Shown in pieces: positions 1-64,000 of a DNA stretch of 64,000 nt; within the stretch, counting starts at the first letter, position 1, and every line of letters starts with the position of its first letter. Origin of the DNA: Alphaproteobacteria bacterium (lineage in GTDB: Bacteria > Pseudomonadota > Alphaproteobacteria > GCA-2731375); NCBI GenBank assembly GCA_965232515.1, contig CBDDPY010000002.1, positions 1,856,001 to 1,920,000 of the forward strand, written 5' to 3'. The notes under the pieces are model-generated. The model did no database searches. It saw only the letters and a program-made list of their open reading frames with translations, and had not been told where the DNA came from. The translations under genes and the position numbers were made by a program.

Positions 1-2
1 CC

Positions 3-581
3 AGGATCACGTCAGTCTGCGTCTATTGTGGGTCACGGGTCGGCAGCCGGCAAGCCTATCGCGATGTCGCCGCGGCGCTGGGCCAGGGTCTGGCCGCGCG
101 CGGCATGCGGCTGGTCTACGGCGGCGGCCGTGTCGGCATGATGGGCGTGCTGGCCGACGCCGCGATCGCCGCCGGCGGCGAGGTCGTGGGCATCATTCCG
201 GAGCATCTGTTTCGCATCGAGGTCGGCCATGAGCAACTCGCCGAGATGCATGTGGTCGCCAATATGCATGAGCGCAAGCACAAGATGTTCGAGCTGTCGG
301 ACGCCTTCGTGGTCCTGCCCGGCGGCATCGGCACGCTCGACGAGACCTTCGAGATCGTCACCTGGAAGCAGCTGAAGCTGCACGACCGGCCGATCCTGTT
401 GCTGAACCAGGACGACTACTGGCGGCCCTTCCTCGACCTCATCGACCGGATCGTCGGCGAGGACTTCGCGGCGCCGGCGATCCGCAATCTCTACGGCGTG
501 GTCGATGACCTCGACGCGCTGTTCGCGGCCCTGGCGGAAGCGCCGGCGCCGCGGATTCCGGCCCATCCCGAACGCCTCTAG
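3..581 (+). CDS. LOG family (TIGR00730-type) nucleotide phosphoribohydrolase, 5' end truncated by the window
   Basis: Frame of ORF 105..581 is open back to base 3 (SVCVYCGS...LVYGGG..GMMG...MHERK...LPGGIGTLDE); PGGxGTxxE LOG signature. Confidence 0.9.
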   Translation, partial: RITSVCVYCGSRVGSRQAYRDVAAALGQGLAARGMRLVYGGGRVGMMGVLADAAIAAGGEVVGIIPEHLFRIEVGHEQLAEMHVVANMHERKHKMFELSDAFVVLPGGIGTLDETFEIVTWKQLKLHDRPILLLNQDDYWRPFLDLIDRIVGEDFAAPAIRNLYGVVDDLDALFAALAEAPAPRIPAHPERL

Positions 582-705
582 GGCCGAATTCTCGACCGCC
601 GGATCTGTCCGCCGGCCAGTGCTTTGCAGCCCGCCGGGGCGGTGTTATGTTCGCGCCCGCGCGCGGGGGGCAGCAGCGCATTTCCGGCCGAACGAGGTGT
701 GATTA

Positions 706-1920
706 ATGAGCAAAATCAAAGTCGATAACCCGATCGTCGAGCTTGACGGCGACGAAATGACCCGGATTATCTGGGCCTTCATCAAGGACAAGCTGATCCT
801 GCCGTATCTCGACGTCGACCTGAAATACTACGACCTCGGCATCGAAGCCCGGGACGAGACCGACGACCAGATCACCGTCGACGCGGCCGAGGCCATCAAG
901 CAGTACGGTGTCGGCGTCAAATGCGCCACCATCACGCCGGACGAGGCCCGGGTCGAAGAATTCAACCTCAAGCGCATGTACCGCTCGCCGAACGGCACGA
1001 TCCGCAACATCCTCGGCGGCACCGTGTTCCGCGAGCCGATCATCTGCCAGAACATTCCGCGCCTGGTGCCGGGCTGGACCGACCCGATCGTCATCGGCCG
1101 CCACGCCTTCGGTGACCAGTACCGCGCGACCGACTTCGTGGTGCCGGGCAAGGGCAAGCTGACGCTCACCTTCGAGCCGGCCGACGGCGGCGACAAGATG
1201 GAGTTCGAGGTCTTCGACTTTCCCGGCGGCGGCGTCGCCATGGGCATGTACAACCTCGACGACTCGATCCGCGATTTCGCCCGCGCCTGCATGAACTACG
1301 GCCTGGCGCGCACCTGGCCGGTTTACCTCTCGACCAAGAACACGATCCTGAAAGCCTATGACGGCCGCTTCAAGGATCTGTTCCAGGAGGTCTTCGACGC
1401 CGAGTTCAAGGACAAGTTCCAGGCCGCCGGCATCGACTACGAGCACCGTCTGATCGACGACATGGTCGCCGCGGCGCTGAAGTGGAGCGGCAAGTTCGTT
1501 TGGGCCTGCAAGAACTACGACGGCGACGTGCAGTCCGACACCGTGGCGCAGGGCTTCGGCTCGCTCGGTCTGATGACCTCGATGCTGATGACGCCCGACG
1601 GCAAGACCGTCGAGGCCGAGGCGGCGCACGGCACGGTCACGCGGCACTACCGCATGCATCAGCAGGGCAAGGAAACCTCGACCAATCCGATCGCCTCGAT
1701 CTTCGCCTGGACCGGCGGGCTGAAGCACCGCGGCACGATCGACGGCAACGCGGCCGTCACCAAGTTCGGCGAAACGCTGGAGCGGGTCTGCGTCGAAACC
1801 GTCGAGGCCGGCAGCATGACCAAGGACCTAGCGATCCTGATCGGGCCGGATCAGGAGTGGCTGACCACCAACCAGTTCCTCGACAAGCTCGACGCCAACC
1901 TTCAGGCGGCGATGGGTTGA
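706..1920 (+). CDS. icd: NADP-dependent isocitrate dehydrogenase
   Basis: [54 protein letters not shown]; GAGG RBS upstream. Confidence 0.98.
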
Positions 1921-1942
1921 ACCCGGATCCGGCGCGCCGTCC

Positions 1943-3151
1943 CTACCGATCGGTCGGCGCGCTGGTGGGACCGGTGCCGAGTTCTTCCGGCAGGACGTCG
2001 CCGGTCGCGGCGGCGCGGCGCTCGGCCGCCACGCGCGTCACCTCGACCTTGATGTGGGCGCTCTCGTCCATCAGCCGGTGGAAGTCGTCCGCCTCCAGCA
2101 CCATCAGGCGACAATCCGTCTTGGCAACGACGGTCGCTTCGCGCGTCGTGCGATAGACCAGGCTGATTTCGCCGAAGAAATCGCCGGCCTCAAGGCTGAC
2201 ATGGCCTTTCGGCATGCCGACGTCGACTTCGCCAGTGGCGATGAAATACATGCAATCGGCCGTGTCGCCGCGGCGCTGAATGGTGTAGCCGGCCGGCACC
2301 TCCTGGCTGTGCAGCAGCGCTGCGATCTTGGCGATCGATCGCGCGTCGAGCTCGGCGAACAGCGGCACGCGCGCCACCATACCCCAGGTGACGACGAAGT
2401 CGCGGCGATGCACCTCGTTGGTGAAGCCCGAGGCGATGATGGCGATCGGCAGCGCGTACATGCCGATGCCCAGTACCGAGATCAGCCCGGCGAACAGGCG
2501 TCCCAGCGGCGTCACCGGCGTCACGTCGCCATAGCCGACGGTGGTCAGCGTTGCCATCGCCCACCACATGGCGGCGGGAATGCTGCCGAACTCGTCGGGC
2601 TGGACGCGGCGCTCGATCAGATGCATACCGCTGGCCGCGAACATGATCAGTGCCAGCATGATCATGATCGCCGCCACCAGCGCCCGCCGCTCCAGATACA
2701 GCACGCGCCCGAGCGTGGTCAGCGCCGGCGAGAAGCGCGCCAGCTTCAACAGCCGGATCAGCCGGAACAGCCGCAGCATCAACAGCTCCGGCCCGACGAA
2801 CGGCAGCAGCAGCACCGGCGCGATCGCCAGCAGGTCGATGATCATGGTCGGCGTCAGCGCGAAGTTCAGGCGCACCGCCGCGCGGCTCTGCCGGCCGAAG
2901 GACGCGTGCTCGGTGCAGACCCAGATCCGGGCCACGTATTCGAGCGTGAAGACCGTCAGCGACAGAATTTCGATGGTCTGAAAGATGCCGCCGTACGAGC
3001 TGCCGTACGACGGCACCGATTCAAGCGCGATGGCGACGACGCTGACCACGATCAGCAGGCACAGGCCGTTGTCGATCAGCTGAGCCGGCAGCGTCCGGCG
3101 ATCGCCGGCCTCCAGCAGATCGAACACACGCCGCTTCAGGCTGACTGCCAT
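1943..3151 (-). CDS. Cyclic-nucleotide-gated potassium channel (6TM + CNBD)
   Basis: Start reassigned to MAVSLKRR (ATG at 3151); S4-like RLFRLIRLLKLAR, filter TTVGYGD, C-terminal GDFFGEISL..R.ATV cNMP-binding domain. Confidence 0.92.
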   Translation of the reverse strand: MAVSLKRRVFDLLEAGDRRTLPAQLIDNGLCLLIVVSVVAIALESVPSYGSSYGGIFQTIEILSLTVFTLEYVARIWVCTEHASFGRQSRAAVRLNFALTPTMIIDLLAIAPVLLLPFVGPELLMLRLFRLIRLLKLARFSPALTTLGRVLYLERRALVAAIMIMLALIMFAASGMHLIERRVQPDEFGSIPAAMWWAMATLTTVGYGDVTPVTPLGRLFAGLISVLGIGMYALPIAIIASGFTNEVHRRDFVVTWGMVARVPLFAELDARSIAKIAALLHSQEVPAGYTIQRRGDTADCMYFIATGEVDVGMPKGHVSLEAGDFFGEISLVYRTTREATVVAKTDCRLMVLEADDFHRLMDESAHIKVEVTRVAAERRAAATGDVLPEELGTGPTSAPTDR

Positions 3152-3186
3152 CGGTTTACCGGCGCCTCCCCCGCGCCTTCGTGAAA

Positions 3187-5850
<2,664 letters not shown>

Positions 5851-5940
5851 GTCTTAACCAATATCTAGGCCGGCCCGGCCAGCGCGGCAAAGTAGCGCCC
5901 GCGCGGCAACCCCGCAAGAGACGCCGGCGGAGACGCCACA

Positions 5941-5974
5941 AACGAAAAACGGCGCCGGGCTAACCCGGCGCCGT
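5941..5974 (-). terminator. Intrinsic terminator downstream of recA
   Basis: 11-bp stem acggcgccggg-ctaa-cccggcgccgt followed by a T run on the minus strand. Confidence 0.75.
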
Positions 5975-6003
5975 CTCGATTTGCTTCTCTACGGGCGTGC
6001 GGG

Positions 6004-7107
<1,104 letters not shown>

Positions 7108-7157
7108 GTCACGGCTCCTTATCCCATAGCCACTTCAGCGATGCAATTGAGCCGAAT

Positions 7158-7172
7158 GTACATATTTTGTTC
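7158..7172 (-). promoter_or_regulatory. Alphaproteobacterial LexA (SOS) box upstream of recA
   Basis: Minus strand reads GAAC-AAAATAT-GTAC, matching GAAC-N7-G(A/T)AC, 51 bp upstream of the recA start. Confidence 0.85.
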
Positions 7173-7365
7173 TCATACGCAAGCAGGAACTTTATGTCAT
7201 TGAAAAACAACGGTTTTCCCACCGGTCGTTCAAGGAACGTTCCGGGAAAATCAGGTCGGCACCACGGCTTTCGGTTCGGCGATGGCGCCGCGCCCAATCG
7301 ATTATGGCGCCGTGAAGGAGTCCGAGCCGCGCCGCCGGCCAGGACGTGGCCTGGATTATCGCGCG

Positions 7366-8187
7366 CTAACCAAGGACCTTGAGGATTAGCCGGCCAGCTG
7401 GCGTCTCTCGGATCGCCAGCCAGGCCGGCGAATCCACAAACTGCTGCCGAAGCAGCTTCCACAAGGCCGATCGCGGCACATAGATGTCAACGGGCGCGCC
7501 CAGGAGCAGCGCTTCTTTCAGCAGGTTATGTGGGAAAAGCGCCCGCAGACGTTCACGATACCAGGCCGAATATGCAGACCGACAGACAAAGACTTTGTTG
7601 CGGCCGATGGCGAAGGGAACGAGCTCGCTTGCCGGCAATGCCTGCAAGGCACCCTCGGATACGCCGGGCCATTGCGGGTTGAAATAATCGTCGAGAATAA
7701 CGACGCCGTTATCCGCCAGCCCCGACGCCGCCAGGTGGATATCGTTGCGCGTCAACTCCGCCGTGTGGCCGCCATCGATGCTGAACAGCCTGATGCGCCC
7801 GGCCGCATCCAGAATTTCTTCCGTACTGACGTCGTCGGAACTCTTTCGGATCGTATCGATGTCGGTATCGGCGAAGGACGACAGATTACGATGGAACACG
7901 GCCTCGTTACCCGAGCCGGACCTATCGACATTCTGCGTCTGATCGTCAAACACGTCGATGCAGAACGCGCGCTCGCCCTCATGAATCATCAGATACAGAA
8001 GAATGAACAAACGTCCGTGATGAATGCCAATCTCGCCAACGCCGCCGGTGATATCCGCGGCCGTCTGAACCACGCCGAGACCCGCGATCAATTGCGCATC
8101 CATTGGGTTCAGCCAGCCTTCGACCCTGCGGTGGCCGCCGCCGGCATAACGTCGCAACCGCGCCTCTGGAAACTTGCGTTTCAACAT
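7366..8187 (-). CDS. Class I SAM-dependent methyltransferase (Methyltransf_24-like)
   Basis: GEIGIHHGR, CIDVF, SIDGGH, ILDDY, WPGV motifs. Confidence 0.8.
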   Translation of the reverse strand: MLKRKFPEARLRRYAGGGHRRVEGWLNPMDAQLIAGLGVVQTAADITGGVGEIGIHHGRLFILLYLMIHEGERAFCIDVFDDQTQNVDRSGSGNEAVFHRNLSSFADTDIDTIRKSSDDVSTEEILDAAGRIRLFSIDGGHTAELTRNDIHLAASGLADNGVVILDDYFNPQWPGVSEGALQALPASELVPFAIGRNKVFVCRSAYSAWYRERLRALFPHNLLKEALLLGAPVDIYVPRSALWKLLRQQFVDSPAWLAIRETPAGRLILKVLG

Positions 8188-8377
8188 CGTGTCCCTTCCA
8201 CCTCCCCACCAAAGCGGGACGTTCTGAAAACATGCTGGAGCGCGCCGCTGCAGACAAATCTATAGATAGAACGAACAGACATCCGCAAGGGATCGATACC
8301 CTTAACCGAGCCCGGTTCGCTTCGCGTCGTTGGCGTTGCTCGTCGGTCGAGCTGGCGTGCCTTGGGAGGAAAACCGA

Positions 8378-10921
8378 CTAGACGCGCTCGCCGTCGATCA
8401 CCGACTTCACCTTGCCGGCCAGCTGCTTCAGGCTGAACGGCTTCGGCAGCAGATCGAAATCGGCATCGGGGTCGAGATTGCGGCGGAAGGCGTCCTCGGC
8501 ATAGCCCGAGATATAGATCACCTTCAGGTCCGGCAGCGTCTGACGCACCCGCTTGATCAATGTCGGGCCGTCCATCTGCGGCATCACCACGTCGCTGATC
8601 AGCAGGTCGATCTTGCCGTCGTGCTCGGCCAGCGCCTTCAGCGCCGCCTCGCCGCCATTCGCCTCCAGCACCGTATAGCCCTTGTTGCGCAGTGCCCGGG
8701 CCGCGAACACGCGCACCGCGTCCTCGTCCTCGACCAGCATGATGGTGCCCTTGCCGGTCAGGTCCTGCGGTTTGGCGTCGGCGCCGGCGGCATCGTCGTC
8801 GTCGGCCTGCGGCTCGGTCTCGACCTGCTGCAGCCGCGGCAGATAGATCCGGAACGCCGTGCCCTTGCCGACCTCGCTCTTCGGGAAGATGAAGCCGCCG
8901 GTCTGCTTGACGATACCGTAGACCGTGGCGAGGCCAAGGCCGGTGCCCGACCCGGCGCCGGTGCCGGGCTGCTTGGTGGTGAAGAATGGCTCGAAGATCT
9001 TGCCCAGGTCCTCGGGCGAGATGCCCTTGCCGGTATCGTGCACCTCGATTTCGACATAGTCCGCCGCCGGCATCAGGTCATGGCCCAGCTTGGCCGACTC
9101 TTCGCGGCTGACGTTGCGGGTGACGATCGACAGCGTGCCGCCGCGCGGCATGGCGTCGCGGGCATTCACCGCCAGATTGATGATCACCTGCTCGAGCTGG
9201 CCCTGGTCGGCCTTGACCAGGCCGAGGTCGCGTTCGTGCTGCAGCTTGAGCTCGATGTTCTCGCCGATCAGCCGTTGCAGCAGGTGCGACAGCTCGGCCA
9301 GCACGTCGGTCAGCGACAGCACCTTCGGTCGCAGCGTCTGCTGGCGCGAGAAAGCCAGCAGCTGACGCACCAGGTTGGCGGCGCGGTTGGCGTTCTGCTT
9401 GACCTGCATGATGTCCGGGAACGACTCGTCGCCGGGTCGCGCGCGCAGCAACAGCAGGTCGCAGTGGCCGATGATGGCGGTCAGCAGATTGTTGAAGTCG
9501 TGCGCCACGCCGCCGGCAAGCTGGCCGACGGCCTGCATCTTCTGGCCTTGCGCGAACTGCAGCTCGAGATTGCGCTGCTCGGCCATGTCGACCAGGTTCA
9601 CCAGCAGCTCGGCCGCCTCGCCCGACCCGCTTTCCAGACGGCTGGCATAGAGCTGCACCGGTCGCCGGCCCAACAGGTCCGAGAGATGCACCTCCATCAT
9701 GCCGCCGCGCTTGCCGGCCCAGCTGTCGTCCAGGCGCCGCGCCACGTCTTCGCGATCCTCGGCCGCCACCAGGTCGAGAAACTGCCGGCCCGTCGGATCG
9801 GCGCCGTCCGCGGCCATCGCCTGCAGGGCCGGATTGGCGACGACGACCGCGCCATCCAGATCGACCATCAGCGCCGCCACCGGTGCGAAATCGAAGAAAC
9901 GGCGGAAGCGCTCCTCGGTGGACCTCGTGGCGACGGCGCCCGTGGCCGGCGTCAGGTCGTTGACCACGGCAAGCTGGCGCGCCTCGGCGCCGTCGCCCAC
10001 CAGCGTCCGCATCAGCATGGCCGGCATCTCGCTGCCGTCATGGCGGCGTAAGGTCAGCCGTGCCGGCGCCGGCCGTCCGGCCTCGGCCGGCTGCGGCGGA
10101 TCGCCGACAACGATGTCGGCGAGCCTCATCTCCGCCGTCATCGCCTCGACGTCGTAACCCAGGCGCTCGGCAAGCTCGCGGTTGATCGAGCGGAAGCGCC
10201 CCGCCGCATCGGCAACGAAGAAGCCGACCGGCGCGGCATCGAGCAACTCCGCGATCTGCCATGTCGCGTCGGCCGGATCCGGCGCGCCCTCGCCGTCCGC
10301 CGGCGGCATATCGTTGCCCGTCGGCTGCGACGGCTGCGCGTTCCCGCCAGCCGGCGTCGACATCTCCGTACTGTCGTCGACCAATTCCCAGGCCACCGCG
10401 GCCGCCGATCCGTCGACCGGAAACGCCCGCACCTCGACCCAGGTGCCGGCGGCCGCGAAACCACCCGGCAGCCGCAAGCGGTCGCGGGCGGTATCGCCCG
10501 ACGCCGCCGCCTTCCGCAGACGACGCCAATCCTCTGCTTCGACCGCCTGCAGATCGAGCCGGCTCATCGGGCCGAAGCGGGCGCCAAATGCAACGTTTCG
10601 ATACAGGATGGCGCCGTCGGCATCCGTGACCATGACGCCGTGCGGACTGTGATCGACAGCCTCGGCGATCAGCTCGAGATTCGCATCCTCGTCCCGGCCG
10701 CGCGTGGCCAGAACCAGCGCCGCGCCCGCGATCGCGCCGGCCGCCGCGGCCAGCGACAGGAAACCGGCGCTGCCCGCGCCCGCGGCCACGACCACGACGC
10801 TCAATGCCAGAACCGCGATGATCGCGCCGGCCCAGGCCAAGGGCCGCCGGCCGTGACGGGCCAGGCGCCGACTGGAGGCCATGGCGTTCTGCCGGCTGAA
10901 TCGGGATATCGTCGCGTCCAT
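8378..10921 (-). CDS. cckA: Cell-cycle hybrid histidine kinase CckA-like (TM-PAS-HisKA-HATPase-REC)
   Basis: [56 protein letters not shown], receiver LLISDVVMP; flhB-cckA-recA order; start uncertain. Confidence 0.9.
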
Positions 10922-10993
10922 CTATTGCAACCCTCTGCACCGCCCCGCCGCCGATGTGCGTTCTAGCATCTGCGCGCGGTCCTCGACATCGTG

Positions 10994-12079
10994 TCAGCCC
11001 TGCGTCAGCGGCCGCCGCAGCTTCCGCCGCAACCCCATGACATACCCAATAACCTCGGCCACCGCTTGATAGAATTGCGGCGGCACCTCCTGATCGACCT
11101 CGACGCCGGCGTGCAGGGCACGGGCCAGCGGCGGGTTTTCTACGATCGGCACATCGTTCTCGTCCGCAATGTCACGCATCTTCAGCGCCAGCAGATCCTG
11201 TCCCTTGGCGACGCAGCGCGGCGCCGCCATGGTCTCGGCATCGTATTTGAGCGCGACCGCGAAGTGGGTCGGGTTGGTGACCAGAACGTCGGCGGTCGGC
11301 ACGGCCGCCACCGTGCGCTGACGCGCGCGCTCGGTGCGGACCTGCCGGATCCTCGCCTTGACCTGCGGATCGCCCTCGGACTGCTTGTTCTCGTCCTTGA
11401 TCTCCTGGCGGGACATCTTCTGGCTCTCGATGAAGTCCCATTTTTGATACATGAAGTCCAGCGCCGCAATGACCGTCATCACGCCGATGACGGCGGCGGC
11501 CATCAGCAGCGCCATCTTCTTGATGATGTCGAGCACCTCATAAAGATCGTAGGACGGCAGCAGCCGGATCATCTGCAGTTCCGGCCAGACCAGAAAAATC
11601 AGCAGGCTGCCGATCACCACCAGCTTGAACGCGGCCTTCGCCAGCTCGACCAGCCCCTGGGTGCCGAAGATTTTCTTCACACCCTTCATCGGCGACAACT
11701 TGTTGAGGTCCGGCTTCATGCGGAAGGCCGAGAATACCGGTTTGTGCTGGACCATATTGCCGCCGACGGCGGCCAGAATCATCAGCAACAGCGGCAGAAA
11801 GACCAGCTTCAGAATGTCGAAGCCCATGTTGCGGAACACGTCCAGCAGATGTCCGTAATCCATCGGCACCGCATGCGGCGCCTCGAAGAACGGCAGGATC
11901 TGTTGGCTCAGGCCGCTCGCCACATAGTCGGCAAACAAGGCAACGGACAACGCCGCGGCCGACAGCATGAACCAGTGCCCGACCTCCTGGCTTTTGGCCA
12001 CCTGGCCCTTCGAGTGCGCCTCGGAAAGCCGCTTGCCGGTCGGCTGTTCTGTTTTTTGACTCTTGTCTTCTTCGGACAT
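10994..12079 (-). CDS. flhB: Flagellar export switch protein FlhB
   Basis: KTEQPT.KRL, KQSEGDP, autocleavage motif TNPTH, ENPPLARAL. Confidence 0.97.
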   Translation of the reverse strand: MSEEDKSQKTEQPTGKRLSEAHSKGQVAKSQEVGHWFMLSAAALSVALFADYVASGLSQQILPFFEAPHAVPMDYGHLLDVFRNMGFDILKLVFLPLLLMILAAVGGNMVQHKPVFSAFRMKPDLNKLSPMKGVKKIFGTQGLVELAKAAFKLVVIGSLLIFLVWPELQMIRLLPSYDLYEVLDIIKKMALLMAAAVIGVMTVIAALDFMYQKWDFIESQKMSRQEIKDENKQSEGDPQVKARIRQVRTERARQRTVAAVPTADVLVTNPTHFAVALKYDAETMAAPRCVAKGQDLLALKMRDIADENDVPIVENPPLARALHAGVEVDQEVPPQFYQAVAEVIGYVMGLRRKLRRPLTQG

Positions 12080-12097
12080 GGCTCTGTCAGACCTAGC

Positions 12098-12862
12098 TCA
12101 ATTCGGCGCCAGCAGGTTGACGATGCTGGCCTCGAAGTGATTCACGAACCACATCATCGACGCCGGCAGCACGGCCATCAGCAGGAAGAAGGCGAAGCTG
12201 ATCTGCAGCGGGATCGCCGAAAAGAACAGCTGCACCTGCGGCATCAGGCGCTGCAGCAGACCGAGCCCGATGTAGAAGGCGATTCCGAACACCACGAACG
12301 GCGTCGCCATCTGGATGCCGATCTTGAACGAAGATGCGACGATGGCGATCACCAGCTGCGCGATGGAATCCGTCGGCGGCGGGCTGCCGGGCGGAAACAG
12401 GGTGTAGCTGTCGTAGATCGCGCCGATCATCATCATATGCAGGCCGGTCGCGAAGATCAGCACGACGCCGACCATGGTCATGAGGGCGCTGATCAGCGCG
12501 CCCTGCACACCCTGGTTCGGGTCCACCGTCATGGCGTAGGCAAGACTGCTCTGAAAGGCGATGACCGTCCCGGCGATATGCAGCGCGCTCATCATCAGCC
12601 GCGCTGTCGCGCCGATGAACAGGCCGTAGAGGATCTCGCCGGACACCAGGAACGCCAACGCCCATGGCGTATCGGGCAGCGCCGGCAAACCGTCGCGCAC
12701 GAGGGGAAAGATCACCAGGGTCAGGGCCAGCGACAGCGCCAGCCGGACCCGGCGAAATACATAGGTCTCGCCGATGCCCGGCAACAGCATGACGCCGGCG
12801 CCGATCCGCGCGAACACCAGCATGAAGGCGAACAGCTCGCCCGGCAGGTATTGCGCGAGCAC
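12098..12862 (-). CDS. fliR: Flagellar export protein FliR
   Basis: FARIG...LPGIGE, GLL.RLMPQVQ; lies between fliQ and flhB. Confidence 0.95.
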   Translation of the reverse strand: MLAQYLPGELFAFMLVFARIGAGVMLLPGIGETYVFRRVRLALSLALTLVIFPLVRDGLPALPDTPWALAFLVSGEILYGLFIGATARLMMSALHIAGTVIAFQSSLAYAMTVDPNQGVQGALISALMTMVGVVLIFATGLHMMMIGAIYDSYTLFPPGSPPPTDSIAQLVIAIVASSFKIGIQMATPFVVFGIAFYIGLGLLQRLMPQVQLFFSAIPLQISFAFFLLMAVLPASMMWFVNHFEASIVNLLAPN

Positions 12863-12874
12863 GGCTCACCGCAC

Positions 12875-13141
12875 CTACGGCAGCGCGATGATGCGCTGCG
12901 CCGTACGCTCCATGAACGCCGTCAGCACGTTGAGCATGAACGGCATGAAGACCAGCAGCGAAAGAAAGATGGCGAAGATCTTCGGCACGAACACCAACGT
13001 CATCTCCTGAATCTGGGTCAACGCCTGGAACAGCGCGACCGTCAGGCCGACGACCAGGCCGACCGCCATCACGGGGGACGCTACTTGCAGAAGAACGAAG
13101 ATCGCGTCGCGTAGAAACTCCAGGACCTCAGGGGTTGTCAT
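12875..13141 (-). CDS. fliQ: Flagellar export protein FliQ
   Basis: FQALTQIQEMTLVFVPKI. Confidence 0.97.
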   Translation of the reverse strand: MTTPEVLEFLRDAIFVLLQVASPVMAVGLVVGLTVALFQALTQIQEMTLVFVPKIFAIFLSLLVFMPFMLNVLTAFMERTAQRIIALP

Positions 13142-13168
13142 TACATCAACTTACACATCTGGATGGTT

Positions 13169-13253
13169 GCTCGACCCGTCCCGCTCCCCCACCCGACCAC
13201 CCATCAAGCATACTTCCGTGGGTGGTCGGGTGGGGGAGCGGGACGGGTCGAGC
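13169..13253. repeat. Perfect 35-bp inverted repeat with 15-nt loop (REP/MITE-like)
   Basis: gctcgacccgtcccgctcccccacccgaccaccca (13169-13203) is the exact reverse complement of 13219-13253. Confidence 0.95.
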
Positions 13254-13270
13254 TCTAATCCCAAAAAACA

Positions 13271-13603
13271 TCAGATCGGCATGCGGACGATGTCCTGATA
13301 GGCCTGGATCACCCGGTCGCGCACCGCGACCACGGTCTGCAGGCTGACCTCGGCGTTGGTGACGGCCGTGACGACATCGACCAGCTCTGCCTGCCGGCCG
13401 GCGGCCTGCATCGACACCGTCTCGCCCGCGCGCAGGCTGTCGACCGACTGCGTGGCGACATCCTGCAGCAGGTCGGCGAAGCTGGGACCGGCGGCCTTGT
13501 CGGCACCGCCCAGTCCGAGGTCGACGCTGTCGCTGCGCGACTGCGCCGCGCGGTTCAAGGCATCGGTATAGGCCGAGGCGGCGTTGGTGAATTTCACGTC
13601 CAT
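13271..13603 (-). CDS. fliE: Flagellar hook-basal body protein FliE
   Basis: SFADLL...VVAVRDRVIQAYQDIVRMPI. Confidence 0.95.
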   Translation of the reverse strand: MDVKFTNAASAYTDALNRAAQSRSDSVDLGLGGADKAAGPSFADLLQDVATQSVDSLRAGETVSMQAAGRQAELVDVVTAVTNAEVSLQTVVAVRDRVIQAYQDIVRMPI

Positions 13604-13636
13604 GGCGAACCCTCTCCTCTAAATCCCCGCGGTCGC

Positions 13637-14047
13637 CTAGCCGCGCAGGATGTCGACGGTGCGCTTCATCATCTGGCGCACCGCCGTGATCATGTTCAGG
13701 TTGGCTTCGTAGCTGCGCTGCGCTTCGCGCATGTCCATCATTTCGATCAGCGAGTTGACGTTCGGCAGCTGTACGTAGCCGGCTTCGTCGGCGCCCGGAT
13801 GGCCCGGGTCGTAGCGTTTGCCGAACGCTGAACGGTCCAGCTGAATGCGGTCCACCGACACTTTCTCGACCCCGACGGCGCGGTCGAGCGCGTTCTTGAA
13901 TGTCGGCAGCTTGCGGCGATACGGCTCGTCGTTGGGCGATTGCGGCAGCGAGTTCGCGTTGGCCAGGTTCTCGGAGATGATGCGCATCCGCTGGCCCTGG
14001 GCCCGCATGCCCGAGGCCGAAATCATCAGTGTCTTGGAGAATTCCAT
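13637..14047 (-). CDS. flgC: Basal-body rod protein FlgC
   Basis: ISASGMRAQ..RM.IISENLANA, PYRRK, YDPGHP.AD..GYV, RSYEANL. Confidence 0.97.
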   Translation of the reverse strand: MEFSKTLMISASGMRAQGQRMRIISENLANANSLPQSPNDEPYRRKLPTFKNALDRAVGVEKVSVDRIQLDRSAFGKRYDPGHPGADEAGYVQLPNVNSLIEMMDMREAQRSYEANLNMITAVRQMMKRTVDILRG

Positions 14048-14066
14048 TCCGCGCCCCCGGATCCGG

Positions 14067-14477
14067 CTAGCGGCGGCCGCTGCCGCTCAACGCGGCTTTC
14101 AGCATGCCGACCTGCTTGGTGTACAGGTTGACGATCAGTTCGTACTCGCCGCGGCTCTCGGCCGCCTTCATCAGCTCTTCTTCCAACACCACGGCATTGC
14201 CGGTCGGCGTGGTTTCGAATTCCTGCTTTTCCGGCTTCGCCGTCGCCGGGACCGGCGCGCCGCTGCCGGCCATGTGCGCGCGGCTGGTCGCGGCCATGCC
14301 GAGGCGGCTCTCCGTCCGGCGCAGTGCCGCCTTGAAGTCGGGCGGCGCCAGGTCGCGGGCGATATAGTCCGGCGTATCCGCATTCGCGACATTCTGCGCC
14401 AACACGCGCTGGCGTTCGTTCAGCCAGTTCATGCGTGTCGTCAGCATGTTGAAGACCTTGAGGCGGCTCAGATCCAT
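14067..14477 (-). CDS. flgB: Basal-body rod protein FlgB
   Basis: RQRVLAQNVANADTPDY, GNAVVLEEE; start set at MDLSRL. Confidence 0.95.
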   Translation of the reverse strand: MDLSRLKVFNMLTTRMNWLNERQRVLAQNVANADTPDYIARDLAPPDFKAALRRTESRLGMAATSRAHMAGSGAPVPATAKPEKQEFETTPTGNAVVLEEELMKAAESRGEYELIVNLYTKQVGMLKAALSGSGRR

Positions 14478-14559
14478 CTCTCGTCCAGCTCTGGCGCCGG
14501 TCCGGTGCACGGAACGGCGGATTAGGTTTGTCGCTTATGTTCATAGTCGGCGTCGGCCG

Positions 14560-14574
14560 TTAAGAAACGTTTAA
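14560..14574. promoter_or_regulatory. CtrA box between the divergent flgB and fliO/P units
   Basis: TTAA-gaaacgt-TTAA, an exact TTAA-N7-TTAA. Confidence 0.85.
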
Positions 14575-14687
14575 ATGGCCCAGCACCGGCCGACCGCCTT
14601 TAGGCTTTGTTAAGCATGACGATGCCAGATTTACCGGGAGTTTGGCGGCCAAATGCCACGGCGCCGCTGTCGACCCCGAGGATACCA

Positions 14688-14981
14688 ATGGCTGGCACTT
14701 CCGATCCCGAATCCGAAATCGAGTCGATCGCGACGGCGTTGAATGCCGCCCGCGAGCAGGTGCGTAAGGGCGACCTGATCGACCTGACCGACTTCGCCGA
14801 ACGTATCGGCCGGCTCTGCGACACGCTGACGGCGCTGCCGCTGAACAGCGCCGCCGCCTATGCCGACCGGCTTGATCATCTGGCTGATGACCTGAACGCG
14901 CTCGCCAATGACGTCAACGACCAGCGCGAGCAGTTGCGCAAGCGGCTCGGCGGCATGGACGGCGGGTCGACGGCGCCATGA
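14688..14981 (+). CDS. Small helical hypothetical protein coupled to fliO
   Basis: GAGGA RBS before ATG 14688; stop overlaps the fliO start (ATGA). Confidence 0.7.
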   Translation: MAGTSDPESEIESIATALNAAREQVRKGDLIDLTDFAERIGRLCDTLTALPLNSAAAYADRLDHLADDLNALANDVNDQREQLRKRLGGMDGGSTAP

Positions 14982-15298
14982 TCGAATGGACGGACTATTT
15001 CCGTTTCGTCCTTGCTCTCGTGTTCGTGCTGGCGCTGATCGGCGGCCTCAGCCTGCTGGCCCGCCGTTTCGGCCTGACGCCCCGAGTGACCACAAGCGGC
15101 GGCCGGGCGACGCGACGCCTGGCGATCGTCGAAGTGGCGCCCGTCGACGCCAAGCATCGATTGATCCTGGTGCGGCGCGACGACAGAGAAAGCCTGATCC
15201 TGCTTGGCCCGACCGCCGACCTGCTGATCGAATCCGACATCCCTGTTCCCGACGAACGGTCGGAGCTGAAGCCGAAGCTGGTCCGGAGCGGCGCATGA
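14978..15298 (+). CDS. fliO: Flagellar biosynthetic protein FliO
   Basis: N-terminal TM, RRLAIVE...D.KHRLILVRRD..E.LILLG; directly upstream of fliP. Confidence 0.9.
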   Translation: MIEWTDYFRFVLALVFVLALIGGLSLLARRFGLTPRVTTSGGRATRRLAIVEVAPVDAKHRLILVRRDDRESLILLGPTADLLIESDIPVPDERSELKPKLVRSGA

Positions 15299-16047
15299 AC
15301 CGGCCGCGCCGAGGGCGCGCCGCCGCCCTCGGCGTCGGCTTGATCGCGGCGCTTCTGCTGGCGGCGGCGACGCCCGCTTTCGCCCAGGCGCTGACGCTCG
15401 ATCTCGGCGACGGCGGTCAGCTCAGCGGCCGCGTCATGCAGTTGCTGGCGTTGATTACGGTTCTCAGCCTGGCGCCCTCGATCCTGGTCATGATGACGTC
15501 GTTCACGCGTATCGTCGTGGTGCTGTCGCTCCTGCGCAGCGCGCTCGGCGTGCAGCAAAGTCCGCCGAATTCGGTGATCATCAGCCTGGCGCTGTTCATG
15601 ACGGTGTTCATCATGACACCGACCCTGACCCAGATCTACGACACCGCCATCGCGCCGCTGGTCGACGAGCAGATCGACGAGGCGGAAGCGCTCGAGCGCG
15701 CTGCGGTGCCGGTGCGCGCCTTCATGCTGAAGCAGGTCCGCGAGAAGGACCTGCTTCTGTTCCTCGACCTGTCGGGCAACGAACGGCCGGAATCGCCGGA
15801 GGCGACGCCGATGCAGGTGCTGATCCCGGCCTTCATCATCAGCGAGTTGCGGCGGGCGTTCGAGATCGGCTTCCTGCTGTTCGTGCCGTTCATCGTCGTC
15901 GACATGGTGGTCGCCTCGGTGCTCATGTCGATGGGCATGATGATGCTGCCGCCGATCATGATCTCACTGCCGTTCAAGCTGATCTTCTTCGTCCTCGTCG
16001 ACGGCTGGCACCTCGTCACCGGCAGCCTGATCCAAAGCTTCAACTGA
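15295..16047 (+). CDS. fliP: Flagellar export protein FliP
   Basis: LSLAPSILVMMTSFTRI, ISELRRAFEIGF, MSMGMMMLPP, LPFKLIFFVLVDGW. Confidence 0.98.
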   Translation: MNRPRRGRAAALGVGLIAALLLAAATPAFAQALTLDLGDGGQLSGRVMQLLALITVLSLAPSILVMMTSFTRIVVVLSLLRSALGVQQSPPNSVIISLALFMTVFIMTPTLTQIYDTAIAPLVDEQIDEAEALERAAVPVRAFMLKQVREKDLLLFLDLSGNERPESPEATPMQVLIPAFIISELRRAFEIGFLLFVPFIVVDMVVASVLMSMGMMMLPPIMISLPFKLIFFVLVDGWHLVTGSLIQSFN

Positions 16048-16191
16048 CGCTTCGACAATTTGGACGGCACACTTTAAAGGCCGCGACTGCGGCCCGCCGG
16101 CAATCCGGCGCGCCCGCGCAGGCGCGGACCGCAGGTCCGCTGCCGTGAGCGCAAATATAAACTAGATCGCGTGCCCGTTCGGGGACGCAAT

Positions 16192-19100
16192 CTAGTTGAT
16201 GGCGCTGAGACCGCCGACGGCGAGCCGACTGCGATAGCTGGCCATGAAGGCCTCGAGCTGGCTGGTGTCGGCGATGGCGCCGGCGAGCTGCCGGAATTCG
16301 GTCTTGGTCGGATCGATATTGTGGGTCAGCACCCGAAAGGTGTCGGCATGCGGGCCGTTCGCCATCCGCTCGGCAAATTCGTCGGTCAACTTGTCCAGGC
16401 CTTCGAAGTCGTCGGCCATGTAGAGCGAAATCGCCGTCTGGATCACGCGGTTCTGATCCGACGCCGACAACGGTAGGTCCTGCCGGGCCCGGTCGGCCAA
16501 CAGGCCCTGCATGGTTTTCGCCGCCGCCGCCCAATCCTGGTTGCGCCAATGGATGTCGGCCCGCAACAGCTGGGCCGGCTCGCTGGTGTCGCCGGCGATG
16601 GACTCCAGCGCCTCCTTGGTGCGGTTCAGCTCCACCAGCGCGCGGATCCGCAAATAGCGTCGTTCACTCGACAGCTCGTCCGCGAGCACGCCGAAGCGAC
16701 TGGCGTCGAGCACCGAGAGGGCCTCTGCCGGGCTCTTGTTCAGCAAATGAATGACGGCCAGACGGGCCGCGACCCGCGCCTTCTCACCGCCCTTCAGACG
16801 AAAGTTCACCTGGTGGTCGAGCAGCCGCGCCGCCCGATCCAGCAAATCGACCTGGACCAGACGATCGGCCAGTCGGCGGATCATCTCGTCGCCGCGCTTA
16901 CCGACGGGCGTCAGCTCCTGGAAGTCATAATACAGCGCCAGCGCCCGCACCGGATCGAGTTTGTTCGCCGCACCGTTCAGGTACAGCTCATCGAAGATCG
17001 AGTTCATGAGCTGGGCCAGCGTCCGCGCGTTCTTGGAATCCGGAAAGTAGGTCACGGCCTGACGCAGGGTCTCCAGCGCTTTGCGGTAGTCGCTGTTGGC
17101 GATGTGCATATCCGACAGCCGCTCCATCAGCCGGAGCTCATAGGTATCGCCGCGCCAGGCGAAGCGCAAAGACTCCAGACGCTCGATGGCCTCGGTCGCA
17201 TCGATCTGTTCCAGACCGAGCTCGACCTTCACCTTGGCCATCGCGGCCCGCGCGCGCGTCGGCCGATAGTCGCGGTCGATGGCGGCCGCATAGTGTTCCA
17301 GCGCCAGCTCGGGCTCTTCGTCGCGTTCGGCCGCCTTGCCCCGCATCAGCCTGGCGTAGCTCGCCGCCCGACGTGAATCCGGGAACGCCTCCAGTTGGTC
17401 GACGGCAACCCGGAAGCTGGTGATGTCGTCGGCCTGGAGCGCGGCCTGCGACCAGCCAATCAGCACCTGCTCCGCCAACTCTCGCGGCAGCGTCTGTATC
17501 GCCTCGGCGCCGGCCGCGAATTCGCGGTTCGCCTCCTCGTATTTCTCCATGCCGAGGTAGATCAGACCGCGCCAGACGCCGACATCGGCATGCCGGTTGA
17601 GGTCGGCGTGCAACAGGTCCTTGGCCGCCACATCAGAACGGTTGGACAGCAACAGGCTGACGCCGCGAACGGCCCGGAAATCCGGTCGCTTGGGCAGCTC
17701 CGGATCGTCGGCTTCCATCATCGTCAGCAGCGCCAGCGTATCGGCGATCTGGTTGTGCGCGAAGTACAGGCGCGCCAGCGCCCAGCGCGCATCGTTGCGT
17801 TTCGGCTCGGGCGCCGACGCCAGCTCACGCTGCAGCGCCTGCTTGCGCATCGTGAAGCCATCGTTGCCGTCGGCCCGCCAACCACGGAAGTCCATCAGCA
17901 GGCCTTTCACCGAGGCGGCAAACATGCGTGTGTTGCGCGTCTTCTCGACCACCTCGGGCGAAGACAACACCAGGCCGCGCCCATTGCCGATGGCGACGCC
18001 GTTGCGCCGCGGCGTGACCTCAAGATCGTCGATGAAAGCCCGCACGACGACACCCTGCGCCGTCGGCAGCGTGCGAAACTCGGCGAATTCCTGCGATACC
18101 GGCACGCCATGCCCCGACGGCAGGACAGGGACCACGGTCAGTTCGTCGCCGACCTCGGGATCGTAGATCCGGACGCGTCTGCCGGTGTCGATCACCGGCA
18201 GGAAGACCCGCGGCCCGTCGACGGCATTGGATTGCGGCACGGCCGGGATCTGCGCCGAAGCTCCGCCGGCGCCGGTCGACAGACGCAGCAGCCAGGTCGC
18301 CCGCTCGCGCCGCATGGTCGGGAACAGACCGTTGCGGATTTTCAACCGAAGAATCGTGGCCCGTCGATGGCCGATTTGCTGTGCGGCCAGGATCCCGCTG
18401 TCGCCGCCGCCGACACCGCGCAGGTCGGCAAGCGTCGGCGCATCGAAAATGATCCAAAGGAAGCCCGAGCGCTCGAAGGCGGCCGCGGCGACCGGCTCGG
18501 ACCAGGGAAAGGCCAATTGAATGGAATCGCCGGTCTCGTTGATGCCGATGCGCAGGCGGCCGCCCTCCTCCGCCGGCTCGACCGCGGCCTGGGTCGTCGG
18601 CGCGGTTGGCTGCGGTGTCGGCGCGGGCGCCTGGGCAACGGGCTCGCGCTTGACGGCCGGCGGACCGGCATTCTCCTTCTGCTGCGTCTTCTTCACCAGC
18701 GGCACCGGCGGTCCATCGGCGGGCTTTGCCTGTGTCGTCGCGGCCGGCGCCGGCGGCTTGGCCGTCGCGGCCAGAATGTCGACGACGACCTTGGTGCCGT
18801 CGCGGAAATGGCGCACCCTGACACCCTTGGGCACGGCCAGATCGACCCGGGTGCCGGCGGCGTCCTGACGAACGCTGATACCCTTCAACTGCGGCGGACT
18901 GTCCCGTCGCGCCGGCTTGGTGTCGATGCGCGCGGCATGCGAAAAGGCGATGCTGACCTGTCCGTCCTGCTCGCTGATGCGATAGGTAACGTTGCGCCGC
19001 CAGTCGAAGACCAATCGGCTGAAGCCGTTGTGCTCACCGGCCCGCACCCGGACGACATCCGGCTCGGCTGGTTTGTCCGCCGCCGTGGCGGTACCGGCGG

Positions 19101-19482
19101 CGGGGCTTAGATCGACCAGATCCAGCGCCACGACACCGTCGATCCGCCGTTGCTTCAGACGCACCGGACGGATCAGGCGCATGGTCAGACGCCGGCCGTC
19201 GGGCGCCGCGGTCACATGCCGCACATAGCGGTAGAGATGCCGGTGGATCGGCCGGAAATTCCGATCGACCGCCGTGCTAAGATCAATCACCAGATCCAGA
19301 CCGTCGAGGCTGGCCCGAAACCCGTTCGGCGTCTCGCCGTCGAACGCCATCCGGGCAAAGCCGTCATGGGTGCCGGCTCGAATACGAATGCCGTCTTCGG
19401 CCGCCGACGCCACCGCTGGCGCCAAAAGCAAAGCCAGCGCCAGGCCACGCGCGGCAAGCCGCGGACTGCGTATCCCGCTCAT
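16192..19482 (-). CDS. Large periplasmic TPR protein of the flagellar cluster
   Basis: Signal peptide (..PAVASA), two IR.RAG.H.GF.R..FD repeats, Pro/Ala/Thr linker, helical TPR-like C-terminal half. Confidence 0.8.
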   Translation of the reverse strand: MSGIRSPRLAARGLALALLLAPAVASAAEDGIRIRAGTHDGFARMAFDGETPNGFRASLDGLDLVIDLSTAVDRNFRPIHRHLYRYVRHVTAAPDGRRLTMRLIRPVRLKQRRIDGVVALDLVDLSPAAGTATAADKPAEPDVVRVRAGEHNGFSRLVFDWRRNVTYRISEQDGQVSIAFSHAARIDTKPARRDSPPQLKGISVRQDAAGTRVDLAVPKGVRVRHFRDGTKVVVDILAATAKPPAPAATTQAKPADGPPVPLVKKTQQKENAGPPAVKREPVAQAPAPTPQPTAPTTQAAVEPAEEGGRLRIGINETGDSIQLAFPWSEPVAAAAFERSGFLWIIFDAPTLADLRGVGGGDSGILAAQQIGHRRATILRLKIRNGLFPTMRRERATWLLRLSTGAGGASAQIPAVPQSNAVDGPRVFLPVIDTGRRVRIYDPEVGDELTVVPVLPSGHGVPVSQEFAEFRTLPTAQGVVVRAFIDDLEVTPRRNGVAIGNGRGLVLSSPEVVEKTRNTRMFAASVKGLLMDFRGWRADGNDGFTMRKQALQRELASAPEPKRNDARWALARLYFAHNQIADTLALLTMMEADDPELPKRPDFRAVRGVSLLLSNRSDVAAKDLLHADLNRHADVGVWRGLIYLGMEKYEEANREFAAGAEAIQTLPRELAEQVLIGWSQAALQADDITSFRVAVDQLEAFPDSRRAASYARLMRGKAAERDEEPELALEHYAAAIDRDYRPTRARAAMAKVKVELGLEQIDATEAIERLESLRFAWRGDTYELRLMERLSDMHIANSDYRKALETLRQAVTYFPDSKNARTLAQLMNSIFDELYLNGAANKLDPVRALALYYDFQELTPVGKRGDEMIRRLADRLVQVDLLDRAARLLDHQVNFRLKGGEKARVAARLAVIHLLNKSPAEALSVLDASRFGVLADELSSERRYLRIRALVELNRTKEALESIAGDTSEPAQLLRADIHWRNQDWAAAAKTMQGLLADRARQDLPLSASDQNRVIQTAISLYMADDFEGLDKLTDEFAERMANGPHADTFRVLTHNIDPTKTEFRQLAGAIADTSQLEAFMASYRSRLAVGGLSAIN

Positions 19483-20198
19483 TCGGCCCTCGCCGGGCTT
19501 TCGCGCAGGATCAGATCGACCCGCCGGGCGAGCCGCATACGACGGGCTTCGCTCAAGGCCGTCGACAGATCGAAGAACCGCGAGTCGGCCAAGCCGAAGA
19601 CGTGGATCGGCAGACTATAGCCGCCGGCGGAAACCGCATTGGCAATCGCCGTGGCGCGCGCCAGCGACAGCTCCCAATTGGATGGGAACGGGCCGGATCC
19701 GCTGACGGGATCGGGATCGGTGTGACCTTGCACCTCGAGTTGGTTGGCGACGAACGCGAGCGCGCTCGCCAGTACCGCGGCGGCATTGCGCGCGGCCGGA
19801 GTCGGATCGGCGCGCCCGGGCGGGAACAACAGGTCGGCCGGCAGCGACAGCAGCAGCCGGTCGTCGAGCCGGATGATCAGACCGCGCGAGAGCAGCGGGT
19901 CGGTCGCGATCTTCTCCTCCAGAATGCGCTGCAGATAGCTCAAATCGACGGCGCGGCGCTCCTGCACCTCCGGTGAATTGACGTCGAAGCGCAAGACCGG
20001 ATCGGTCCATTCGACGCTGGGGTTCAACCGCTCCGACAGGGCCTGGACCAGCGCATGCCAGGCATCCAGCTTGACCTGCGACATCGAGAACAGGAGCACG
20101 AAGAATGTCAGCAGCAGCGACATCAGATCGGCGAACGTGATCATCCACGCCCGGCTGGACGGCTTCGGCAGCGGCGGCTGATTATCCAGGTCCGACAT
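19479..20198 (-). CDS. motB: MotB-family stator protein (plug + OmpA domain)
   Basis: WMITFADLMSLLLTFFVLL with the conserved Asp; VQGHTD, NWELSLARA, RRVDL. Confidence 0.85.
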   Translation of the reverse strand: MSDLDNQPPLPKPSSRAWMITFADLMSLLLTFFVLLFSMSQVKLDAWHALVQALSERLNPSVEWTDPVLRFDVNSPEVQERRAVDLSYLQRILEEKIATDPLLSRGLIIRLDDRLLLSLPADLLFPPGRADPTPAARNAAAVLASALAFVANQLEVQGHTDPDPVSGSGPFPSNWELSLARATAIANAVSAGGYSLPIHVFGLADSRFFDLSTALSEARRMRLARRVDLILRESPARAE

Positions 20199-20202
20199 TC
20201 GA

Positions 20203-20886
20203 CTAGGGCACCAGGGTCTCGAAGCTGATCTTCGCCTGCTGTTCGATGCGGGTCGCGAAGGTGATCTCGGCGACGCCAGGATCGCCGCGGCGAATGCCGG
20301 TCAGGATCGACGTCGGCGCCGCGCCGCGGCGCCGCAGCGCCCGCGCGAAGACGCCGGCGCGCTGAACCTCCAGCAGCGCGCCGCTGGTCGGACCATCCGG
20401 CAGTTGGGGCCCGGTGCCGAGCAGCAGTTCGGCCTCGAAGCGCAGGCCGGGCTCCTGCCGGTTCAGGCTGTCGGCGATCCCGTCGAGCAACCGGCGGCCA
20501 TTCAGGCGGAACCGCAACGAACCTGCATGGAACAGTTGATCGGCCGGCACGGTCACCCGAAAGATGCCGCCGCGCTGCACCGGCGAAAACTGGGCCAGCG
20601 GCAGCGTTTCCTCGAACAGTCGCCTGATATCCCTGCGGAAGGTGGCCGCCGCGCGGAAATAGCCCGTGCTGGTGGACGACGACATGCGATCGACCCGCAC
20701 CGGCAGGTCGGTTCGGAAGGTCGCGGTCAGGCTGCCGATCGCCACCTCGGCCCGCGACTCCTCATAGTTCGAAATGCTGTTCAGCAGGATGAAGAACGCC
20801 AGCAACAGCAGATAGAGCGACAACAGCACGACGATCGTCGGGTCTCGGTCACTGTTGGTACTCTGGCCAATGAACGGCATATGCAT
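20203..20886 (-). CDS. Degenerate MotB-like membrane protein
   Basis: LSLYLLLLAFFILLNSIS resembles the MotB TM/plug; OmpA motif degenerate. Confidence 0.65.
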   Translation of the reverse strand: MHMPFIGQSTNSDRDPTIVVLLSLYLLLLAFFILLNSISNYEESRAEVAIGSLTATFRTDLPVRVDRMSSSTSTGYFRAAATFRRDIRRLFEETLPLAQFSPVQRGGIFRVTVPADQLFHAGSLRFRLNGRRLLDGIADSLNRQEPGLRFEAELLLGTGPQLPDGPTSGALLEVQRAGVFARALRRRGAAPTSILTGIRRGDPGVAEITFATRIEQQAKISFETLVP

Positions 20887-21046
20887 GGCGGCAGCGTCCG
20901 AATTCCCGGGAGGACCAACGGCGCGGCCGGCCCAGGCGGTTGGCCGGCCTTGGCTGTCGAGGGTAAGCGGGTTTGGTTAATCGGCCGTAAAACCGCCCGT
21001 CCGGGGCCAACGGGCAGGCGCCGCCAACCCGTGGCCAAAACGCCGC

Positions 21047-22762
21047 TCAGGTCGTCCTGACGGTCGACGAGCCTCTGCCGCGTGCCCGGGTCAGCCGCCC
21101 CATCAGGCGTTCGAGCGATTCCAGACGCTGACGCTTTTCTTCCTTGGTGTCGGACTCCTGCAAAAACAGCTGCATGAATTCCGGGTCGCGGATGTAGTGC
21201 AGCGCCTCGTCATGCGCCTGGCGCGACGCCATGCCCTCGGTGAAGACGTTTTCCGTGCACATTCGCAGCAGCGTCGTGGCCTTCTCGTAGCAGTTTCGAT
21301 CGCTACGATCGATCTCGCCGAAAATGTCGTGCTCGTTGACCATTTGCATACAGAAATAGTCGAGCTGCTCGCTGATCTCCGACTTGTACCGGTTCGAAAA
21401 GCCGCTATCGAGCACGCGCGCCTGAACGGCGGCAAGCTGGCGCATTCGGTTCTCCGGTGGCCCGATATGCTGAATGAACGCATCCGAGCCGATCGCATCG
21501 CCGAAGATCGGCATGATGTAGTTGACGAGCTTGCGTTTGTTCTTCTGGCCGACGATGCCGTGCTCGATGTTCATGAGGCAGGTCACCCGCGCCAACGGGT
21601 CGACTACGCCCTGCAACAGCTGTCCGATCATGTCCGGCCCCAGATACCGCTTCGAACGCGACTTGAACGCCTTCTCGAGCTCGCCGCCGCCTAGATAGCT
21701 GCCGTCTTCGCGGCGGATGCGGGCTGCCAGATCGGCATTGAACAGGATTTCGTCGACGGCGCCGCCGTCGGTCAGGAAACGCGAACCGCTGAGCGACGAG
21801 ACCAACCTGTCCAACAAGGCGTCGCGACAGCGCGGCAGCCGGTCTTCGCCGATCATCTCATTGAGCAACCGGACCGACGCCGGGCAATCCCGGACCTCCA
21901 GACTGCCGAGCGCGAGATCGGCGATCTGCAACAAGGCCTGTCCGAGATTGGGCTGTTCGCCCAGCAACGCCGTCATCGTCGCGGCGCTGGCCAGGAGATC
22001 GGACAGCAAGGTGTCGAGCAAGGGCAGACTGAAATTGTCGGCCGGAGTCTCGGCAATCAGCTGCACGAGGTATTCGAGCTTGCCGGCGAAGGAACCTTCG
22101 GACTGCATCTCGATGACGACGGCCGTATTGAACAGAAACTCCCGATCCTCGCGGTCGCTGATGGCGATGCGCAGCGCGGCGACGTCGCGATCTTGAATCC
22201 GCACGATCTCGCCGTCGCGCCAACGCTTGCGGATGGAATTTCGGAGCTCTTCCAGCAGCTTGAACAGATCCCGCGTCCGTTCCTGGACGCTCATCTCGGT
22301 GCCCCGGACCTGCGCCATGGAAGCGCGTTGCACCGCGCCCATCATGAGCGAGCCCGTGCTCTCCAGCCGATGCATCAGATCGGGGTGATGCAACAGCTCC
22401 ATGACGCTGGTGTTTGTCTTGTTCAGGTAATCGTGCAGCAACCGCCGGATGGCCGCCCGCGCACGGACGCCATAGAGCTGATTGACCGCATTGCAGACCG
22501 GGCCGCCGTCGGCCGGACCGACGTCGTTTGTCGGCTTGCGCCGCCGGTCGCCCAGGAACAGGACCTCACGCTCGCTGAATTCGCCCGTGGCATCGTCATA
22601 TCCGACGCGCATGACCTTGACGTTGTCGCCACGGCCGTCGGGACGCCGCGCCGCGGCCTCGGCCTTGGCGTCGTCCTGGTCATCGAAGACGCCGACAACG
22701 GTCCAGCCGCTCTGATCCTCGATCAGAACCTCGAATGTGTTGGCGTTCGCGGTCACGCCCAC
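21047..22762 (-). CDS. Hypothetical protein (571 aa, largely helical)
   Basis: Long ORF with GTG start and GGAGG-like RBS, co-oriented with neighbours; no motif recognised. Confidence 0.75.
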   Translation of the reverse strand: MGVTANANTFEVLIEDQSGWTVVGVFDDQDDAKAEAAARRPDGRGDNVKVMRVGYDDATGEFSEREVLFLGDRRRKPTNDVGPADGGPVCNAVNQLYGVRARAAIRRLLHDYLNKTNTSVMELLHHPDLMHRLESTGSLMMGAVQRASMAQVRGTEMSVQERTRDLFKLLEELRNSIRKRWRDGEIVRIQDRDVAALRIAISDREDREFLFNTAVVIEMQSEGSFAGKLEYLVQLIAETPADNFSLPLLDTLLSDLLASAATMTALLGEQPNLGQALLQIADLALGSLEVRDCPASVRLLNEMIGEDRLPRCRDALLDRLVSSLSGSRFLTDGGAVDEILFNADLAARIRREDGSYLGGGELEKAFKSRSKRYLGPDMIGQLLQGVVDPLARVTCLMNIEHGIVGQKNKRKLVNYIMPIFGDAIGSDAFIQHIGPPENRMRQLAAVQARVLDSGFSNRYKSEISEQLDYFCMQMVNEHDIFGEIDRSDRNCYEKATTLLRMCTENVFTEGMASRQAHDEALHYIRDPEFMQLFLQESDTKEEKRQRLESLERLMGRLTRARGRGSSTVRTT

Positions 22763-22880
22763 CTTGCCTCCACTGCCACCGCACCAATTCTATGGTCGGC
22801 GAAGGGGCTTAAGATTTCGCCAAGTGGTATTGCAACGTCGGCGCGGGCAAGCCGGCACGCTTAACGGCTGTTAACGACGC

Positions 22881-23561
22881 CTAGCCGCCGGTCTTGGGCA
22901 GGACCCGTCGCGTGGCAAGTTCGACGGTTATCTGCTTGGCCTTGCCGGGATCCATGTTCGCCAGGATCGGCGCCATCTTGGCCTCGCGCATGCGCTCGGC
23001 GACGTCGAGCAAAATGTCGAGATCGAGCTGCTCGAAGATTCGCGCCGCGTCCTTCGGCTTCATGTTCTCGTAAACCTTCACCAAGCTCTTGAGCTGCTGC
23101 TCGCCCTGCTCGTCATGCTGCTGAAGGTATTGCTGAATCTTCTCCTCCAGCGCCTTCAACTCGACGATCTTGCCGTCGATGCGCTTCTCGGTGGCCTTCA
23201 AAACGTTCTCGCGCAATTCCAGATCCCGGGCGCGGGCGTCGAGCGCGTCGCGACGCTTGGCCAGGCTCTGCAGAACCTCGATCTCGGCCTGACTGAACTG
23301 CGTCGAGACCGGCCGCGGCGCCGGTTCGGCATCGCCGGCGTCGGCCGCGTTCGACTCAGCCGTCGCGTCCGTTGCCTCGGCGACCGCGGTGTCCTTCGGC
23401 TTCGCCGGCTTCGCCGCCGCCTCCGTCTCCGGCGTCGTTTCCGCCAGCGATGCCGGGAATATCAGATCGCCGGCGCCACGCCAGATGTTGTCCAGCTTGA
23501 GCCCAAACAACAGCGCCGTAGCGATAATGACGACCGGCAGGATCCTCAGTCTTTCGCTCAT
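22881..23561 (-). CDS. motE: MotE family protein (MgtE-N-like C-terminus)
   Basis: N-terminal anchor, coiled coil, LVKVYENMKPKDAARIFEQL...ILANM. Confidence 0.85.
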   Translation of the reverse strand: MSERLRILPVVIIATALLFGLKLDNIWRGAGDLIFPASLAETTPETEAAAKPAKPKDTAVAEATDATAESNAADAGDAEPAPRPVSTQFSQAEIEVLQSLAKRRDALDARARDLELRENVLKATEKRIDGKIVELKALEEKIQQYLQQHDEQGEQQLKSLVKVYENMKPKDAARIFEQLDLDILLDVAERMREAKMAPILANMDPGKAKQITVELATRRVLPKTGG

Positions 23562-23597
23562 CTCGCGTCCGTTCTTCTCATTGCGGGCTTGGCCGTA

Positions 23598-24020
23598 TCA
23601 GCGGACCCGGCGCAATGCCTCACGCAGCTCACGCTCGGATTCGGACTGCCGGCCCGCCTCGCCGGGCTCGCCGATGGCGCCGCGCTCGCGGGCGCTGGCG
23701 CTGCTGCTCAGCAAGCGTTCCTCCAGCCGGTCGGCCAGGCTGCCGCCGGTCTGCACGATCATCGACAGCTCGTCGGCCAGCTCGCGCGCCGCGCCGACCC
23801 GCTCTTGCAGGGCGTTGCCGGCGTCGGCGCTGGCCCGCTTCAACGTCTCGATGCTGCTTTCGGCCTTCGATGTCGCCGCCACGAATTCGTCCAGCAGGCG
23901 CTGCATCTCATTCTGGCTGCTGCGCAGCACACCCAGCCGTCGGTTCAGCACGAAGCAGTATCCCGCGGTGACAACCAGCAGGACCGCGACCAGGGCCTCG
24001 AGCCAGAACTCCAGGTTCAT
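23598..24020 (-). CDS. DUF6468 / PflI-like bitopic coiled-coil protein
   Basis: TM then LNRRL..LR...F..AT.KAE..I..LK; directly downstream of fliM as in the Caulobacter fliLM-pflI order. Confidence 0.7.
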   Translation of the reverse strand: MNLEFWLEALVAVLLVVTAGYCFVLNRRLGVLRSSQNEMQRLLDEFVAATSKAESSIETLKRASADAGNALQERVGAARELADELSMIVQTGGSLADRLEERLLSSSASARERGAIGEPGEAGRQSESERELREALRRVR

Positions 24021-25075
24021 TGCTTTTCCTGCTCCCTGACACGATCCTCGATCTGCACCGCGATGTGCGGACCGACCCGTCCCATCCGCCCGGCCAGCAG
24101 GCCGATGCCGCCGCATTTCAGCTCGATCACCGATTCCGGATTGCTGTTCAGCATCAGCGTTTCACCGACCTTCAGTTCCATGACCTTGCGCAGGCTCATG
24201 GTCTGTTCGTCGATCACCGCTTCGATGTCGACGTCGGTCGACCAGAGCTCGGTCGCCAGGTGGCTTTCCCAGATCGAATCACGGCCGAACTTCTCGCCCA
24301 TGAACATCTGCAGCAGCAGCTCGCGCACCGGCTCCAGCGTCGCATAGGGCAGGATCAGCTCCAGACGGCCGCCCCGGTCCTCCATGTCGATCCGCAGCTT
24401 CACCAGCACGGCCGCGTTCGCGGGTCGCGCCACTGTGGCGAACCGCGGATTGGTCTCCAACCGGTCGAACTCGAACGTCACCTTGCTCAGCGGTTCGAAG
24501 GCAGTCGTCAGGTCGCCGAGCACGACCTGCACCATCTGCTCGACCAGCGTCAGCTCGATGGTCGTGTAGGGACGGCCTTCGATCCGCATCGCCGCGGTAC
24601 CGCGGCGCCCGCCCAGCAGCACGTCGACGATCGAGTAGATCAGCGCGCTGTCCACGGTCATCAGGCCGTAATTGTCCCATTCCTTGGCCCGGAACACGGA
24701 CAGCATGGCCGGCAGCGGGATCGAGTTCAGGTAATCGCCGAACCGGATCGAGGTGATGTTGTCCAGCGAGACCTCGACGTTGTCGGAGGTGAAATTGCGC
24801 ATCGACGTCGACAGCATGCGGATCAGCCGGTCGAACACCACTTCCAGCATCGGCAGCCGCTCGTAGGAGACGAGCGCGCTGTTGATGATGGCGCGGATGC
24901 CCGTGCGTTCCTGGTCGCTGTCGTCGAAATCGTCGAAGCCCAGCAGGCTGTCGATCTCGTCCTGATTGAGGACCCGGCCGCTGACCGGCCCGGCGTCCTC
25001 CTCGTCGATCATCGACTGCCAGTCTTCGTTGGCGTCGCCGCCGGCTGCGCCGGAATCTTCTTCTTCGTCTGCCAT
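24017..25075 (-). CDS. fliM: Flagellar motor switch protein FliM
   Basis: RVLNQDEIDSLL, YERLPMLEVVFDRL, C-terminal SpoA domain. Confidence 0.97.
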   Translation of the reverse strand: MADEEEDSGAAGGDANEDWQSMIDEEDAGPVSGRVLNQDEIDSLLGFDDFDDSDQERTGIRAIINSALVSYERLPMLEVVFDRLIRMLSTSMRNFTSDNVEVSLDNITSIRFGDYLNSIPLPAMLSVFRAKEWDNYGLMTVDSALIYSIVDVLLGGRRGTAAMRIEGRPYTTIELTLVEQMVQVVLGDLTTAFEPLSKVTFEFDRLETNPRFATVARPANAAVLVKLRIDMEDRGGRLELILPYATLEPVRELLLQMFMGEKFGRDSIWESHLATELWSTDVDIEAVIDEQTMSLRKVMELKVGETLMLNSNPESVIELKCGGIGLLAGRMGRVGPHIAVQIEDRVREQEKQ

Positions 25076-25092
25076 CGCGAACTATGCCTGCA

Positions 25093-25614
25093 CTACTGAA
25101 CCAGCATCTCGCGGAACAGCACGTCGTTGATATGAATGTCGCCGGCCGCGGTATTGACGCGGATCAGCAATTCTTCCTTCAGCCGCATCAGACCGGCCGA
25201 ACCGTTAAGATCTTCCAACCGCAGCTCACGCAGGTAGATCTGGAAATTGTCGATGACGCGGGGCAGCACCGTCTCCAGCACCGGCACCGCCGTCGGATCG
25301 TCGAGTTCCAGCGACACCCTGATTTTCAGATAGTTGTTCTGCTTGCCGCCGGTATTCAGATTAACCAGCATTTCCGGCAGGTCGTAGAACACCACCTCCT
25401 TGGATTTGTCATTGCCGCCGGCCTCGCCATCGGCGGCTTCCGTTTGCTCGGCGTCGCCGGCGAACAGGAAGAAATAGGCCGCGGCGCCCCCGCCACCCAA
25501 GACGAGCAGCAATGGCAGAACGACGAACAGGACCAGCTTCTTACCGCTTGTCTTCTGCTTCTTCGGCGCGTCGCCCTCGGCGCCCTCCAACTCGTCGACG
25601 GCGGCGTCCGTCAT
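25093..25614 (-). CDS. fliL: Flagellar basal-body protein FliL
   Basis: GGGGAAAYFF, LPEMLVNL, PRVID.FQ.YLRELR..DL.GSAG. Confidence 0.95.
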   Translation of the reverse strand: MTDAAVDELEGAEGDAPKKQKTSGKKLVLFVVLPLLLVLGGGGAAAYFFLFAGDAEQTEAADGEAGGNDKSKEVVFYDLPEMLVNLNTGGKQNNYLKIRVSLELDDPTAVPVLETVLPRVIDNFQIYLRELRLEDLNGSAGLMRLKEELLIRVNTAAGDIHINDVLFREMLVQ

Positions 25615-25660
25615 GCAAGCGGTCTCCCTTACTCAGACAGCGGCAATCTAGGGAGGTTTG

Positions 25661-25676
25661 GTTAAAAAGCGGTTGA
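25661..25676 (-). promoter_or_regulatory. Near-consensus CtrA box upstream of fliL
   Basis: Minus strand TCAA-N7-TTAAC (one mismatch). Confidence 0.6.
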
Positions 25677-25750
25677 ATTCGGCCGAACGCGGCCGCTCCC
25701 GGCGCCGAGGCGCAGCGGATCGCCAGTCCGGCCAAACGGCCTCGGGCAAA

Positions 25751-25777
25751 GGCAGGAATTGCCGGGCAAGTCCTGCC
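25751..25777. promoter_or_regulatory. Tandem ftr-like (FlbD enhancer) sites for the flgF promoter
   Basis: GGCA-ggaat-TGCC and GGCA-agtcc-TGCC, 75-100 bp upstream of a sigma54 site. Confidence 0.7.
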
Positions 25778-25850
25778 AGTCGGCCCGCCTCGAACCTCCC
25801 GTCCGCGCGCCGATCGACGCTAAGTGCTTGAGTTTCCCGGACCATCGATG

Positions 25851-25866
25851 TGGCACACGGCATGCA
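25851..25866 (+). promoter_or_regulatory. Sigma54 promoter of flgFGAH
   Basis: TGGCACACGGCATGCA, GG-N10-GC. Confidence 0.8.
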
Positions 25867-25904
25867 GCGGCGATCACCGACGATACGGGAGATCGACTGA
25901 CGCC

Positions 25905-26627
25905 ATGATTGAGAATACAGCCTACATCGCGCTGTCGCGGCAGACCGCGCTGCGCCGCCAGATCGACGTGATCGCCAACAACATCGCCAACATGAATACG
26001 GCGGCCTACAAGAACCAACGGATGCTGTTCGAGGAATACCTCGTCGAACCCGCCGCCAAGACCCGCCTGTCGTTCGTCCAGGACGTCTCGGTGTTCCGCG
26101 AGCTGTCCGCCGGCGAGCTGAGGGCGACCAGCAACCCCCTGGACGTGGCCATCAACGGCGACGGCTACTTCGTCGTCGAGACCGACGGCGGCGAGCGCTA
26201 CACCCGCAATGGCCATTTCCGGCTCGATGCCGACGGCATGCTGGTGACGGCCGGGGGCAACGCGGTGTTGGACATCGACTCGCAGCAGATCCTGCTCGAC
26301 CCGAACGAACGCGAACTGACGATCGCCCGTGACGGCACGATCTCCGGCGCGCTGGGCCCGATCGCCCAGATCGCGGTCGTCGACTTTGACGATCCCTATC
26401 AGTTGAAGGCGCTCGGCGGCAGCCTGTACGAGACCGATCAGCGGCCGCAGCCGGTGGACAATGCCGCCATCGTCCAAGGCATGATCGAAGGCTCGAACGT
26501 CGAGCCGATCGTCGAGATGACCAAGCTGACCACCCTCGCACGCTCCTATCAGTCCACGCAGCGGCTGATCGAGAACGATCACGACCTCCGCCGCCGGACC
26601 ATCCGCGCACTCGGGCGCGTCGGCTAG
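25905..26627 (+). CDS. flgF: Basal-body rod protein FlgF
   Basis: IANNIANMNT, T.NPLDVAING.GYF, YTRNGHF, QGMIEGSNV; start set at MIENTAY. Confidence 0.95.
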   Translation: MIENTAYIALSRQTALRRQIDVIANNIANMNTAAYKNQRMLFEEYLVEPAAKTRLSFVQDVSVFRELSAGELRATSNPLDVAINGDGYFVVETDGGERYTRNGHFRLDADGMLVTAGGNAVLDIDSQQILLDPNERELTIARDGTISGALGPIAQIAVVDFDDPYQLKALGGSLYETDQRPQPVDNAAIVQGMIEGSNVEPIVEMTKLTTLARSYQSTQRLIENDHDLRRRTIRALGRVG

Positions 26628-26672
26628 TCGCGCGCCGGACCGAACGGCTTAGCGTAAGAAAGGACCAATGCC

Positions 26673-27458
26673 ATGCGGAGTTTAAGCATCGCATCGACCG
26701 GCATGTTGGCGCAGCAGCTCAACGTGGAAGTGATTTCCAACAACATCGCCAACATGAACACCACCGGCTACAAGCGCCAGCGGGCCGAGTTTCAGGATCT
26801 GCTGTATCAGAACATGAACCGGACCGGCGCCCAGTCGTCGGACGCCGGCACCGTGGTGCCGACCGGCGTTCAGGTCGGCGTCGGCGTGCGGACCGCCGCC
26901 GTCTACCGCATCAACGACCAGGGCAATGTCATCTCGACGGACAACACCTTCGACCTGGCGATACAGGGTCCCGGCTTCCTGAAGGTCCAGCTGCCTTCGG
27001 GTGAGGATTCCTACACCCGCGCCGGCTCGCTGCAGCTCAGCCCCGACGGCACCATCGTGACCAGCCAGGGCTATACCGTCCAGCCGGCCATCACCATTCC
27101 GCAGGACGCCGTCGACGTGACCATCAACGCCAACGGCGAGGTCTTCGCGAAGATCGACGGGCAGGTCAATCCGCAGAATGTCGGCCAGCTCGAGCTGTCG
27201 ATCTTCTTCAACGAGGCCGGCCTGGAAGGCATCGGCGACAACCTGTTCCTGGAGACCCCGGCCTCGGGTCCGGCCTCGGACGGCGCGCCGGGCGCCGACG
27301 GCTACGGCAAGATCCTGCAGGGTTTCCTGGAGACCTCGAACGTCAATCCCGTGCAGGAAGTGACGTCACTGATCCAGGCCCAGCGGGCCTACGAGATGAA
27401 TTCGAAGGTGATCTCCACCTCCGACGAAATGATGCGAACCATGTCGACGCTCAGGTAG
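26673..27458 (+). CDS. flgG: Distal rod protein FlgG
   Basis: TGMLAQQLNVEVISNNIAN.NT.GYKRQRAEFQDLLYQ, QRAYEMNSKVI. Confidence 0.98.
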   Translation: MRSLSIASTGMLAQQLNVEVISNNIANMNTTGYKRQRAEFQDLLYQNMNRTGAQSSDAGTVVPTGVQVGVGVRTAAVYRINDQGNVISTDNTFDLAIQGPGFLKVQLPSGEDSYTRAGSLQLSPDGTIVTSQGYTVQPAITIPQDAVDVTINANGEVFAKIDGQVNPQNVGQLELSIFFNEAGLEGIGDNLFLETPASGPASDGAPGADGYGKILQGFLETSNVNPVQEVTSLIQAQRAYEMNSKVISTSDEMMRTMSTLR

Positions 27459-27474
27459 CGGCCGGAGACTGATC

Positions 27475-28230
27475 ATGCGCACCATGCTTTTCGCCTTCTG
27501 CCTGCTCGCCGCTTTGGCGACCGCCGGCACCGCCGCCGCCGACGAGACGCGCTTGCGCAGTGTCGGCGAACCCGAGATCGTCGAGGCCCTGCGGCTGGCG
27601 CTGCTGGCCAAGGGCATTTCGGGCGACATCCGGATCGCGCTCGCCAAGCAACCGCGGGTCCTTCGCGTGCCGGAGGATGCTGGGATCGCTGTGCTCAACC
27701 TGGACTACGCGCCCCGGACCAGCAGGTTCTCGGCCCGGCTCGCGGCCACCGGCCAGGACCCGGGCGGCAGGAGCTTCCGGCTGACCGGCCGCGCCGTCCC
27801 GGTCGTCGCCATGCCGGCGCTGACGCGGACGGTGCCCGCCGGCGTCGTGATCGAAAAGGCCGATATCGGCTGGATCGAGATCGAGGCCGGGCGGCTGCCC
27901 CGCGACGCGCTGGCCGATCTCGATGCGATCGTCGGCAAATCCGCCCGCCGCCCGCTGCCGGCCGGCCGGCTGCTGCGCCAACGAGACGTCAGCACGCCGA
28001 TCCTGGTGCGCAAGGGCACGCTCGTCACCATGGTTGTCATCGCCCCCGGTCTTGAACTCAGGGCTACGGGACGCGTGCTGGAGAACGGCGGCCGCGGCGA
28101 CATGATCAGGGTCATGAACGTTGGCAGCAAGCGTACCGTCCAGGCCGTCGTCTGGTCGGCGAGCCAGGTGCGCATTCCCACCCGACCGCAGATCGCCGCC
28201 ACGGCGTCGCTCCAGGAGGCCGGACAATGA
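27475..28230 (+). CDS. flgA: P-ring chaperone FlgA
   Basis: Signal peptide, SAF domain, LVRKG..V...GLEL.A.G..LENG..GD.IRV.N..S. Confidence 0.9.
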   Translation: MRTMLFAFCLLAALATAGTAAADETRLRSVGEPEIVEALRLALLAKGISGDIRIALAKQPRVLRVPEDAGIAVLNLDYAPRTSRFSARLAATGQDPGGRSFRLTGRAVPVVAMPALTRTVPAGVVIEKADIGWIEIEAGRLPRDALADLDAIVGKSARRPLPAGRLLRQRDVSTPILVRKGTLVTMVVIAPGLELRATGRVLENGGRGDMIRVMNVGSKRTVQAVVWSASQVRIPTRPQIAATASLQEAGQ

Positions 28231-28985
28231 GCAGGTCCTTGTCTCCGATCCCCCGTATCGTCGCAATCGGCGTCGTGGCGGCGCTGCTCGGCGGCTGCAA
28301 CACCCTGCAGCGTCTGAAGACGATCGGCGAGGCGCCGCCCATGAGCCCGATCGTCAATCCGGTGCAGCAGCCGGAATACCAGCCGGTGGTCCTGCCGATG
28401 CCACGGCCGGAATCCTCGGTGCATCAGCCGAACTCGCTCTGGCGGGCCGGCGCCCGCGCCTTCTTCAAGGATCAGCGGGCCGCCCGCGTTGGCGACATTC
28501 TGACCGTGAACATCACCATCGAGGACGAGGCAACGATCGATAACGAGACGACGCGCAGCCGGCAGAACACCGAGGACGCCAATCTGACCAAGTTCCTCGG
28601 CTACGAGGGCAGCCTTGGCGCCATTCTGCCGCAGTCGATCGACCCGACCGACCTGGTCGACGCCCAGAGCAACTCCAGCAGCACCGGCCGCGGCAGCGTC
28701 AACCGCAGCGAAAGCATCAAGCTGAACGTCGCCGCGATCATCACGCAGGTGCTGCCGAACGGCAATATGGTGCTGACCGGCAGTCAGGAAGTCCGGGTCA
28801 ACTACGAGGTCCGGGTCCTGACCGTGTCCGGCGTCGTGCGGCCCGAGGACATCAGCGCCGTCAACACCATCAACCACACCCAGATCGCCGAGGCCCGCAT
28901 CGCCTACGGCGGCCGTGGCCAGATCACCGACGTGCAGCAGCCGCGCTACGGCCAACAGCTCTACGACGTCATTTTCCCGTTTTGA
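28227..28985 (+). CDS. flgH: L-ring lipoprotein FlgH
   Basis: Lipobox LLGGC, FFKDQRA..VGDILTV, LPNGN, ARIAYGGRG. Confidence 0.97.
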   Translation: MSRSLSPIPRIVAIGVVAALLGGCNTLQRLKTIGEAPPMSPIVNPVQQPEYQPVVLPMPRPESSVHQPNSLWRAGARAFFKDQRAARVGDILTVNITIEDEATIDNETTRSRQNTEDANLTKFLGYEGSLGAILPQSIDPTDLVDAQSNSSSTGRGSVNRSESIKLNVAAIITQVLPNGNMVLTGSQEVRVNYEVRVLTVSGVVRPEDISAVNTINHTQIAEARIAYGGRGQITDVQQPRYGQQLYDVIFPF

Positions 28986-29004
28986 GTGGAGGGACGGTGC
29001 CAAA

Positions 29005-29038
29005 GGAAAGGGCCGGTTCCGTCGAACCGGCCCTTTCC
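29005..29038. terminator. Hairpin (probably bidirectional terminator) between convergent flgH and dksA
   Basis: 15-bp stem ggaaagggccggttc-cgtc-gaaccggccctttcc. Confidence 0.75.
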
Positions 29039-29095
29039 GATTGGCTGACATCTGCGTGGGCGGCGGCGGTGACGTCCGTCGCCGGCCGGGCGGCA

Positions 29096-29515
29096 TCAAT
29101 CGTCGCGGTAGACTTTCTCGCGCCGCTCGTGGCGCTCCTGCGCCTCGATCGACAGCGTCGCGATCGGACGTGCTTCCAGCCGCTGCAGGCTGATCGGCTC
29201 GCCGGTCTCTTCGCAATAGCCGTACGACCCGTCGTCGATGCGCCGCAGCGCGGCATCGATCTTGGAAATCAGCTTGCGCTGACGGTCCCGCGTGCGCAGT
29301 TCGATCGAACGCTCGGATTCCGTCGACGCGCGATCGGCGATATCCGGCGCCTGCGCCGTATCCTCTTGCAGATGGCTCAGGGTTTCCTGAGCATCTTTCA
29401 GGATCTCGTCTTTCCAATCCATCAACTTGCGGCGGAAATACTCCCGCTGCCGCGGCCCCATGAACGGCTCGGACGCCGACGGCTTGTACTCCGGTGGCAA
29501 CGTCACATCATCCAT
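29096..29515 (-). CDS. dksA: RNA polymerase-binding protein DksA (one-Cys alphaproteobacterial type)
   Basis: PDIADRAS.E, ELRTRDRQRKLISKID, YGYCEETGEPI..RLEARP.AT. Confidence 0.97.
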   Translation of the reverse strand: MDDVTLPPEYKPSASEPFMGPRQREYFRRKLMDWKDEILKDAQETLSHLQEDTAQAPDIADRASTESERSIELRTRDRQRKLISKIDAALRRIDDGSYGYCEETGEPISLQRLEARPIATLSIEAQERHERREKVYRDD

Positions 29516-29628
29516 CTTAAAACCTCTACCGCACTGCGCTGGCCAGGACGCGGCGCGAATATATCCATGGCCAGGGCGGGCATCAAGCGGACCGCGGCCC
29601 TGGTCGCCGCAAAGTTACCGGGGCGCGC

Positions 29629-30054
29629 TCAGCCCGCCACTCGGAATTTGGCTAATTCTACCGCCGCGCGTAGCTCGATCTCGCTCAGCAGCGCGGAAAG
29701 CCGCGGATCGGTTGTGTTTGCCCGCCTTTTTTGCACGGCCTGGGTTAATTGCTGCAGGCGTTCCGGCGAAATTCGCCCCAGCAGCAATCCATGGCGGATC
29801 TCGTCCAGCATATCGAGCATATCGGCGCCACGCTGCAGGCCCCGGCTCCGGCCGTTTGCCGCGTCCGGCACTTCCTGCAGCAGTAGCAGCGTATCGGTCG
29901 CGGCCGCCGGCCCGGCGGCGCCGGTCTTCGGCGTCTCAGCCTCGTCGGTGACCGACGGCAGCCGGAACGCACCGCCGCCGGACGGCCGGCCGGCCGCCCT
30001 GTCGGTGCGCCGCGGCGTGGCGGCGCGCGTGCCGGCCATACCCGAAACTTTCAT
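29629..30054 (-). CDS. fliX: Flagellar regulator FliX
   Basis: LL.LQE...RG.DMLD.LD..R.GLL.G, DP.L..LL.EIELRAAVELAK; divergent from flgI. Confidence 0.9.
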   Translation of the reverse strand: MKVSGMAGTRAATPRRTDRAAGRPSGGGAFRLPSVTDEAETPKTGAAGPAAATDTLLLLQEVPDAANGRSRGLQRGADMLDMLDEIRHGLLLGRISPERLQQLTQAVQKRRANTTDPRLSALLSEIELRAAVELAKFRVAG

Positions 30055-30139
30055 GTCGGTCCGCCTTGTGACATCGGCTTCAATCGGCAGCAGGATCGCC
30101 GTGTGGCGTTAACAAGCTGTGAAAATCGGCCGCCCGGCC

Positions 30140-30260
30140 GGCAGATCTTGCCGGTTTCCGGAAAGCCTTGCCGACCAGCCCCTGTCCGACCCCGCTGTCA
30201 ATATCTAAGCCTCTGATTTCATTGATAAATTACAAAGCGACGGCTGGCACGCGTTTCGCT
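30140..30260 (+). promoter_or_regulatory. ftr-like sites, IHF-like site and sigma54 promoter of flgI
   Basis: GGCA-gatct-TGCC (30140-30152), GGAA-agcct-TGCC (30160-30172), AT-rich IHF-like tract, TGGCACGCGTTTCGCT (30245-30260). Confidence 0.75.
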
Positions 30261-30298
30261 AGGATGGCTGCAGTGACATGGCTTGCTCGGGATCCGGT

Positions 30299-31465
30299 AT
30301 GACGCATGCAATCGAGCCTTCTGTAGATCGCGGCCCGCGGCGCTGGCGCCGTGGGCTGAACCTTGCCCTGACGGCGGCGGTTTTGGTGCTCGGGTCGGCG
30401 GTGCTGAACCCGGCCGAGGCCGTTTCGCGGGTCAAGGACATTGCCGACTTCGAAGGCATTCGGGAAAACATGCTGATCGGCTACGGCTTGGTCGTCGGCC
30501 TGAACGGCACCGGCGACAGCCTGCGCAACGCGCCCTTCACCCGCCAGAGCCTGGCGGCCATGCTGGAACGGTTGGGCGTGAACACCCGTGACGCCAATCT
30601 GAACACCGACAACGTCGCCGCGGTCATGGTCACGGCGAACCTGCCGGCGTTTTCGCGCCAGGGAACCAGAATTGACGTCACCGTCAGCGCCTTCGGCGAT
30701 TCCGAGAGCCTGCTCGGCGGCACCCTGCTGATCACCCCTCTGTTTGGCGCCGACGGCGAGGTCTATGCCGTCGCCCAGGGGCCGCTGGCGGTTGGCGGGT
30801 TTTCCGTCGGCGGTGACGCGCAGACGGTCGTCAAGGGCGTGCCGACCAGCGCCCGGATCGCCAATGGCGCCATCGTCGAGCGTGAGATCCCGTTCGAGCT
30901 GGCCTCGCTCGAGAATGTGCGGATCACGCTGCGCAACCCCGATCTTACAACCGCAAGACGCATTTCACAGGCAATCAACACGTTTCTCGGCGGCCCTCAG
31001 GCGCGCCCGCTCGATCCTTCGACCGTCATGTTCGTGCCGCCGGCCGGCAACCAGCGGCCTCTGATCGAGCTGATGACGGATATCGAGCAGCTGACAGTCG
31101 AGCCGGATCAGCCCGCTCGCGTGGTGATCGACGAGCAGGCCGGCATCATCGTCATGGGCGCCGGCGTGCGGATCGACGAAATCGCCATCGCACAGGGCAA
31201 TCTGACCGTGCGCGTCACCGAGACGCCGCAGGTCTCGCAACCCAACGCCTTCGCCGAGCAGGGCCAGACCGTCGTCGTGCCCCGCACCGACGTCGAGGTC
31301 GACGAGGAGGACGAGAACCGCATGCTGGTATTGCAGAAGGGCGTCAGCCTGCAATCCCTGGTCGACGGACTGAACGCGCTTGGCGTCGGCCCCCGGGACC
31401 TGATCTCGATCCTACAGACGATCAAGACCGCCGGCGCCCTGCAGGCCGAGATCGTGGTGCAGTAG
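30299..31465 (+). CDS. flgI: P-ring protein FlgI
   Basis: RVKDI...GIRENMLIGYGLVVGLNGTGD, NVAAVMVTA, AGALQAEI; start 30278 or 30299. Confidence 0.97.
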   Translation: MTHAIEPSVDRGPRRWRRGLNLALTAAVLVLGSAVLNPAEAVSRVKDIADFEGIRENMLIGYGLVVGLNGTGDSLRNAPFTRQSLAAMLERLGVNTRDANLNTDNVAAVMVTANLPAFSRQGTRIDVTVSAFGDSESLLGGTLLITPLFGADGEVYAVAQGPLAVGGFSVGGDAQTVVKGVPTSARIANGAIVEREIPFELASLENVRITLRNPDLTTARRISQAINTFLGGPQARPLDPSTVMFVPPAGNQRPLIELMTDIEQLTVEPDQPARVVIDEQAGIIVMGAGVRIDEIAIAQGNLTVRVTETPQVSQPNAFAEQGQTVVVPRTDVEVDEEDENRMLVLQKGVSLQSLVDGLNALGVGPRDLISILQTIKTAGALQAEIVVQ

Positions 31466-31467
31466 CC

Positions 31468-31794
31468 ATGGTCGACAATCTCCCGCTACTCACGGCCAAC
31501 GGTCCGGCGCGCGCCGGGCTGCCGGCCCTCGGCAAGACCGACGGCGCCACCGTCGACCACCAGGCCCTCGCGGCAGCGCGCTCGTTCGAGGCGTTTTTTC
31601 TCACCCAGATGCTCGAGCAGATGTCGGCCGGCATCGACACTGACGGCCCGTTCGGCGGCGGCCAGAGCGAGAAGCTCTACCGCTCGATGCTGAACCAGCA
31701 ATACGCCCAACACTTGTCGGAGGCCGGCGGCATCGGCCTTGCCGATACGATCTACGCCGAACTCATCAAAATGCAGGAGTCATTGTCGTCATGA
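31468..31794 (+). CDS. flgJ: Rod-binding protein (short FlgJ)
   Basis: A.SFEAFFL.QML..M, FGGG..E..YRSML, GGIGLAD. Confidence 0.85.
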   Translation: MVDNLPLLTANGPARAGLPALGKTDGATVDHQALAAARSFEAFFLTQMLEQMSAGIDTDGPFGGGQSEKLYRSMLNQQYAQHLSEAGGIGLADTIYAELIKMQESLSS

Positions 31795-32231
31795 GCGCCG
31801 AAACCCTGATCAAGAACCTGACCGAGGTCGCCAGCCGGCTGGGCGAGTTGGTGGCCACCGAAAACGATATCCTGCGCGACCGCAGGCCGATGGATCTGGA
31901 AGTCTATCGGGATGAGAAGGAACGGCTGACCGAGGCCTACGAGCGCCACACGGCGGCGCTGGCGCGCGACACCGCGGCGCTCAAGACCGTCGAGCCGGCC
32001 ACCATCGAGCAGCTGCGGTCCGCGACCCGGCGGTTTCAGGATGTGCTGGAAGAACACCGCCGCCGTGTGCAATCGGCGAAAACGGTGACGGAGCGGATGA
32101 TACGGGCGATTACCGAGGACGTCGCCAGCCGCGACCGCATGGTCAAGGGCTACGACGGCAATGCCATGATGCGGCCGGTCATCGGCCGCGGCGAAAAAGC
32201 CGTATCGCTGGCGCTGAACCGCGTGGTTTAG
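31791..32231 (+). CDS. FlgN/FlbY-like export chaperone
   Basis: All-helical 146 aa (L..L...EN..L, K..L...Y), coupled downstream of flgJ. Confidence 0.65.
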   Translation: MSAETLIKNLTEVASRLGELVATENDILRDRRPMDLEVYRDEKERLTEAYERHTAALARDTAALKTVEPATIEQLRSATRRFQDVLEEHRRRVQSAKTVTERMIRAITEDVASRDRMVKGYDGNAMMRPVIGRGEKAVSLALNRVV

Positions 32232-32256
32232 CGCGGAACGTCGGCGGACTTGCGCG

Positions 32257-32613
32257 CTAGAGCAATTCGTCGACCGAGAGGCCGGCGATTTCACGCAAGC
32301 GGCCCAGGCTGGCGCGCAGCTCCTCGGGCGGATATTCGCGGACGACCTCGCCGGTCGATGGATCCAGGCCGCGATAGACGAAGCGGTTCGTCTGTTCGTC
32401 GAAATCAATCGACAAGCGAAGGTTGTCCCCGCCCTTGGCCTGCTCGAAAAGCCGCTGCAATTGATCGATCTTGGCGACCCGATCGTCGCGCGGTTTTTCC
32501 TCCGGATTGGCGCCTTGAACCGACGCCGACGGCTGCTTTTCTTCTTCCGGCTTCTCAAGAAGCCGGGTCTGTACCGTCGGCGAAGGCGGTTGCGTGGTCG
32601 ATACGTTCTGCAT
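32257..32613 (-). CDS. flaG: Flagellar protein FlaG
   Basis: L.I.FDEQTNRFV....D..TGEVVREYPPEE...GL.VD. Confidence 0.85.
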   Translation of the reverse strand: MQNVSTTQPPSPTVQTRLLEKPEEEKQPSASVQGANPEEKPRDDRVAKIDQLQRLFEQAKGGDNLRLSIDFDEQTNRFVYRGLDPSTGEVVREYPPEELRASLGRLREIAGLSVDELL

Positions 32614-32642
32614 ATCGGTTCACCTCGTGCATGGGCTTGTCG

Positions 32643-33065
32643 CTAGACGACTCGCACCTCCTCCCCTGTTTTTTCCGTCGAACTCATTAAATCCGCCGCG
32701 CCCTCCGGCGCATCGGCGGCGACCGAGGCCGCCAGTCCGGACATGATGTTCCGGTTCACCTCGATCAGCGGCTCCAACTCGCCCTTTTGGTTCAGGGCTT
32801 GCCGCGAATGCCTGTCTACCCAAATGGCCAGCGAGATGATCCCGGCCCGGATCTTCTCCGGCAGGCGGTTGTCGTCGGACGCGCAATCCGCCTGCAGGGT
32901 CAACCAGAGCCGCCGGTTCCAGTGGATGGCTCTGACTAGCTGGCCACGGTCGCCGGCCTCCTGCGCATCCAGCATGGCGCGGGTGACCTGCGCGAAGAGC
33001 CTGTATTCCGTTTGTCTCGCGTCTTCCGTTGCGACCTGCGTCGCCTGGTATTGCTCGAATGACAT
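32643..33065 (-). CDS. flaF: Flagellin regulator/chaperone FlaF (copy 1)
   Basis: R.TEYRLFAQVT, HWNRRLW, N.LP..IRA.IISLAIWV, LI.VNR.IM.GL. Confidence 0.93.
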   Translation of the reverse strand: MSFEQYQATQVATEDARQTEYRLFAQVTRAMLDAQEAGDRGQLVRAIHWNRRLWLTLQADCASDDNRLPEKIRAGIISLAIWVDRHSRQALNQKGELEPLIEVNRNIMSGLAASVAADAPEGAADLMSSTEKTGEEVRVV

Positions 33066-33120
33066 CGATGCTCCGTCCGATAGTGTTCAAAGGCCGTCGC
33101 ACACCGCCATGGCGGCCGGA

Positions 33121-33148
33121 GCGTGGAGCCGGAACGCCGGCTCCACGC
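33121..33148 (-). terminator. Hairpin downstream of flagellin 1 (attenuating or stabilising)
   Basis: 12-bp stem gcgtggagccgg-aacg-ccggctccacgc; no clear U tract. Confidence 0.55.
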
Positions 33149-33159
33149 CCCTGTTTCGC

Positions 33160-33975
33160 CTAACCGAACAGCGCGAGGATGGTCTGCGGTCCGGAGTTTG
33201 CGATGGCGAGCGACTGCACGCCGAGCTGCTGCTGGATCTGCAGCGACTGCAGCTTGGCGCTTTCGGCCGCCAGGTCGGCGTCGACCAGGTTGCCGACACC
33301 GGCCTTGAAGATGTCCTGCAGCTTGGTCGTGAACTCGGACTGCACTTCGATGCGCTTGGCCACCGAGCCGAGCGCCGCCAGCTTGTCCGACACCTTGGTG
33401 ATGGCGGTGTCGATGGCGGTGAGCGCGGTGGCGGCGTTGGCGCTGGAGGTCAGGTCCGAGGACGCGATGCCGAGCGTGCTGGAGTCCATCTTCTGGGCGC
33501 TGACGGCGATGGTCGAGCCGTCGACCGTGCTGAGCACCGAGGTCGCCGAGGCGCTGGTGTTGATCAGATTGGTGCCGTTGAAGTCGGCGGTGGCGACGAC
33601 GGTGGCGATCTGATCGCGCAGCGCGACGAAGTCGTTGTGCAGGGACGAGCGCGAGGCGCTGTCCAGGCCGGCCTGGTTGGCCTGCACGACCTTGGCCTTC
33701 ATTTCGGTCAGCAGGTCGCTGATCGACTGGCCGGCGGTGATGGCGACGTCGAGGGTGGCCTCGCCGTTGGCGAGCGCGGTCTTGACGGCGGTCATACCGG
33801 CGATGTCACCGCGCAGGTTCTGGGCGATGGCGTATGTCGCGGCGTCGTCTTTCGGGCCGCTGACCTTGAGGCCGGTGGTGATGGCGAGCTGGGTCTTCTC
33901 CAGCATCCGGTTGGTGCTGTTCAGGTTCTGCAGGGCGGCCATCGCGCCCCGGTTGGTGTTAATGGACAAAGTCAT
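33160..33975 (-). CDS. Flagellin 1 (short, Caulobacter Flj-like)
   Basis: SINTN.GA..ALQNL, I.TGLKV, GVGNLVDADLA.ES..LQSLQ.QQQLG.Q.L.IAN. Confidence 0.97.
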   Translation of the reverse strand: MTLSINTNRGAMAALQNLNSTNRMLEKTQLAITTGLKVSGPKDDAATYAIAQNLRGDIAGMTAVKTALANGEATLDVAITAGQSISDLLTEMKAKVVQANQAGLDSASRSSLHNDFVALRDQIATVVATADFNGTNLINTSASATSVLSTVDGSTIAVSAQKMDSSTLGIASSDLTSSANAATALTAIDTAITKVSDKLAALGSVAKRIEVQSEFTTKLQDIFKAGVGNLVDADLAAESAKLQSLQIQQQLGVQSLAIANSGPQTILALFG

Positions 33976-34051
33976 GGAACGAGCTCCTCATTCTGAAGCC
34001 ACAATCTCGCGTTTTGCGCGAGTCGACGCACATTGCGCCATGGCTTAGAGG

Positions 34052-34217
34052 AGCAACGACCGTACCAGAACTATGGCAAAGTTAGCCGATTGTTAAGACC
34101 GACTAACGCGCGGCAATACCTCTATATTCTTTATGAAGAATTCTTAGGCATTACACGGTGTAAACGGCAATTATTGCCGGGTAGGCAAATAATACCCATT
34201 TTCAGGCAAGATTTGCC
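34052..34217 (-). promoter_or_regulatory. Sigma54 promoter and ftr-like enhancers of flagellin 1
   Basis: Minus strand TGGTACGGTCGTTGC (34053-34067); GGCA-N5-TGCC at 34166-34178 and 34205-34217. Confidence 0.75.
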
Positions 34218-34334
34218 GGCCACCGGCGCGAGGATCGCGAGCGGCGGGATTCTGGCCGGCGAGATAACGACGCGCCGGCGGAAAAAAACGGCCGGGGAAG
34301 AGGCCGCCGAAGCGGCCTCCGACCCCCAGACCGG

Positions 34335-35150
34335 TTAGTTGAACAGGCCCAGAATCGTCTGCGGGCTCGAGTTAGCGATCGCAAGCGACTGGACACCAAG
34401 CTGCTGTTGGATCTGAAGCGACTGAAGCTTTGAGCTTTCGACCGCGAGATCGGCATCCACGAGGTTGCCGACACCCGCCTTCAGGATGTCCTGCAGCTTG
34501 ACGGTGAAATCGGACTGTATCTCAACTCGCTTGGCCACCGAGCCCAGCGCCGCCAGCTTGTCCGACACCTTGGTGATGGCGGTGTCGATGGCTGTGAGTG
34601 CGGTCGCCGCGTTGGCGCTCGAGGTCAAGTCGGACGAGGCGATACCCAGCGTGCTGGAGTCCATCTTCTGGGCGCTCACGGCAATGGAGCTCCCGTCGAC
34701 AGTGCTCAAGACACTGGTGCTCGTCGCGCTAGTGCCGATCAGGTTGGTGCCGTTGAATTCGGCCGTCGCCGCAATTGTCGCAATCTGGCTGCGCAATGCG
34801 TCGAAGTCGTTGTGCAGGGCGGTCCGCGAGGCGGAATCGAGCCCCGCCTGGTTGGCCTGCACGACCTTGGCCTTCATCTCCGTCAACAGGTCGCTGATCG
34901 ACTGGCCCGCGGTGATCGCCACATCAAGTGTGGCTTCGCCGTTCGCCAGTGCCGTCCTCACCGCCGTCATACCGGCGATGTCGCCACGCATGTTCTGCGC
35001 GATGGCATAGGTCGACGCGTCATCCTTCGGTCCGTTTACCTTCAGACCGGTAGTGATATTGAGCTGAGTCCTCTCCAGCATCTTGTTGGTGCTGTTGAGG
35101 TTTTGCAGGGCCGCCATGGCGCCCCTGTTGGTATTGATTGACAGTCCCAT
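34335..35150 (-). CDS. Flagellin 2
   Basis: Same flagellin terminal motifs; long stretches identical to flagellin 1. Confidence 0.97.
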   Translation of the reverse strand: MGLSINTNRGAMAALQNLNSTNKMLERTQLNITTGLKVNGPKDDASTYAIAQNMRGDIAGMTAVRTALANGEATLDVAITAGQSISDLLTEMKAKVVQANQAGLDSASRTALHNDFDALRSQIATIAATAEFNGTNLIGTSATSTSVLSTVDGSSIAVSAQKMDSSTLGIASSDLTSSANAATALTAIDTAITKVSDKLAALGSVAKRVEIQSDFTVKLQDILKAGVGNLVDADLAVESSKLQSLQIQQQLGVQSLAIANSSPQTILGLFN

Positions 35151-35222
35151 TTTCTACTCTCTCCTCTTTCTGAGATCTGAAGTGTTTGACAACGGCCGCG
35201 TTTTGCGTCCTGCCATGCAAAC

Positions 35223-35339
35223 CGCAACAACCGTGCCAAGCGGCCTCAGGAAAGAGCCTCTAATCGTTTGATTTTATTGGATAAATTTTACCAGATCCCG
35301 ATCGACGGCGAGACCGGACGATGGCTGGCAAGAACTGCC
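35223..35339 (-). promoter_or_regulatory. Sigma54 promoter, IHF site and ftr-like site of flagellin 2
   Basis: Minus strand TGGCACGGTTGTTGC (35224-35238); AATCAA-ACGA-TTA IHF consensus (35261-35273); GGCA-agaac-TGCC (35327-35339). Confidence 0.85.
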
Positions 35340-35400
35340 GGGCAGACAGGTCGTTCTTGCCGAACTGCGCAACCCCAAGGGCCGGAATGCCGGGTGTCGG

Positions 35401-36885
35401 TCAGGCCGCCAGCAGGGCCTGATCGGCCAGATCTTTCAGCGCCGCTGTCAACGCGGCGGCGGGATCGGCTTGATCGGCCATGACGGCCAGCAGTTCGCCG
35501 CGCTCGCGCTGACCGTCGAGCAACGGCAACAGCCGCAACGCCGGTCCGTCTTCCAGCGTGGCGACGTCATGGCGCAGGTTGGTAACGACGAAACCCAGCT
35601 GTTCCTGCAGAGCGGCGAGCCGGCTGGCCAGCGGCCGCCGCGACGCGCCGTCGCCCAGTTTCGGCGGGCAAAGCGAGAGCTCGATCAGGTTTCGCGTGCA
35701 GGCCCGCAGCAACGTGTTCTGCAGTTGGATCCGATCGGCCTCGCCCGGACTGGCGCCCAGCCGCGCGGCGGATGTGTTCAGCAAGGTTTGGAACGACGAC
35801 GCCCGGGGCCAGATCTCGGCCAGGTAATCGAATGCGGCCGCGACCATCGGCGTTTCGGCGTCGATCGCGTGGCCGTTGTCGCCGCGGAACCGGACGCCGT
35901 CGGCCGCCCCGTCCGGAGGCGTCGCCCGCAGCCGGCCGGCGATGTGAAATCCCGCAATACGGTCGGCCGTCAGGCGCCGGTCGATGGCAAGATCCTGATG
36001 GCAGAGCAGCGTCTGCCGAAAGGTCCGGTTGCTGACGAAATCGAGATATTGCTCCGCCCAGATCACGTCGCCGCTGGCGGCGGCCAACTGCGCCGTCTCC
36101 GGCGGATAGTTGTCGAGGATCGTCGCGCCCAAATTGGCCTCGCTCAAGTACTGCAGGCCATGCTCGGCCGCACGGGCGGCGAAATCGCTGAAATAGAGCG
36201 GCGCGTTGTGCGTCTCGAACATCTCGTGCGCGGCATAGAAATCAGGCAGTTCCTCGAGCAATTTCACTTCCTGATTCAGGAGCTGCCCATAGCTTTGGCG
36301 TGGATCCAGGTTCTCGTTCGCAAGCGTTCGCAGAAATGCGATGCCCTGGCGGACCCGCTCGCGCCGGTCGGCGATGTGTCGCACGTGAAACAACATCGCT
36401 TCCCGTGCCACCTGACGTTGCCGCCAGCCGGGAAAGGTGTTGTAGCTGATATAGGCGATGCCGTTGCCGTTCAGGTGGCGACGGCAGATGTCGAGAATTC
36501 GGTCCTGCACGGACGCCGGCACCCACGAGAACACGCCGTGTACGACGACATAGTCGAAGGTGCCGATCTCGTCGCCCAGATCCATCACGTCACGAGCCTG
36601 GAAGGCGATGTTGCCCAGCCCGAGCTCACCGGCCATGGTCTGGCCGGCGTTGATCTGGACGGCCGACAAGTCGATGCCGACGAACTGGCTGTCGGGCAGC
36701 CCCAGCGCCATGGGAATAAGATTGCCGCCGGTGCCGCAGCCAATCTCCAGCAGCCGGCAGTCGTCGGGCCTGGCCGGACTTTGGCCGAACAGGCTGGCAA
36801 GCGAAGCGATATGGTCGGGATGGGTGTGCCGCCAGGGCAGCGAAATCATCGGCAGGTCGTCATAGGCCGCGCCGATATCCTCCAT
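35401..36885 (-). CDS. SAM-dependent methyltransferase with methyltransferase-regulatory domain, Rickettsia PKMT-like
   Basis: YDDLP...THPD, LLEIGCGTGGNL, GIDLS, FDYVVVHGVFSWVP, YISYNTFPGW, HE..E..N.PLYF, EQYLDF..NR.FRQTLL; start set at MEDIG. Confidence 0.85.
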   Translation of the reverse strand: MEDIGAAYDDLPMISLPWRHTHPDHIASLASLFGQSPARPDDCRLLEIGCGTGGNLIPMALGLPDSQFVGIDLSAVQINAGQTMAGELGLGNIAFQARDVMDLGDEIGTFDYVVVHGVFSWVPASVQDRILDICRRHLNGNGIAYISYNTFPGWRQRQVAREAMLFHVRHIADRRERVRQGIAFLRTLANENLDPRQSYGQLLNQEVKLLEELPDFYAAHEMFETHNAPLYFSDFAARAAEHGLQYLSEANLGATILDNYPPETAQLAAASGDVIWAEQYLDFVSNRTFRQTLLCHQDLAIDRRLTADRIAGFHIAGRLRATPPDGAADGVRFRGDNGHAIDAETPMVAAAFDYLAEIWPRASSFQTLLNTSAARLGASPGEADRIQLQNTLLRACTRNLIELSLCPPKLGDGASRRPLASRLAALQEQLGFVVTNLRHDVATLEDGPALRLLPLLDGQRERGELLAVMADQADPAAALTAALKDLADQALLAA

Positions 36886-36913
36886 CTCGCCGTCCGTCCG
36901 GGGCTGCATGTGC

Positions 36914-36928
36914 TTAATCAATATTTAA
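36914..36928. promoter_or_regulatory. CtrA box upstream of the PKMT-like methyltransferase
   Basis: TTAA-tcaatat-TTAA, exact, 29 bp upstream of ATG 36885. Confidence 0.8.
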
Positions 36929-37051
36929 ACGAATGGGTACGCGCCCGCCCGAAACTGGCATTTGGGGCCGCGCCGCCTCCGTGGAACCGGCGCGGCCCCG
37001 TCACATCGGGAGATGTGAACCGCCATGGGAGAGCGATGGTAGGCGCCGGAC

Positions 37052-37390
37052 CTAGGCCGCGAGACCTTCCATGATCGAACGATTGACGTCGATCAGAGGG
37101 GCGATTTCCGCTTTGCCCTGAAGCACCATGCGCGAATGCTTGTCGACCCAAATGGCCAGCGAGATGATGCCGGCGCGCACTTCGTCGGGAAGCTGATTGT
37201 CATCGTTGGCGCAATCGGCCTGCAGCGTCAGCCACAGCCGACGGTTCCAGTGCACGGCTTTCTGCAGCGACAGGCTCTCGCCGTCTTGGGCATCCATCAG
37301 GGACTTCGTCACCTGCGCGAACAACCGGTATTCGGTCTTGCGCGGATCTTCAGTCGTGTTCAGAGCTGTCTGATAGCTATGGAGCGACAT
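37052..37390 (-). CDS. flaF: FlaF (copy 2)
   Basis: EDPR.TEYRLFAQVT, HWNRRLWLTL, IISLAIWV; overlaps the flbT stop. Confidence 0.93.
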   Translation of the reverse strand: MSLHSYQTALNTTEDPRKTEYRLFAQVTKSLMDAQDGESLSLQKAVHWNRRLWLTLQADCANDDNQLPDEVRAGIISLAIWVDKHSRMVLQGKAEIAPLIDVNRSIMEGLAA

Positions 37391-37775
37391 AATTCAACCT
37401 CACGTCCTCGAATTGAAATAGCTTCCGGCAACCAAGGAGAGCCTTGTAGTAATCCTTGCCGTGCACTAATTCGATGATATTCACGCATTGCGCTAACGCT
37501 TCGGCGTTGCTGATGGCGTTCATGAACTCGCCCATGCGCTGCACGAACTCGTCGTACAGCTGCTTGTCGGCCTTTTCGTCCATGTACATCATCATCACGG
37601 CGAAATAGATCCGACGCATCGGCGTGTTCGCCTGGTCGGGCAGCATGATGTCCTTCTCGCGAAGCAGCGCGGCCTTGTTCTGGATGACCAGCGTGGTCCG
37701 CCGGTCGCCGTTCTGCACGACAGCGCCGTTGATCAGGAACTTCTCGCCGGGTTTCAGCGTCAGCTTCAATGCCAT
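37377..37775 (-). CDS. flbT: Flagellin translational regulator FlbT
   Basis: MALKLTLKPGEKF.INGAVV.NGDRR, A.TP.RRIYF, YYKAL..CRKL..FE. Confidence 0.95.
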   Translation of the reverse strand: MALKLTLKPGEKFLINGAVVQNGDRRTTLVIQNKAALLREKDIMLPDQANTPMRRIYFAVMMMYMDEKADKQLYDEFVQRMGEFMNAISNAEALAQCVNIIELVHGKDYYKALLGCRKLFQFEDVRLNYVAP

Positions 37776-37822
37776 TGGTTTCTATGCGGCCGCCGCGGCG
37801 GCCCCATCTCCTATCCTGGACC

Positions 37823-38635
37823 CTACTGGAACAACGCCAGGATATTCTGAGGCGCGGCGTTGGCAATCGACAACGCCTGGATGCCCAGCTGCTGCTTGGC
37901 CTGCAACGCCGTCAGATTGGCGCTTTCCTTGGCCATGTCGGCATCCACCAGGTTGCCGACGCCGGCTTTCAGGATATCCATCAGCTTGACCGTGAAGTCG
38001 CCCTGAATCTCCAGGCGCTTGCCGGCCGAGCCGAGGGCCGCCAGGCGTTCGTTCACCTTCACCAGAGCCGAGTCGATGGTGGTCAGGGCGGTCGCCGCCG
38101 TCGCGCTGGAGGTCAGCGACAACGTCGCGATACCCAACGTGCTGATGTCCATCTTCTGGGCGCTGACGGCGATGTTGCTGCCGTCAACGGTGCTCAGCAC
38201 CGACATGTTGACCGCGCTTTCGCCAATCAGGTTGGTGCCGTTGAACTCGGCCGTGGCCGCGATCGTGGCGATCTGATCGCGCAACGCGACAAAGTCGTTG
38301 TGCAACGCGGTCCGCGACACCGAGTCGAGACCGGCCTGGTTGGCCTGCACGACCTTGGCCTTCATCTCGATCAGCAGGTCGGAAATCGCCTTACCAGCGT
38401 CGATCGCGACGTTGACCGTCGATTCGCCGGCGGCGATCGCGGTCTTCACCGCCTTCATGCCGGCAATGTCACCACGCATGTTCTGCGCGATGGCGTAGGT
38501 CGAGGCATCGTCCTTCGGACCGTTGACCATCAGGCCCGTGGTGATGTTCAGCTGCGTACGTTCCAACGACTTGTTGGTCGTATTCAACTGTTGGAGCGCG
38601 ATCATCGCTCCGAGGTTGGTGTTAATAGACAGCAT
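37823..38635 (-). CDS. Flagellin 3 (more divergent copy)
   Basis: SINTNLGAMIALQQLN, GVGNLVDADMAKESA.L.ALQ.KQQLG. Confidence 0.97.
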   Translation of the reverse strand: MLSINTNLGAMIALQQLNTTNKSLERTQLNITTGLMVNGPKDDASTYAIAQNMRGDIAGMKAVKTAIAAGESTVNVAIDAGKAISDLLIEMKAKVVQANQAGLDSVSRTALHNDFVALRDQIATIAATAEFNGTNLIGESAVNMSVLSTVDGSNIAVSAQKMDISTLGIATLSLTSSATAATALTTIDSALVKVNERLAALGSAGKRLEIQGDFTVKLMDILKAGVGNLVDADMAKESANLTALQAKQQLGIQALSIANAAPQNILALFQ

Positions 38636-38708
38636 TTTTCACTCTCCATCTCCCGAAATGGGTGTGACCGCCAGGTAGGTCGTTGGCTTTGTCACCGACA
38701 AGCACAAT

Positions 38709-38869
38709 CGCAACCCATATGCCAGTTTCGGCGGGGATCTGAAAAATCGCCATAAGCCTCTGTTTTATCTATATTATTCCCCCTCAACGGCGGTGGCTTC
38801 GAGGTCCGCGGCGAACGCTGTCGGGCATGGTTAACGGGAAATTCTTGCCACCTCGCTGCAATCTTTGCC
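38709..38869 (-). promoter_or_regulatory. Sigma54 promoter and ftr-like sites of flagellin 3
   Basis: Minus strand TGGCATATGGGTTGC (38710-38724); imperfect GGCA-N5-TGCC at 38837-38849 and 38857-38869. Confidence 0.75.
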
Positions 38870-38896
38870 GGTCCGCGGGACCGTGTTGCCGACGGG

Positions 38897-38912
38897 TTAA
38901 ACAGGTCTTAAC
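38897..38912 (+). promoter_or_regulatory. CtrA box upstream of the TPR-GT41 gene
   Basis: TTAA-acaggtc-TTAAC, full consensus, 24 bp before ATG 38936. Confidence 0.85.
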
Positions 38913-38935
38913 TCGCTTCGGCGATAAGCGACCGC

Positions 38936-41683
38936 ATGGAGATCGCTGCGGATTCCTTTCGCGAGGCGCTGAAGGCGCACCGATCCGGCGACGTCGCGGC
39001 GGCGATGGCGCTTTACCGCCGCAGCGTCGTCGACGATCCGGACAACATCGATGCCTTGTTCAACCTCGCCGTCCTGACCGCGACGGTCGGGCGCATCGAT
39101 GAGGCCAAGGTCCTCTATGAACAGGTCTTGAGCCTGCGCCCGGACGAGCCGGACACCCTGGTCAATCTCGGCAACCTGATGCAGGCCGTGGGCCGGTCGG
39201 ACGAGGCCGAGGCCTACTATCGCCGCGCGTTGCTGGTGAAACCGACGCTGGCCGCGGCCAACGTCAACCTCGGCAGCCTGCTGCTCGCTCGCGGCGACTA
39301 CGAAGCGGCCATCCAGTCGTTTCAGCAGGCGCTGGCGATCGACCCCTGCCTGCCGCTCGCCATGAACGGGATGGCGGCCGCCTTGGTACGGCTCGACCGG
39401 CATGCCGAGGCCGTTCAACCTCTGGAAACCGCCATCGCGATCGATCCAACGCTTCTCGAGCCATGGCGCAATCTCGGGCTGGTCCTGAATCACCTCGGTC
39501 GCCCCGAACAGGCGCTCGACAAACTGAGCCAAGCCGAGCAGTGCAACCCGCAGGATGGCATGACCCAGGCGTTGATCGGTGACGCCCACTATCGGCTTAG
39601 CGATCTCAAAGCCGCCATCATCCATTTCCGCCGCGCCGTCGAGCTGGCCCCGCAGACGCCTCAGTTTCTGAACAATCTCGGCATGGCGCTTAACGACAAA
39701 GGCGATCATGACGAAGCGGCCGACGTGCTGCGTCAGGCATTGCGGATCGACCGGCGACAACCGGAGGCCTGGACCAATCTCGGTAACTGCCTGGTTCAGC
39801 TTGACCGGCCCGACGAAGCCATCGACAGCTACCGGGAAGCCCTGGCGCTGGCGCCCCAGCTCGGCGTTGCCGGCTGCAATCTCGGCAACACGCTTCGCAA
39901 TACGGGCCGCCTGGCGGAAGCCGCGGTGGCGTTTGAGCAGGCGATTGAGCATTCGCCCGGTCTCGCCATGGCCTATAACGGATTGGCGCTGGTCCGGCAG
40001 CAGGAAAACCAGAACGAACAGGCGGTCGAACTGCTGCGCAAGGCGGTGGAGATCAGGCCCGACTATCCCGAAGCGCTGAACAATCTCGCGATCTCCCTCG
40101 GCCACCTCAACCGCTTGCCCGAGGCCGTCGACGTGTACCAGCGTCTGTTGGACGTCAAACCGGACCTGCCGGAGGCGCTGTTCAATCTGGCCTCGCTGCT
40201 GCAGTCTTTGGGCCGGCACGACGAGGCGATCATGGCGTTGCGGCATTGCCTCGCCCTGCGGCCGGACTACCGGGTGATCTACCCATATCTCGCGCACAGC
40301 CTGATGCAGCAGTGCAGCTGGACCAATCTGGACGGCATCATCGGCAAGATCCGCCACAATATGGAGGCCGAGCTGGCCGAGGGGGTCGGCCTGTCGATCC
40401 CCGCGTTCGCCCTGCAGAGCCTGCCTGGGGAATTCCCCATGGAACTACGGCAGCGGGCGGCCGAACATATCGCCGGCCGGGCCGAGGCCGAGGTGGCCGA
40501 GACCTGTCGCCAGTTGCGTCTGGATCATCGGCGTCCGCCGGGCAGGCGCAAGTTGACGATCGGCTATGTCTCTCCGGACTTCCGGTTTCACAGCGTCGCC
40601 CTGGCGTTCCGGGGCATTCTGGAGAACCATGACCGGGACGCGTTCAATCTCATCGGCTATTCGCTGTTCAACGGCGCCGAGGACGACCTGACGCGGGAGT
40701 TCGAGCAGACTTTCGACGGCTTTCGGCGGATCACCGACACGCCCTACCGCGAAACGGCCGAGCTGATCGACCGCGACCGGGTCGACATCCTGATCGATCT
40801 TGCCGGCCACACCCTTGGCTCGCGACTGCCGATTTTCGCACTCCGCGCGGCCCCGCTGCAGGCACACTATCTCGGCTACTCCGCGACCGTCGGCGCCAAA
40901 TTCCTCGACTACCTCATTACCGATCATGCGCAAGTGCCGCCGGAAAACCGGCAATACTTCACCGAGCAGTTGGTCTATCTGCCGGACACGTTCATGGCGA
41001 CGCAGCGGGCGCCGGTCGCCGTCCACCGGCCAAGCCGGCACGATTGCGGCCTGCCCGAGGACGGCATCGTGTTCGCCAACTTCAATTCTCACTACAAGTT
41101 CGACCCGCACCTGTTCGCGATCTGGATGCGCCTGCTGCGACAGTCGCCCGGCAGCGTTCTTTGGCTACTGGCGGGAACGCCGGGCTGCGTCGCCAACCTG
41201 CAGCGCGAAGCCGCCGCGCGGAACGTCGATCCGGCACGGCTGGTGTTCGCGCCGAAGATCACCCATCCGGAGCACCTGGCCCGGCTGCCGTTGGCCGACC
41301 TGGCGCTCGACAATCTCTATCACGGCGGCGGCGTAACCACCGTCGATGCGCTGTGGACCGGCGTGCCGGTGCTGACAATCGCCTCGCAGACGCCACAGTC
41401 GCGCAACGGCGCCACCCTGATCACCGCCATTGGGCTCGCGGACCTGATCGTCCACAGCGTTGACGACTATGAACGCCTTGCCCTGAAAATCGCCGGCGAC
41501 CCGGCTCTGCGCCAATCGCTGCGGGACCGGCTGGTCGCCAATCGGGACAGCTATCCGCTGTTCCGGCCCAAACGTCTGACACGGCATCTGGAGCAGGGCT
41601 ATCGGCTGATGTGGCGCAATCATGTCGACGGCCGGCCGCCGGCCATGATCGACGTCCCGGCGCTGCCGGAAGAACCGACCTGA
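38936..41683 (+). CDS. TPR-repeat GT41 (OGT/SPINDLY-family) protein glycosyltransferase
   Basis: About a dozen TPRs (NLG..L...G...EA...Y..AL...P), then IGYVSPDFRFHSV, DILIDLAGHT, APLQAHYLGY, FANFNSHYK, SVLWLL, TTVDALWTGVP. Confidence 0.92.
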   Translation: MEIAADSFREALKAHRSGDVAAAMALYRRSVVDDPDNIDALFNLAVLTATVGRIDEAKVLYEQVLSLRPDEPDTLVNLGNLMQAVGRSDEAEAYYRRALLVKPTLAAANVNLGSLLLARGDYEAAIQSFQQALAIDPCLPLAMNGMAAALVRLDRHAEAVQPLETAIAIDPTLLEPWRNLGLVLNHLGRPEQALDKLSQAEQCNPQDGMTQALIGDAHYRLSDLKAAIIHFRRAVELAPQTPQFLNNLGMALNDKGDHDEAADVLRQALRIDRRQPEAWTNLGNCLVQLDRPDEAIDSYREALALAPQLGVAGCNLGNTLRNTGRLAEAAVAFEQAIEHSPGLAMAYNGLALVRQQENQNEQAVELLRKAVEIRPDYPEALNNLAISLGHLNRLPEAVDVYQRLLDVKPDLPEALFNLASLLQSLGRHDEAIMALRHCLALRPDYRVIYPYLAHSLMQQCSWTNLDGIIGKIRHNMEAELAEGVGLSIPAFALQSLPGEFPMELRQRAAEHIAGRAEAEVAETCRQLRLDHRRPPGRRKLTIGYVSPDFRFHSVALAFRGILENHDRDAFNLIGYSLFNGAEDDLTREFEQTFDGFRRITDTPYRETAELIDRDRVDILIDLAGHTLGSRLPIFALRAAPLQAHYLGYSATVGAKFLDYLITDHAQVPPENRQYFTEQLVYLPDTFMATQRAPVAVHRPSRHDCGLPEDGIVFANFNSHYKFDPHLFAIWMRLLRQSPGSVLWLLAGTPGCVANLQREAAARNVDPARLVFAPKITHPEHLARLPLADLALDNLYHGGGVTTVDALWTGVPVLTIASQTPQSRNGATLITAIGLADLIVHSVDDYERLALKIAGDPALRQSLRDRLVANRDSYPLFRPKRLTRHLEQGYRLMWRNHVDGRPPAMIDVPALPEEPT

Positions 41684-41702
41684 AGGGTTCCCTTCGGTCC
41701 GC

Positions 41703-42557
41703 CTAACGCAGGACCGCGGCGATATCCCGAATGACGTCGTCGAAGGCCGGCTGGCCGATCCCGAAACGCTCGACTTCAACCGACATGTCCAGCGTGGTGT
41801 TCGGCGACAGTGCCGTCGGATCAAGGCCGGACCGGCAGGGCGCGATGAAATCGGGGTCGGCCGACAAATGTCGCGCCAGACACGTCGCCAGGTCGACATA
41901 GCTGTGATCGGCCGCGCCCGAGCATTGATAGATCCCGACGGCGCGAGCCCGCAGCAGATGTGTGATCAAGGTGCAGACCAGATCGAGTGAAATCGGCGCC
42001 AGATACATGTCCGTGAACGGCGCGACCTGCGTTCCGGCGCGCAACGCCGTGGCCCAGTCGTTCAGCAGCGGCAGGGACGGCGCCAGCACCTTGCTCAGCC
42101 GCAGCACCCCGACGTCGCCGGCCAGGGCCAGAATGCCGGCCTCCGCCGCCACCTTCTGTTCGCCATATCGGGTCAGCGGACAGACCGGCTCATCCCGCCG
42201 GCGCTGGGAAATCTGTCCGTCGAAGACCTTGTCGCTCGACAGATGCAGCACATAGGCTCCCTGCCCGACCAGCGCCGCGGCGATGCCGACGATGCCGTCG
42301 ACATTCACGCGCCGCGAACCGGCCGGGTCCCGGTCGCAGTCCGCCAGCCGCGCAACCCCGGCGCACAGAACCGCGGCGTCGACCCGGGGCAGCGCCGGCA
42401 GCGAGTCGGCCGCCGCCGCGACATCCAGGAACAGCGGGCCGTCGCGCCGACGCGTGGTCGCCACGACCTCGACCCCCAAGGCCGTCAAATGCCGCGTCAG
42501 TCCGGCGCCGACCAGGCCGTCGCCGCCGACCACCAATATGCGGCCGGTTGGCGTCAC
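41703..42557 (-). CDS. RmlD-like NDP-4-keto-sugar reductase (extended SDR)
   Basis: GTG start overlapping the upstream stop; VVGGDGLVG, SSDKVFDG, P...YGEQK. Confidence 0.85.
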   Translation of the reverse strand: MTPTGRILVVGGDGLVGAGLTRHLTALGVEVVATTRRRDGPLFLDVAAAADSLPALPRVDAAVLCAGVARLADCDRDPAGSRRVNVDGIVGIAAALVGQGAYVLHLSSDKVFDGQISQRRRDEPVCPLTRYGEQKVAAEAGILALAGDVGVLRLSKVLAPSLPLLNDWATALRAGTQVAPFTDMYLAPISLDLVCTLITHLLRARAVGIYQCSGAADHSYVDLATCLARHLSADPDFIAPCRSGLDPTALSPNTTLDMSVEVERFGIGQPAFDDVIRDIAAVLR

Positions 42558-43234
42558 GGCATCCGTTTGCCGCAACAGAGCGCCAGGTAATAGTGCGCCA
42601 TCGGCCAGTAGCCGGTATGCACGACCTCGTCGTTCATCGAGAAGATGAAGACGTGGTGAAAGAATTCCCGCATCAGCGCCTTCAGGTCGGGTGCGTGCTT
42701 GCAATTGACGTGGCCGGCCTTGCTCTGCGGCGAGGCATAGGCCTGGCTGTTGAGCGACGGCATGCCGACGATCAGTTCGCCCTCGTGTGTGAGCGATTGG
42801 ACGATATTGCCGACGAACCGCCGTTCGTCCTCGGCCGCGATATGCTCCAGCACGTCCAGGCTGTAGGCCGCATCGAAGGTCCCGGAATAGGGTCCCGTCA
42901 GCATGTCGTGCACATCGGCCGTCAGCGGCCAGTCCGGCGCCATGCGCGCCTTGATGTCGTCCACGAAAATCGGATCGATGTCCAGCACGGTCAGGTCGCC
43001 GACGTCCTGCTTGACGATGCGGCTGCCGAAAGCGTCGCCGCAACCGACTTCCAGCGCCCGCCCACGTCCGGCGAACATCTTGGCCACGAATTTGTAGCGC
43101 GCCAGCAGAAACGCGAGACGTTTCGGGTCGTCGTGCCAGACCTGATTGGTCATCAGGCCGAGCTGAGCGACGCCGCTACGTTCGGCCACCGCCAGACAAT
43201 CCTCGTACTGCGCTTCCTTCGTGCGTGCGCTCAT
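42554..43234 (-). CDS. Class I SAM-dependent methyltransferase
   Basis: ALEVGCGDAFG, LDID, FDAAYSLDVLEHI; start set at MSARTK. Confidence 0.88.
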   Translation of the reverse strand: MSARTKEAQYEDCLAVAERSGVAQLGLMTNQVWHDDPKRLAFLLARYKFVAKMFAGRGRALEVGCGDAFGSRIVKQDVGDLTVLDIDPIFVDDIKARMAPDWPLTADVHDMLTGPYSGTFDAAYSLDVLEHIAAEDERRFVGNIVQSLTHEGELIVGMPSLNSQAYASPQSKAGHVNCKHAPDLKALMREFFHHVFIFSMNDEVVHTGYWPMAHYYLALCCGKRMP

Positions 43235-43257
43235 ATGACCTCTCCGCGGACTTGGCC

Positions 43258-43920
43258 TTACTCGAAATAGATGCAGCCGTAGTCGCCGTCGTAACCGGCC
43301 TGGGCGAAGGCGAACTCCCACTCCGCCGGCATCAGGAAGGCGCGACAGGTGAGCTGCCAGTACAGCAGGTTCGCCTTCTCGCGCTCGTCGCGGTAGGACT
43401 CGATCGTGACATGTTTCGGCCCACGGCCGACCCGTTGAATTTCGCTGAGCGCCGCGTGCAGATCGAAGTTGCGCAAGTTGTGCAGCGTGTTGATCGAATA
43501 GACGAAGTCGAAGCTGTCGTCGGCCCAGGGCAAGCGATTGGCGTCACCCACGGCGAGGCAATGCCGGACCTCCGCCTTGGCATTGGCGATCGCATAGCCC
43601 GAAACATCGATACCGGCCACCGCGACCCCCGGCAGGACCTGCGTGAACTCATAGAGCAGAAAACCCTTGCCGCAACCGACATCCAGGATCCGCGAGTCAG
43701 GGGTCAGGCCGTAGTGCTCGACCATCGCCTCGGCCACCGGCCGCCAGCGGCCGTCGTAGCGGTAGCCACCGAAGCCGTATTTGCGGTCGCCGTCCCAGTA
43801 ATCGGCGTCGAATCTGACAGCGACCTCGGCACACGCGGCCTTGTCGTGCTCGATGACCCGTTGCACGTAGTCGCGTTTGGTGGCCGTGTGCACGGCCCCG
43901 ATGAAATCGATATAGCTCAT
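43258..43920 (-). CDS. Class I SAM-dependent methyltransferase
   Basis: YWDGDR.YG.GGY.YDGRW, ILDVGCGKGFLL, GIDVS.YA, LPW.D.SFD. Confidence 0.9.
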   Translation of the reverse strand: MSYIDFIGAVHTATKRDYVQRVIEHDKAACAEVAVRFDADYWDGDRKYGFGGYRYDGRWRPVAEAMVEHYGLTPDSRILDVGCGKGFLLYEFTQVLPGVAVAGIDVSGYAIANAKAEVRHCLAVGDANRLPWADDSFDFVYSINTLHNLRNFDLHAALSEIQRVGRGPKHVTIESYRDEREKANLLYWQLTCRAFLMPAEWEFAFAQAGYDGDYGCIYFE

Positions 43921-43923
43921 GGC

Positions 43924-44328
43924 TCAACCCGGCACGGACGAGGTGGCGGCAAAGCGGTCGACCATGAAGACGTCTTCCAACCGGGCGACGTCCTCAAGCG
44001 AGCGCACCGACAGATTCTCGAGCGCGCCGTGCAGTTCGGCGCCGGCCGCAAGCACCCGCTCGTAGACGCCGCGGCGGGGTTCCGGCCGCTGCGGCAGCAT
44101 GAACAGGCTGAAGCAGATCACGCCCTCGATCGACTCGATCTCGTCCAGCACCGTCTGCAGGTTCATGTAGCAGCCCGCCATGGCGTATTCGGTGGCGCTC
44201 AACAGGTAATGCAGGCCGTTGCGCTGGGCGTAGTCGCGGACCACCAGGTTCTGCACGTGCTGCGGCCATGTCTGGCCGCGCACGGGACGGCTGGCGATAT
44301 AGCCGCGATAGCCGACGCGGTTACTCAT
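43924..44328 (-). CDS. Sporadic carbohydrate cluster protein (TIGR04323/LIC12192-like)
   Basis: GYRGYI.SRP..G...PQHVQNLV.RDY, YLLSATEY.M, FSLFMLP; coupled to the 2OG oxygenase. Confidence 0.8.
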   Translation of the reverse strand: MSNRVGYRGYIASRPVRGQTWPQHVQNLVVRDYAQRNGLHYLLSATEYAMAGCYMNLQTVLDEIESIEGVICFSLFMLPQRPEPRRGVYERVLAAGAELHGALENLSVRSLEDVARLEDVFMVDRFAATSSVPG

Positions 44329-45148
44329 CGAAGGACTCCGGCATTCGGTAGGACATGCCGATCCGCGTCGCCGCGCGAACCGTGATCGGCTCGAAGAACT
44401 CGCCCAGGCGCTTCTGTGCGTAAGGCGAGAACAGGCTCTTGAAGCGGCAGTTCATCGACCAGCGCGTTTCGTACTCGCGATTGATCCGGTTGCCGTGCAT
44501 CAGATTCTGGCTGAACAGCAGGACCGAGCCGTAGGGCACGTCGAGCCACTCGAGATCGGGCTCGATGGCGGCAAACAGGTCGTCCGTGCTCTTGCCGTCG
44601 AAGTCGCGCCAGCGCGCCTCGTGCGCGTGTTGCTTGTCGGGCGGCAGGATGAACATGCTCTTGGTGCCATGGCAGTCGACCAGCGGCAGCCAGACCACGA
44701 CCTCGAACGGCGAGTCGCCGTCCCAGACATCGGCATGCACGGCCAGCAGCGAGCTGTCGTCGCCCGGCATCTGGATCGACAGGTTCAGCCGCCGCTGCAT
44801 GGCCAGCTCGTTGCCGACCAGACGCTCCAGGCCCGACCGCGCCAGGCTGTAATAGGCTTCCCGCGCCCAGGGCAGATCGTTGACGCCGTTGATCACCCGC
44901 AGGCGCAGGGCGTTCAGGGCGGCGGCGTCGACCTGGCCGTGGATGCCGTTCATGAAGCTGCCGGCCGACTTTGGAACCGGCTGATCCAGATGCTCGGCCG
45001 CGATCGCCGCCATGGCGTCACGCAACCGGCCGAGCGCGACCTGATCGTCGACCGGCCGGATCACATAGCCCTGTTCGATGAACGCGCGGCCGAGGTTGGC
45101 CGTATCGTCGTCGAGGAAGCCCTGGGTCTGTTCCTGTACCGCGATCAC
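44321..45148 (-). CDS. Sporadic carbohydrate cluster 2OG-Fe(II) oxygenase (TIGR04324-like)
   Basis: GNELAMQRR.NLSIQ.P.D.SSLL.VHADVW.GDSPFEVV.WLP, distal His in LMHGN, TRWSMN.RFK. Confidence 0.82.
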   Translation of the reverse strand: MIAVQEQTQGFLDDDTANLGRAFIEQGYVIRPVDDQVALGRLRDAMAAIAAEHLDQPVPKSAGSFMNGIHGQVDAAALNALRLRVINGVNDLPWAREAYYSLARSGLERLVGNELAMQRRLNLSIQMPGDDSSLLAVHADVWDGDSPFEVVVWLPLVDCHGTKSMFILPPDKQHAHEARWRDFDGKSTDDLFAAIEPDLEWLDVPYGSVLLFSQNLMHGNRINREYETRWSMNCRFKSLFSPYAQKRLGEFFEPITVRAATRIGMSYRMPESFDE

Positions 45149-46089
45149 GCCGCCCTCTTCGCCCTATCGGCCACGAATACACCCACCCGCTCGGCGATCT
45201 GCGCCGGCTGCAGGCCGTAGTACTCCAGCAGGTCGTCCTGGCTGCCGTACTTGTCGGGAAAACGGTCGGGGATACCGAGGCGGAGCATGGCCGGCGTCCG
45301 GCCCGGCATGCGCTCCAGCAGCAAGTCCGCGATGGCGCTGCCGAGGCCCCCGACGACGGTGTGTTCCTCAATCGTCACCACGGCGTCCGCCGGCTCGGCG
45401 GCGGCCAGCACCGCGGCCTCGTCCAGCGGCTTCACCGTATGCAGATGGATCAGACCGCAATCGATGCCTTGTCCGGCCAGCAGCTCGGCCGCGTGCAGCG
45501 CGCGGGTGGTCGTTACGCCGGTGCCGATCAGCAGCACCCGGCCGCCGGGCCGCATGGTGATCGCCTTGCCGATCGCGGTCTCGGCGTCATCGCTCGACAC
45601 GATCTCGTCGCCCCCCTTGGCAAGGCGGATGTAGCACGGCCCTTGCAAATCCGCCGTCTGCGGCACCAGGCGCCGCATCTCGTCGGCGTCGCACGGCGCC
45701 AGCACGGTCATGCGCGGCAACGCCCGCATGATAGCGATATCCTCGATCGCGAGATGCGTCGGCCCCAGCGGCGCGTAGACCGTGCCGCCGCCATTGGCGA
45801 TCAACCGCACCGGCAGGTCGTGCATGCACAGGTCGACCGCGACCTGCTCGTAGCAGCGGCGGGTAATGAAGGTGGCGATCGTGTTGACGTAGGGAATGTA
45901 GCCATCCATCGCCAGGCCGGCCGCCATGCCGATGATGTTCTGCTCCGACACGCCCTCCATAAAGAAGCGTTCGGGCATCTCCTCGCGGAACTGGTCCAGC
46001 GTGCCGACGCCCAGGTCGGAGCCGATGAAGACCACGCGCGGATTGTGCTTGGCCAGTTCGTACACCATGTCCAGACAGGTCTTGCGCAT
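45145..46089 (-). CDS. Transketolase-like C-terminal subunit
   Basis: DLG, PERFF.EGVSEQN.IG.AAGLA, GPTH, TVKPLD, TIEEH...GGLGS. Confidence 0.93.
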   Translation of the reverse strand: MRKTCLDMVYELAKHNPRVVFIGSDLGVGTLDQFREEMPERFFMEGVSEQNIIGMAAGLAMDGYIPYVNTIATFITRRCYEQVAVDLCMHDLPVRLIANGGGTVYAPLGPTHLAIEDIAIMRALPRMTVLAPCDADEMRRLVPQTADLQGPCYIRLAKGGDEIVSSDDAETAIGKAITMRPGGRVLLIGTGVTTTRALHAAELLAGQGIDCGLIHLHTVKPLDEAAVLAAAEPADAVVTIEEHTVVGGLGSAIADLLLERMPGRTPAMLRLGIPDRFPDKYGSQDDLLEYYGLQPAQIAERVGVFVADRAKRAA

Positions 46090-46092
46090 GGA

Positions 46093-46953
46093 TCAGGCCT
46101 CGATCGCGTCGAGCATCTGCTCGATATCGCCGTCGCTGATTTTCGATTTGTGGTGATAGGCCATGTTGTTCTCGGCGTAGCCCACGCCCCTGCCCTTGAT
46201 CGTGTGGCAGATCACGGCGTTCGGTTTGTCCGGCACGAAGGGCAGATCGACGAAGGCGCGTCGCAGACCGTCGACGCTGTGACCGTCGACGTCGCGGACG
46301 GTAAAGCCGAAACTTGTCCACTTGTCGCGCAGCGGTTCCAGGTCCTGCACCGTGGCGGTGCTGGCGTAGGACTGATGCTTGTTGTAGTCGACGATCACCG
46401 TGTAGTTGCCGAGGCCGTGCTTGCCGGCCGCCATGGCCGCTTCCCAGACCGAGCCCTCGTTGATCTCGCCGTCGCCGGTGATCACGAACACCCGGCTGTT
46501 GCGGCCGGCGAGCCGCGCCGCCAGCGCGAGGCCGACCCCGATCGACGGCCCATGGCCGAGCGCGCCGGTCGAGGCCTCGACGCCCGGGATCTTGCCGGCC
46601 TCGGGATGCCCGCCCAGGATGCCGTCGAAACGGCAGAAGCGATCCAGCTCGTCAGCCGGGAAGAAGCCCTTGTCGGCAAGCACGGCGTAGAGCGCGAGGC
46701 AGCCATGCCCCTTCGACAGGATGCAGCGATCCCGGTCCGGCCAGTCGGGCCGTGCCGGATCGATATGCAGGATGTCGTCATAAAGCACCCGCAGGATCTC
46801 GATCGCCGAGAGCGCCGAGCCCAGATGGCCGCGGCCGCCGCCGGCAAGGCCGCGCACAACCAATCGTCGCAGGTCGCGACTTCGGCGGTCGAGAACGGCC
46901 GGCTCGTAGACCCGATGCGCGCTCTGCGTCAGCTTCGCGAGATTAAGCGTCAT
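46093..46953 (-). CDS. Transketolase-like N-terminal (ThDP-binding) subunit
   Basis: GHLGSALS, RD..ILSKGH, GHP, STG.LGHG, GDGE..EG..WEA, HTIKG.G. Confidence 0.93.
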   Translation of the reverse strand: MTLNLAKLTQSAHRVYEPAVLDRRSRDLRRLVVRGLAGGGRGHLGSALSAIEILRVLYDDILHIDPARPDWPDRDRCILSKGHGCLALYAVLADKGFFPADELDRFCRFDGILGGHPEAGKIPGVEASTGALGHGPSIGVGLALAARLAGRNSRVFVITGDGEINEGSVWEAAMAAGKHGLGNYTVIVDYNKHQSYASTATVQDLEPLRDKWTSFGFTVRDVDGHSVDGLRRAFVDLPFVPDKPNAVICHTIKGRGVGYAENNMAYHHKSKISDGDIEQMLDAIEA

Positions 46954-47962
46954 TCGGTAGACCCCCGTTCTTCCGCCGTGCCAGCGACAGCATCGCTTCT
47001 GCCTTGGCTAACTGCCGGTCGAGCGCCGCCGCGTGGCCGGCCTTACCGGCGAACGCGCGCCGGGCCCAACGCTCCGGCAGAAACTCGTTCAATAGGATCA
47101 GGCACCAGCGCAGGGCGAACAGTGGATAGACCTGGCGCAGCCGTTGCTCGAAGGCCGGATCGCCGGCGAAGATCTCGGCTGCGCCGCGGTGGAAGCGGCG
47201 TTTCAGCTCATCGCTCAATGCCATGCCAGGATGCAGCAGGAAGTCGGACACCAGCTTCGCCGGATCGTCCCAGCCGAAATACTCGAAGTCGAGAAACACC
47301 AACCGGCCGTCCGCGGTGCGCAGCGCGTTGTGCAGCCCGAAATCCGACGGCGACAGCGTTCGCTGCGTCTGAGCCAGCTCGGCCTCGATATCGACATCGT
47401 CCGGCGTTGCCTCGGCCAAGGCGGCATCGAAGCCGTCGGCCAGGAAGCTTTGCACGCGCGTATCCTCCACGGCCGCCAGACGCCGCCGCCGTCGGGCGAT
47501 CTGCCGCAGGCAGTCGCCGATGGAGAGGCACGCCTCGGAGGCAAGCGGCAGGCGATCGGCGCCCGGCACCGTCGCCAGCGCTTTCAGCCGCGCCATGAAG
47601 TCGAGCGCGGCGTCGACGTCGGCGACGCCGGGCGTCGACACCGGTTGACCGTCGACCCATTCGTAAAGCGCGACGCTGCGATCGCGGTCGACCGCCACGC
47701 GCCGCGGCACGTCGCGAACGCCTTGCAGCCACAGGAAACGCAGGCCACCGAACTCCGCGCCCAGACGGTCACGCTCGTCGATCCGGTCGTTCAGGTATTC
47801 CTTCAGGGCGTAGCGGCGGCCGCCCAGGTCCTCGACCTGGTAGATACGGTTGTTGCCGCCGCCGCCGACACGCTCGACGGCGTAGACGGCGTCGTCGAGC
47901 AGGCGAGCCGCAATGTCGCGCAGATCATCGGTGTCTGCGTCAGTGGACGGAGCCAAGGACAT
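46943..47962 (-). CDS. APH/choline-kinase-fold phosphotransferase
   Basis: GGGNNRIY, ALKEY, SPSDFGLHN, FLDFEYFGWDDP. Confidence 0.85.
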   Translation of the reverse strand: MSLAPSTDADTDDLRDIAARLLDDAVYAVERVGGGGNNRIYQVEDLGGRRYALKEYLNDRIDERDRLGAEFGGLRFLWLQGVRDVPRRVAVDRDRSVALYEWVDGQPVSTPGVADVDAALDFMARLKALATVPGADRLPLASEACLSIGDCLRQIARRRRRLAAVEDTRVQSFLADGFDAALAEATPDDVDIEAELAQTQRTLSPSDFGLHNALRTADGRLVFLDFEYFGWDDPAKLVSDFLLHPGMALSDELKRRFHRGAAEIFAGDPAFEQRLRQVYPLFALRWCLILLNEFLPERWARRAFAGKAGHAAALDRQLAKAEAMLSLARRKNGGLPNDA

Positions 47963-48557
47963 GATCGGTTATCTCGTTCCAATTGCTGAAGCGCGTCAGG
48001 CCGCATTCGGCCGACTGCGCGTGTGGGTCGAACAGAAGCCGCGCGACCTCGGCAGGAAAGCCGGGGTCGGCGAAGACTTCCCTAAGGTCGTCGATGAAGT
48101 GCGTGCAGCCGAGGCCGCCGATCCGGGCGATCTTCTCGGCCCGGCAGTCCTCGAAAAAGACCTGGGTCTCGTTCAGGCCCAGACCGTCGATGTCGAAGAA
48201 ACGGTGCGCGTCCATCCAGGCAAGCGCGGCTTCCCGCAGATCGACATTTCCGTCGTCCAGGCTGGCGAAACGGGTCTTGTGGCTGACGATGTAAACATCG
48301 ATGCCGTCGGCGCGGCAGCGGCGGAAGAACGCGTCGGCGCCGTCGAACATCTCGGCCTCGGCCATGTGCGGGCCATAGGCCAACGCCTGTAGGCGCTGCC
48401 AGTCCAGATCGCCGTCGGGGCGTTGGCGCAACCGATCGCGCACCGCCCGCTTGCCGCCGGCCGGAACGGCGTCCAGATAGCCGCATGCCACCGCCAACCG
48501 GCCGAAAACCCGGTCATAGCCCGCGATTGTGTTGTCGAAATCCACGCCCAGGCGCAT
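47940..48557 (-). CDS. HAD-superfamily hydrolase
   Basis: GVDFDNTI (DxD), VSHKT, K..RI, FIDDL. Confidence 0.85.
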   Translation of the reverse strand: MRLGVDFDNTIAGYDRVFGRLAVACGYLDAVPAGGKRAVRDRLRQRPDGDLDWQRLQALAYGPHMAEAEMFDGADAFFRRCRADGIDVYIVSHKTRFASLDDGNVDLREAALAWMDAHRFFDIDGLGLNETQVFFEDCRAEKIARIGGLGCTHFIDDLREVFADPGFPAEVARLLFDPHAQSAECGLTRFSNWNEITDHVLGSVH

Positions 48558-48614
48558 GGCGGCGATGCTCTGCTTCCAACGTCGTTTACCCGATAGAAAC
48601 TACGCCCAACGCCA

Positions 48615-48635
48615 TTAACAAATTGTTATCATTAA
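48615..48635. promoter_or_regulatory. AT-rich internal promoter region with imperfect CtrA-like sites
   Basis: TTAA-caaattg-TTAT plus a second TTAA, upstream of the HAD gene. Confidence 0.45.
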
Positions 48636-48693
48636 GAAATTCTTGCCGCGTCGGGACTGATTCCCGGCCGCCGAAACGCCTCCCGCTCGCGCC

Positions 48694-49698
48694 CTAGTGC
48701 AGGTCGAGCGACTGCATGCGTTTGACGTTGTAGTAGACCTCGCCCGTCATCGGGTCGGGCACGCGGCCGGCCGCGAAGGCATCACGCAGGCTCTGCACCG
48801 CGTCCGCGATGCTATGCCGCGGCACGAATCCGAGCTCATCGGCAATCTTCTGCGAGTTCACGCGGTACGAACGGTGATCGTCGGTCGGCGTTGTCACGAT
48901 CTCGACCGCCTGGCCAACGTTGTCGCGCACCATCTCGGCCAGCTCCATCACGGCGTGGTTCTCGTAGCCGGCGTTGAAGACCTTGCCGTCGATCGCGGCG
49001 TCCGGATACTGCAGGCACTGGACATAGAGGTCGGTCATGTCCTCGACATTGATGTTCGGCCGCTGCTGCCCGCCGCCGAACACTGTGATCCGGCCGTTGT
49101 TGATGGCGTGGTTGGTCAGGATGTTGACCGTCAGGTCCAGCCGCAGCCGCGGCGCGTAGCCGCAGACCGTCGCCGGCCGCAGCGTCAGGGCGGTGAAGCC
49201 GGGCTCGCGTTCGGCCTCCAGCACCTCCTCGCACATCGCCTTGAACTTGGAATAGTCGGTCAACGGCTCCAGCGACAATTCCTCGGTGACGTCGGCCTCG
49301 TCCTTGATGCCGTAAACGCTGGACGACGACGCGTAGATGAAGCGTTTGACGCCCGCGTCCTTCGCCGCCTTCACCATGGGCCGGAAGGCCTCGAAGTTGA
49401 TTGACCGACCGAGGTCCGGATCGAGCTCGAAGCTCGGATCGTTGGAAATGCACGCGAGATGGATCACCGCGTCGCAGCCCGTGAGCGCGTTCCGTACGGC
49501 GGCGATGTCGCGGATGTCGCCCCGGACCTTGCGCAGTTTCGGATGCGCGTCGCAACCGTTGAACACGTCGGTGCCATAGATGAAGAGATCGAGCACCGTG
49601 ACCTCATGGCCGGCATCGAGCAGTTTCGGCACCAGGCAGCTGCCGACATAGCCGGCGCCGCCGGTCACCATCACGCGCCAGTGCTTGTGTTCGGACAT
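48694..49698 (-). CDS. NAD-dependent NDP-sugar epimerase/dehydratase
   Basis: VTGGAGYVGS, HLACISNDP, ASSSSVYG, YSKFK; start at MSEHK overlapping the upstream stop. Confidence 0.92.
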   Translation of the reverse strand: MSEHKHWRVMVTGGAGYVGSCLVPKLLDAGHEVTVLDLFIYGTDVFNGCDAHPKLRKVRGDIRDIAAVRNALTGCDAVIHLACISNDPSFELDPDLGRSINFEAFRPMVKAAKDAGVKRFIYASSSSVYGIKDEADVTEELSLEPLTDYSKFKAMCEEVLEAEREPGFTALTLRPATVCGYAPRLRLDLTVNILTNHAINNGRITVFGGGQQRPNINVEDMTDLYVQCLQYPDAAIDGKVFNAGYENHAVMELAEMVRDNVGQAVEIVTTPTDDHRSYRVNSQKIADELGFVPRHSIADAVQSLRDAFAAGRVPDPMTGEVYYNVKRMQSLDLH

Positions 49699-50306
49699 CA
49701 CGCCGCGCCTTTCCTGCTCCACAATCCCGCGTCCGCCGTCCAGCCCATGGCGATATCAAGGATCGCGTGGCAGACGATCTGGTGCATCAGCTCGACAAAG
49801 CCGTATTCCTCGGACGGTACATAGAAGTTCAAATCGCCCAGCCGGCGCAGCTTGTTGTCCGGGCCGAAGCCGCTCAGGCCGATGACGGTGCAACCGGCCT
49901 CGCGCGCCGCGCTGACGCCGTTGACGATGTCGGCCGAGTTGCCCGAACTGGAGATCGCGAACAGCACATCGCCCGGACGGCCGTGCAGCTCGATCTGCTG
50001 GGCGAAAATCTGATCGAAGCCAAAGTCGTTGCCCAGGCAGGTCAACGCCGCGCCATCGTTGAAGACCAACGCCGGGATGCCGCCGTTCTTGGCAAAGTCA
50101 TTCGCCATATGGCTGGCGATCGCGGCGCTGCCGCCATTGCCGATGAACATCAGCTTGTGCCCCCGACCGGCCGCCTCCTGCGTCAGCTCGATGGCGGCGT
50201 CGATAAAGCCCGCCATCGGCAGCCGGTCGCCCTCGCGGTCGGTGCTGACGGAACGGTCCGGCAGCTCGGCCAGGATGCGGAAATAGCTCTCCACGTCACT
50301 CTGCAT
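49698..50306 (-). CDS. SIS-domain phosphoheptose isomerase (GmhA-like)
   Basis: FIGNGGSA.IASH, ND.G....F..Q, ISSSGNS, YG.VE..H. Confidence 0.88.
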   Translation of the reverse strand: MQSDVESYFRILAELPDRSVSTDREGDRLPMAGFIDAAIELTQEAAGRGHKLMFIGNGGSAAIASHMANDFAKNGGIPALVFNDGAALTCLGNDFGFDQIFAQQIELHGRPGDVLFAISSSGNSADIVNGVSAAREAGCTVIGLSGFGPDNKLRRLGDLNFYVPSEEYGFVELMHQIVCHAILDIAMGWTADAGLWSRKGAA

Positions 50307-50314
50307 CTACGGCA

Positions 50315-51895
50315 TCACTTCAGCAGCGCGGTCAGGAACTTCATCAGCGGCACCTTCGCCACCGACTCGCGATGGCCGACGATGCCGACCTTCATGGCGC
50401 CGACGGCGTTGCCGATCAGTCCCGCGACCGGCATGTCGGTGCCGTTGGCGACCAGCGGCGCGGTGACGCTCAGGAAGGCATCGCCGGCGCCGACGGTGTC
50501 GACCACCTGCCGCGTGAACGCCGGCACCTTGTGCAAACCGGTCTCCAGGTCGAAGGTCAGGCAGCCGTTCTGGCCATGGGTGACGACGATGCGGTCGCAG
50601 TCGATCTGCTCGCGTAGCGGCCCTTGGACCAGACGGCCGAGATCGGTGAAACGGTCGCGCACCGCCAGCCGCGCCTCGGGCGCGTCGATACAGACATAGT
50701 CGGCGCGGCGATAGCGCGTCACCGGGTTATAGCCCAGGTTGGCGCTGTTGCTCTGCGCGTTGACGGCCAGGAACGGCGCCGCGTCGACGACCACGTCGAC
50801 CGCCCGCGGCGTCATCATGCCGTGGCCGAAATCGTTCACGATGGTCAGATCGAATTCGTGCGCCAGGTCGCCGATCTGCTGGCATAGCGTGTCTTCCTGG
50901 GCGCCCGACAGCGGCGTGTCGTCGAAGTGGTAGACCTCGAACAGCTTGCGCATATGGCCGGGATCGACGAACCGGCATTTCCGGATCGTCGGCACACCCG
51001 GCAGGCGCAGGAAATGCAACTGCACGTTGTCGCGCACCGAATCCCGGATGAGGTCCTCGTGGCTGTCGTCATCGCCGATGCAGGTGACGACGTCGACCTG
51101 CTCGACGAAGTCGGCGATATGGTTGGCCGAGGCGATCACGCCGCCGGCGAACATCTCCCGCCCCTCGTACCGGGTGGCGATGATGTTCTCCTTGGCCGAT
51201 TTGCCCATCGGCGCGGTGTACTGGTATTCGTCGACGATGGCCTCGCCGACCATCAGCACCCGCTTGTCGGCCAGCGCCTCGATCGCCGCCAGCGCCTTCG
51301 CCTGACCGCCGCTGTCGCGCATGCGGGCGAGGTACTCGGCGACTTCCGAGTCGTAGACGTTCAGATGCCGGTTGATCAGCGCCGAGGACGAAAAGGTGAT
51401 GTCGTCGGTAAAGACGATGCGGCCGCCCAACCCCTCGACCAGCTCACGCTCGCGGCGGATGTTGCCGGTGACGTCCTCGGTCTCGTCGGCGTAGTCCTGG
51501 CCCTTGATATAGACATCCGGCGCGACCATGCGCAGGACACCCTCGGCCGTGGGCCAGTTGCTGACGCCGACCCAGTCGACATATTCCAGCGCCGCCAACA
51601 TCTCCGCCCGCATGTCCTGGGCGAATACCGGCCGGCCCGGCCCCTTGTTCACGTAACGGTCCGCCGTCAGCGTGACGAACAGCAGATCGCCCTCCGCACG
51701 CGCGGCTTCCAAATGGCGGACATGGCCCATATGCAACAAATCGAAAACACCGTGGGCCAGGACAACGGTCTGGCCGCGCTGCCGGGAGTGCTTGGCAATC
51801 GCGGCCATCTCCTCGATCGTTCTGACTTTGTCCCGCGCGCGCACGGGCAACGGATCGAGCGATGCGAGGTTGGCCTGAACTCCTGATTGCACCAT
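50315..51895 (-). CDS. Bifunctional nucleotidyltransferase + PfkB kinase (HldE-like, reversed domain order)
   Basis: N-terminal HGVFDLLHMGH and KGPGRP; C-terminal DTVGAGDAF; start at MVQSG after a GGGAG RBS. Confidence 0.9.
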   Translation of the reverse strand: MVQSGVQANLASLDPLPVRARDKVRTIEEMAAIAKHSRQRGQTVVLAHGVFDLLHMGHVRHLEAARAEGDLLFVTLTADRYVNKGPGRPVFAQDMRAEMLAALEYVDWVGVSNWPTAEGVLRMVAPDVYIKGQDYADETEDVTGNIRRERELVEGLGGRIVFTDDITFSSSALINRHLNVYDSEVAEYLARMRDSGGQAKALAAIEALADKRVLMVGEAIVDEYQYTAPMGKSAKENIIATRYEGREMFAGGVIASANHIADFVEQVDVVTCIGDDDSHEDLIRDSVRDNVQLHFLRLPGVPTIRKCRFVDPGHMRKLFEVYHFDDTPLSGAQEDTLCQQIGDLAHEFDLTIVNDFGHGMMTPRAVDVVVDAAPFLAVNAQSNSANLGYNPVTRYRRADYVCIDAPEARLAVRDRFTDLGRLVQGPLREQIDCDRIVVTHGQNGCLTFDLETGLHKVPAFTRQVVDTVGAGDAFLSVTAPLVANGTDMPVAGLIGNAVGAMKVGIVGHRESVAKVPLMKFLTALLK

Positions 51896-52104
51896 GTCCC
51901 ACTCTCCCTGACGCGCGACGGCGCCGGCGTTGGGCACGACTGTGGCGGGACGGGTCTTAATAACGGGTAAAATGCCGCTAAATCCCACGCCAATTTTTCA
52001 ATCCGCGTTAACCATGTCCTTGCACCGGACGTTAACGGCGTGCCGCCAGGATGGGCCACCGAAAAGGCCAACCGCGGCAAGGAACAGATTGGATTTCCGG
52101 GGTC

Positions 52105-54864
52105 ATGAACGGCATCAACGGCACCAACGGCGGGTTAACCATCGCCTTCTTCGACACGTCCGTGCTGGCCGACTATTACGCGGCCGGCGCGAACCTGAGC
52201 GAAGTGACGCTGCGCAAGACCTTCGAGGCCCAGGGTCTGAACAGCAGCATCAACAGGGGCGACGCCGCCGTCATCCCGCCATGGGAAGCGCCGCCGCAGG
52301 AAGCGCCCGAAGATCCGCTCGAGAGCATCTTCTCGTCCGGTCCGCTGATCGATCTCGACGACCCGCTGGTCGCCAACGCCGGCGACGACGAGAACTTCAA
52401 GAACCTGTTCGCGCTCTACCGCGGCCTGTCGCGCGTCACCGAGCTCACCGAGTTCGCCCGGACCGATCCCCGGGCCGAGACCATGCGGACGCTGCTGGAC
52501 CGCAAGCTGCAGGACTACATCACCGAGATCGAAAGCTTCGTTGCCAAGCTCGATCTGGACGACGTCACCGTGGTTCAGGGGCTGAAGGAGAGCGACCTCA
52601 CCTCGACGCTGTTCCTGGCGAAGGAAGTCGCGAAGACCTCGCCCGTACATTTCGGCGCCGTCGTCTCGGAGGTCCGCGACGACGCCATCCCGGGCCTCAC
52701 CGGCACCGAGAAGTTCACCATCACCGCCACCACGTCGGGCGGTACCAAGAATGTGAGCATTGATCTCAGCGCGGTCAGCGGCACACTCAACGTCGACAAC
52801 ATCTCCAGCTACATCAACAGCCAGCTCGCCGCCAACAGCGTCACCTCGACGGTCAATGTCGAGCGCACCAACGAATTCGCCTACGGCTTCCGGGTCAACA
52901 TGTCGACCACGGAGACGCTGACGTTCAGCGCCGACGCGGCCAGCGAGTCGCCGGCCGTCTATCTCGCCGGCACCAGCGGCTTCGGCGACAATTCGAACGG
53001 TTATCTGCTCAAGCTGGACGATCTCGGCGCCGCCAGCCCGAACCAGGTCTTCCGCACCAACATCGATACCACGGCGGCCGACTCGGCCAACGCCGTCGCC
53101 GTCGACAGCAAGGGCTTCGCCTACACCGTCGGCAGCACCGGTGGCGACATCGGCACCCAGACCAACAACGCCAGCGAAGACGTCTATCTGCGCAAGTACG
53201 ACGCCGCCGGCGTGCTGATCTGGTCGCGCCTGCTGGGCGCCACCGACCAGGCCAACGGCTTCTCTGTCGCGGTCGACGCCAACGACAACATCATCGTCGG
53301 CGGCCAGACCAACGCGCCGCTCAGCGACACGGCGATCGGCGGCGGCTACGACACCTTCGTGACCAAATACAACAGCAACGGCGACGAGCAGTTCACCCGT
53401 CAGTTCGCGCCGATATCCGATGACGCCGCGCTCAGCGTCACCGCCAATGCCGCCGGCGAGATCTTCATCGCCGGTTACGCGAAAGGCACGGTCGGGACCG
53501 GCACCACCCACAACGGCGGCGCCGACGCCTATGTCACCAAGCTCGATGCCAGCGGCAACCTGCTCTACAACAAGCAGTTCGGCGGCAGCGGCGACGACCG
53601 CGCCACCGGCATCGCCATCGACGCGTCGGGCAACATCTTCGTCGCCGCGGAAAGCGACGGCAACGCGGTCTTGCGCAAATACGCCGACAGCGACGCCAGC
53701 CAGACGCCGATCTGGGAAGCGAACCTCGGCGCCATCGGCAGCGACGGCACGGTCGCCGGCCTCGCCATCGGCAGCAACGGCAATGTCTATGTCACCGGCA
53801 GCACCAGCAACGGATCGCTGAACGGCAGCGTCGCGCAGGCTCATTCCGGCGGCGTCGACTCCTTCGTCAGCCAGATCACCGACAACGGCACCAGCGCGAC
53901 GCTCGGCTTCGTCTCTTATGTCGGCAGCAGCGGCACGGATCGGGCCGGCGGCATCGCCGTGCGCCCGAACGCGGGCGCCGACGAGATCTATATCACCGGC
54001 AACACCGACGGATCGGTCGCCGGCCAGGCCTCGGTCGGCGAGACCGACGCTTTCGCCGTCAAGGTCAACAGCAGCGGCACGACGGTATGGGGCCACCAGT
54101 TCGGCGGCGGCTTCAACCACAGCGGCAACGCCATCGCCTTCGACGAAAACGGCACGTCAGTGCTGTCGCGGCTCGGCCTTCCGGGCGGCACGCTGCCGTT
54201 GTCGCCGCCCGAGGAGGTCATCAACCTCACCTCCGCGCGGCCGGGTCAGTATTTCGAGATTTCGGTCGACGGCGCGTCGTCGCGGCGCGTCACCATCGAG
54301 AACGACGACAGCCTCGGATTCCTCGCCTTCAAGATCAACCGCATCCTGGGCGACGCCGGCCGGGCGACAATCGAAAACGAGATCGACGGCCGGGTGATCA
54401 AAATCGAGGCCAAGAACGAAAAACGCATCGACATTATCGCCGGCGCCGACGGCTTCAACGCGCTGGCTCCGCTCGGCCTGCGCGAGGTTACGCTGTTCGG
54501 CGAGCCACTGGTCGAAGACGAGGATGAAGAGCTCTTCGATCTGGGCGACCGCGTCGACAGCGACGACGACACGGAGGAGAGCGGCAACGCCTCCGTGTTC
54601 GCGCTGGGCATCATCGACGGCCTTAACGTCAAGACCAAGCAGGCCGCGGAAGATGCCGGCGTGATCTTCGACGAGGCCCTGCGCAATGTCCGCGAAGCCT
54701 ATAAGTTCATTACCGATACCGGCGAGACAACAAACAACTTCCTGGCCGGCGCGCAGCAGATCAGCGCCGCCGACCAGGCCAAGATCAATGAGCTGAACTT
54801 CGCGCTCGAACGCCTGCAGTCGGCCAGCCTGAACAGCAGTAGCGCGATCTCGCTGTTGACCTGA
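52105..54864 (+). CDS. FlaY/FlaEY-like secreted beta-propeller (SBBP-repeat) flagellar protein
   Basis: No signal peptide; N-terminal FD.S.L..YY...PPW; repeated AVD..GN.YV.G.T...GG.D.FV.K.D..G units; helical C-terminus ending ISLL. Confidence 0.7.
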   Translation: MNGINGTNGGLTIAFFDTSVLADYYAAGANLSEVTLRKTFEAQGLNSSINRGDAAVIPPWEAPPQEAPEDPLESIFSSGPLIDLDDPLVANAGDDENFKNLFALYRGLSRVTELTEFARTDPRAETMRTLLDRKLQDYITEIESFVAKLDLDDVTVVQGLKESDLTSTLFLAKEVAKTSPVHFGAVVSEVRDDAIPGLTGTEKFTITATTSGGTKNVSIDLSAVSGTLNVDNISSYINSQLAANSVTSTVNVERTNEFAYGFRVNMSTTETLTFSADAASESPAVYLAGTSGFGDNSNGYLLKLDDLGAASPNQVFRTNIDTTAADSANAVAVDSKGFAYTVGSTGGDIGTQTNNASEDVYLRKYDAAGVLIWSRLLGATDQANGFSVAVDANDNIIVGGQTNAPLSDTAIGGGYDTFVTKYNSNGDEQFTRQFAPISDDAALSVTANAAGEIFIAGYAKGTVGTGTTHNGGADAYVTKLDASGNLLYNKQFGGSGDDRATGIAIDASGNIFVAAESDGNAVLRKYADSDASQTPIWEANLGAIGSDGTVAGLAIGSNGNVYVTGSTSNGSLNGSVAQAHSGGVDSFVSQITDNGTSATLGFVSYVGSSGTDRAGGIAVRPNAGADEIYITGNTDGSVAGQASVGETDAFAVKVNSSGTTVWGHQFGGGFNHSGNAIAFDENGTSVLSRLGLPGGTLPLSPPEEVINLTSARPGQYFEISVDGASSRRVTIENDDSLGFLAFKINRILGDAGRATIENEIDGRVIKIEAKNEKRIDIIAGADGFNALAPLGLREVTLFGEPLVEDEDEELFDLGDRVDSDDDTEESGNASVFALGIIDGLNVKTKQAAEDAGVIFDEALRNVREAYKFITDTGETTNNFLAGAQQISAADQAKINELNFALERLQSASLNSSSAISLLT

Positions 54865-54876
54865 CCGCCGGCCGGC

Positions 54877-54906
54877 TTGACCGGCCGAAACGCCGCCTCC
54901 TAAGCT
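54877..54906 (+). promoter_or_regulatory. Sigma70-like promoter of the kinase-enolase pair
   Basis: TTGACC-N18-TAAGCT. Confidence 0.55.
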
Positions 54907-54933
54907 GCCGTCCGAAACCCGGACGGCGCATTC

Positions 54934-55959
54934 ATGACATCCACCGAAATCGACGACACGCGCGCCCTGGATGAGGTGCGCGCGGCCCTTGAGCACCTTG
55001 GCTTGGTCCCGCCGGGATCTGAGCCCGTGTTCGAGCGGTTGACCGGCGGGGTGTCGTCCGACATTTGGAAGGTCGAGGCGCCCCAAGGAACGATCTGCGT
55101 CAAGCGCGCCCTGCCCCAGCTCCGCGTCGCCCAGGTCTGGCGCGCGCCGGTCGGCCGCAACGCGGCCGAATACGACTGGATGGAGACCGCCGGGCGCATC
55201 GTGCCGGACGCCGTGCCACGGCTGCTGGGTCACGATCCCGACGCCGGCCTGTTCGCCATGGCTTATCTCGCGCCCGACGACCATCCGGTTTGGAAACAGC
55301 GTCTGCACGATGGCGTTGCCGAGCCCGAAACCGCGCGCGCGGTTGCCGAACGGCTTGTCGCCATCCACGCCGGCACCGCGAACGACGGCGAGGTCGCCAC
55401 GCGTTTCGCGCACGACGACACCTTCCACGCCATCCGGCTCGAACCCTATCTCGAGGCGACGGCACGCGCGCATCCGGACCTGGCCGAGCCGCTGCTGGCG
55501 CTCGTCGCCACCACGGCGGCGACCCGGCGCGCGTTGATCCACGGCGACGTCAGCCCGAAGAACATCCTGATCGGCCCGAACGGCCCGGTCTTCCTCGACG
55601 CGGAATGCGCCTGCTACGGCGACCCCGCCTTCGATCTCGCCTTCTGCCTCAACCACCTGCTGCTGAAGTGCCTCTGGACGCCATCGGCCAGCCCGGGCTT
55701 CCACGCCTGCTTCACGGCCATGGCGTCGGCCTATCTCGACCGCGTGACATGGGAGCCGGCGGCCGAGGTCGAGGCCCGGACGGCGCATCTGCTGCCGGGC
55801 CTGCTGCTGGCCCGTGTCGACGGCAAATCGCCGGTCGAATACCTGACCGACGAGGCCGATAAGGATCGGGTGCGCCGGGTCGCGCGCCGCCTGCTGCTGT
55901 CGCCGGTCCAGCGTCTGAACGACATCGATGCCGCCTGGGCGGCGGAGCTTGAGACATGA
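54934..55959 (+). CDS. APH / methylthioribose-kinase-like phosphotransferase
   Basis: LTGGVSSDIW, VKRALP.LRV...W.AP, LIHGDVSPKNIL, LDAECA.YGDPAFD. Confidence 0.85.
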   Translation: MTSTEIDDTRALDEVRAALEHLGLVPPGSEPVFERLTGGVSSDIWKVEAPQGTICVKRALPQLRVAQVWRAPVGRNAAEYDWMETAGRIVPDAVPRLLGHDPDAGLFAMAYLAPDDHPVWKQRLHDGVAEPETARAVAERLVAIHAGTANDGEVATRFAHDDTFHAIRLEPYLEATARAHPDLAEPLLALVATTAATRRALIHGDVSPKNILIGPNGPVFLDAECACYGDPAFDLAFCLNHLLLKCLWTPSASPGFHACFTAMASAYLDRVTWEPAAEVEARTAHLLPGLLLARVDGKSPVEYLTDEADKDRVRRVARRLLLSPVQRLNDIDAAWAAELET

Positions 55960-57245
55960 GCGAGACCACCATCGTTGGCCTCATCGGCCGCCGAGTCTGG
56001 GATTCCCGCGGCCGTCCCACCGTCGAGACCGAGGTCAAGCTCGCCGGTGGCGCCGTCGGCCGCGCCATCGCCCCGGCCGGCGCCTCGACCGGCTCGGGCG
56101 AGGCCGTCGATCTGCGCGAGGGCGGCGACCGATTCGGCGGCTACGACGTCCGCAATGCCGTCGCCAATGTCGGCAACCGGATTGCGCCGGCGCTGACCGG
56201 CCTCGACGCCGCCGACCAGGCCGCTATCGACCGCGCGCTCTGCGAACTCGACGGTACGGCCAATAAGTCCCGCCTCGGCGGCAACGCCATGATCGCCGTG
56301 TCGATGGCCGTGCTGCACGCCACGGCGACCGCCGCGAACCGGCCACTCTGGCGTTACCTCTGCGGCGACGCCGCCGTCCGCCTGCCCCTGCCCGAGATCC
56401 AGATCTTCGGCGGCGGCGCGCACGCGGCCCGTCGGGTCGACGTGCAGGACTTCATGATCGTCTGCCCCGGCGCCGACAGTTTCACGCAGGCGCTCGACTG
56501 GACGGCGGAAGTCTATCTCGCCGCCGGACGCCTGATGGCCGACGCCGGCCTGCTGCAGGGCGTCGCCGACGAGGGCGGCTACTGGCCCGCCTTCGACACC
56601 AACGAAGCCGCCCTCGACGCCCTGCTGCGGGCGATCGAGACGGCCGGCTTCACGCCGGGCGCCGACGTCGCGATCTCGCTCGACATCGCCGCCTCCGAGT
56701 TCGGCGACGCCAACGGCTACCGTCTCGGCCTCGAGGGCCGCAGCCTCGACAGCGACGGCCTCTGCGGCCTGATCGGCGACTGGCTCGACCGCTATCCGAT
56801 CCTCTCGGTCGAGGACCCGCTGGCGGAAGACGACGACGCCGGCATGCGGCGCTTCACCGCGGCCTATGGCGAACGGGTGCAGATTATCGGCGACGACTAT
56901 CTTGTCACCAACGCCGCCCGCGTGCGCGACGCGGCCGCCGCCGGCGCCTGCAACGCGGTATTGGTGAAACCGAACCAGGCCGGCACCGTTACCGAAACCA
57001 AGGCCGCGCTCGATGCCGCCCGCGCCGCCGGCTGGGGCGCCGTGGTCTCGGCCCGCTCCGGCGAAACGGAAGACGTCACCATCGCCCACCTCGCCGTCGG
57101 TTGGGACGCCGGCCAGCTCAAGGTCGGTTCCTTCAGCCGATCCGAACGCATGGCCAAATGGAACGAGGTGCTCAGGATCGAGGAGGCGCTGGGATCGGCG
57201 GCGGTGTTTGCCGGGGGCGGCATTCTGCCGGATTGGCAGGGTTAG
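55956..57245 (+). CDS. Enolase-family protein (divergent phosphopyruvate hydratase paralog)
   Basis: DSRGRPTVE, GASTG, DEGG, LDIAASEF, EDP, IGDD, KPNQ.G, RSGETED, RSER.AKWN. Confidence 0.88.
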   Translation: MSETTIVGLIGRRVWDSRGRPTVETEVKLAGGAVGRAIAPAGASTGSGEAVDLREGGDRFGGYDVRNAVANVGNRIAPALTGLDAADQAAIDRALCELDGTANKSRLGGNAMIAVSMAVLHATATAANRPLWRYLCGDAAVRLPLPEIQIFGGGAHAARRVDVQDFMIVCPGADSFTQALDWTAEVYLAAGRLMADAGLLQGVADEGGYWPAFDTNEAALDALLRAIETAGFTPGADVAISLDIAASEFGDANGYRLGLEGRSLDSDGLCGLIGDWLDRYPILSVEDPLAEDDDAGMRRFTAAYGERVQIIGDDYLVTNAARVRDAAAAGACNAVLVKPNQAGTVTETKAALDAARAAGWGAVVSARSGETEDVTIAHLAVGWDAGQLKVGSFSRSERMAKWNEVLRIEEALGSAAVFAGGGILPDWQG

Positions 57246-57252
57246 AGACAGG

Positions 57253-58218
57253 CTACTGCTGCTGTTGTTGCTGTTGCTGCTGCAGGAATTCGTCCTCCTG
57301 CGCCCTTGCCGCCGCGGCCGGCATCGGCCGGATCACCAGCAGCTGCTCGTCGTCCTGCGGCACCGGCTCCGACGGCGAGACCTTGACCGAGACCGCGAGC
57401 TCGCTCTCTGCCGCGCCGCGATAGACACCGCGCGACGGCGGCACGTCAGCATAGTCCCGGCCGATGGCGACACGGATGTGACGACCGCCCGCGAGCATGT
57501 TGTTGGTCGGATCGAAGCCGATCCAGCCGAGGTCCGGCAGCAACGCCTCGATCCAGGCATGCGAGGCGCCGTCCACCGACCGATCTTCGGTCTCGTCGCT
57601 TTGCGCCAGGTAGCCGCTGACATAACGGCACGGTATGCCCAGCCCCCGCACCGCGGCGATCATGATATGGGCGAAATCCTGACAGACGCCCTTGCGCGAT
57701 TCCAGCGCATGGTCGATCTCGGAATCGACCGACGTGTGCCGCTGCACATAGTCGAAGGCATCGTAGATCACCTGGTTGATGCGCTTCAGCGTCGAGAGCG
57801 GATCGCCGTTGCGTACCAGCGCGTGCTCGCGGCAGAAGTCGGCCAGCAGCTCGGTCGGCGTCGCAAACGCGCTGGGCTGCAGCATGTCCCAATGCTCGCC
57901 CGACTCGGCCGTCCGGTCGACCGCCTGCCAGGAATCGCCGTTCAGCCGCTCGGGCAGCTCCGGCTGCGCGCCGACATCGACGCGGGCCGAGGCCACCAGC
58001 ACCAGTTCCTGGTGCCGGCCCGGCACGTCGAAGTGATAGACCGCGTTCCCGCGGTGATCGAGATAGGCGAAGATCTGCGAATGCGGCCGGGTCAGCAGCC
58101 GGAAGTCCCGGCACTGCTGGGGCGCGTCGCTGCGCGGCTGCATGCGAACTTCCATCAGGCTCTCGGTGATCGGATCGCTGTAGCGGAAGCGTGTGATATG
58201 TCGGATCGCGTAGTGCAT
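57253..58218 (-). CDS. Transglutaminase-like protein with C-terminal poly-Gln
   Basis: I.H.T.F.Y..P N-domain; triad GVCQDFAH, SHAW, FDPTN; GRDY.DV.P; ends in Q9. Confidence 0.92.
   Translation of the reverse strand: MHYAIRHITRFRYSDPITESLMEVRMQPRSDAPQQCRDFRLLTRPHSQIFAYLDHRGNAVYHFDVPGRHQELVLVASARVDVGAQPELPERLNGDSWQAVDRTAESGEHWDMLQPSAFATPTELLADFCREHALVRNGDPLSTLKRINQVIYDAFDYVQRHTSVDSEIDHALESRKGVCQDFAHIMIAAVRGLGIPCRYVSGYLAQSDETEDRSVDGASHAWIEALLPDLGWIGFDPTNNMLAGGRHIRVAIGRDYADVPPSRGVYRGAAESELAVSVKVSPSEPVPQDDEQLLVIRPMPAAAARAQEDEFLQQQQQQQQQ
57256..57282 (-). repeat. (CAG/CAA)9 poly-glutamine coding tract
   Basis: CAG CAG CAA CAG CAA CAA CAG CAG CAG followed by TAG. Confidence 0.95.
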
Positions 58219-58219
58219 G

Positions 58220-59173
58220 TCAGGACGCCAGGGCTGAATCGACGGTATAGGCGATGTAGGTCTCGTACATGGCCGCGTGAATACGCTCGCATTGCTGCAT
58301 CACGTCGCCCAGATAGTTGTGCAGGCTGTCGGCCATGATCTCGTCCACATGGCCAAAGTCGAGGGTCGCGCGCAACCGGCCCGCCAGGCGTTCGGCCCGG
58401 CCGGCCTTGCGGGCGCCGACATCGCGCGCGATCTCCTCCAGCGCCGCCTGCACGCTGTCGACGGCGAAGCGCACCGAGCGCGGGAACTCCTCGTTCAGCA
58501 GCAGGAACTCGGCGATATAGCGCGGCTGGAAGTCGGCCGTGTAGACCTTGCAGTACGCCTCGAACGCCGTGCAGGACTTCAGCAGGCCGACCTGCTCGAT
58601 ATACTCGACCGCGCCCAGCGCCGCGCCGTCGGCCATGTAGCTCGCGAAATAAACGTCCAGCAGCCGCGACGTCGCCATCGCCCGTTCGAGATAGCGACCG
58701 ATCTGGATGAACTGCCAGCCTTCGCCATGATTCAGCGTCGCATCGGTCAGGCCCTGAAACAGATGCGCGCCCTCGATCACCTCGCGGCAGAAGTTGCCGT
58801 GCTCGTCCGGGTTCAGCTTGCTGGCGCCGCGCAGGCGTAGATAGAGCCGGTTCAGGTCCTGCCACATCTCGGTGCTGACCTGCTCGCGCACCTGCCGCGC
58901 GTTCTCGCGCGCCGCGTTCACGCAGGCGCGCACTGACACCGGCCGGCTCGCGTCATACAACAGCACCGCCAGCATGGAATCGAGCTCGGCCGCCTCCTCC
59001 GGCGCCAGCCCCACATTCATCGCCGCCAGCGGCCTGGCCCAGCGGTCCGACTGAAACGCCGTCGCCAGCTCCAGCGACAGGTCGAGATTGACGCCGATCA
59101 GGCGCGCGTTGTGCTCGGCTCGCTCGAGATAGCGGCTCATCCAGTAGAGGCTGTCGGAAACCCGTGAAAGCAA
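58220..59173 (-). CDS. Alpha-E domain protein
   Basis: MLSRV..SLYW..RYLERAE..AR, ARENAR.VR, second GRYLERA, FPRS; TTG start. Confidence 0.92.
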
Positions 59174-59186
59174 CTGACGGCCCGCC

Positions 59187-60680
59187 CTAGTCGTTCAGGA
59201 CCCAGGTGTCCTTCGAGCCGCCGCCCTGGCTCGAGTTCACCACCAGCGATCCGCGTTTGAGCGCCACGCGCGTCAGTCCGCCAGGCACGATCTTGACCTC
59301 TTCGCCGGCGAGGATGAACGGCCGCAGATCCACGTGTCGCGCCTCGATCCGGTCGTCGACGAAACACGGCGCGCGCGACAGTGCCAGCGTCGGCTGGGCG
59401 ATATAGTTGCGCGGATTGGCGATGATCGCCTCGCGGAACTCGGCCCGTTCCTCGGCCGTGCTGTGCGGGCCGATCAGCATGCCGTAGCCGCCGGACTCGC
59501 CGACCGCCTTCACCACCAGCTTGTCCAGGTTGTCGAGCACGTATTTCCGGTCGTCGTCGTAAGCCAGGATGTAGGTCTCGACGTTCGGCAGGATCGGCTC
59601 CTCGTCGAGATAGTATTTGATGATCTTCGGCAGGAAGGCGTAGACCGCCTTGTCGTCGGCGACGCCGGTGCCGATGGCGTTCGCCATGCCGACATTGCCG
59701 GCGCGGAAGGCGTTGAACAGCCCCGGCACGCCCAGGATCGAATCCCGGCGGAACGCCAGCGGATCGACGAAATCGTCATCGATGCGGCGATAGATCACGT
59801 CGACCCGCTCCAGGCCCGCCGTCGTCCGCATATAGACGACGTTGTCGTGCACCAGCAGGTCGCGGCCCTCGACCAGCTCGATGCCCATCTGCCGGGCCAG
59901 ATACGTGTGCTCGAAATAGGCCGAGTTGAACACCCCCGGCGTCAGCAGCACGACGGTCGGGTTCGGCCGGTGCGGCGGCGACAGCGAGCGCAGCGTCGAC
60001 AGCAGGGCCTGGCAGTAATTGTCGACCGGCCGCACACCGTGCAGCAGGAACATCTGCGGGAACAGCCGCTTCATCACCTCGCGGTTCGCCAGCATGTAGG
60101 AGACGCCGCTCGGCACCCTGAGATTGTCCTCCAGCACCGCGAAACGGCCGTCGTCGAGGCGCACCAGATCCGAGCCCGAGATCGCCACATAGACGTCCCG
60201 CGGCGGATTGATGCCCCGCATCTCTGGCCGGTAATGCCGGCAGCTATAGATCATGTCGCGCGGCACCACGCCGTCGTCGAAGATGCGGCCGGCGTGATAG
60301 ATGTCCTTCAGGAACAGGTTCAGCGCATTGATCCGCTGGGTCAGACCGTCGTTGATCACCCGCCATTCGTCGGCCGTGATGATGCGCGGCAGCAGGTCGG
60401 TCGGAAACACCCGCTCGGTGCCTTCCTCGTGACCGTAGACCGTGAAGGTGATGCCCTGATTCAGGAAAAACAGATCGGCGGCCTGCTGGCGTTGATGGAA
60501 CTCTTCGGGCGCCAGCTTCAGGATGCGCTGATAGAGCTTCTCATAGGCAGCCCGCGGCACCCGTTCGCGGGTCAGCATCTCGTCATAGGCGGCGTCGAGC
60601 TGGTAGTCGCAGAACAGCGCCGGCAATGCCGCCGCTTCGTCCCCCGTCTCCCTGTTGGCCTGCGTTTTTTTGACAGCCAT
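59187..60680 (-). CDS. Circularly permuted type 2 ATP-grasp protein
   Basis: [66 protein letters not shown]. Confidence 0.95.
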
Positions 60681-60752
60681 GTTGGCTGAAAGCCTGACGG
60701 CACGCCCGCGCGGCTGTCAAGGCGATACTGCGCCTGCGAAATGGAATTCTTG

Positions 60753-61676
<924 letters not shown>

Positions 61677-61706
61677 ATCGCTCCGAATGGATGCCTTCGT
61701 GGAACC

Positions 61707-62432
61707 TCAACGCGCCAATTCGCCGGCCAGCACCGGCTGCGGTTCGGGCGAGCGGCGCAGGTGCGGCGACAGGCGATATTCCAGATATCGCACACCGCGC
61801 GTGACGACAAAGTTAATCGTCAGATAAATCGCGCCGGCGACGATGAAGATCTCCACTGGCAGGAAGGTTTGCGAGATGATCTTGCGGGCGATGCCGGTGA
61901 TCTCCAGGATCGTGATCGTGCTGGCGAGCGAGGTCGACTTCACCATCAGGATGATCTCGTTGCCGTAGGCCGGCAGCGCCTGGCGGATGGCGACGGGGAA
62001 GATGATGCGCCGGAACAGGAGCGGCCCCGACATGCCGCAGGCCCGCGCCGCCTCGACCTGCCCCCAGGGCACCGACTGGATGCCGCCGCGGATGATCTCC
62101 GAGGTGTAAGCGCCGGTGTTCATGGTCAGCGCCAGGATCGCGCACCAATAGGGCTCGCGGAAGAACGGCCAGAGGAAGCTCTCCCGCACCGCCTCGAACT
62201 GGCCCAGGCCGTAATAGATCAGGAAGATCTGCACCAGCAGCGGCGTACCGCGAAACACGAAGACGTAGGAATACGCGACCGCGGAGATGGCGCGGAAAGA
62301 CGACAGCCGCAGCAGGGCGATACCGACGGCGACGAAGAAGCCCAGCGCCAGCGACGCGAACACCAGCTGGAAGGTCATGCCGGCGCCCTCGAGCAGCTTC
62401 GGCAGGCTTTCCCACATCAGCGCGAAGTCCAT
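61707..62432 (-). CDS. Polar amino-acid ABC transporter permease (HisM-like)
   Basis: FRGTPLLVQ, AY..EI.RG.I..VP.GQ.EAA. Confidence 0.93.
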   Translation of the reverse strand: MDFALMWESLPKLLEGAGMTFQLVFASLALGFFVAVGIALLRLSSFRAISAVAYSYVFVFRGTPLLVQIFLIYYGLGQFEAVRESFLWPFFREPYWCAILALTMNTGAYTSEIIRGGIQSVPWGQVEAARACGMSGPLLFRRIIFPVAIRQALPAYGNEIILMVKSTSLASTITILEITGIARKIISQTFLPVEIFIVAGAIYLTINFVVTRGVRYLEYRLSPHLRRSPEPQPVLAGELAR

Positions 62433-62433
62433 G

Positions 62434-63135
62434 TCAGGCCCGCCTGACGCCGCGGTTGGCCCAGCGCTCCGAGCGCTGGAAGCCCATGTTCGAGAAGGTC
62501 GTCAACACCAGATAGGCGACAGCCGCCAGCAGGTAAAAGACGAACGGCTGGCGCGTCGAGCCCGAGGCGATCGAGGCCTGCCGCATGATCTCGACCAGGC
62601 CGGTGACCGAGATCAGCGCCGTGTCTTTCAGGGTCAATTGCCAGACGTTGCCGAGGCCCGGCAACGCGAAACGCAGCACCTGCGGGGCCATGATGCGCCG
62701 GAACATCAGCCAGTCGCTCATGCCGCAGGCGCGCGCCGCCTCGATCTGGCCGCGCGGAATCGCCAGCACCGCGCCGCGCAGCACCTCGGTCGAATACGCG
62801 CCCGATACCACGCCGATCGCGATCGTGCCGATGGTGAAGGCGTTCAGCTCGATATAGCCGTCATAGCCGAAGATGCGGGCGACGAACATCACCGCCCCAT
62901 TGCCGCCAAAGAACAAGAGGTAAAGGATCAACAGCTCCGGCACGCCGCGCACCACGGTGGTGTAGGCATCGCCGATGGCCCGGTTGACCATCCAGTCCGA
63001 CAGCTTCAGGGCCGCGCCGCCAGCGCCGATCACCAGTCCCAGGAAGAACGACGACACGCTGACCGCGATCGTCATCAAGGTGGCGACCGCCATCTCGTCG
63101 CCCCACCCGCCATCGCCGAAACTTAGGAGGTCCAA
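62434..63135 (-). CDS. Polar amino-acid ABC transporter permease (HisQ-like)
   Basis: YTT.VRGVPEL, GQIEAARACGMS, ALPGLGN.W...LKDTAL. Confidence 0.92.
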   Translation of the reverse strand: MDLLSFGDGGWGDEMAVATLMTIAVSVSSFFLGLVIGAGGAALKLSDWMVNRAIGDAYTTVVRGVPELLILYLLFFGGNGAVMFVARIFGYDGYIELNAFTIGTIAIGVVSGAYSTEVLRGAVLAIPRGQIEAARACGMSDWLMFRRIMAPQVLRFALPGLGNVWQLTLKDTALISVTGLVEIMRQASIASGSTRQPFVFYLLAAVAYLVLTTFSNMGFQRSERWANRGVRRA

Positions 63136-63184
63136 AGACTGGTGACCCTAATGACCGGTCTGGATGATTGTTGCGCGTACGGCT

Positions 63185-63310
63185 GCCCTCACCCCAACCC
63201 TCTCCCGCAGGCGGGAGAGGGGGCCGCGACCGCTGCGGCATTCAACCCCTCTCCCGCCTGCGGGAGAGGGAGGGACCCGCGCGACGGCAGTCGCGTGGGA
63301 GGGTGAGGGC
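63185..63310. repeat. MITE/REP-like palindromic intergenic element
   Basis: Terminal inverted repeats gccctcaccc / gggtgagggc and two internal cctctcccgc..gcgggagagg hairpins. Confidence 0.85.
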
Positions 63311-63344
63311 TGCCGCATCGCCGTGATTACAGCGCGTCGATCAA

Positions 63345-64000
63345 CTACTCCGTAAACCCGAACCACTGCAGCGCCAGGCGGTCGACGGTGCCGTCGGCAC
63401 GGGCTTCGCCGATCGCCTTGCTGAACATCGCGGCGAGCTCGGTATCCTTCTGGCGGATGCCGGCGCCGACGCCGGCGCCGAACGGACCGCCGTTCATGGT
63501 CGGCCCGACGGCGGCGAAGCCCTTGCCCTTGTCGGAATCCAAGAGCGGCTTCCAATAGCTCATCGAGGCCAGCGCCGCGTCCACCCGGCCGGCGGCGAGG
63601 TCGAGATCCAGGTTCTCCTGCGTGTCATAAGTGCGGATGTCGACATCGTCGGCCAGCACCGCGTTCAGAAAGTTCTCGTGCGTGGTCGCGACCTGGACGC
63701 CGATGGTCTTGCCTTTGAACGTGCCCTTGATCTTGTCGATCGCCGCCTGCTCGCCGGCATCGACATCGTCGAGCGACAACTTCGTGGCGTCAGTGTTGAA
63801 GCCGGCGAGGTCGCTGGTCTTCAGCACCACGAACGAGGCCGGCGTGCCGAAATAGGAGGCCGAGAAGCTGATCACCTTCTTGCGCTTCTCGGTGATCGAC
63901 ATGCCAGCCATGATGACGTCGTACTTGCCGGCCTGCAGCGCCGGGATGATGCCGTCCCAGGCCTGGGCGACGATCTCGCACTCGACGTTCATGCGCCGGC
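63345..64000 (-). CDS. Polar amino-acid ABC substrate-binding protein, 5' end truncated by the window
   Basis: WDGIIPAL.AGKYD.I.AGMSITE.RKK, IGVQ..T.H, DL.AGR.DA. Confidence 0.92.
   Translation of the reverse strand, partial: RRMNVECEIVAQAWDGIIPALQAGKYDVIMAGMSITEKRKKVISFSASYFGTPASFVVLKTSDLAGFNTDATKLSLDDVDAGEQAAIDKIKGTFKGKTIGVQVATTHENFLNAVLADDVDIRTYDTQENLDLDLAAGRVDAALASMSYWKPLLDSDKGKGFAAVGPTMNGGPFGAGVGAGIRQKDTELAAMFSKAIGEARADGTVDRLALQWFGFTE

Follow-up and report, generated by a model that had tools for sequence, protein, structure and literature searches.

The stretch of DNA analysed here (the window, 64,000 nucleotides) carries a locus that is probably a flagellin glycosylation island, and the most likely reading is that this alphaproteobacterium, of an uncultured type, coats its flagellar filament with sugar by a route that bench work has yet to address. 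We know of no flagellin glycan for the lineage. Judged from its sequence, the candidate flagellin O-glycosyltransferase is a TPR-GT41 protein of the OGT/SPINDLY family, whose gene is divergent from a flagellin gene and is met from the other side by twelve genes with a heptose-type pathway.

Organization of the locus

The flagellin side, the transferase gene and the gene at the far end are arranged as follows.

32643..33065, minus: FlaF paralogue, first copy, 3' of flagellin 1 (PF07309 FlaF, 1.2e-34)
33160..33975, minus: flagellin 1, 271 aa (Flagellin_N and Flagellin_C matches)
34335..35150, minus: flagellin 2, 271 aa (Flagellin_N and Flagellin_C matches)
35401..36909, minus: PKMT-type class I protein-lysine methyltransferase candidate, 502 aa from ATG (ORF listed to 36921; likely ATG 36909)
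37052..37390, minus: FlaF, second copy (PF07309, 4e-35)
37377..37775, minus: FlbT (PF07378, 1.8e-45)
37823..38635, minus: flagellin 3, 270 aa (Flagellin_N and Flagellin_C matches), divergent from the GT41 gene
38936..41683, plus: TPR-GT41 (OGT/SPINDLY-family) glycosyltransferase, 'type A', 915 aa (TPR and Glyco_transf_41, PF13844, 244.1 bits)
52051..54864, plus: SBBP beta-propeller protein, 937 aa (SBBP repeats), divergent from the HldE-like gene

All genes named in an earlier note on this DNA lie where it placed them; the one point not confirmed is the FlaY-like label given to the last gene. Its product has SBBP beta-propeller repeats, the SBBP model has no match in the Caulobacter control genome, and the named homologues among the matches listed are 'SBBP repeat-containing' or 'hypothetical'; a signal peptide is not evident. 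The three flagellins are short and Ser/Thr-rich as described, with Ser plus Thr making up 20.7, 21.0 and 15.9 % of flagellins 1, 2 and 3 overall and 21, 23 and 17 of the 60 residues in the stretch 121-180. This stretch has one lysine, in a column that is not conserved. A protein identical to flagellin 1 is encoded again at C2:1182991-1183845.

The TPR-GT41 transferase

The transferase candidate is a full OGT/SPINDLY homologue. It shares TPR and the GT41 catalytic domain with human OGT (PDB 7ntf; E about 1e-120), Arabidopsis SPINDLY (7y4i; 3.5e-81) and Xanthomonas XcOGT (2vsn; 2e-63), and, like XcOGT, it has no intervening domain. The His and Lys of two human OGT motifs are conserved, with H552 (in 'DFRFH') aligning with 'DFGNH' and K721 (in 'NFNSHYKFDP') with 'NFNQLYKIDP'. 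H552, K721 and the H796..T801-T802 motif are invariant in an alignment of 23 type-A orthologues (44-84 % identity), as are 140 further columns besides the aligned His and Lys, a pattern that fits a working enzyme. This argues against a protein that is mainly a regulator or a chaperone-like flagellin binder with FlbT and FlaF rather than an active transferase; the position of the gene beside flbT and flaF would suit such a role, which we consider very improbable. One motif counts against the flagellin-glycosylation reading, since the 'GHTT' loop of human OGT is 'GGVTT' here. Two more TPR-GT41 paralogues are encoded in the same genome. Elsewhere, UDP-GlcNAc, GDP-fucose or UDP-glucose serve GT41 enzymes as donors; a common nucleotide sugar of this kind could fill that role here too.

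The twelve-gene sugar cluster

Twelve minus-strand genes (41703-51988) converge on the transferase gene.

41703..42545 (start approximate), minus: RmlD-like NDP-sugar reductase (PF04321, 3.2e-26)
42554..43321 (start uncertain; 63-nt overlap with the next gene as listed), minus: class I methyltransferase 1
43258..43920, minus: class I methyltransferase 2
43924..44328, minus: TIGR04323 'sporadic carbohydrate cluster' protein (142 bits, cut-off 55)
44321..45148, minus: TIGR04324 2OG-Fe(II) oxygenase (310.2 bits, cut-off 150)
45145..46089, minus: split transketolase, C-terminal subunit
46093..46953, minus: split transketolase, N-terminal (ThDP-binding) subunit
46943..47962, minus: APH-family kinase-like protein (Atlas 0.99; 27/30 matches in PF01636-type clusters)
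47940..48557, minus: HAD-superfamily phosphatase-like protein (Atlas NT5C clusters, 0.93)
48694..49722, minus: SDR epimerase/dehydratase (PF01370, 4.5e-39)
49698..50306, minus: GmhA-like sedoheptulose-7-P isomerase (TIGR00441, 104.5 bits, below the equivalog cut-off of 209.45)
50315..51988, minus: HldE-like fusion in reversed order, nucleotidyltransferase N-terminal and PfkB kinase C-terminal

As the earlier note had it, none of the twelve matches a glycosyltransferase, Wzx/Wzy or exporter family. The APH-like and HAD-like genes are without a Pfam match; the former product conserves SDFGxHN and DFEYFGWDDP, and the latter, which would have a GmhB-like role, conserves DxDxT (in 18/18 sequences) and DD motifs. 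The TIGR04323 protein model has a resolvase-like alpha/beta fold.

The cluster resembles the ADP-L-glycero-beta-D-manno-heptose pathway (GmhA, HldE, GmhB, HldD) in its SIS isomerase, HAD phosphatase, SDR and PfkB kinase plus cytidylyltransferase-like nucleotidyltransferase. It differs in that none of these proteins reaches its equivalog cut-off (GmhA 104.5 bits, cut-off 209; kinase 108, cut-off 345), in the reversed fusion order and in seven further tailoring genes. The sugar may be of the methylated/oxidised higher-carbon type that the earlier note proposed. Elsewhere the genome has GT9 genes, a second GmhA and a canonical HldE that passes the cut-off with 346.8 bits, implying that LPS heptose has its own genes.

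Gene order and co-occurrence

Among the 33 genomes of the order, 21 have a type-A GT41, and in 17 of these (G000, G036, G043 and 14 of 17 fetched loci) the gene is divergent from flagellin-flbT-flaF; three of the other four are cut by contig ends, and in G038 GT41 is not adjacent. A further set consists of 14 GT41-orthologue loci from named MAGs. Flagellin lies upstream of GT41 in 8 of the 9 with enough upstream flank, and sugar genes follow GT41 in 11 of the 12 with enough downstream flank. Within the order, 19 genomes have both GT41 and the sugar cluster, 2 GT41 only, 3 the cluster only and 9 neither, a table that overstates independence because all the genomes are kin and in which five genomes are discordant. 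Two proposed ties are supported: the conserved divergent order links an OGT-type GT41 to flagellin, and co-occurrence, together with adjacency in many of the MAGs, links a heptose-type pathway to GT41.

The sugar cluster abuts GT41 in only 4 genomes of the order. It lies apart from the GT41/flagellin genes, among housekeeping genes, in genera g3, g5 and g6, and in G016 the distance is 184 kb on the same contig. Four genomes have only the five late sugar genes beside GT41, with an HldE-like orthologue (64-67 % identical) elsewhere in all four. Two further cases speak against the proposed island: G044 has GT41, 707 nt from a contig end, and the sugar cluster, with no flagellin match in the genome at E<=1e-30, and one type-A-like GT41 (L017) has neither flagellin nor sugar genes in its surroundings.

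The detached clusters favour an alternative in which GT41 glycosylates flagellin from a common donor (e.g. UDP-GlcNAc) and the twelve-gene operon serves another glycoconjugate through a transferase elsewhere; that glycoconjugate could be capsule, LPS O-antigen or a different protein, for instance the SBBP propeller neighbour. The SBBP gene is a steady neighbour of the detached cluster and adjoins the HldE-like gene in 7 loci as well as in the window; TIGR04323/04324 list the cluster under the name 'sporadic carbohydrate cluster', and the His and Lys of GT41 aligned with human OGT are canonical. Against this stand the adjacency in 11/12 MAG loci, the co-occurrence (19/2/3/9), the separate LPS heptose genes and a cluster that has no transferase, flippase or exporter, while the SBBP gene is also found in g2 genomes without the cluster. 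We regard this alternative as unlikely and retain the twelve genes as the probable source of the donor.

Promoter-type boxes and proposed timing

Five promoter-type boxes lie in the locus.

36914..36928 (no strand): exact TTAA-N7-TTAA, 4 nt 5' of the PKMT ATG
38897..38911 (no strand): exact TTAA-N7-TTAA, CtrA-type box, 24 nt 5' of the GT41 ATG
34053..34067, minus: sigma-54-type -24/-12 box TGGTAC-N5-TTGC, one mismatch, upstream of flagellin 1
35224..35238, minus: sigma-54-type box TGGCAC-N5-TTGC, 73 nt upstream of flagellin 2
38710..38724, minus: sigma-54-type box TGGCAT-N5-TTGC, 74 nt upstream of flagellin 3

The exact TTAA-N7-TTAA boxes at the GT41 and PKMT genes are present as claimed. The motif occurs 3 times in the window against 0.04 expected from shuffles, and 46 times genome-wide against about 5.7 expected from base composition. 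The wiring to CtrA proposed from these boxes is supported in part. Either an exact CtrA-type box or one with a single mismatch is found at -39 to -107 of GT41 in 9/11 related loci (it is absent upstream of GT41 in L011), another is upstream of the sugar operon in 4/4 'short-type' loci, and the genome encodes a CtrA orthologue (426.7 bits, cut-off 350); the box of the PKMT gene, however, is not kept in the closest relative (L010). All three flagellin genes have sigma-54-type boxes 73-78 nt upstream. With a CtrA-type box on the transferase gene and sigma-54-type boxes on the flagellins, synthesis of the enzyme would precede that of its substrates, the order seen in Caulobacter.

The PKMT-type methyltransferase

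The methyltransferase candidate has the domains of a class I enzyme of the PKMT type (PF10119, 84.7 bits; PKMT_2nd PF21782, 38.1 bits). Its position between flagellin 2 and flaF-flbT-flagellin 3 is the same in both genomes of the window's genus, in keeping with the earlier proposal of flagellin lysine methylation; the restriction to that genus (2 of the 33 genomes of the order), the unconserved box and the single lysine in residues 121-180 speak against it, and flagellin methylation by this enzyme is weakly supported. There is about an even chance that it instead methylates a large surface or outer-membrane protein and came to the flagellin locus by chance insertion. Enzymes of the family are known to act on OmpB and on the adhesin AtaA (PMC11784438), other PKMT homologues of the order (36-41 % identical) have no flagellin within 1.5 kb, and the neighbours of a paralogue at 3.54 Mb are unrelated genes. 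On the other side, besides the shared position, the flagellin-locus copy shares only 38 % identity with the widespread paralogue, which is what a change of function would lead one to expect, and other bacteria do methylate flagellin lysines (PMC3765264; PMC8598068).

Proposed mechanism

The gene content, conserved gene order, co-occurrence, motifs and conserved His and Lys are observed; from them we infer a substrate, donor, chemistry and regulation for the proposed flagellin glycosylation system. The TPR-GT41 enzyme most likely acts in the cytoplasm, ahead of flagellin export. There it would grasp the short flagellins with its TPR arm and use its OGT-like GT-B domain to place sugar onto Ser/Thr of the exposed stretch at about residues 120-180. 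As donor it would draw on a nucleotide-activated, heptose-derived sugar from the converging operon. The GmhA-like isomerase, HldE-like kinase/nucleotidyltransferase and HAD phosphatase would supply an NDP-heptose, and its tailoring would fall to the SDR, the RmlD-like reductase, the two methyltransferases, the 2OG oxygenase, the TIGR04323 protein, the split transketolase and the APH-type kinase. The PKMT gene is a genus-specific insertion whose product may methylate flagellin lysines, the weakest link of the scheme.

Comparison with known systems

One close parallel, drawn by description, is FlmG of Caulobacter crescentus and Brevundimonas subvibrioides (PMC7591256; bioRxiv 10.1101/2022.03.25.485807), which likewise has an N-terminal TPR arm and a C-terminal GT-B domain; its TPR part binds flagellin and the gene is CtrA-controlled (PMC7591256). 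Both systems belong to alphaproteobacteria with several short flagellins and FlbT/FlaF, both have a CtrA-type promoter element on the transferase gene and flagellins under a later promoter class, and cytoplasmic O-glycosylation is expected in both. FlmG, however, has 596 aa and transfers pseudaminic or legionaminic acid, whereas the protein here has 915 aa, is clearly GT41 and stands with a heptose-type pathway. The GT41 model also matches a gene in the Caulobacter control genome. What sets the present enzyme apart from OGT, SPINDLY and XcOGT is that it presumably acts on flagellin and presumably draws on a heptose-type sugar nucleotide as donor, besides the 'GGVTT' loop.

In enterobacteria, too, flagellin glycosylation islands include GT41 genes (De Maayer and Cowan 2016, PMC4875605), often with methyltransferases and, as here, by prediction only. 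Those islands lie between fliC and fliA and are read as GlcNAc-type; the words heptose and transketolase occur 0 times each in that paper. Synechococcus elongatus Ogt, which modifies pilin (bioRxiv 10.1101/2021.07.06.449578), is a precedent for a bacterial GT41 homologue acting on a filament subunit, and the TibC-type autotransporter heptosyltransferases (PMC4358343), which are not GT41 enzymes, are one for O-heptosylation of a secreted protein; the substrates differ from flagellin in both cases. The methyltransferase has its class I SAM type and its PF10119 and PKMT_2nd domains in common with Rickettsia PKMT1/PKMT2 and Acinetobacter KmtA, whose described substrates are outer-membrane proteins and not flagellin (PMC11784438), and its place in a flagellin locus in common with Salmonella FliB, a [4Fe-4S] enzyme of another family (PMC8598068).

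Nonulosonate-type genes elsewhere in the genome

That no Pse/Leg pathway, FlmG or Maf can be recognised is true of the window but not of the genome. Beside flgD-fliK-flgK-flgL lies a nonulosonate-type island with NeuB-, PseF- and LegB-like genes, which also includes a third TPR-GT41 gene and one for a TPR protein whose fold is Maf/CstII-like. A heptose-type chemistry would thus be an addition to the nonulosonate-type one rather than its replacement.

Organization of the locus

The flagellin, TPR-GT41 and sugar genes form a block that is predicted from its gene content and conserved gene order to be a real, conserved flagellin glycosylation island. The block lies in a genome of 7.39 Mb (G000, 4 contigs) and continues the flagellar region at 10994-33065, which encodes FlhB, FliR, FliQ, FliE, FlgC-like, FliP, MotB, FliM, FliL, FlgF, FlgG, FlgA, FlgH, DksA, FliX, FlgI, a rod-binding protein and the first FlaF. 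The gene coordinates that the earlier note assigned to the block all hold. The block comprises:

33160-33975, minus strand: flagellin 1
34335-35150, minus strand: flagellin 2
35401-36909, minus strand: candidate methyltransferase (PKMT)
37823-38635, minus strand: flagellin 3
38936-41683, plus strand: 915-aa TPR-GT41 transferase
41703-51988, minus strand: twelve-gene sugar operon
52051-54864, plus strand: SBBP gene

The three flagellins have lengths of 271, 271 and 270 aa and Ser/Thr contents of 20.7, 21.0 and 15.9 %, respectively. Ser/Thr are concentrated in residues 121-180, where they account for 21, 23 and 17 of the 60 positions and where there is one lysine. An extra copy of flagellin 1 is found at a distance from the flagellar cluster (G000:C2:1182991-1183845; 8034-8849 of the fetched locus L033), flanked by genes for an amidohydrolase and a PAS_5 protein; the copy spans 857 nt with 98.8 % DNA identity and its protein is 100 % identical.

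The TPR-GT41 transferase and its link to flagellin

The TPR-GT41 protein belongs to family GT41, with 244.1 bits to PF13844 (Glyco_transf_41) against a cut-off of 25, and matches human OGT (E ~1e-120), SPINDLY (3.5e-81) and XcOGT (2e-63). Its N-terminal TPR array scores 250.5 bits with TPR_1, and many TPR models match over residues ~8-460. H552 and K721, which are invariant in 23 orthologues, align with the 'DFGNH' and 'NFNQLYKIDP' segments of human OGT, and so the active-site His/Lys pair is present; the aligned residues of human OGT are the catalytic ones. The predicted activity is sugar transfer from a nucleotide sugar to Ser/Thr of a protein. The best 120 of 5936 matches among GT41 relatives bear generic names only, none being named FlmG. 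Complex prediction for the TPR arm (residues 1-470) with flagellin gave a score of 0.00, which is no answer and weighs neither for nor against binding.

The GTDB order of G000 consists of a single family with 8 genera and 33 genomes, all of them kin, and the genus of G000 consists of two genomes (G000 and G036). There are three TPR-GT41 orthogroups in the order, of which type A, the orthogroup of the window's enzyme, is present in 21 of the 33 genomes. In the window the type A gene is divergent from flagellin 3. The genetic link to flagellin expected of an FlmG-class enzyme is found in 17 of the 21 genomes (G000, G036, G043 and 14 of 17 fetched loci); in G028, G037 and G044 the view of the neighbourhood is cut by contig ends, and in G038 the two genes are non-adjacent. 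With each species represented by one genome, a scan yielded 14 true GT41 orthologue loci with 38-84 % identity, from metagenome-assembled genomes (MAGs) labelled Alphaproteobacteria, Sneathiellales, Rhodospirillaceae or MarineAlpha2, and four further matches that are TPR-only. The same link recurs among these MAG loci, with flagellin-flbT-flaF lying divergent upstream of the GT41 gene in eight of the nine that have enough flank, L017 being the exception. In one relative (L156, G041:C31:77059-96378), three tandem TPR-GT41 genes adjoin flagellin-flbT-flaF.

The sugar operon

The sugar operon converges on the TPR-GT41 gene, with 19 nt between the two stop codons. From 5' to 3' its genes encode an HldE-like fusion, a GmhA-like isomerase, an SDR, a 205-aa protein, a 339-aa protein, the N and C parts of a split transketolase, a TIGR04324 2OG-Fe(II) oxygenase, a TIGR04323 protein, two class I methyltransferases and an RmlD-like reductase. 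None of the twelve genes has a glycosyltransferase, Wzx/Wzy or exporter family match. The HldE-like fusion has a reversed domain order, with the nucleotidyltransferase N-terminal and the PfkB kinase C-terminal. The 339-aa protein resembles an APH-family kinase (Atlas 0.99, kinase-like motifs conserved) and the 205-aa protein resembles a HAD phosphatase (DxDxT and DD motifs kept, n=18; NT5C clusters 0.93), both assignments being predictions. The best solved relative of the split transketolase is the Carboxydothermus split transketolase (8.3e-61).

The heptose-type genes of the window miss the ADP-heptose equivalog cut-offs (TIGR00441, 104.5 vs 209.45; TIGR02198, 108 vs 345; TIGR02199, 109.5 vs 181.5) and therefore represent a second, diverged set. 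Elsewhere in G000 there is a canonical HldE above the cut-off (346.8 bits) with an adjoining SDR gene, a second GmhA gene and GT9 genes.

We know of no product or acceptor so far assigned to the TIGR04323/04324 'sporadic carbohydrate cluster', and a literature search under its names found no papers. The predicted fold of the TIGR04323 protein (43924-44328; pLDDT 92.5) resembles that of the catalytic domain in serine recombinases/resolvases (TMq 0.62-0.69; Foldseek E 4e-4), which is unusual for a sugar operon, and R8, G9, Y10 and S13 are invariant near its N-terminus. The resolvase-like fold, as modelled, gives no clue to the chemistry.

Association of the transferase with the sugar genes

Of the 12 MAG loci whose downstream flank is long enough, 11 have sugar genes after the GT41 gene. 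Four of these 11 are short-type loci, where only the late genes adjoin (RmlD-like, two methyltransferases, TIGR04323 and TIGR04324), and an HldE-like orthologue (64-67 % identical) is found elsewhere in the genome in all four cases. Within the order, the operon adjoins the GT41 gene only in G000, G036, G043 and G044, and it lies among housekeeping genes in genera g3, g5 and g6.

The TIGR04324 marker is present in 22 of the 33 genomes of the order, and its co-occurrence with type A is suggestive, rather than a test, because the genomes are kin.

Co-occurrence of type A TPR-GT41 and the TIGR04324 marker in 33 kin genomes
Both: 19 genomes
Type A only: 2 genomes (G028, G037)
Marker only: 3 genomes (G018; G024, partial; G039)
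Neither: 9 genomes

Three of the nine genomes without either gene (G015, G030, G033) are also without flagellin at E<=1e-30, two (G013, G014) have flagellins of ~60 % identity, and four (G022, G023, G027, G029) have weaker or partial matches. G044 has type A and the sugar marker with no flagellin found, its GT41 gene being at a contig end.

Regulatory motifs and transcription

The window contains three exact TTAA-N7-TTAA sequences, where 0.04 would be expected; the genome contains 46, compared with ~5.7 predicted from base composition. The genome also encodes a CtrA orthologue, which scores 426.7 bits (cut-off 350). The boxes of the window are:

14560-14574: exact CtrA-type box between divergent flgB-like and fliP genes
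36914-36928: exact CtrA-type box, 4 nt before the PKMT ATG
38897-38911: exact CtrA-type box, 24 nt before the GT41 ATG
34053-34067: sigma-54-type -24/-12 box upstream of flagellin 1
35224-35238: sigma-54-type -24/-12 box upstream of flagellin 2
38710-38724: sigma-54-type -24/-12 box upstream of flagellin 3

The box at 14560-14574 would fit early flagellar promoters under CtrA, as expected. The sigma-54-type boxes lie 73-78 nt upstream of their flagellin genes, two being exact and one having a mismatch. Among 11 related loci, nine carry a CtrA-type box upstream of the GT41 gene, a putative site of CtrA control: two are exact, at -39 or -40, and seven have one mismatch, at -45 to -107. In the AT-rich locus L022 the one-mismatch boxes lie at ~-90, with an exact one at a greater distance upstream, and L011 has none. 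One-mismatch boxes are also found in the region between the hldE-like and SBBP genes in the window and in genus g3. Sigma-70 promoter-like sites (2 vs 2.8 expected in shuffles) and terminator-like sites (13 vs 12.9) show no excess.

In all four short-type loci an exact TTAA-N7-TTAA precedes the five-gene late operon by ~100 nt (L012:18312, L013:18280, L015:7495, L018:19040); in L012, the one that is annotated, the box is just 3' of scpB.

Contigs from RNA libraries (run X4) span all 30 bins of 33000-52900 with 95-99 % identity, so those libraries must include a close relative. The contigs carry no readable strand, start or level, and transcription is indistinguishable from DNA carry-over because one contig crosses the divergent flagellin/GT41 starts.

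The PKMT methyltransferase

The PKMT gene sits between flagellin 2 and flaF-flbT-flagellin 3, and its product is of the PKMT type, having a class I SAM domain, PF10119 and the PKMT C-terminal winged helix, with 84.7 bits to PF10119 (cut-off 25.5) and 38.1 bits to PF21782, PKMT_2nd (cut-off 27.8). Each of the 18 NCBIfam families with a match is a class I methyltransferase family; FliB, the flagellin lysine methylase, is a [4Fe-4S] enzyme. The window-type PKMT is found in two of the 33 genomes of the order, both congeneric and both with the gene inside the flagellin locus. Other PKMT homologues in the order are 36-41 % identical, as is a paralogue at 3.54 Mb, and none of those in the order has a flagellin gene within 1.5 kb. 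Of the 12 genomes from which the MAG loci come, seven have a PKMT gene, which is flagellin-linked only in the congeneric one; a metagenome scan gave no close PKMT relatives among 176 stretches matching the search pattern. Flagellin is therefore a candidate substrate by gene position in one genus, and PKMT is a weak candidate for the methylase of flagellin lysines. Of the dual modification system that the earlier note had proposed, the conserved flagellin island stands, but the PKMT and FlaY parts are weak; the flagellin link of PKMT is limited to one genus, and its CtrA-type box is not kept in L010, the closest relative.

A GC-rich hairpin (GGGGCCGCGCCGG ... CGGCGCGGCCCC) at 36930-37050, between flaF and PKMT, is kept in L010; it looks like a terminator and may separate PKMT from the flaF transcript.

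Relation to known glycosylation systems

FlmG is described in PMC7591256 as having a TPR N-terminal and a GT-B C-terminal domain, and a preprint is a further source (10.1101/2022.03.25.485807). The TPR-GT41 protein has the same two-domain build, and its proposed relation to FlmG is one of mechanism rather than of class membership. Unlike the FlmG systems, which have a nonulosonic acid (Pse/Leg) donor, the pathway paired with it is heptose-type. PF13844 matches a gene in the Caulobacter control genome.

Further sources cover related systems: GT41 in enterobacterial flagellin islands (PMC4875605), PKMT/KmtA (PMC11784438), flagellin lysine methylation (PMC3765264), Salmonella FliB (PMC8598068), Synechococcus Ogt (10.1101/2021.07.06.449578) and TibC-type heptosyltransferases (PMC4358343), with PMC8921679 as an additional one. 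Literature searches found nothing on this sugar cluster, nor on any alphaproteobacterial GT41 enzyme acting on flagellin. A search for flagellin with GT41 gave no papers concerning Alphaproteobacteria, one joining flagellin glycosylation with transketolase and heptose gave nothing relevant among the matches listed, and one for flagellin, FgtA, tetratricopeptide and O-GlcNAc transferase gave nothing further.

A nonulosonate-type route to flagellar glycosylation is probably present too in G000, because a second sugar island and a protein with a Maf/CstII-like fold lie beside flgK and flgL-like genes. This island (G000:C2:6685001-6722000; loci L031 and L032) comes after flgD, fliK, flgK and the flgL-like gene, with the ctrA gene ~15 kb away, and encodes a LegB-like SDR, a type-C TPR-GT41 (887 aa), a B12-radical-SAM enzyme, RmlD-like, Glf-like, NeuB-like and PseF-like proteins, a class III aminotransferase, methyltransferases and a 630-aa TPR protein. 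NeuB-like genes are located at 4.07, 4.09 and 6.71 Mb, with none in the window. The 630-aa TPR protein (L032:7113-9005, outside the window) has a C-terminal domain with no Pfam match, which models as an MptE/Maf/CstII-type fold (pLDDT 78.4) with Z scores of 11.6 to 8sd5, 11.0 to Maf 5mu5 and 9.2-9.5 to CstI/II. PF01973 (MptE-like/MAF_flag10) has 0 matches in the whole genome, and so a Maf enzyme is not recognized by this family model.

A tentative joint reading, which we regard as possible rather than probable, is that the TIGR04323/04324 cluster would make a methylated, oxidised heptose-derived or transketolase-extended (C8/C9) sugar nucleotide, that its dedicated user would be an OGT-family flagellin O-glycosyltransferase, and that this would be accompanied in the window's genus by PKMT-type class I lysine methylation of flagellin. 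If true, the enzyme would be the first GT41 member with a heptose-type donor, extending the donor range of the OGT family, and would provide a third flagellin glycosylation route in Alphaproteobacteria, beside FlmG and Maf. A widespread, uncharacterised sugar gene cluster would gain a concrete acceptor and transferase if the link holds. With its TPR arm, GT-B domain and separate donor pathway, the system would offer a model comparable with FlmG for acceptor and donor specificity, and would tell whether it holds beyond Caulobacter that the modification enzyme is timed first, by CtrA, and its substrate later, by sigma-54. Flagellin glycosylation influences filament assembly, motility, phage attachment and host recognition. 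The carriers found are all uncultured or little-studied marine-type Alphaproteobacteria.

The SBBP gene and its surroundings

The SBBP gene, which had been labelled FlaY-like, encodes a beta-propeller protein with no evident signal peptide; its homologues carry PF27198, and the Caulobacter control genome has no match to the SBBP model. In the window and seven related loci, the SBBP and HldE-like genes are divergently oriented. The SBBP gene is present in 25 of the 33 genomes, including those of genus g2, which is without the operon; in G038 and G040 a long distance separates it from the operon. After it in the window, on the same strand, at 54934-57245, are a second APH-family kinase gene, with a weak methylthioribose kinase match, and an enolase gene.
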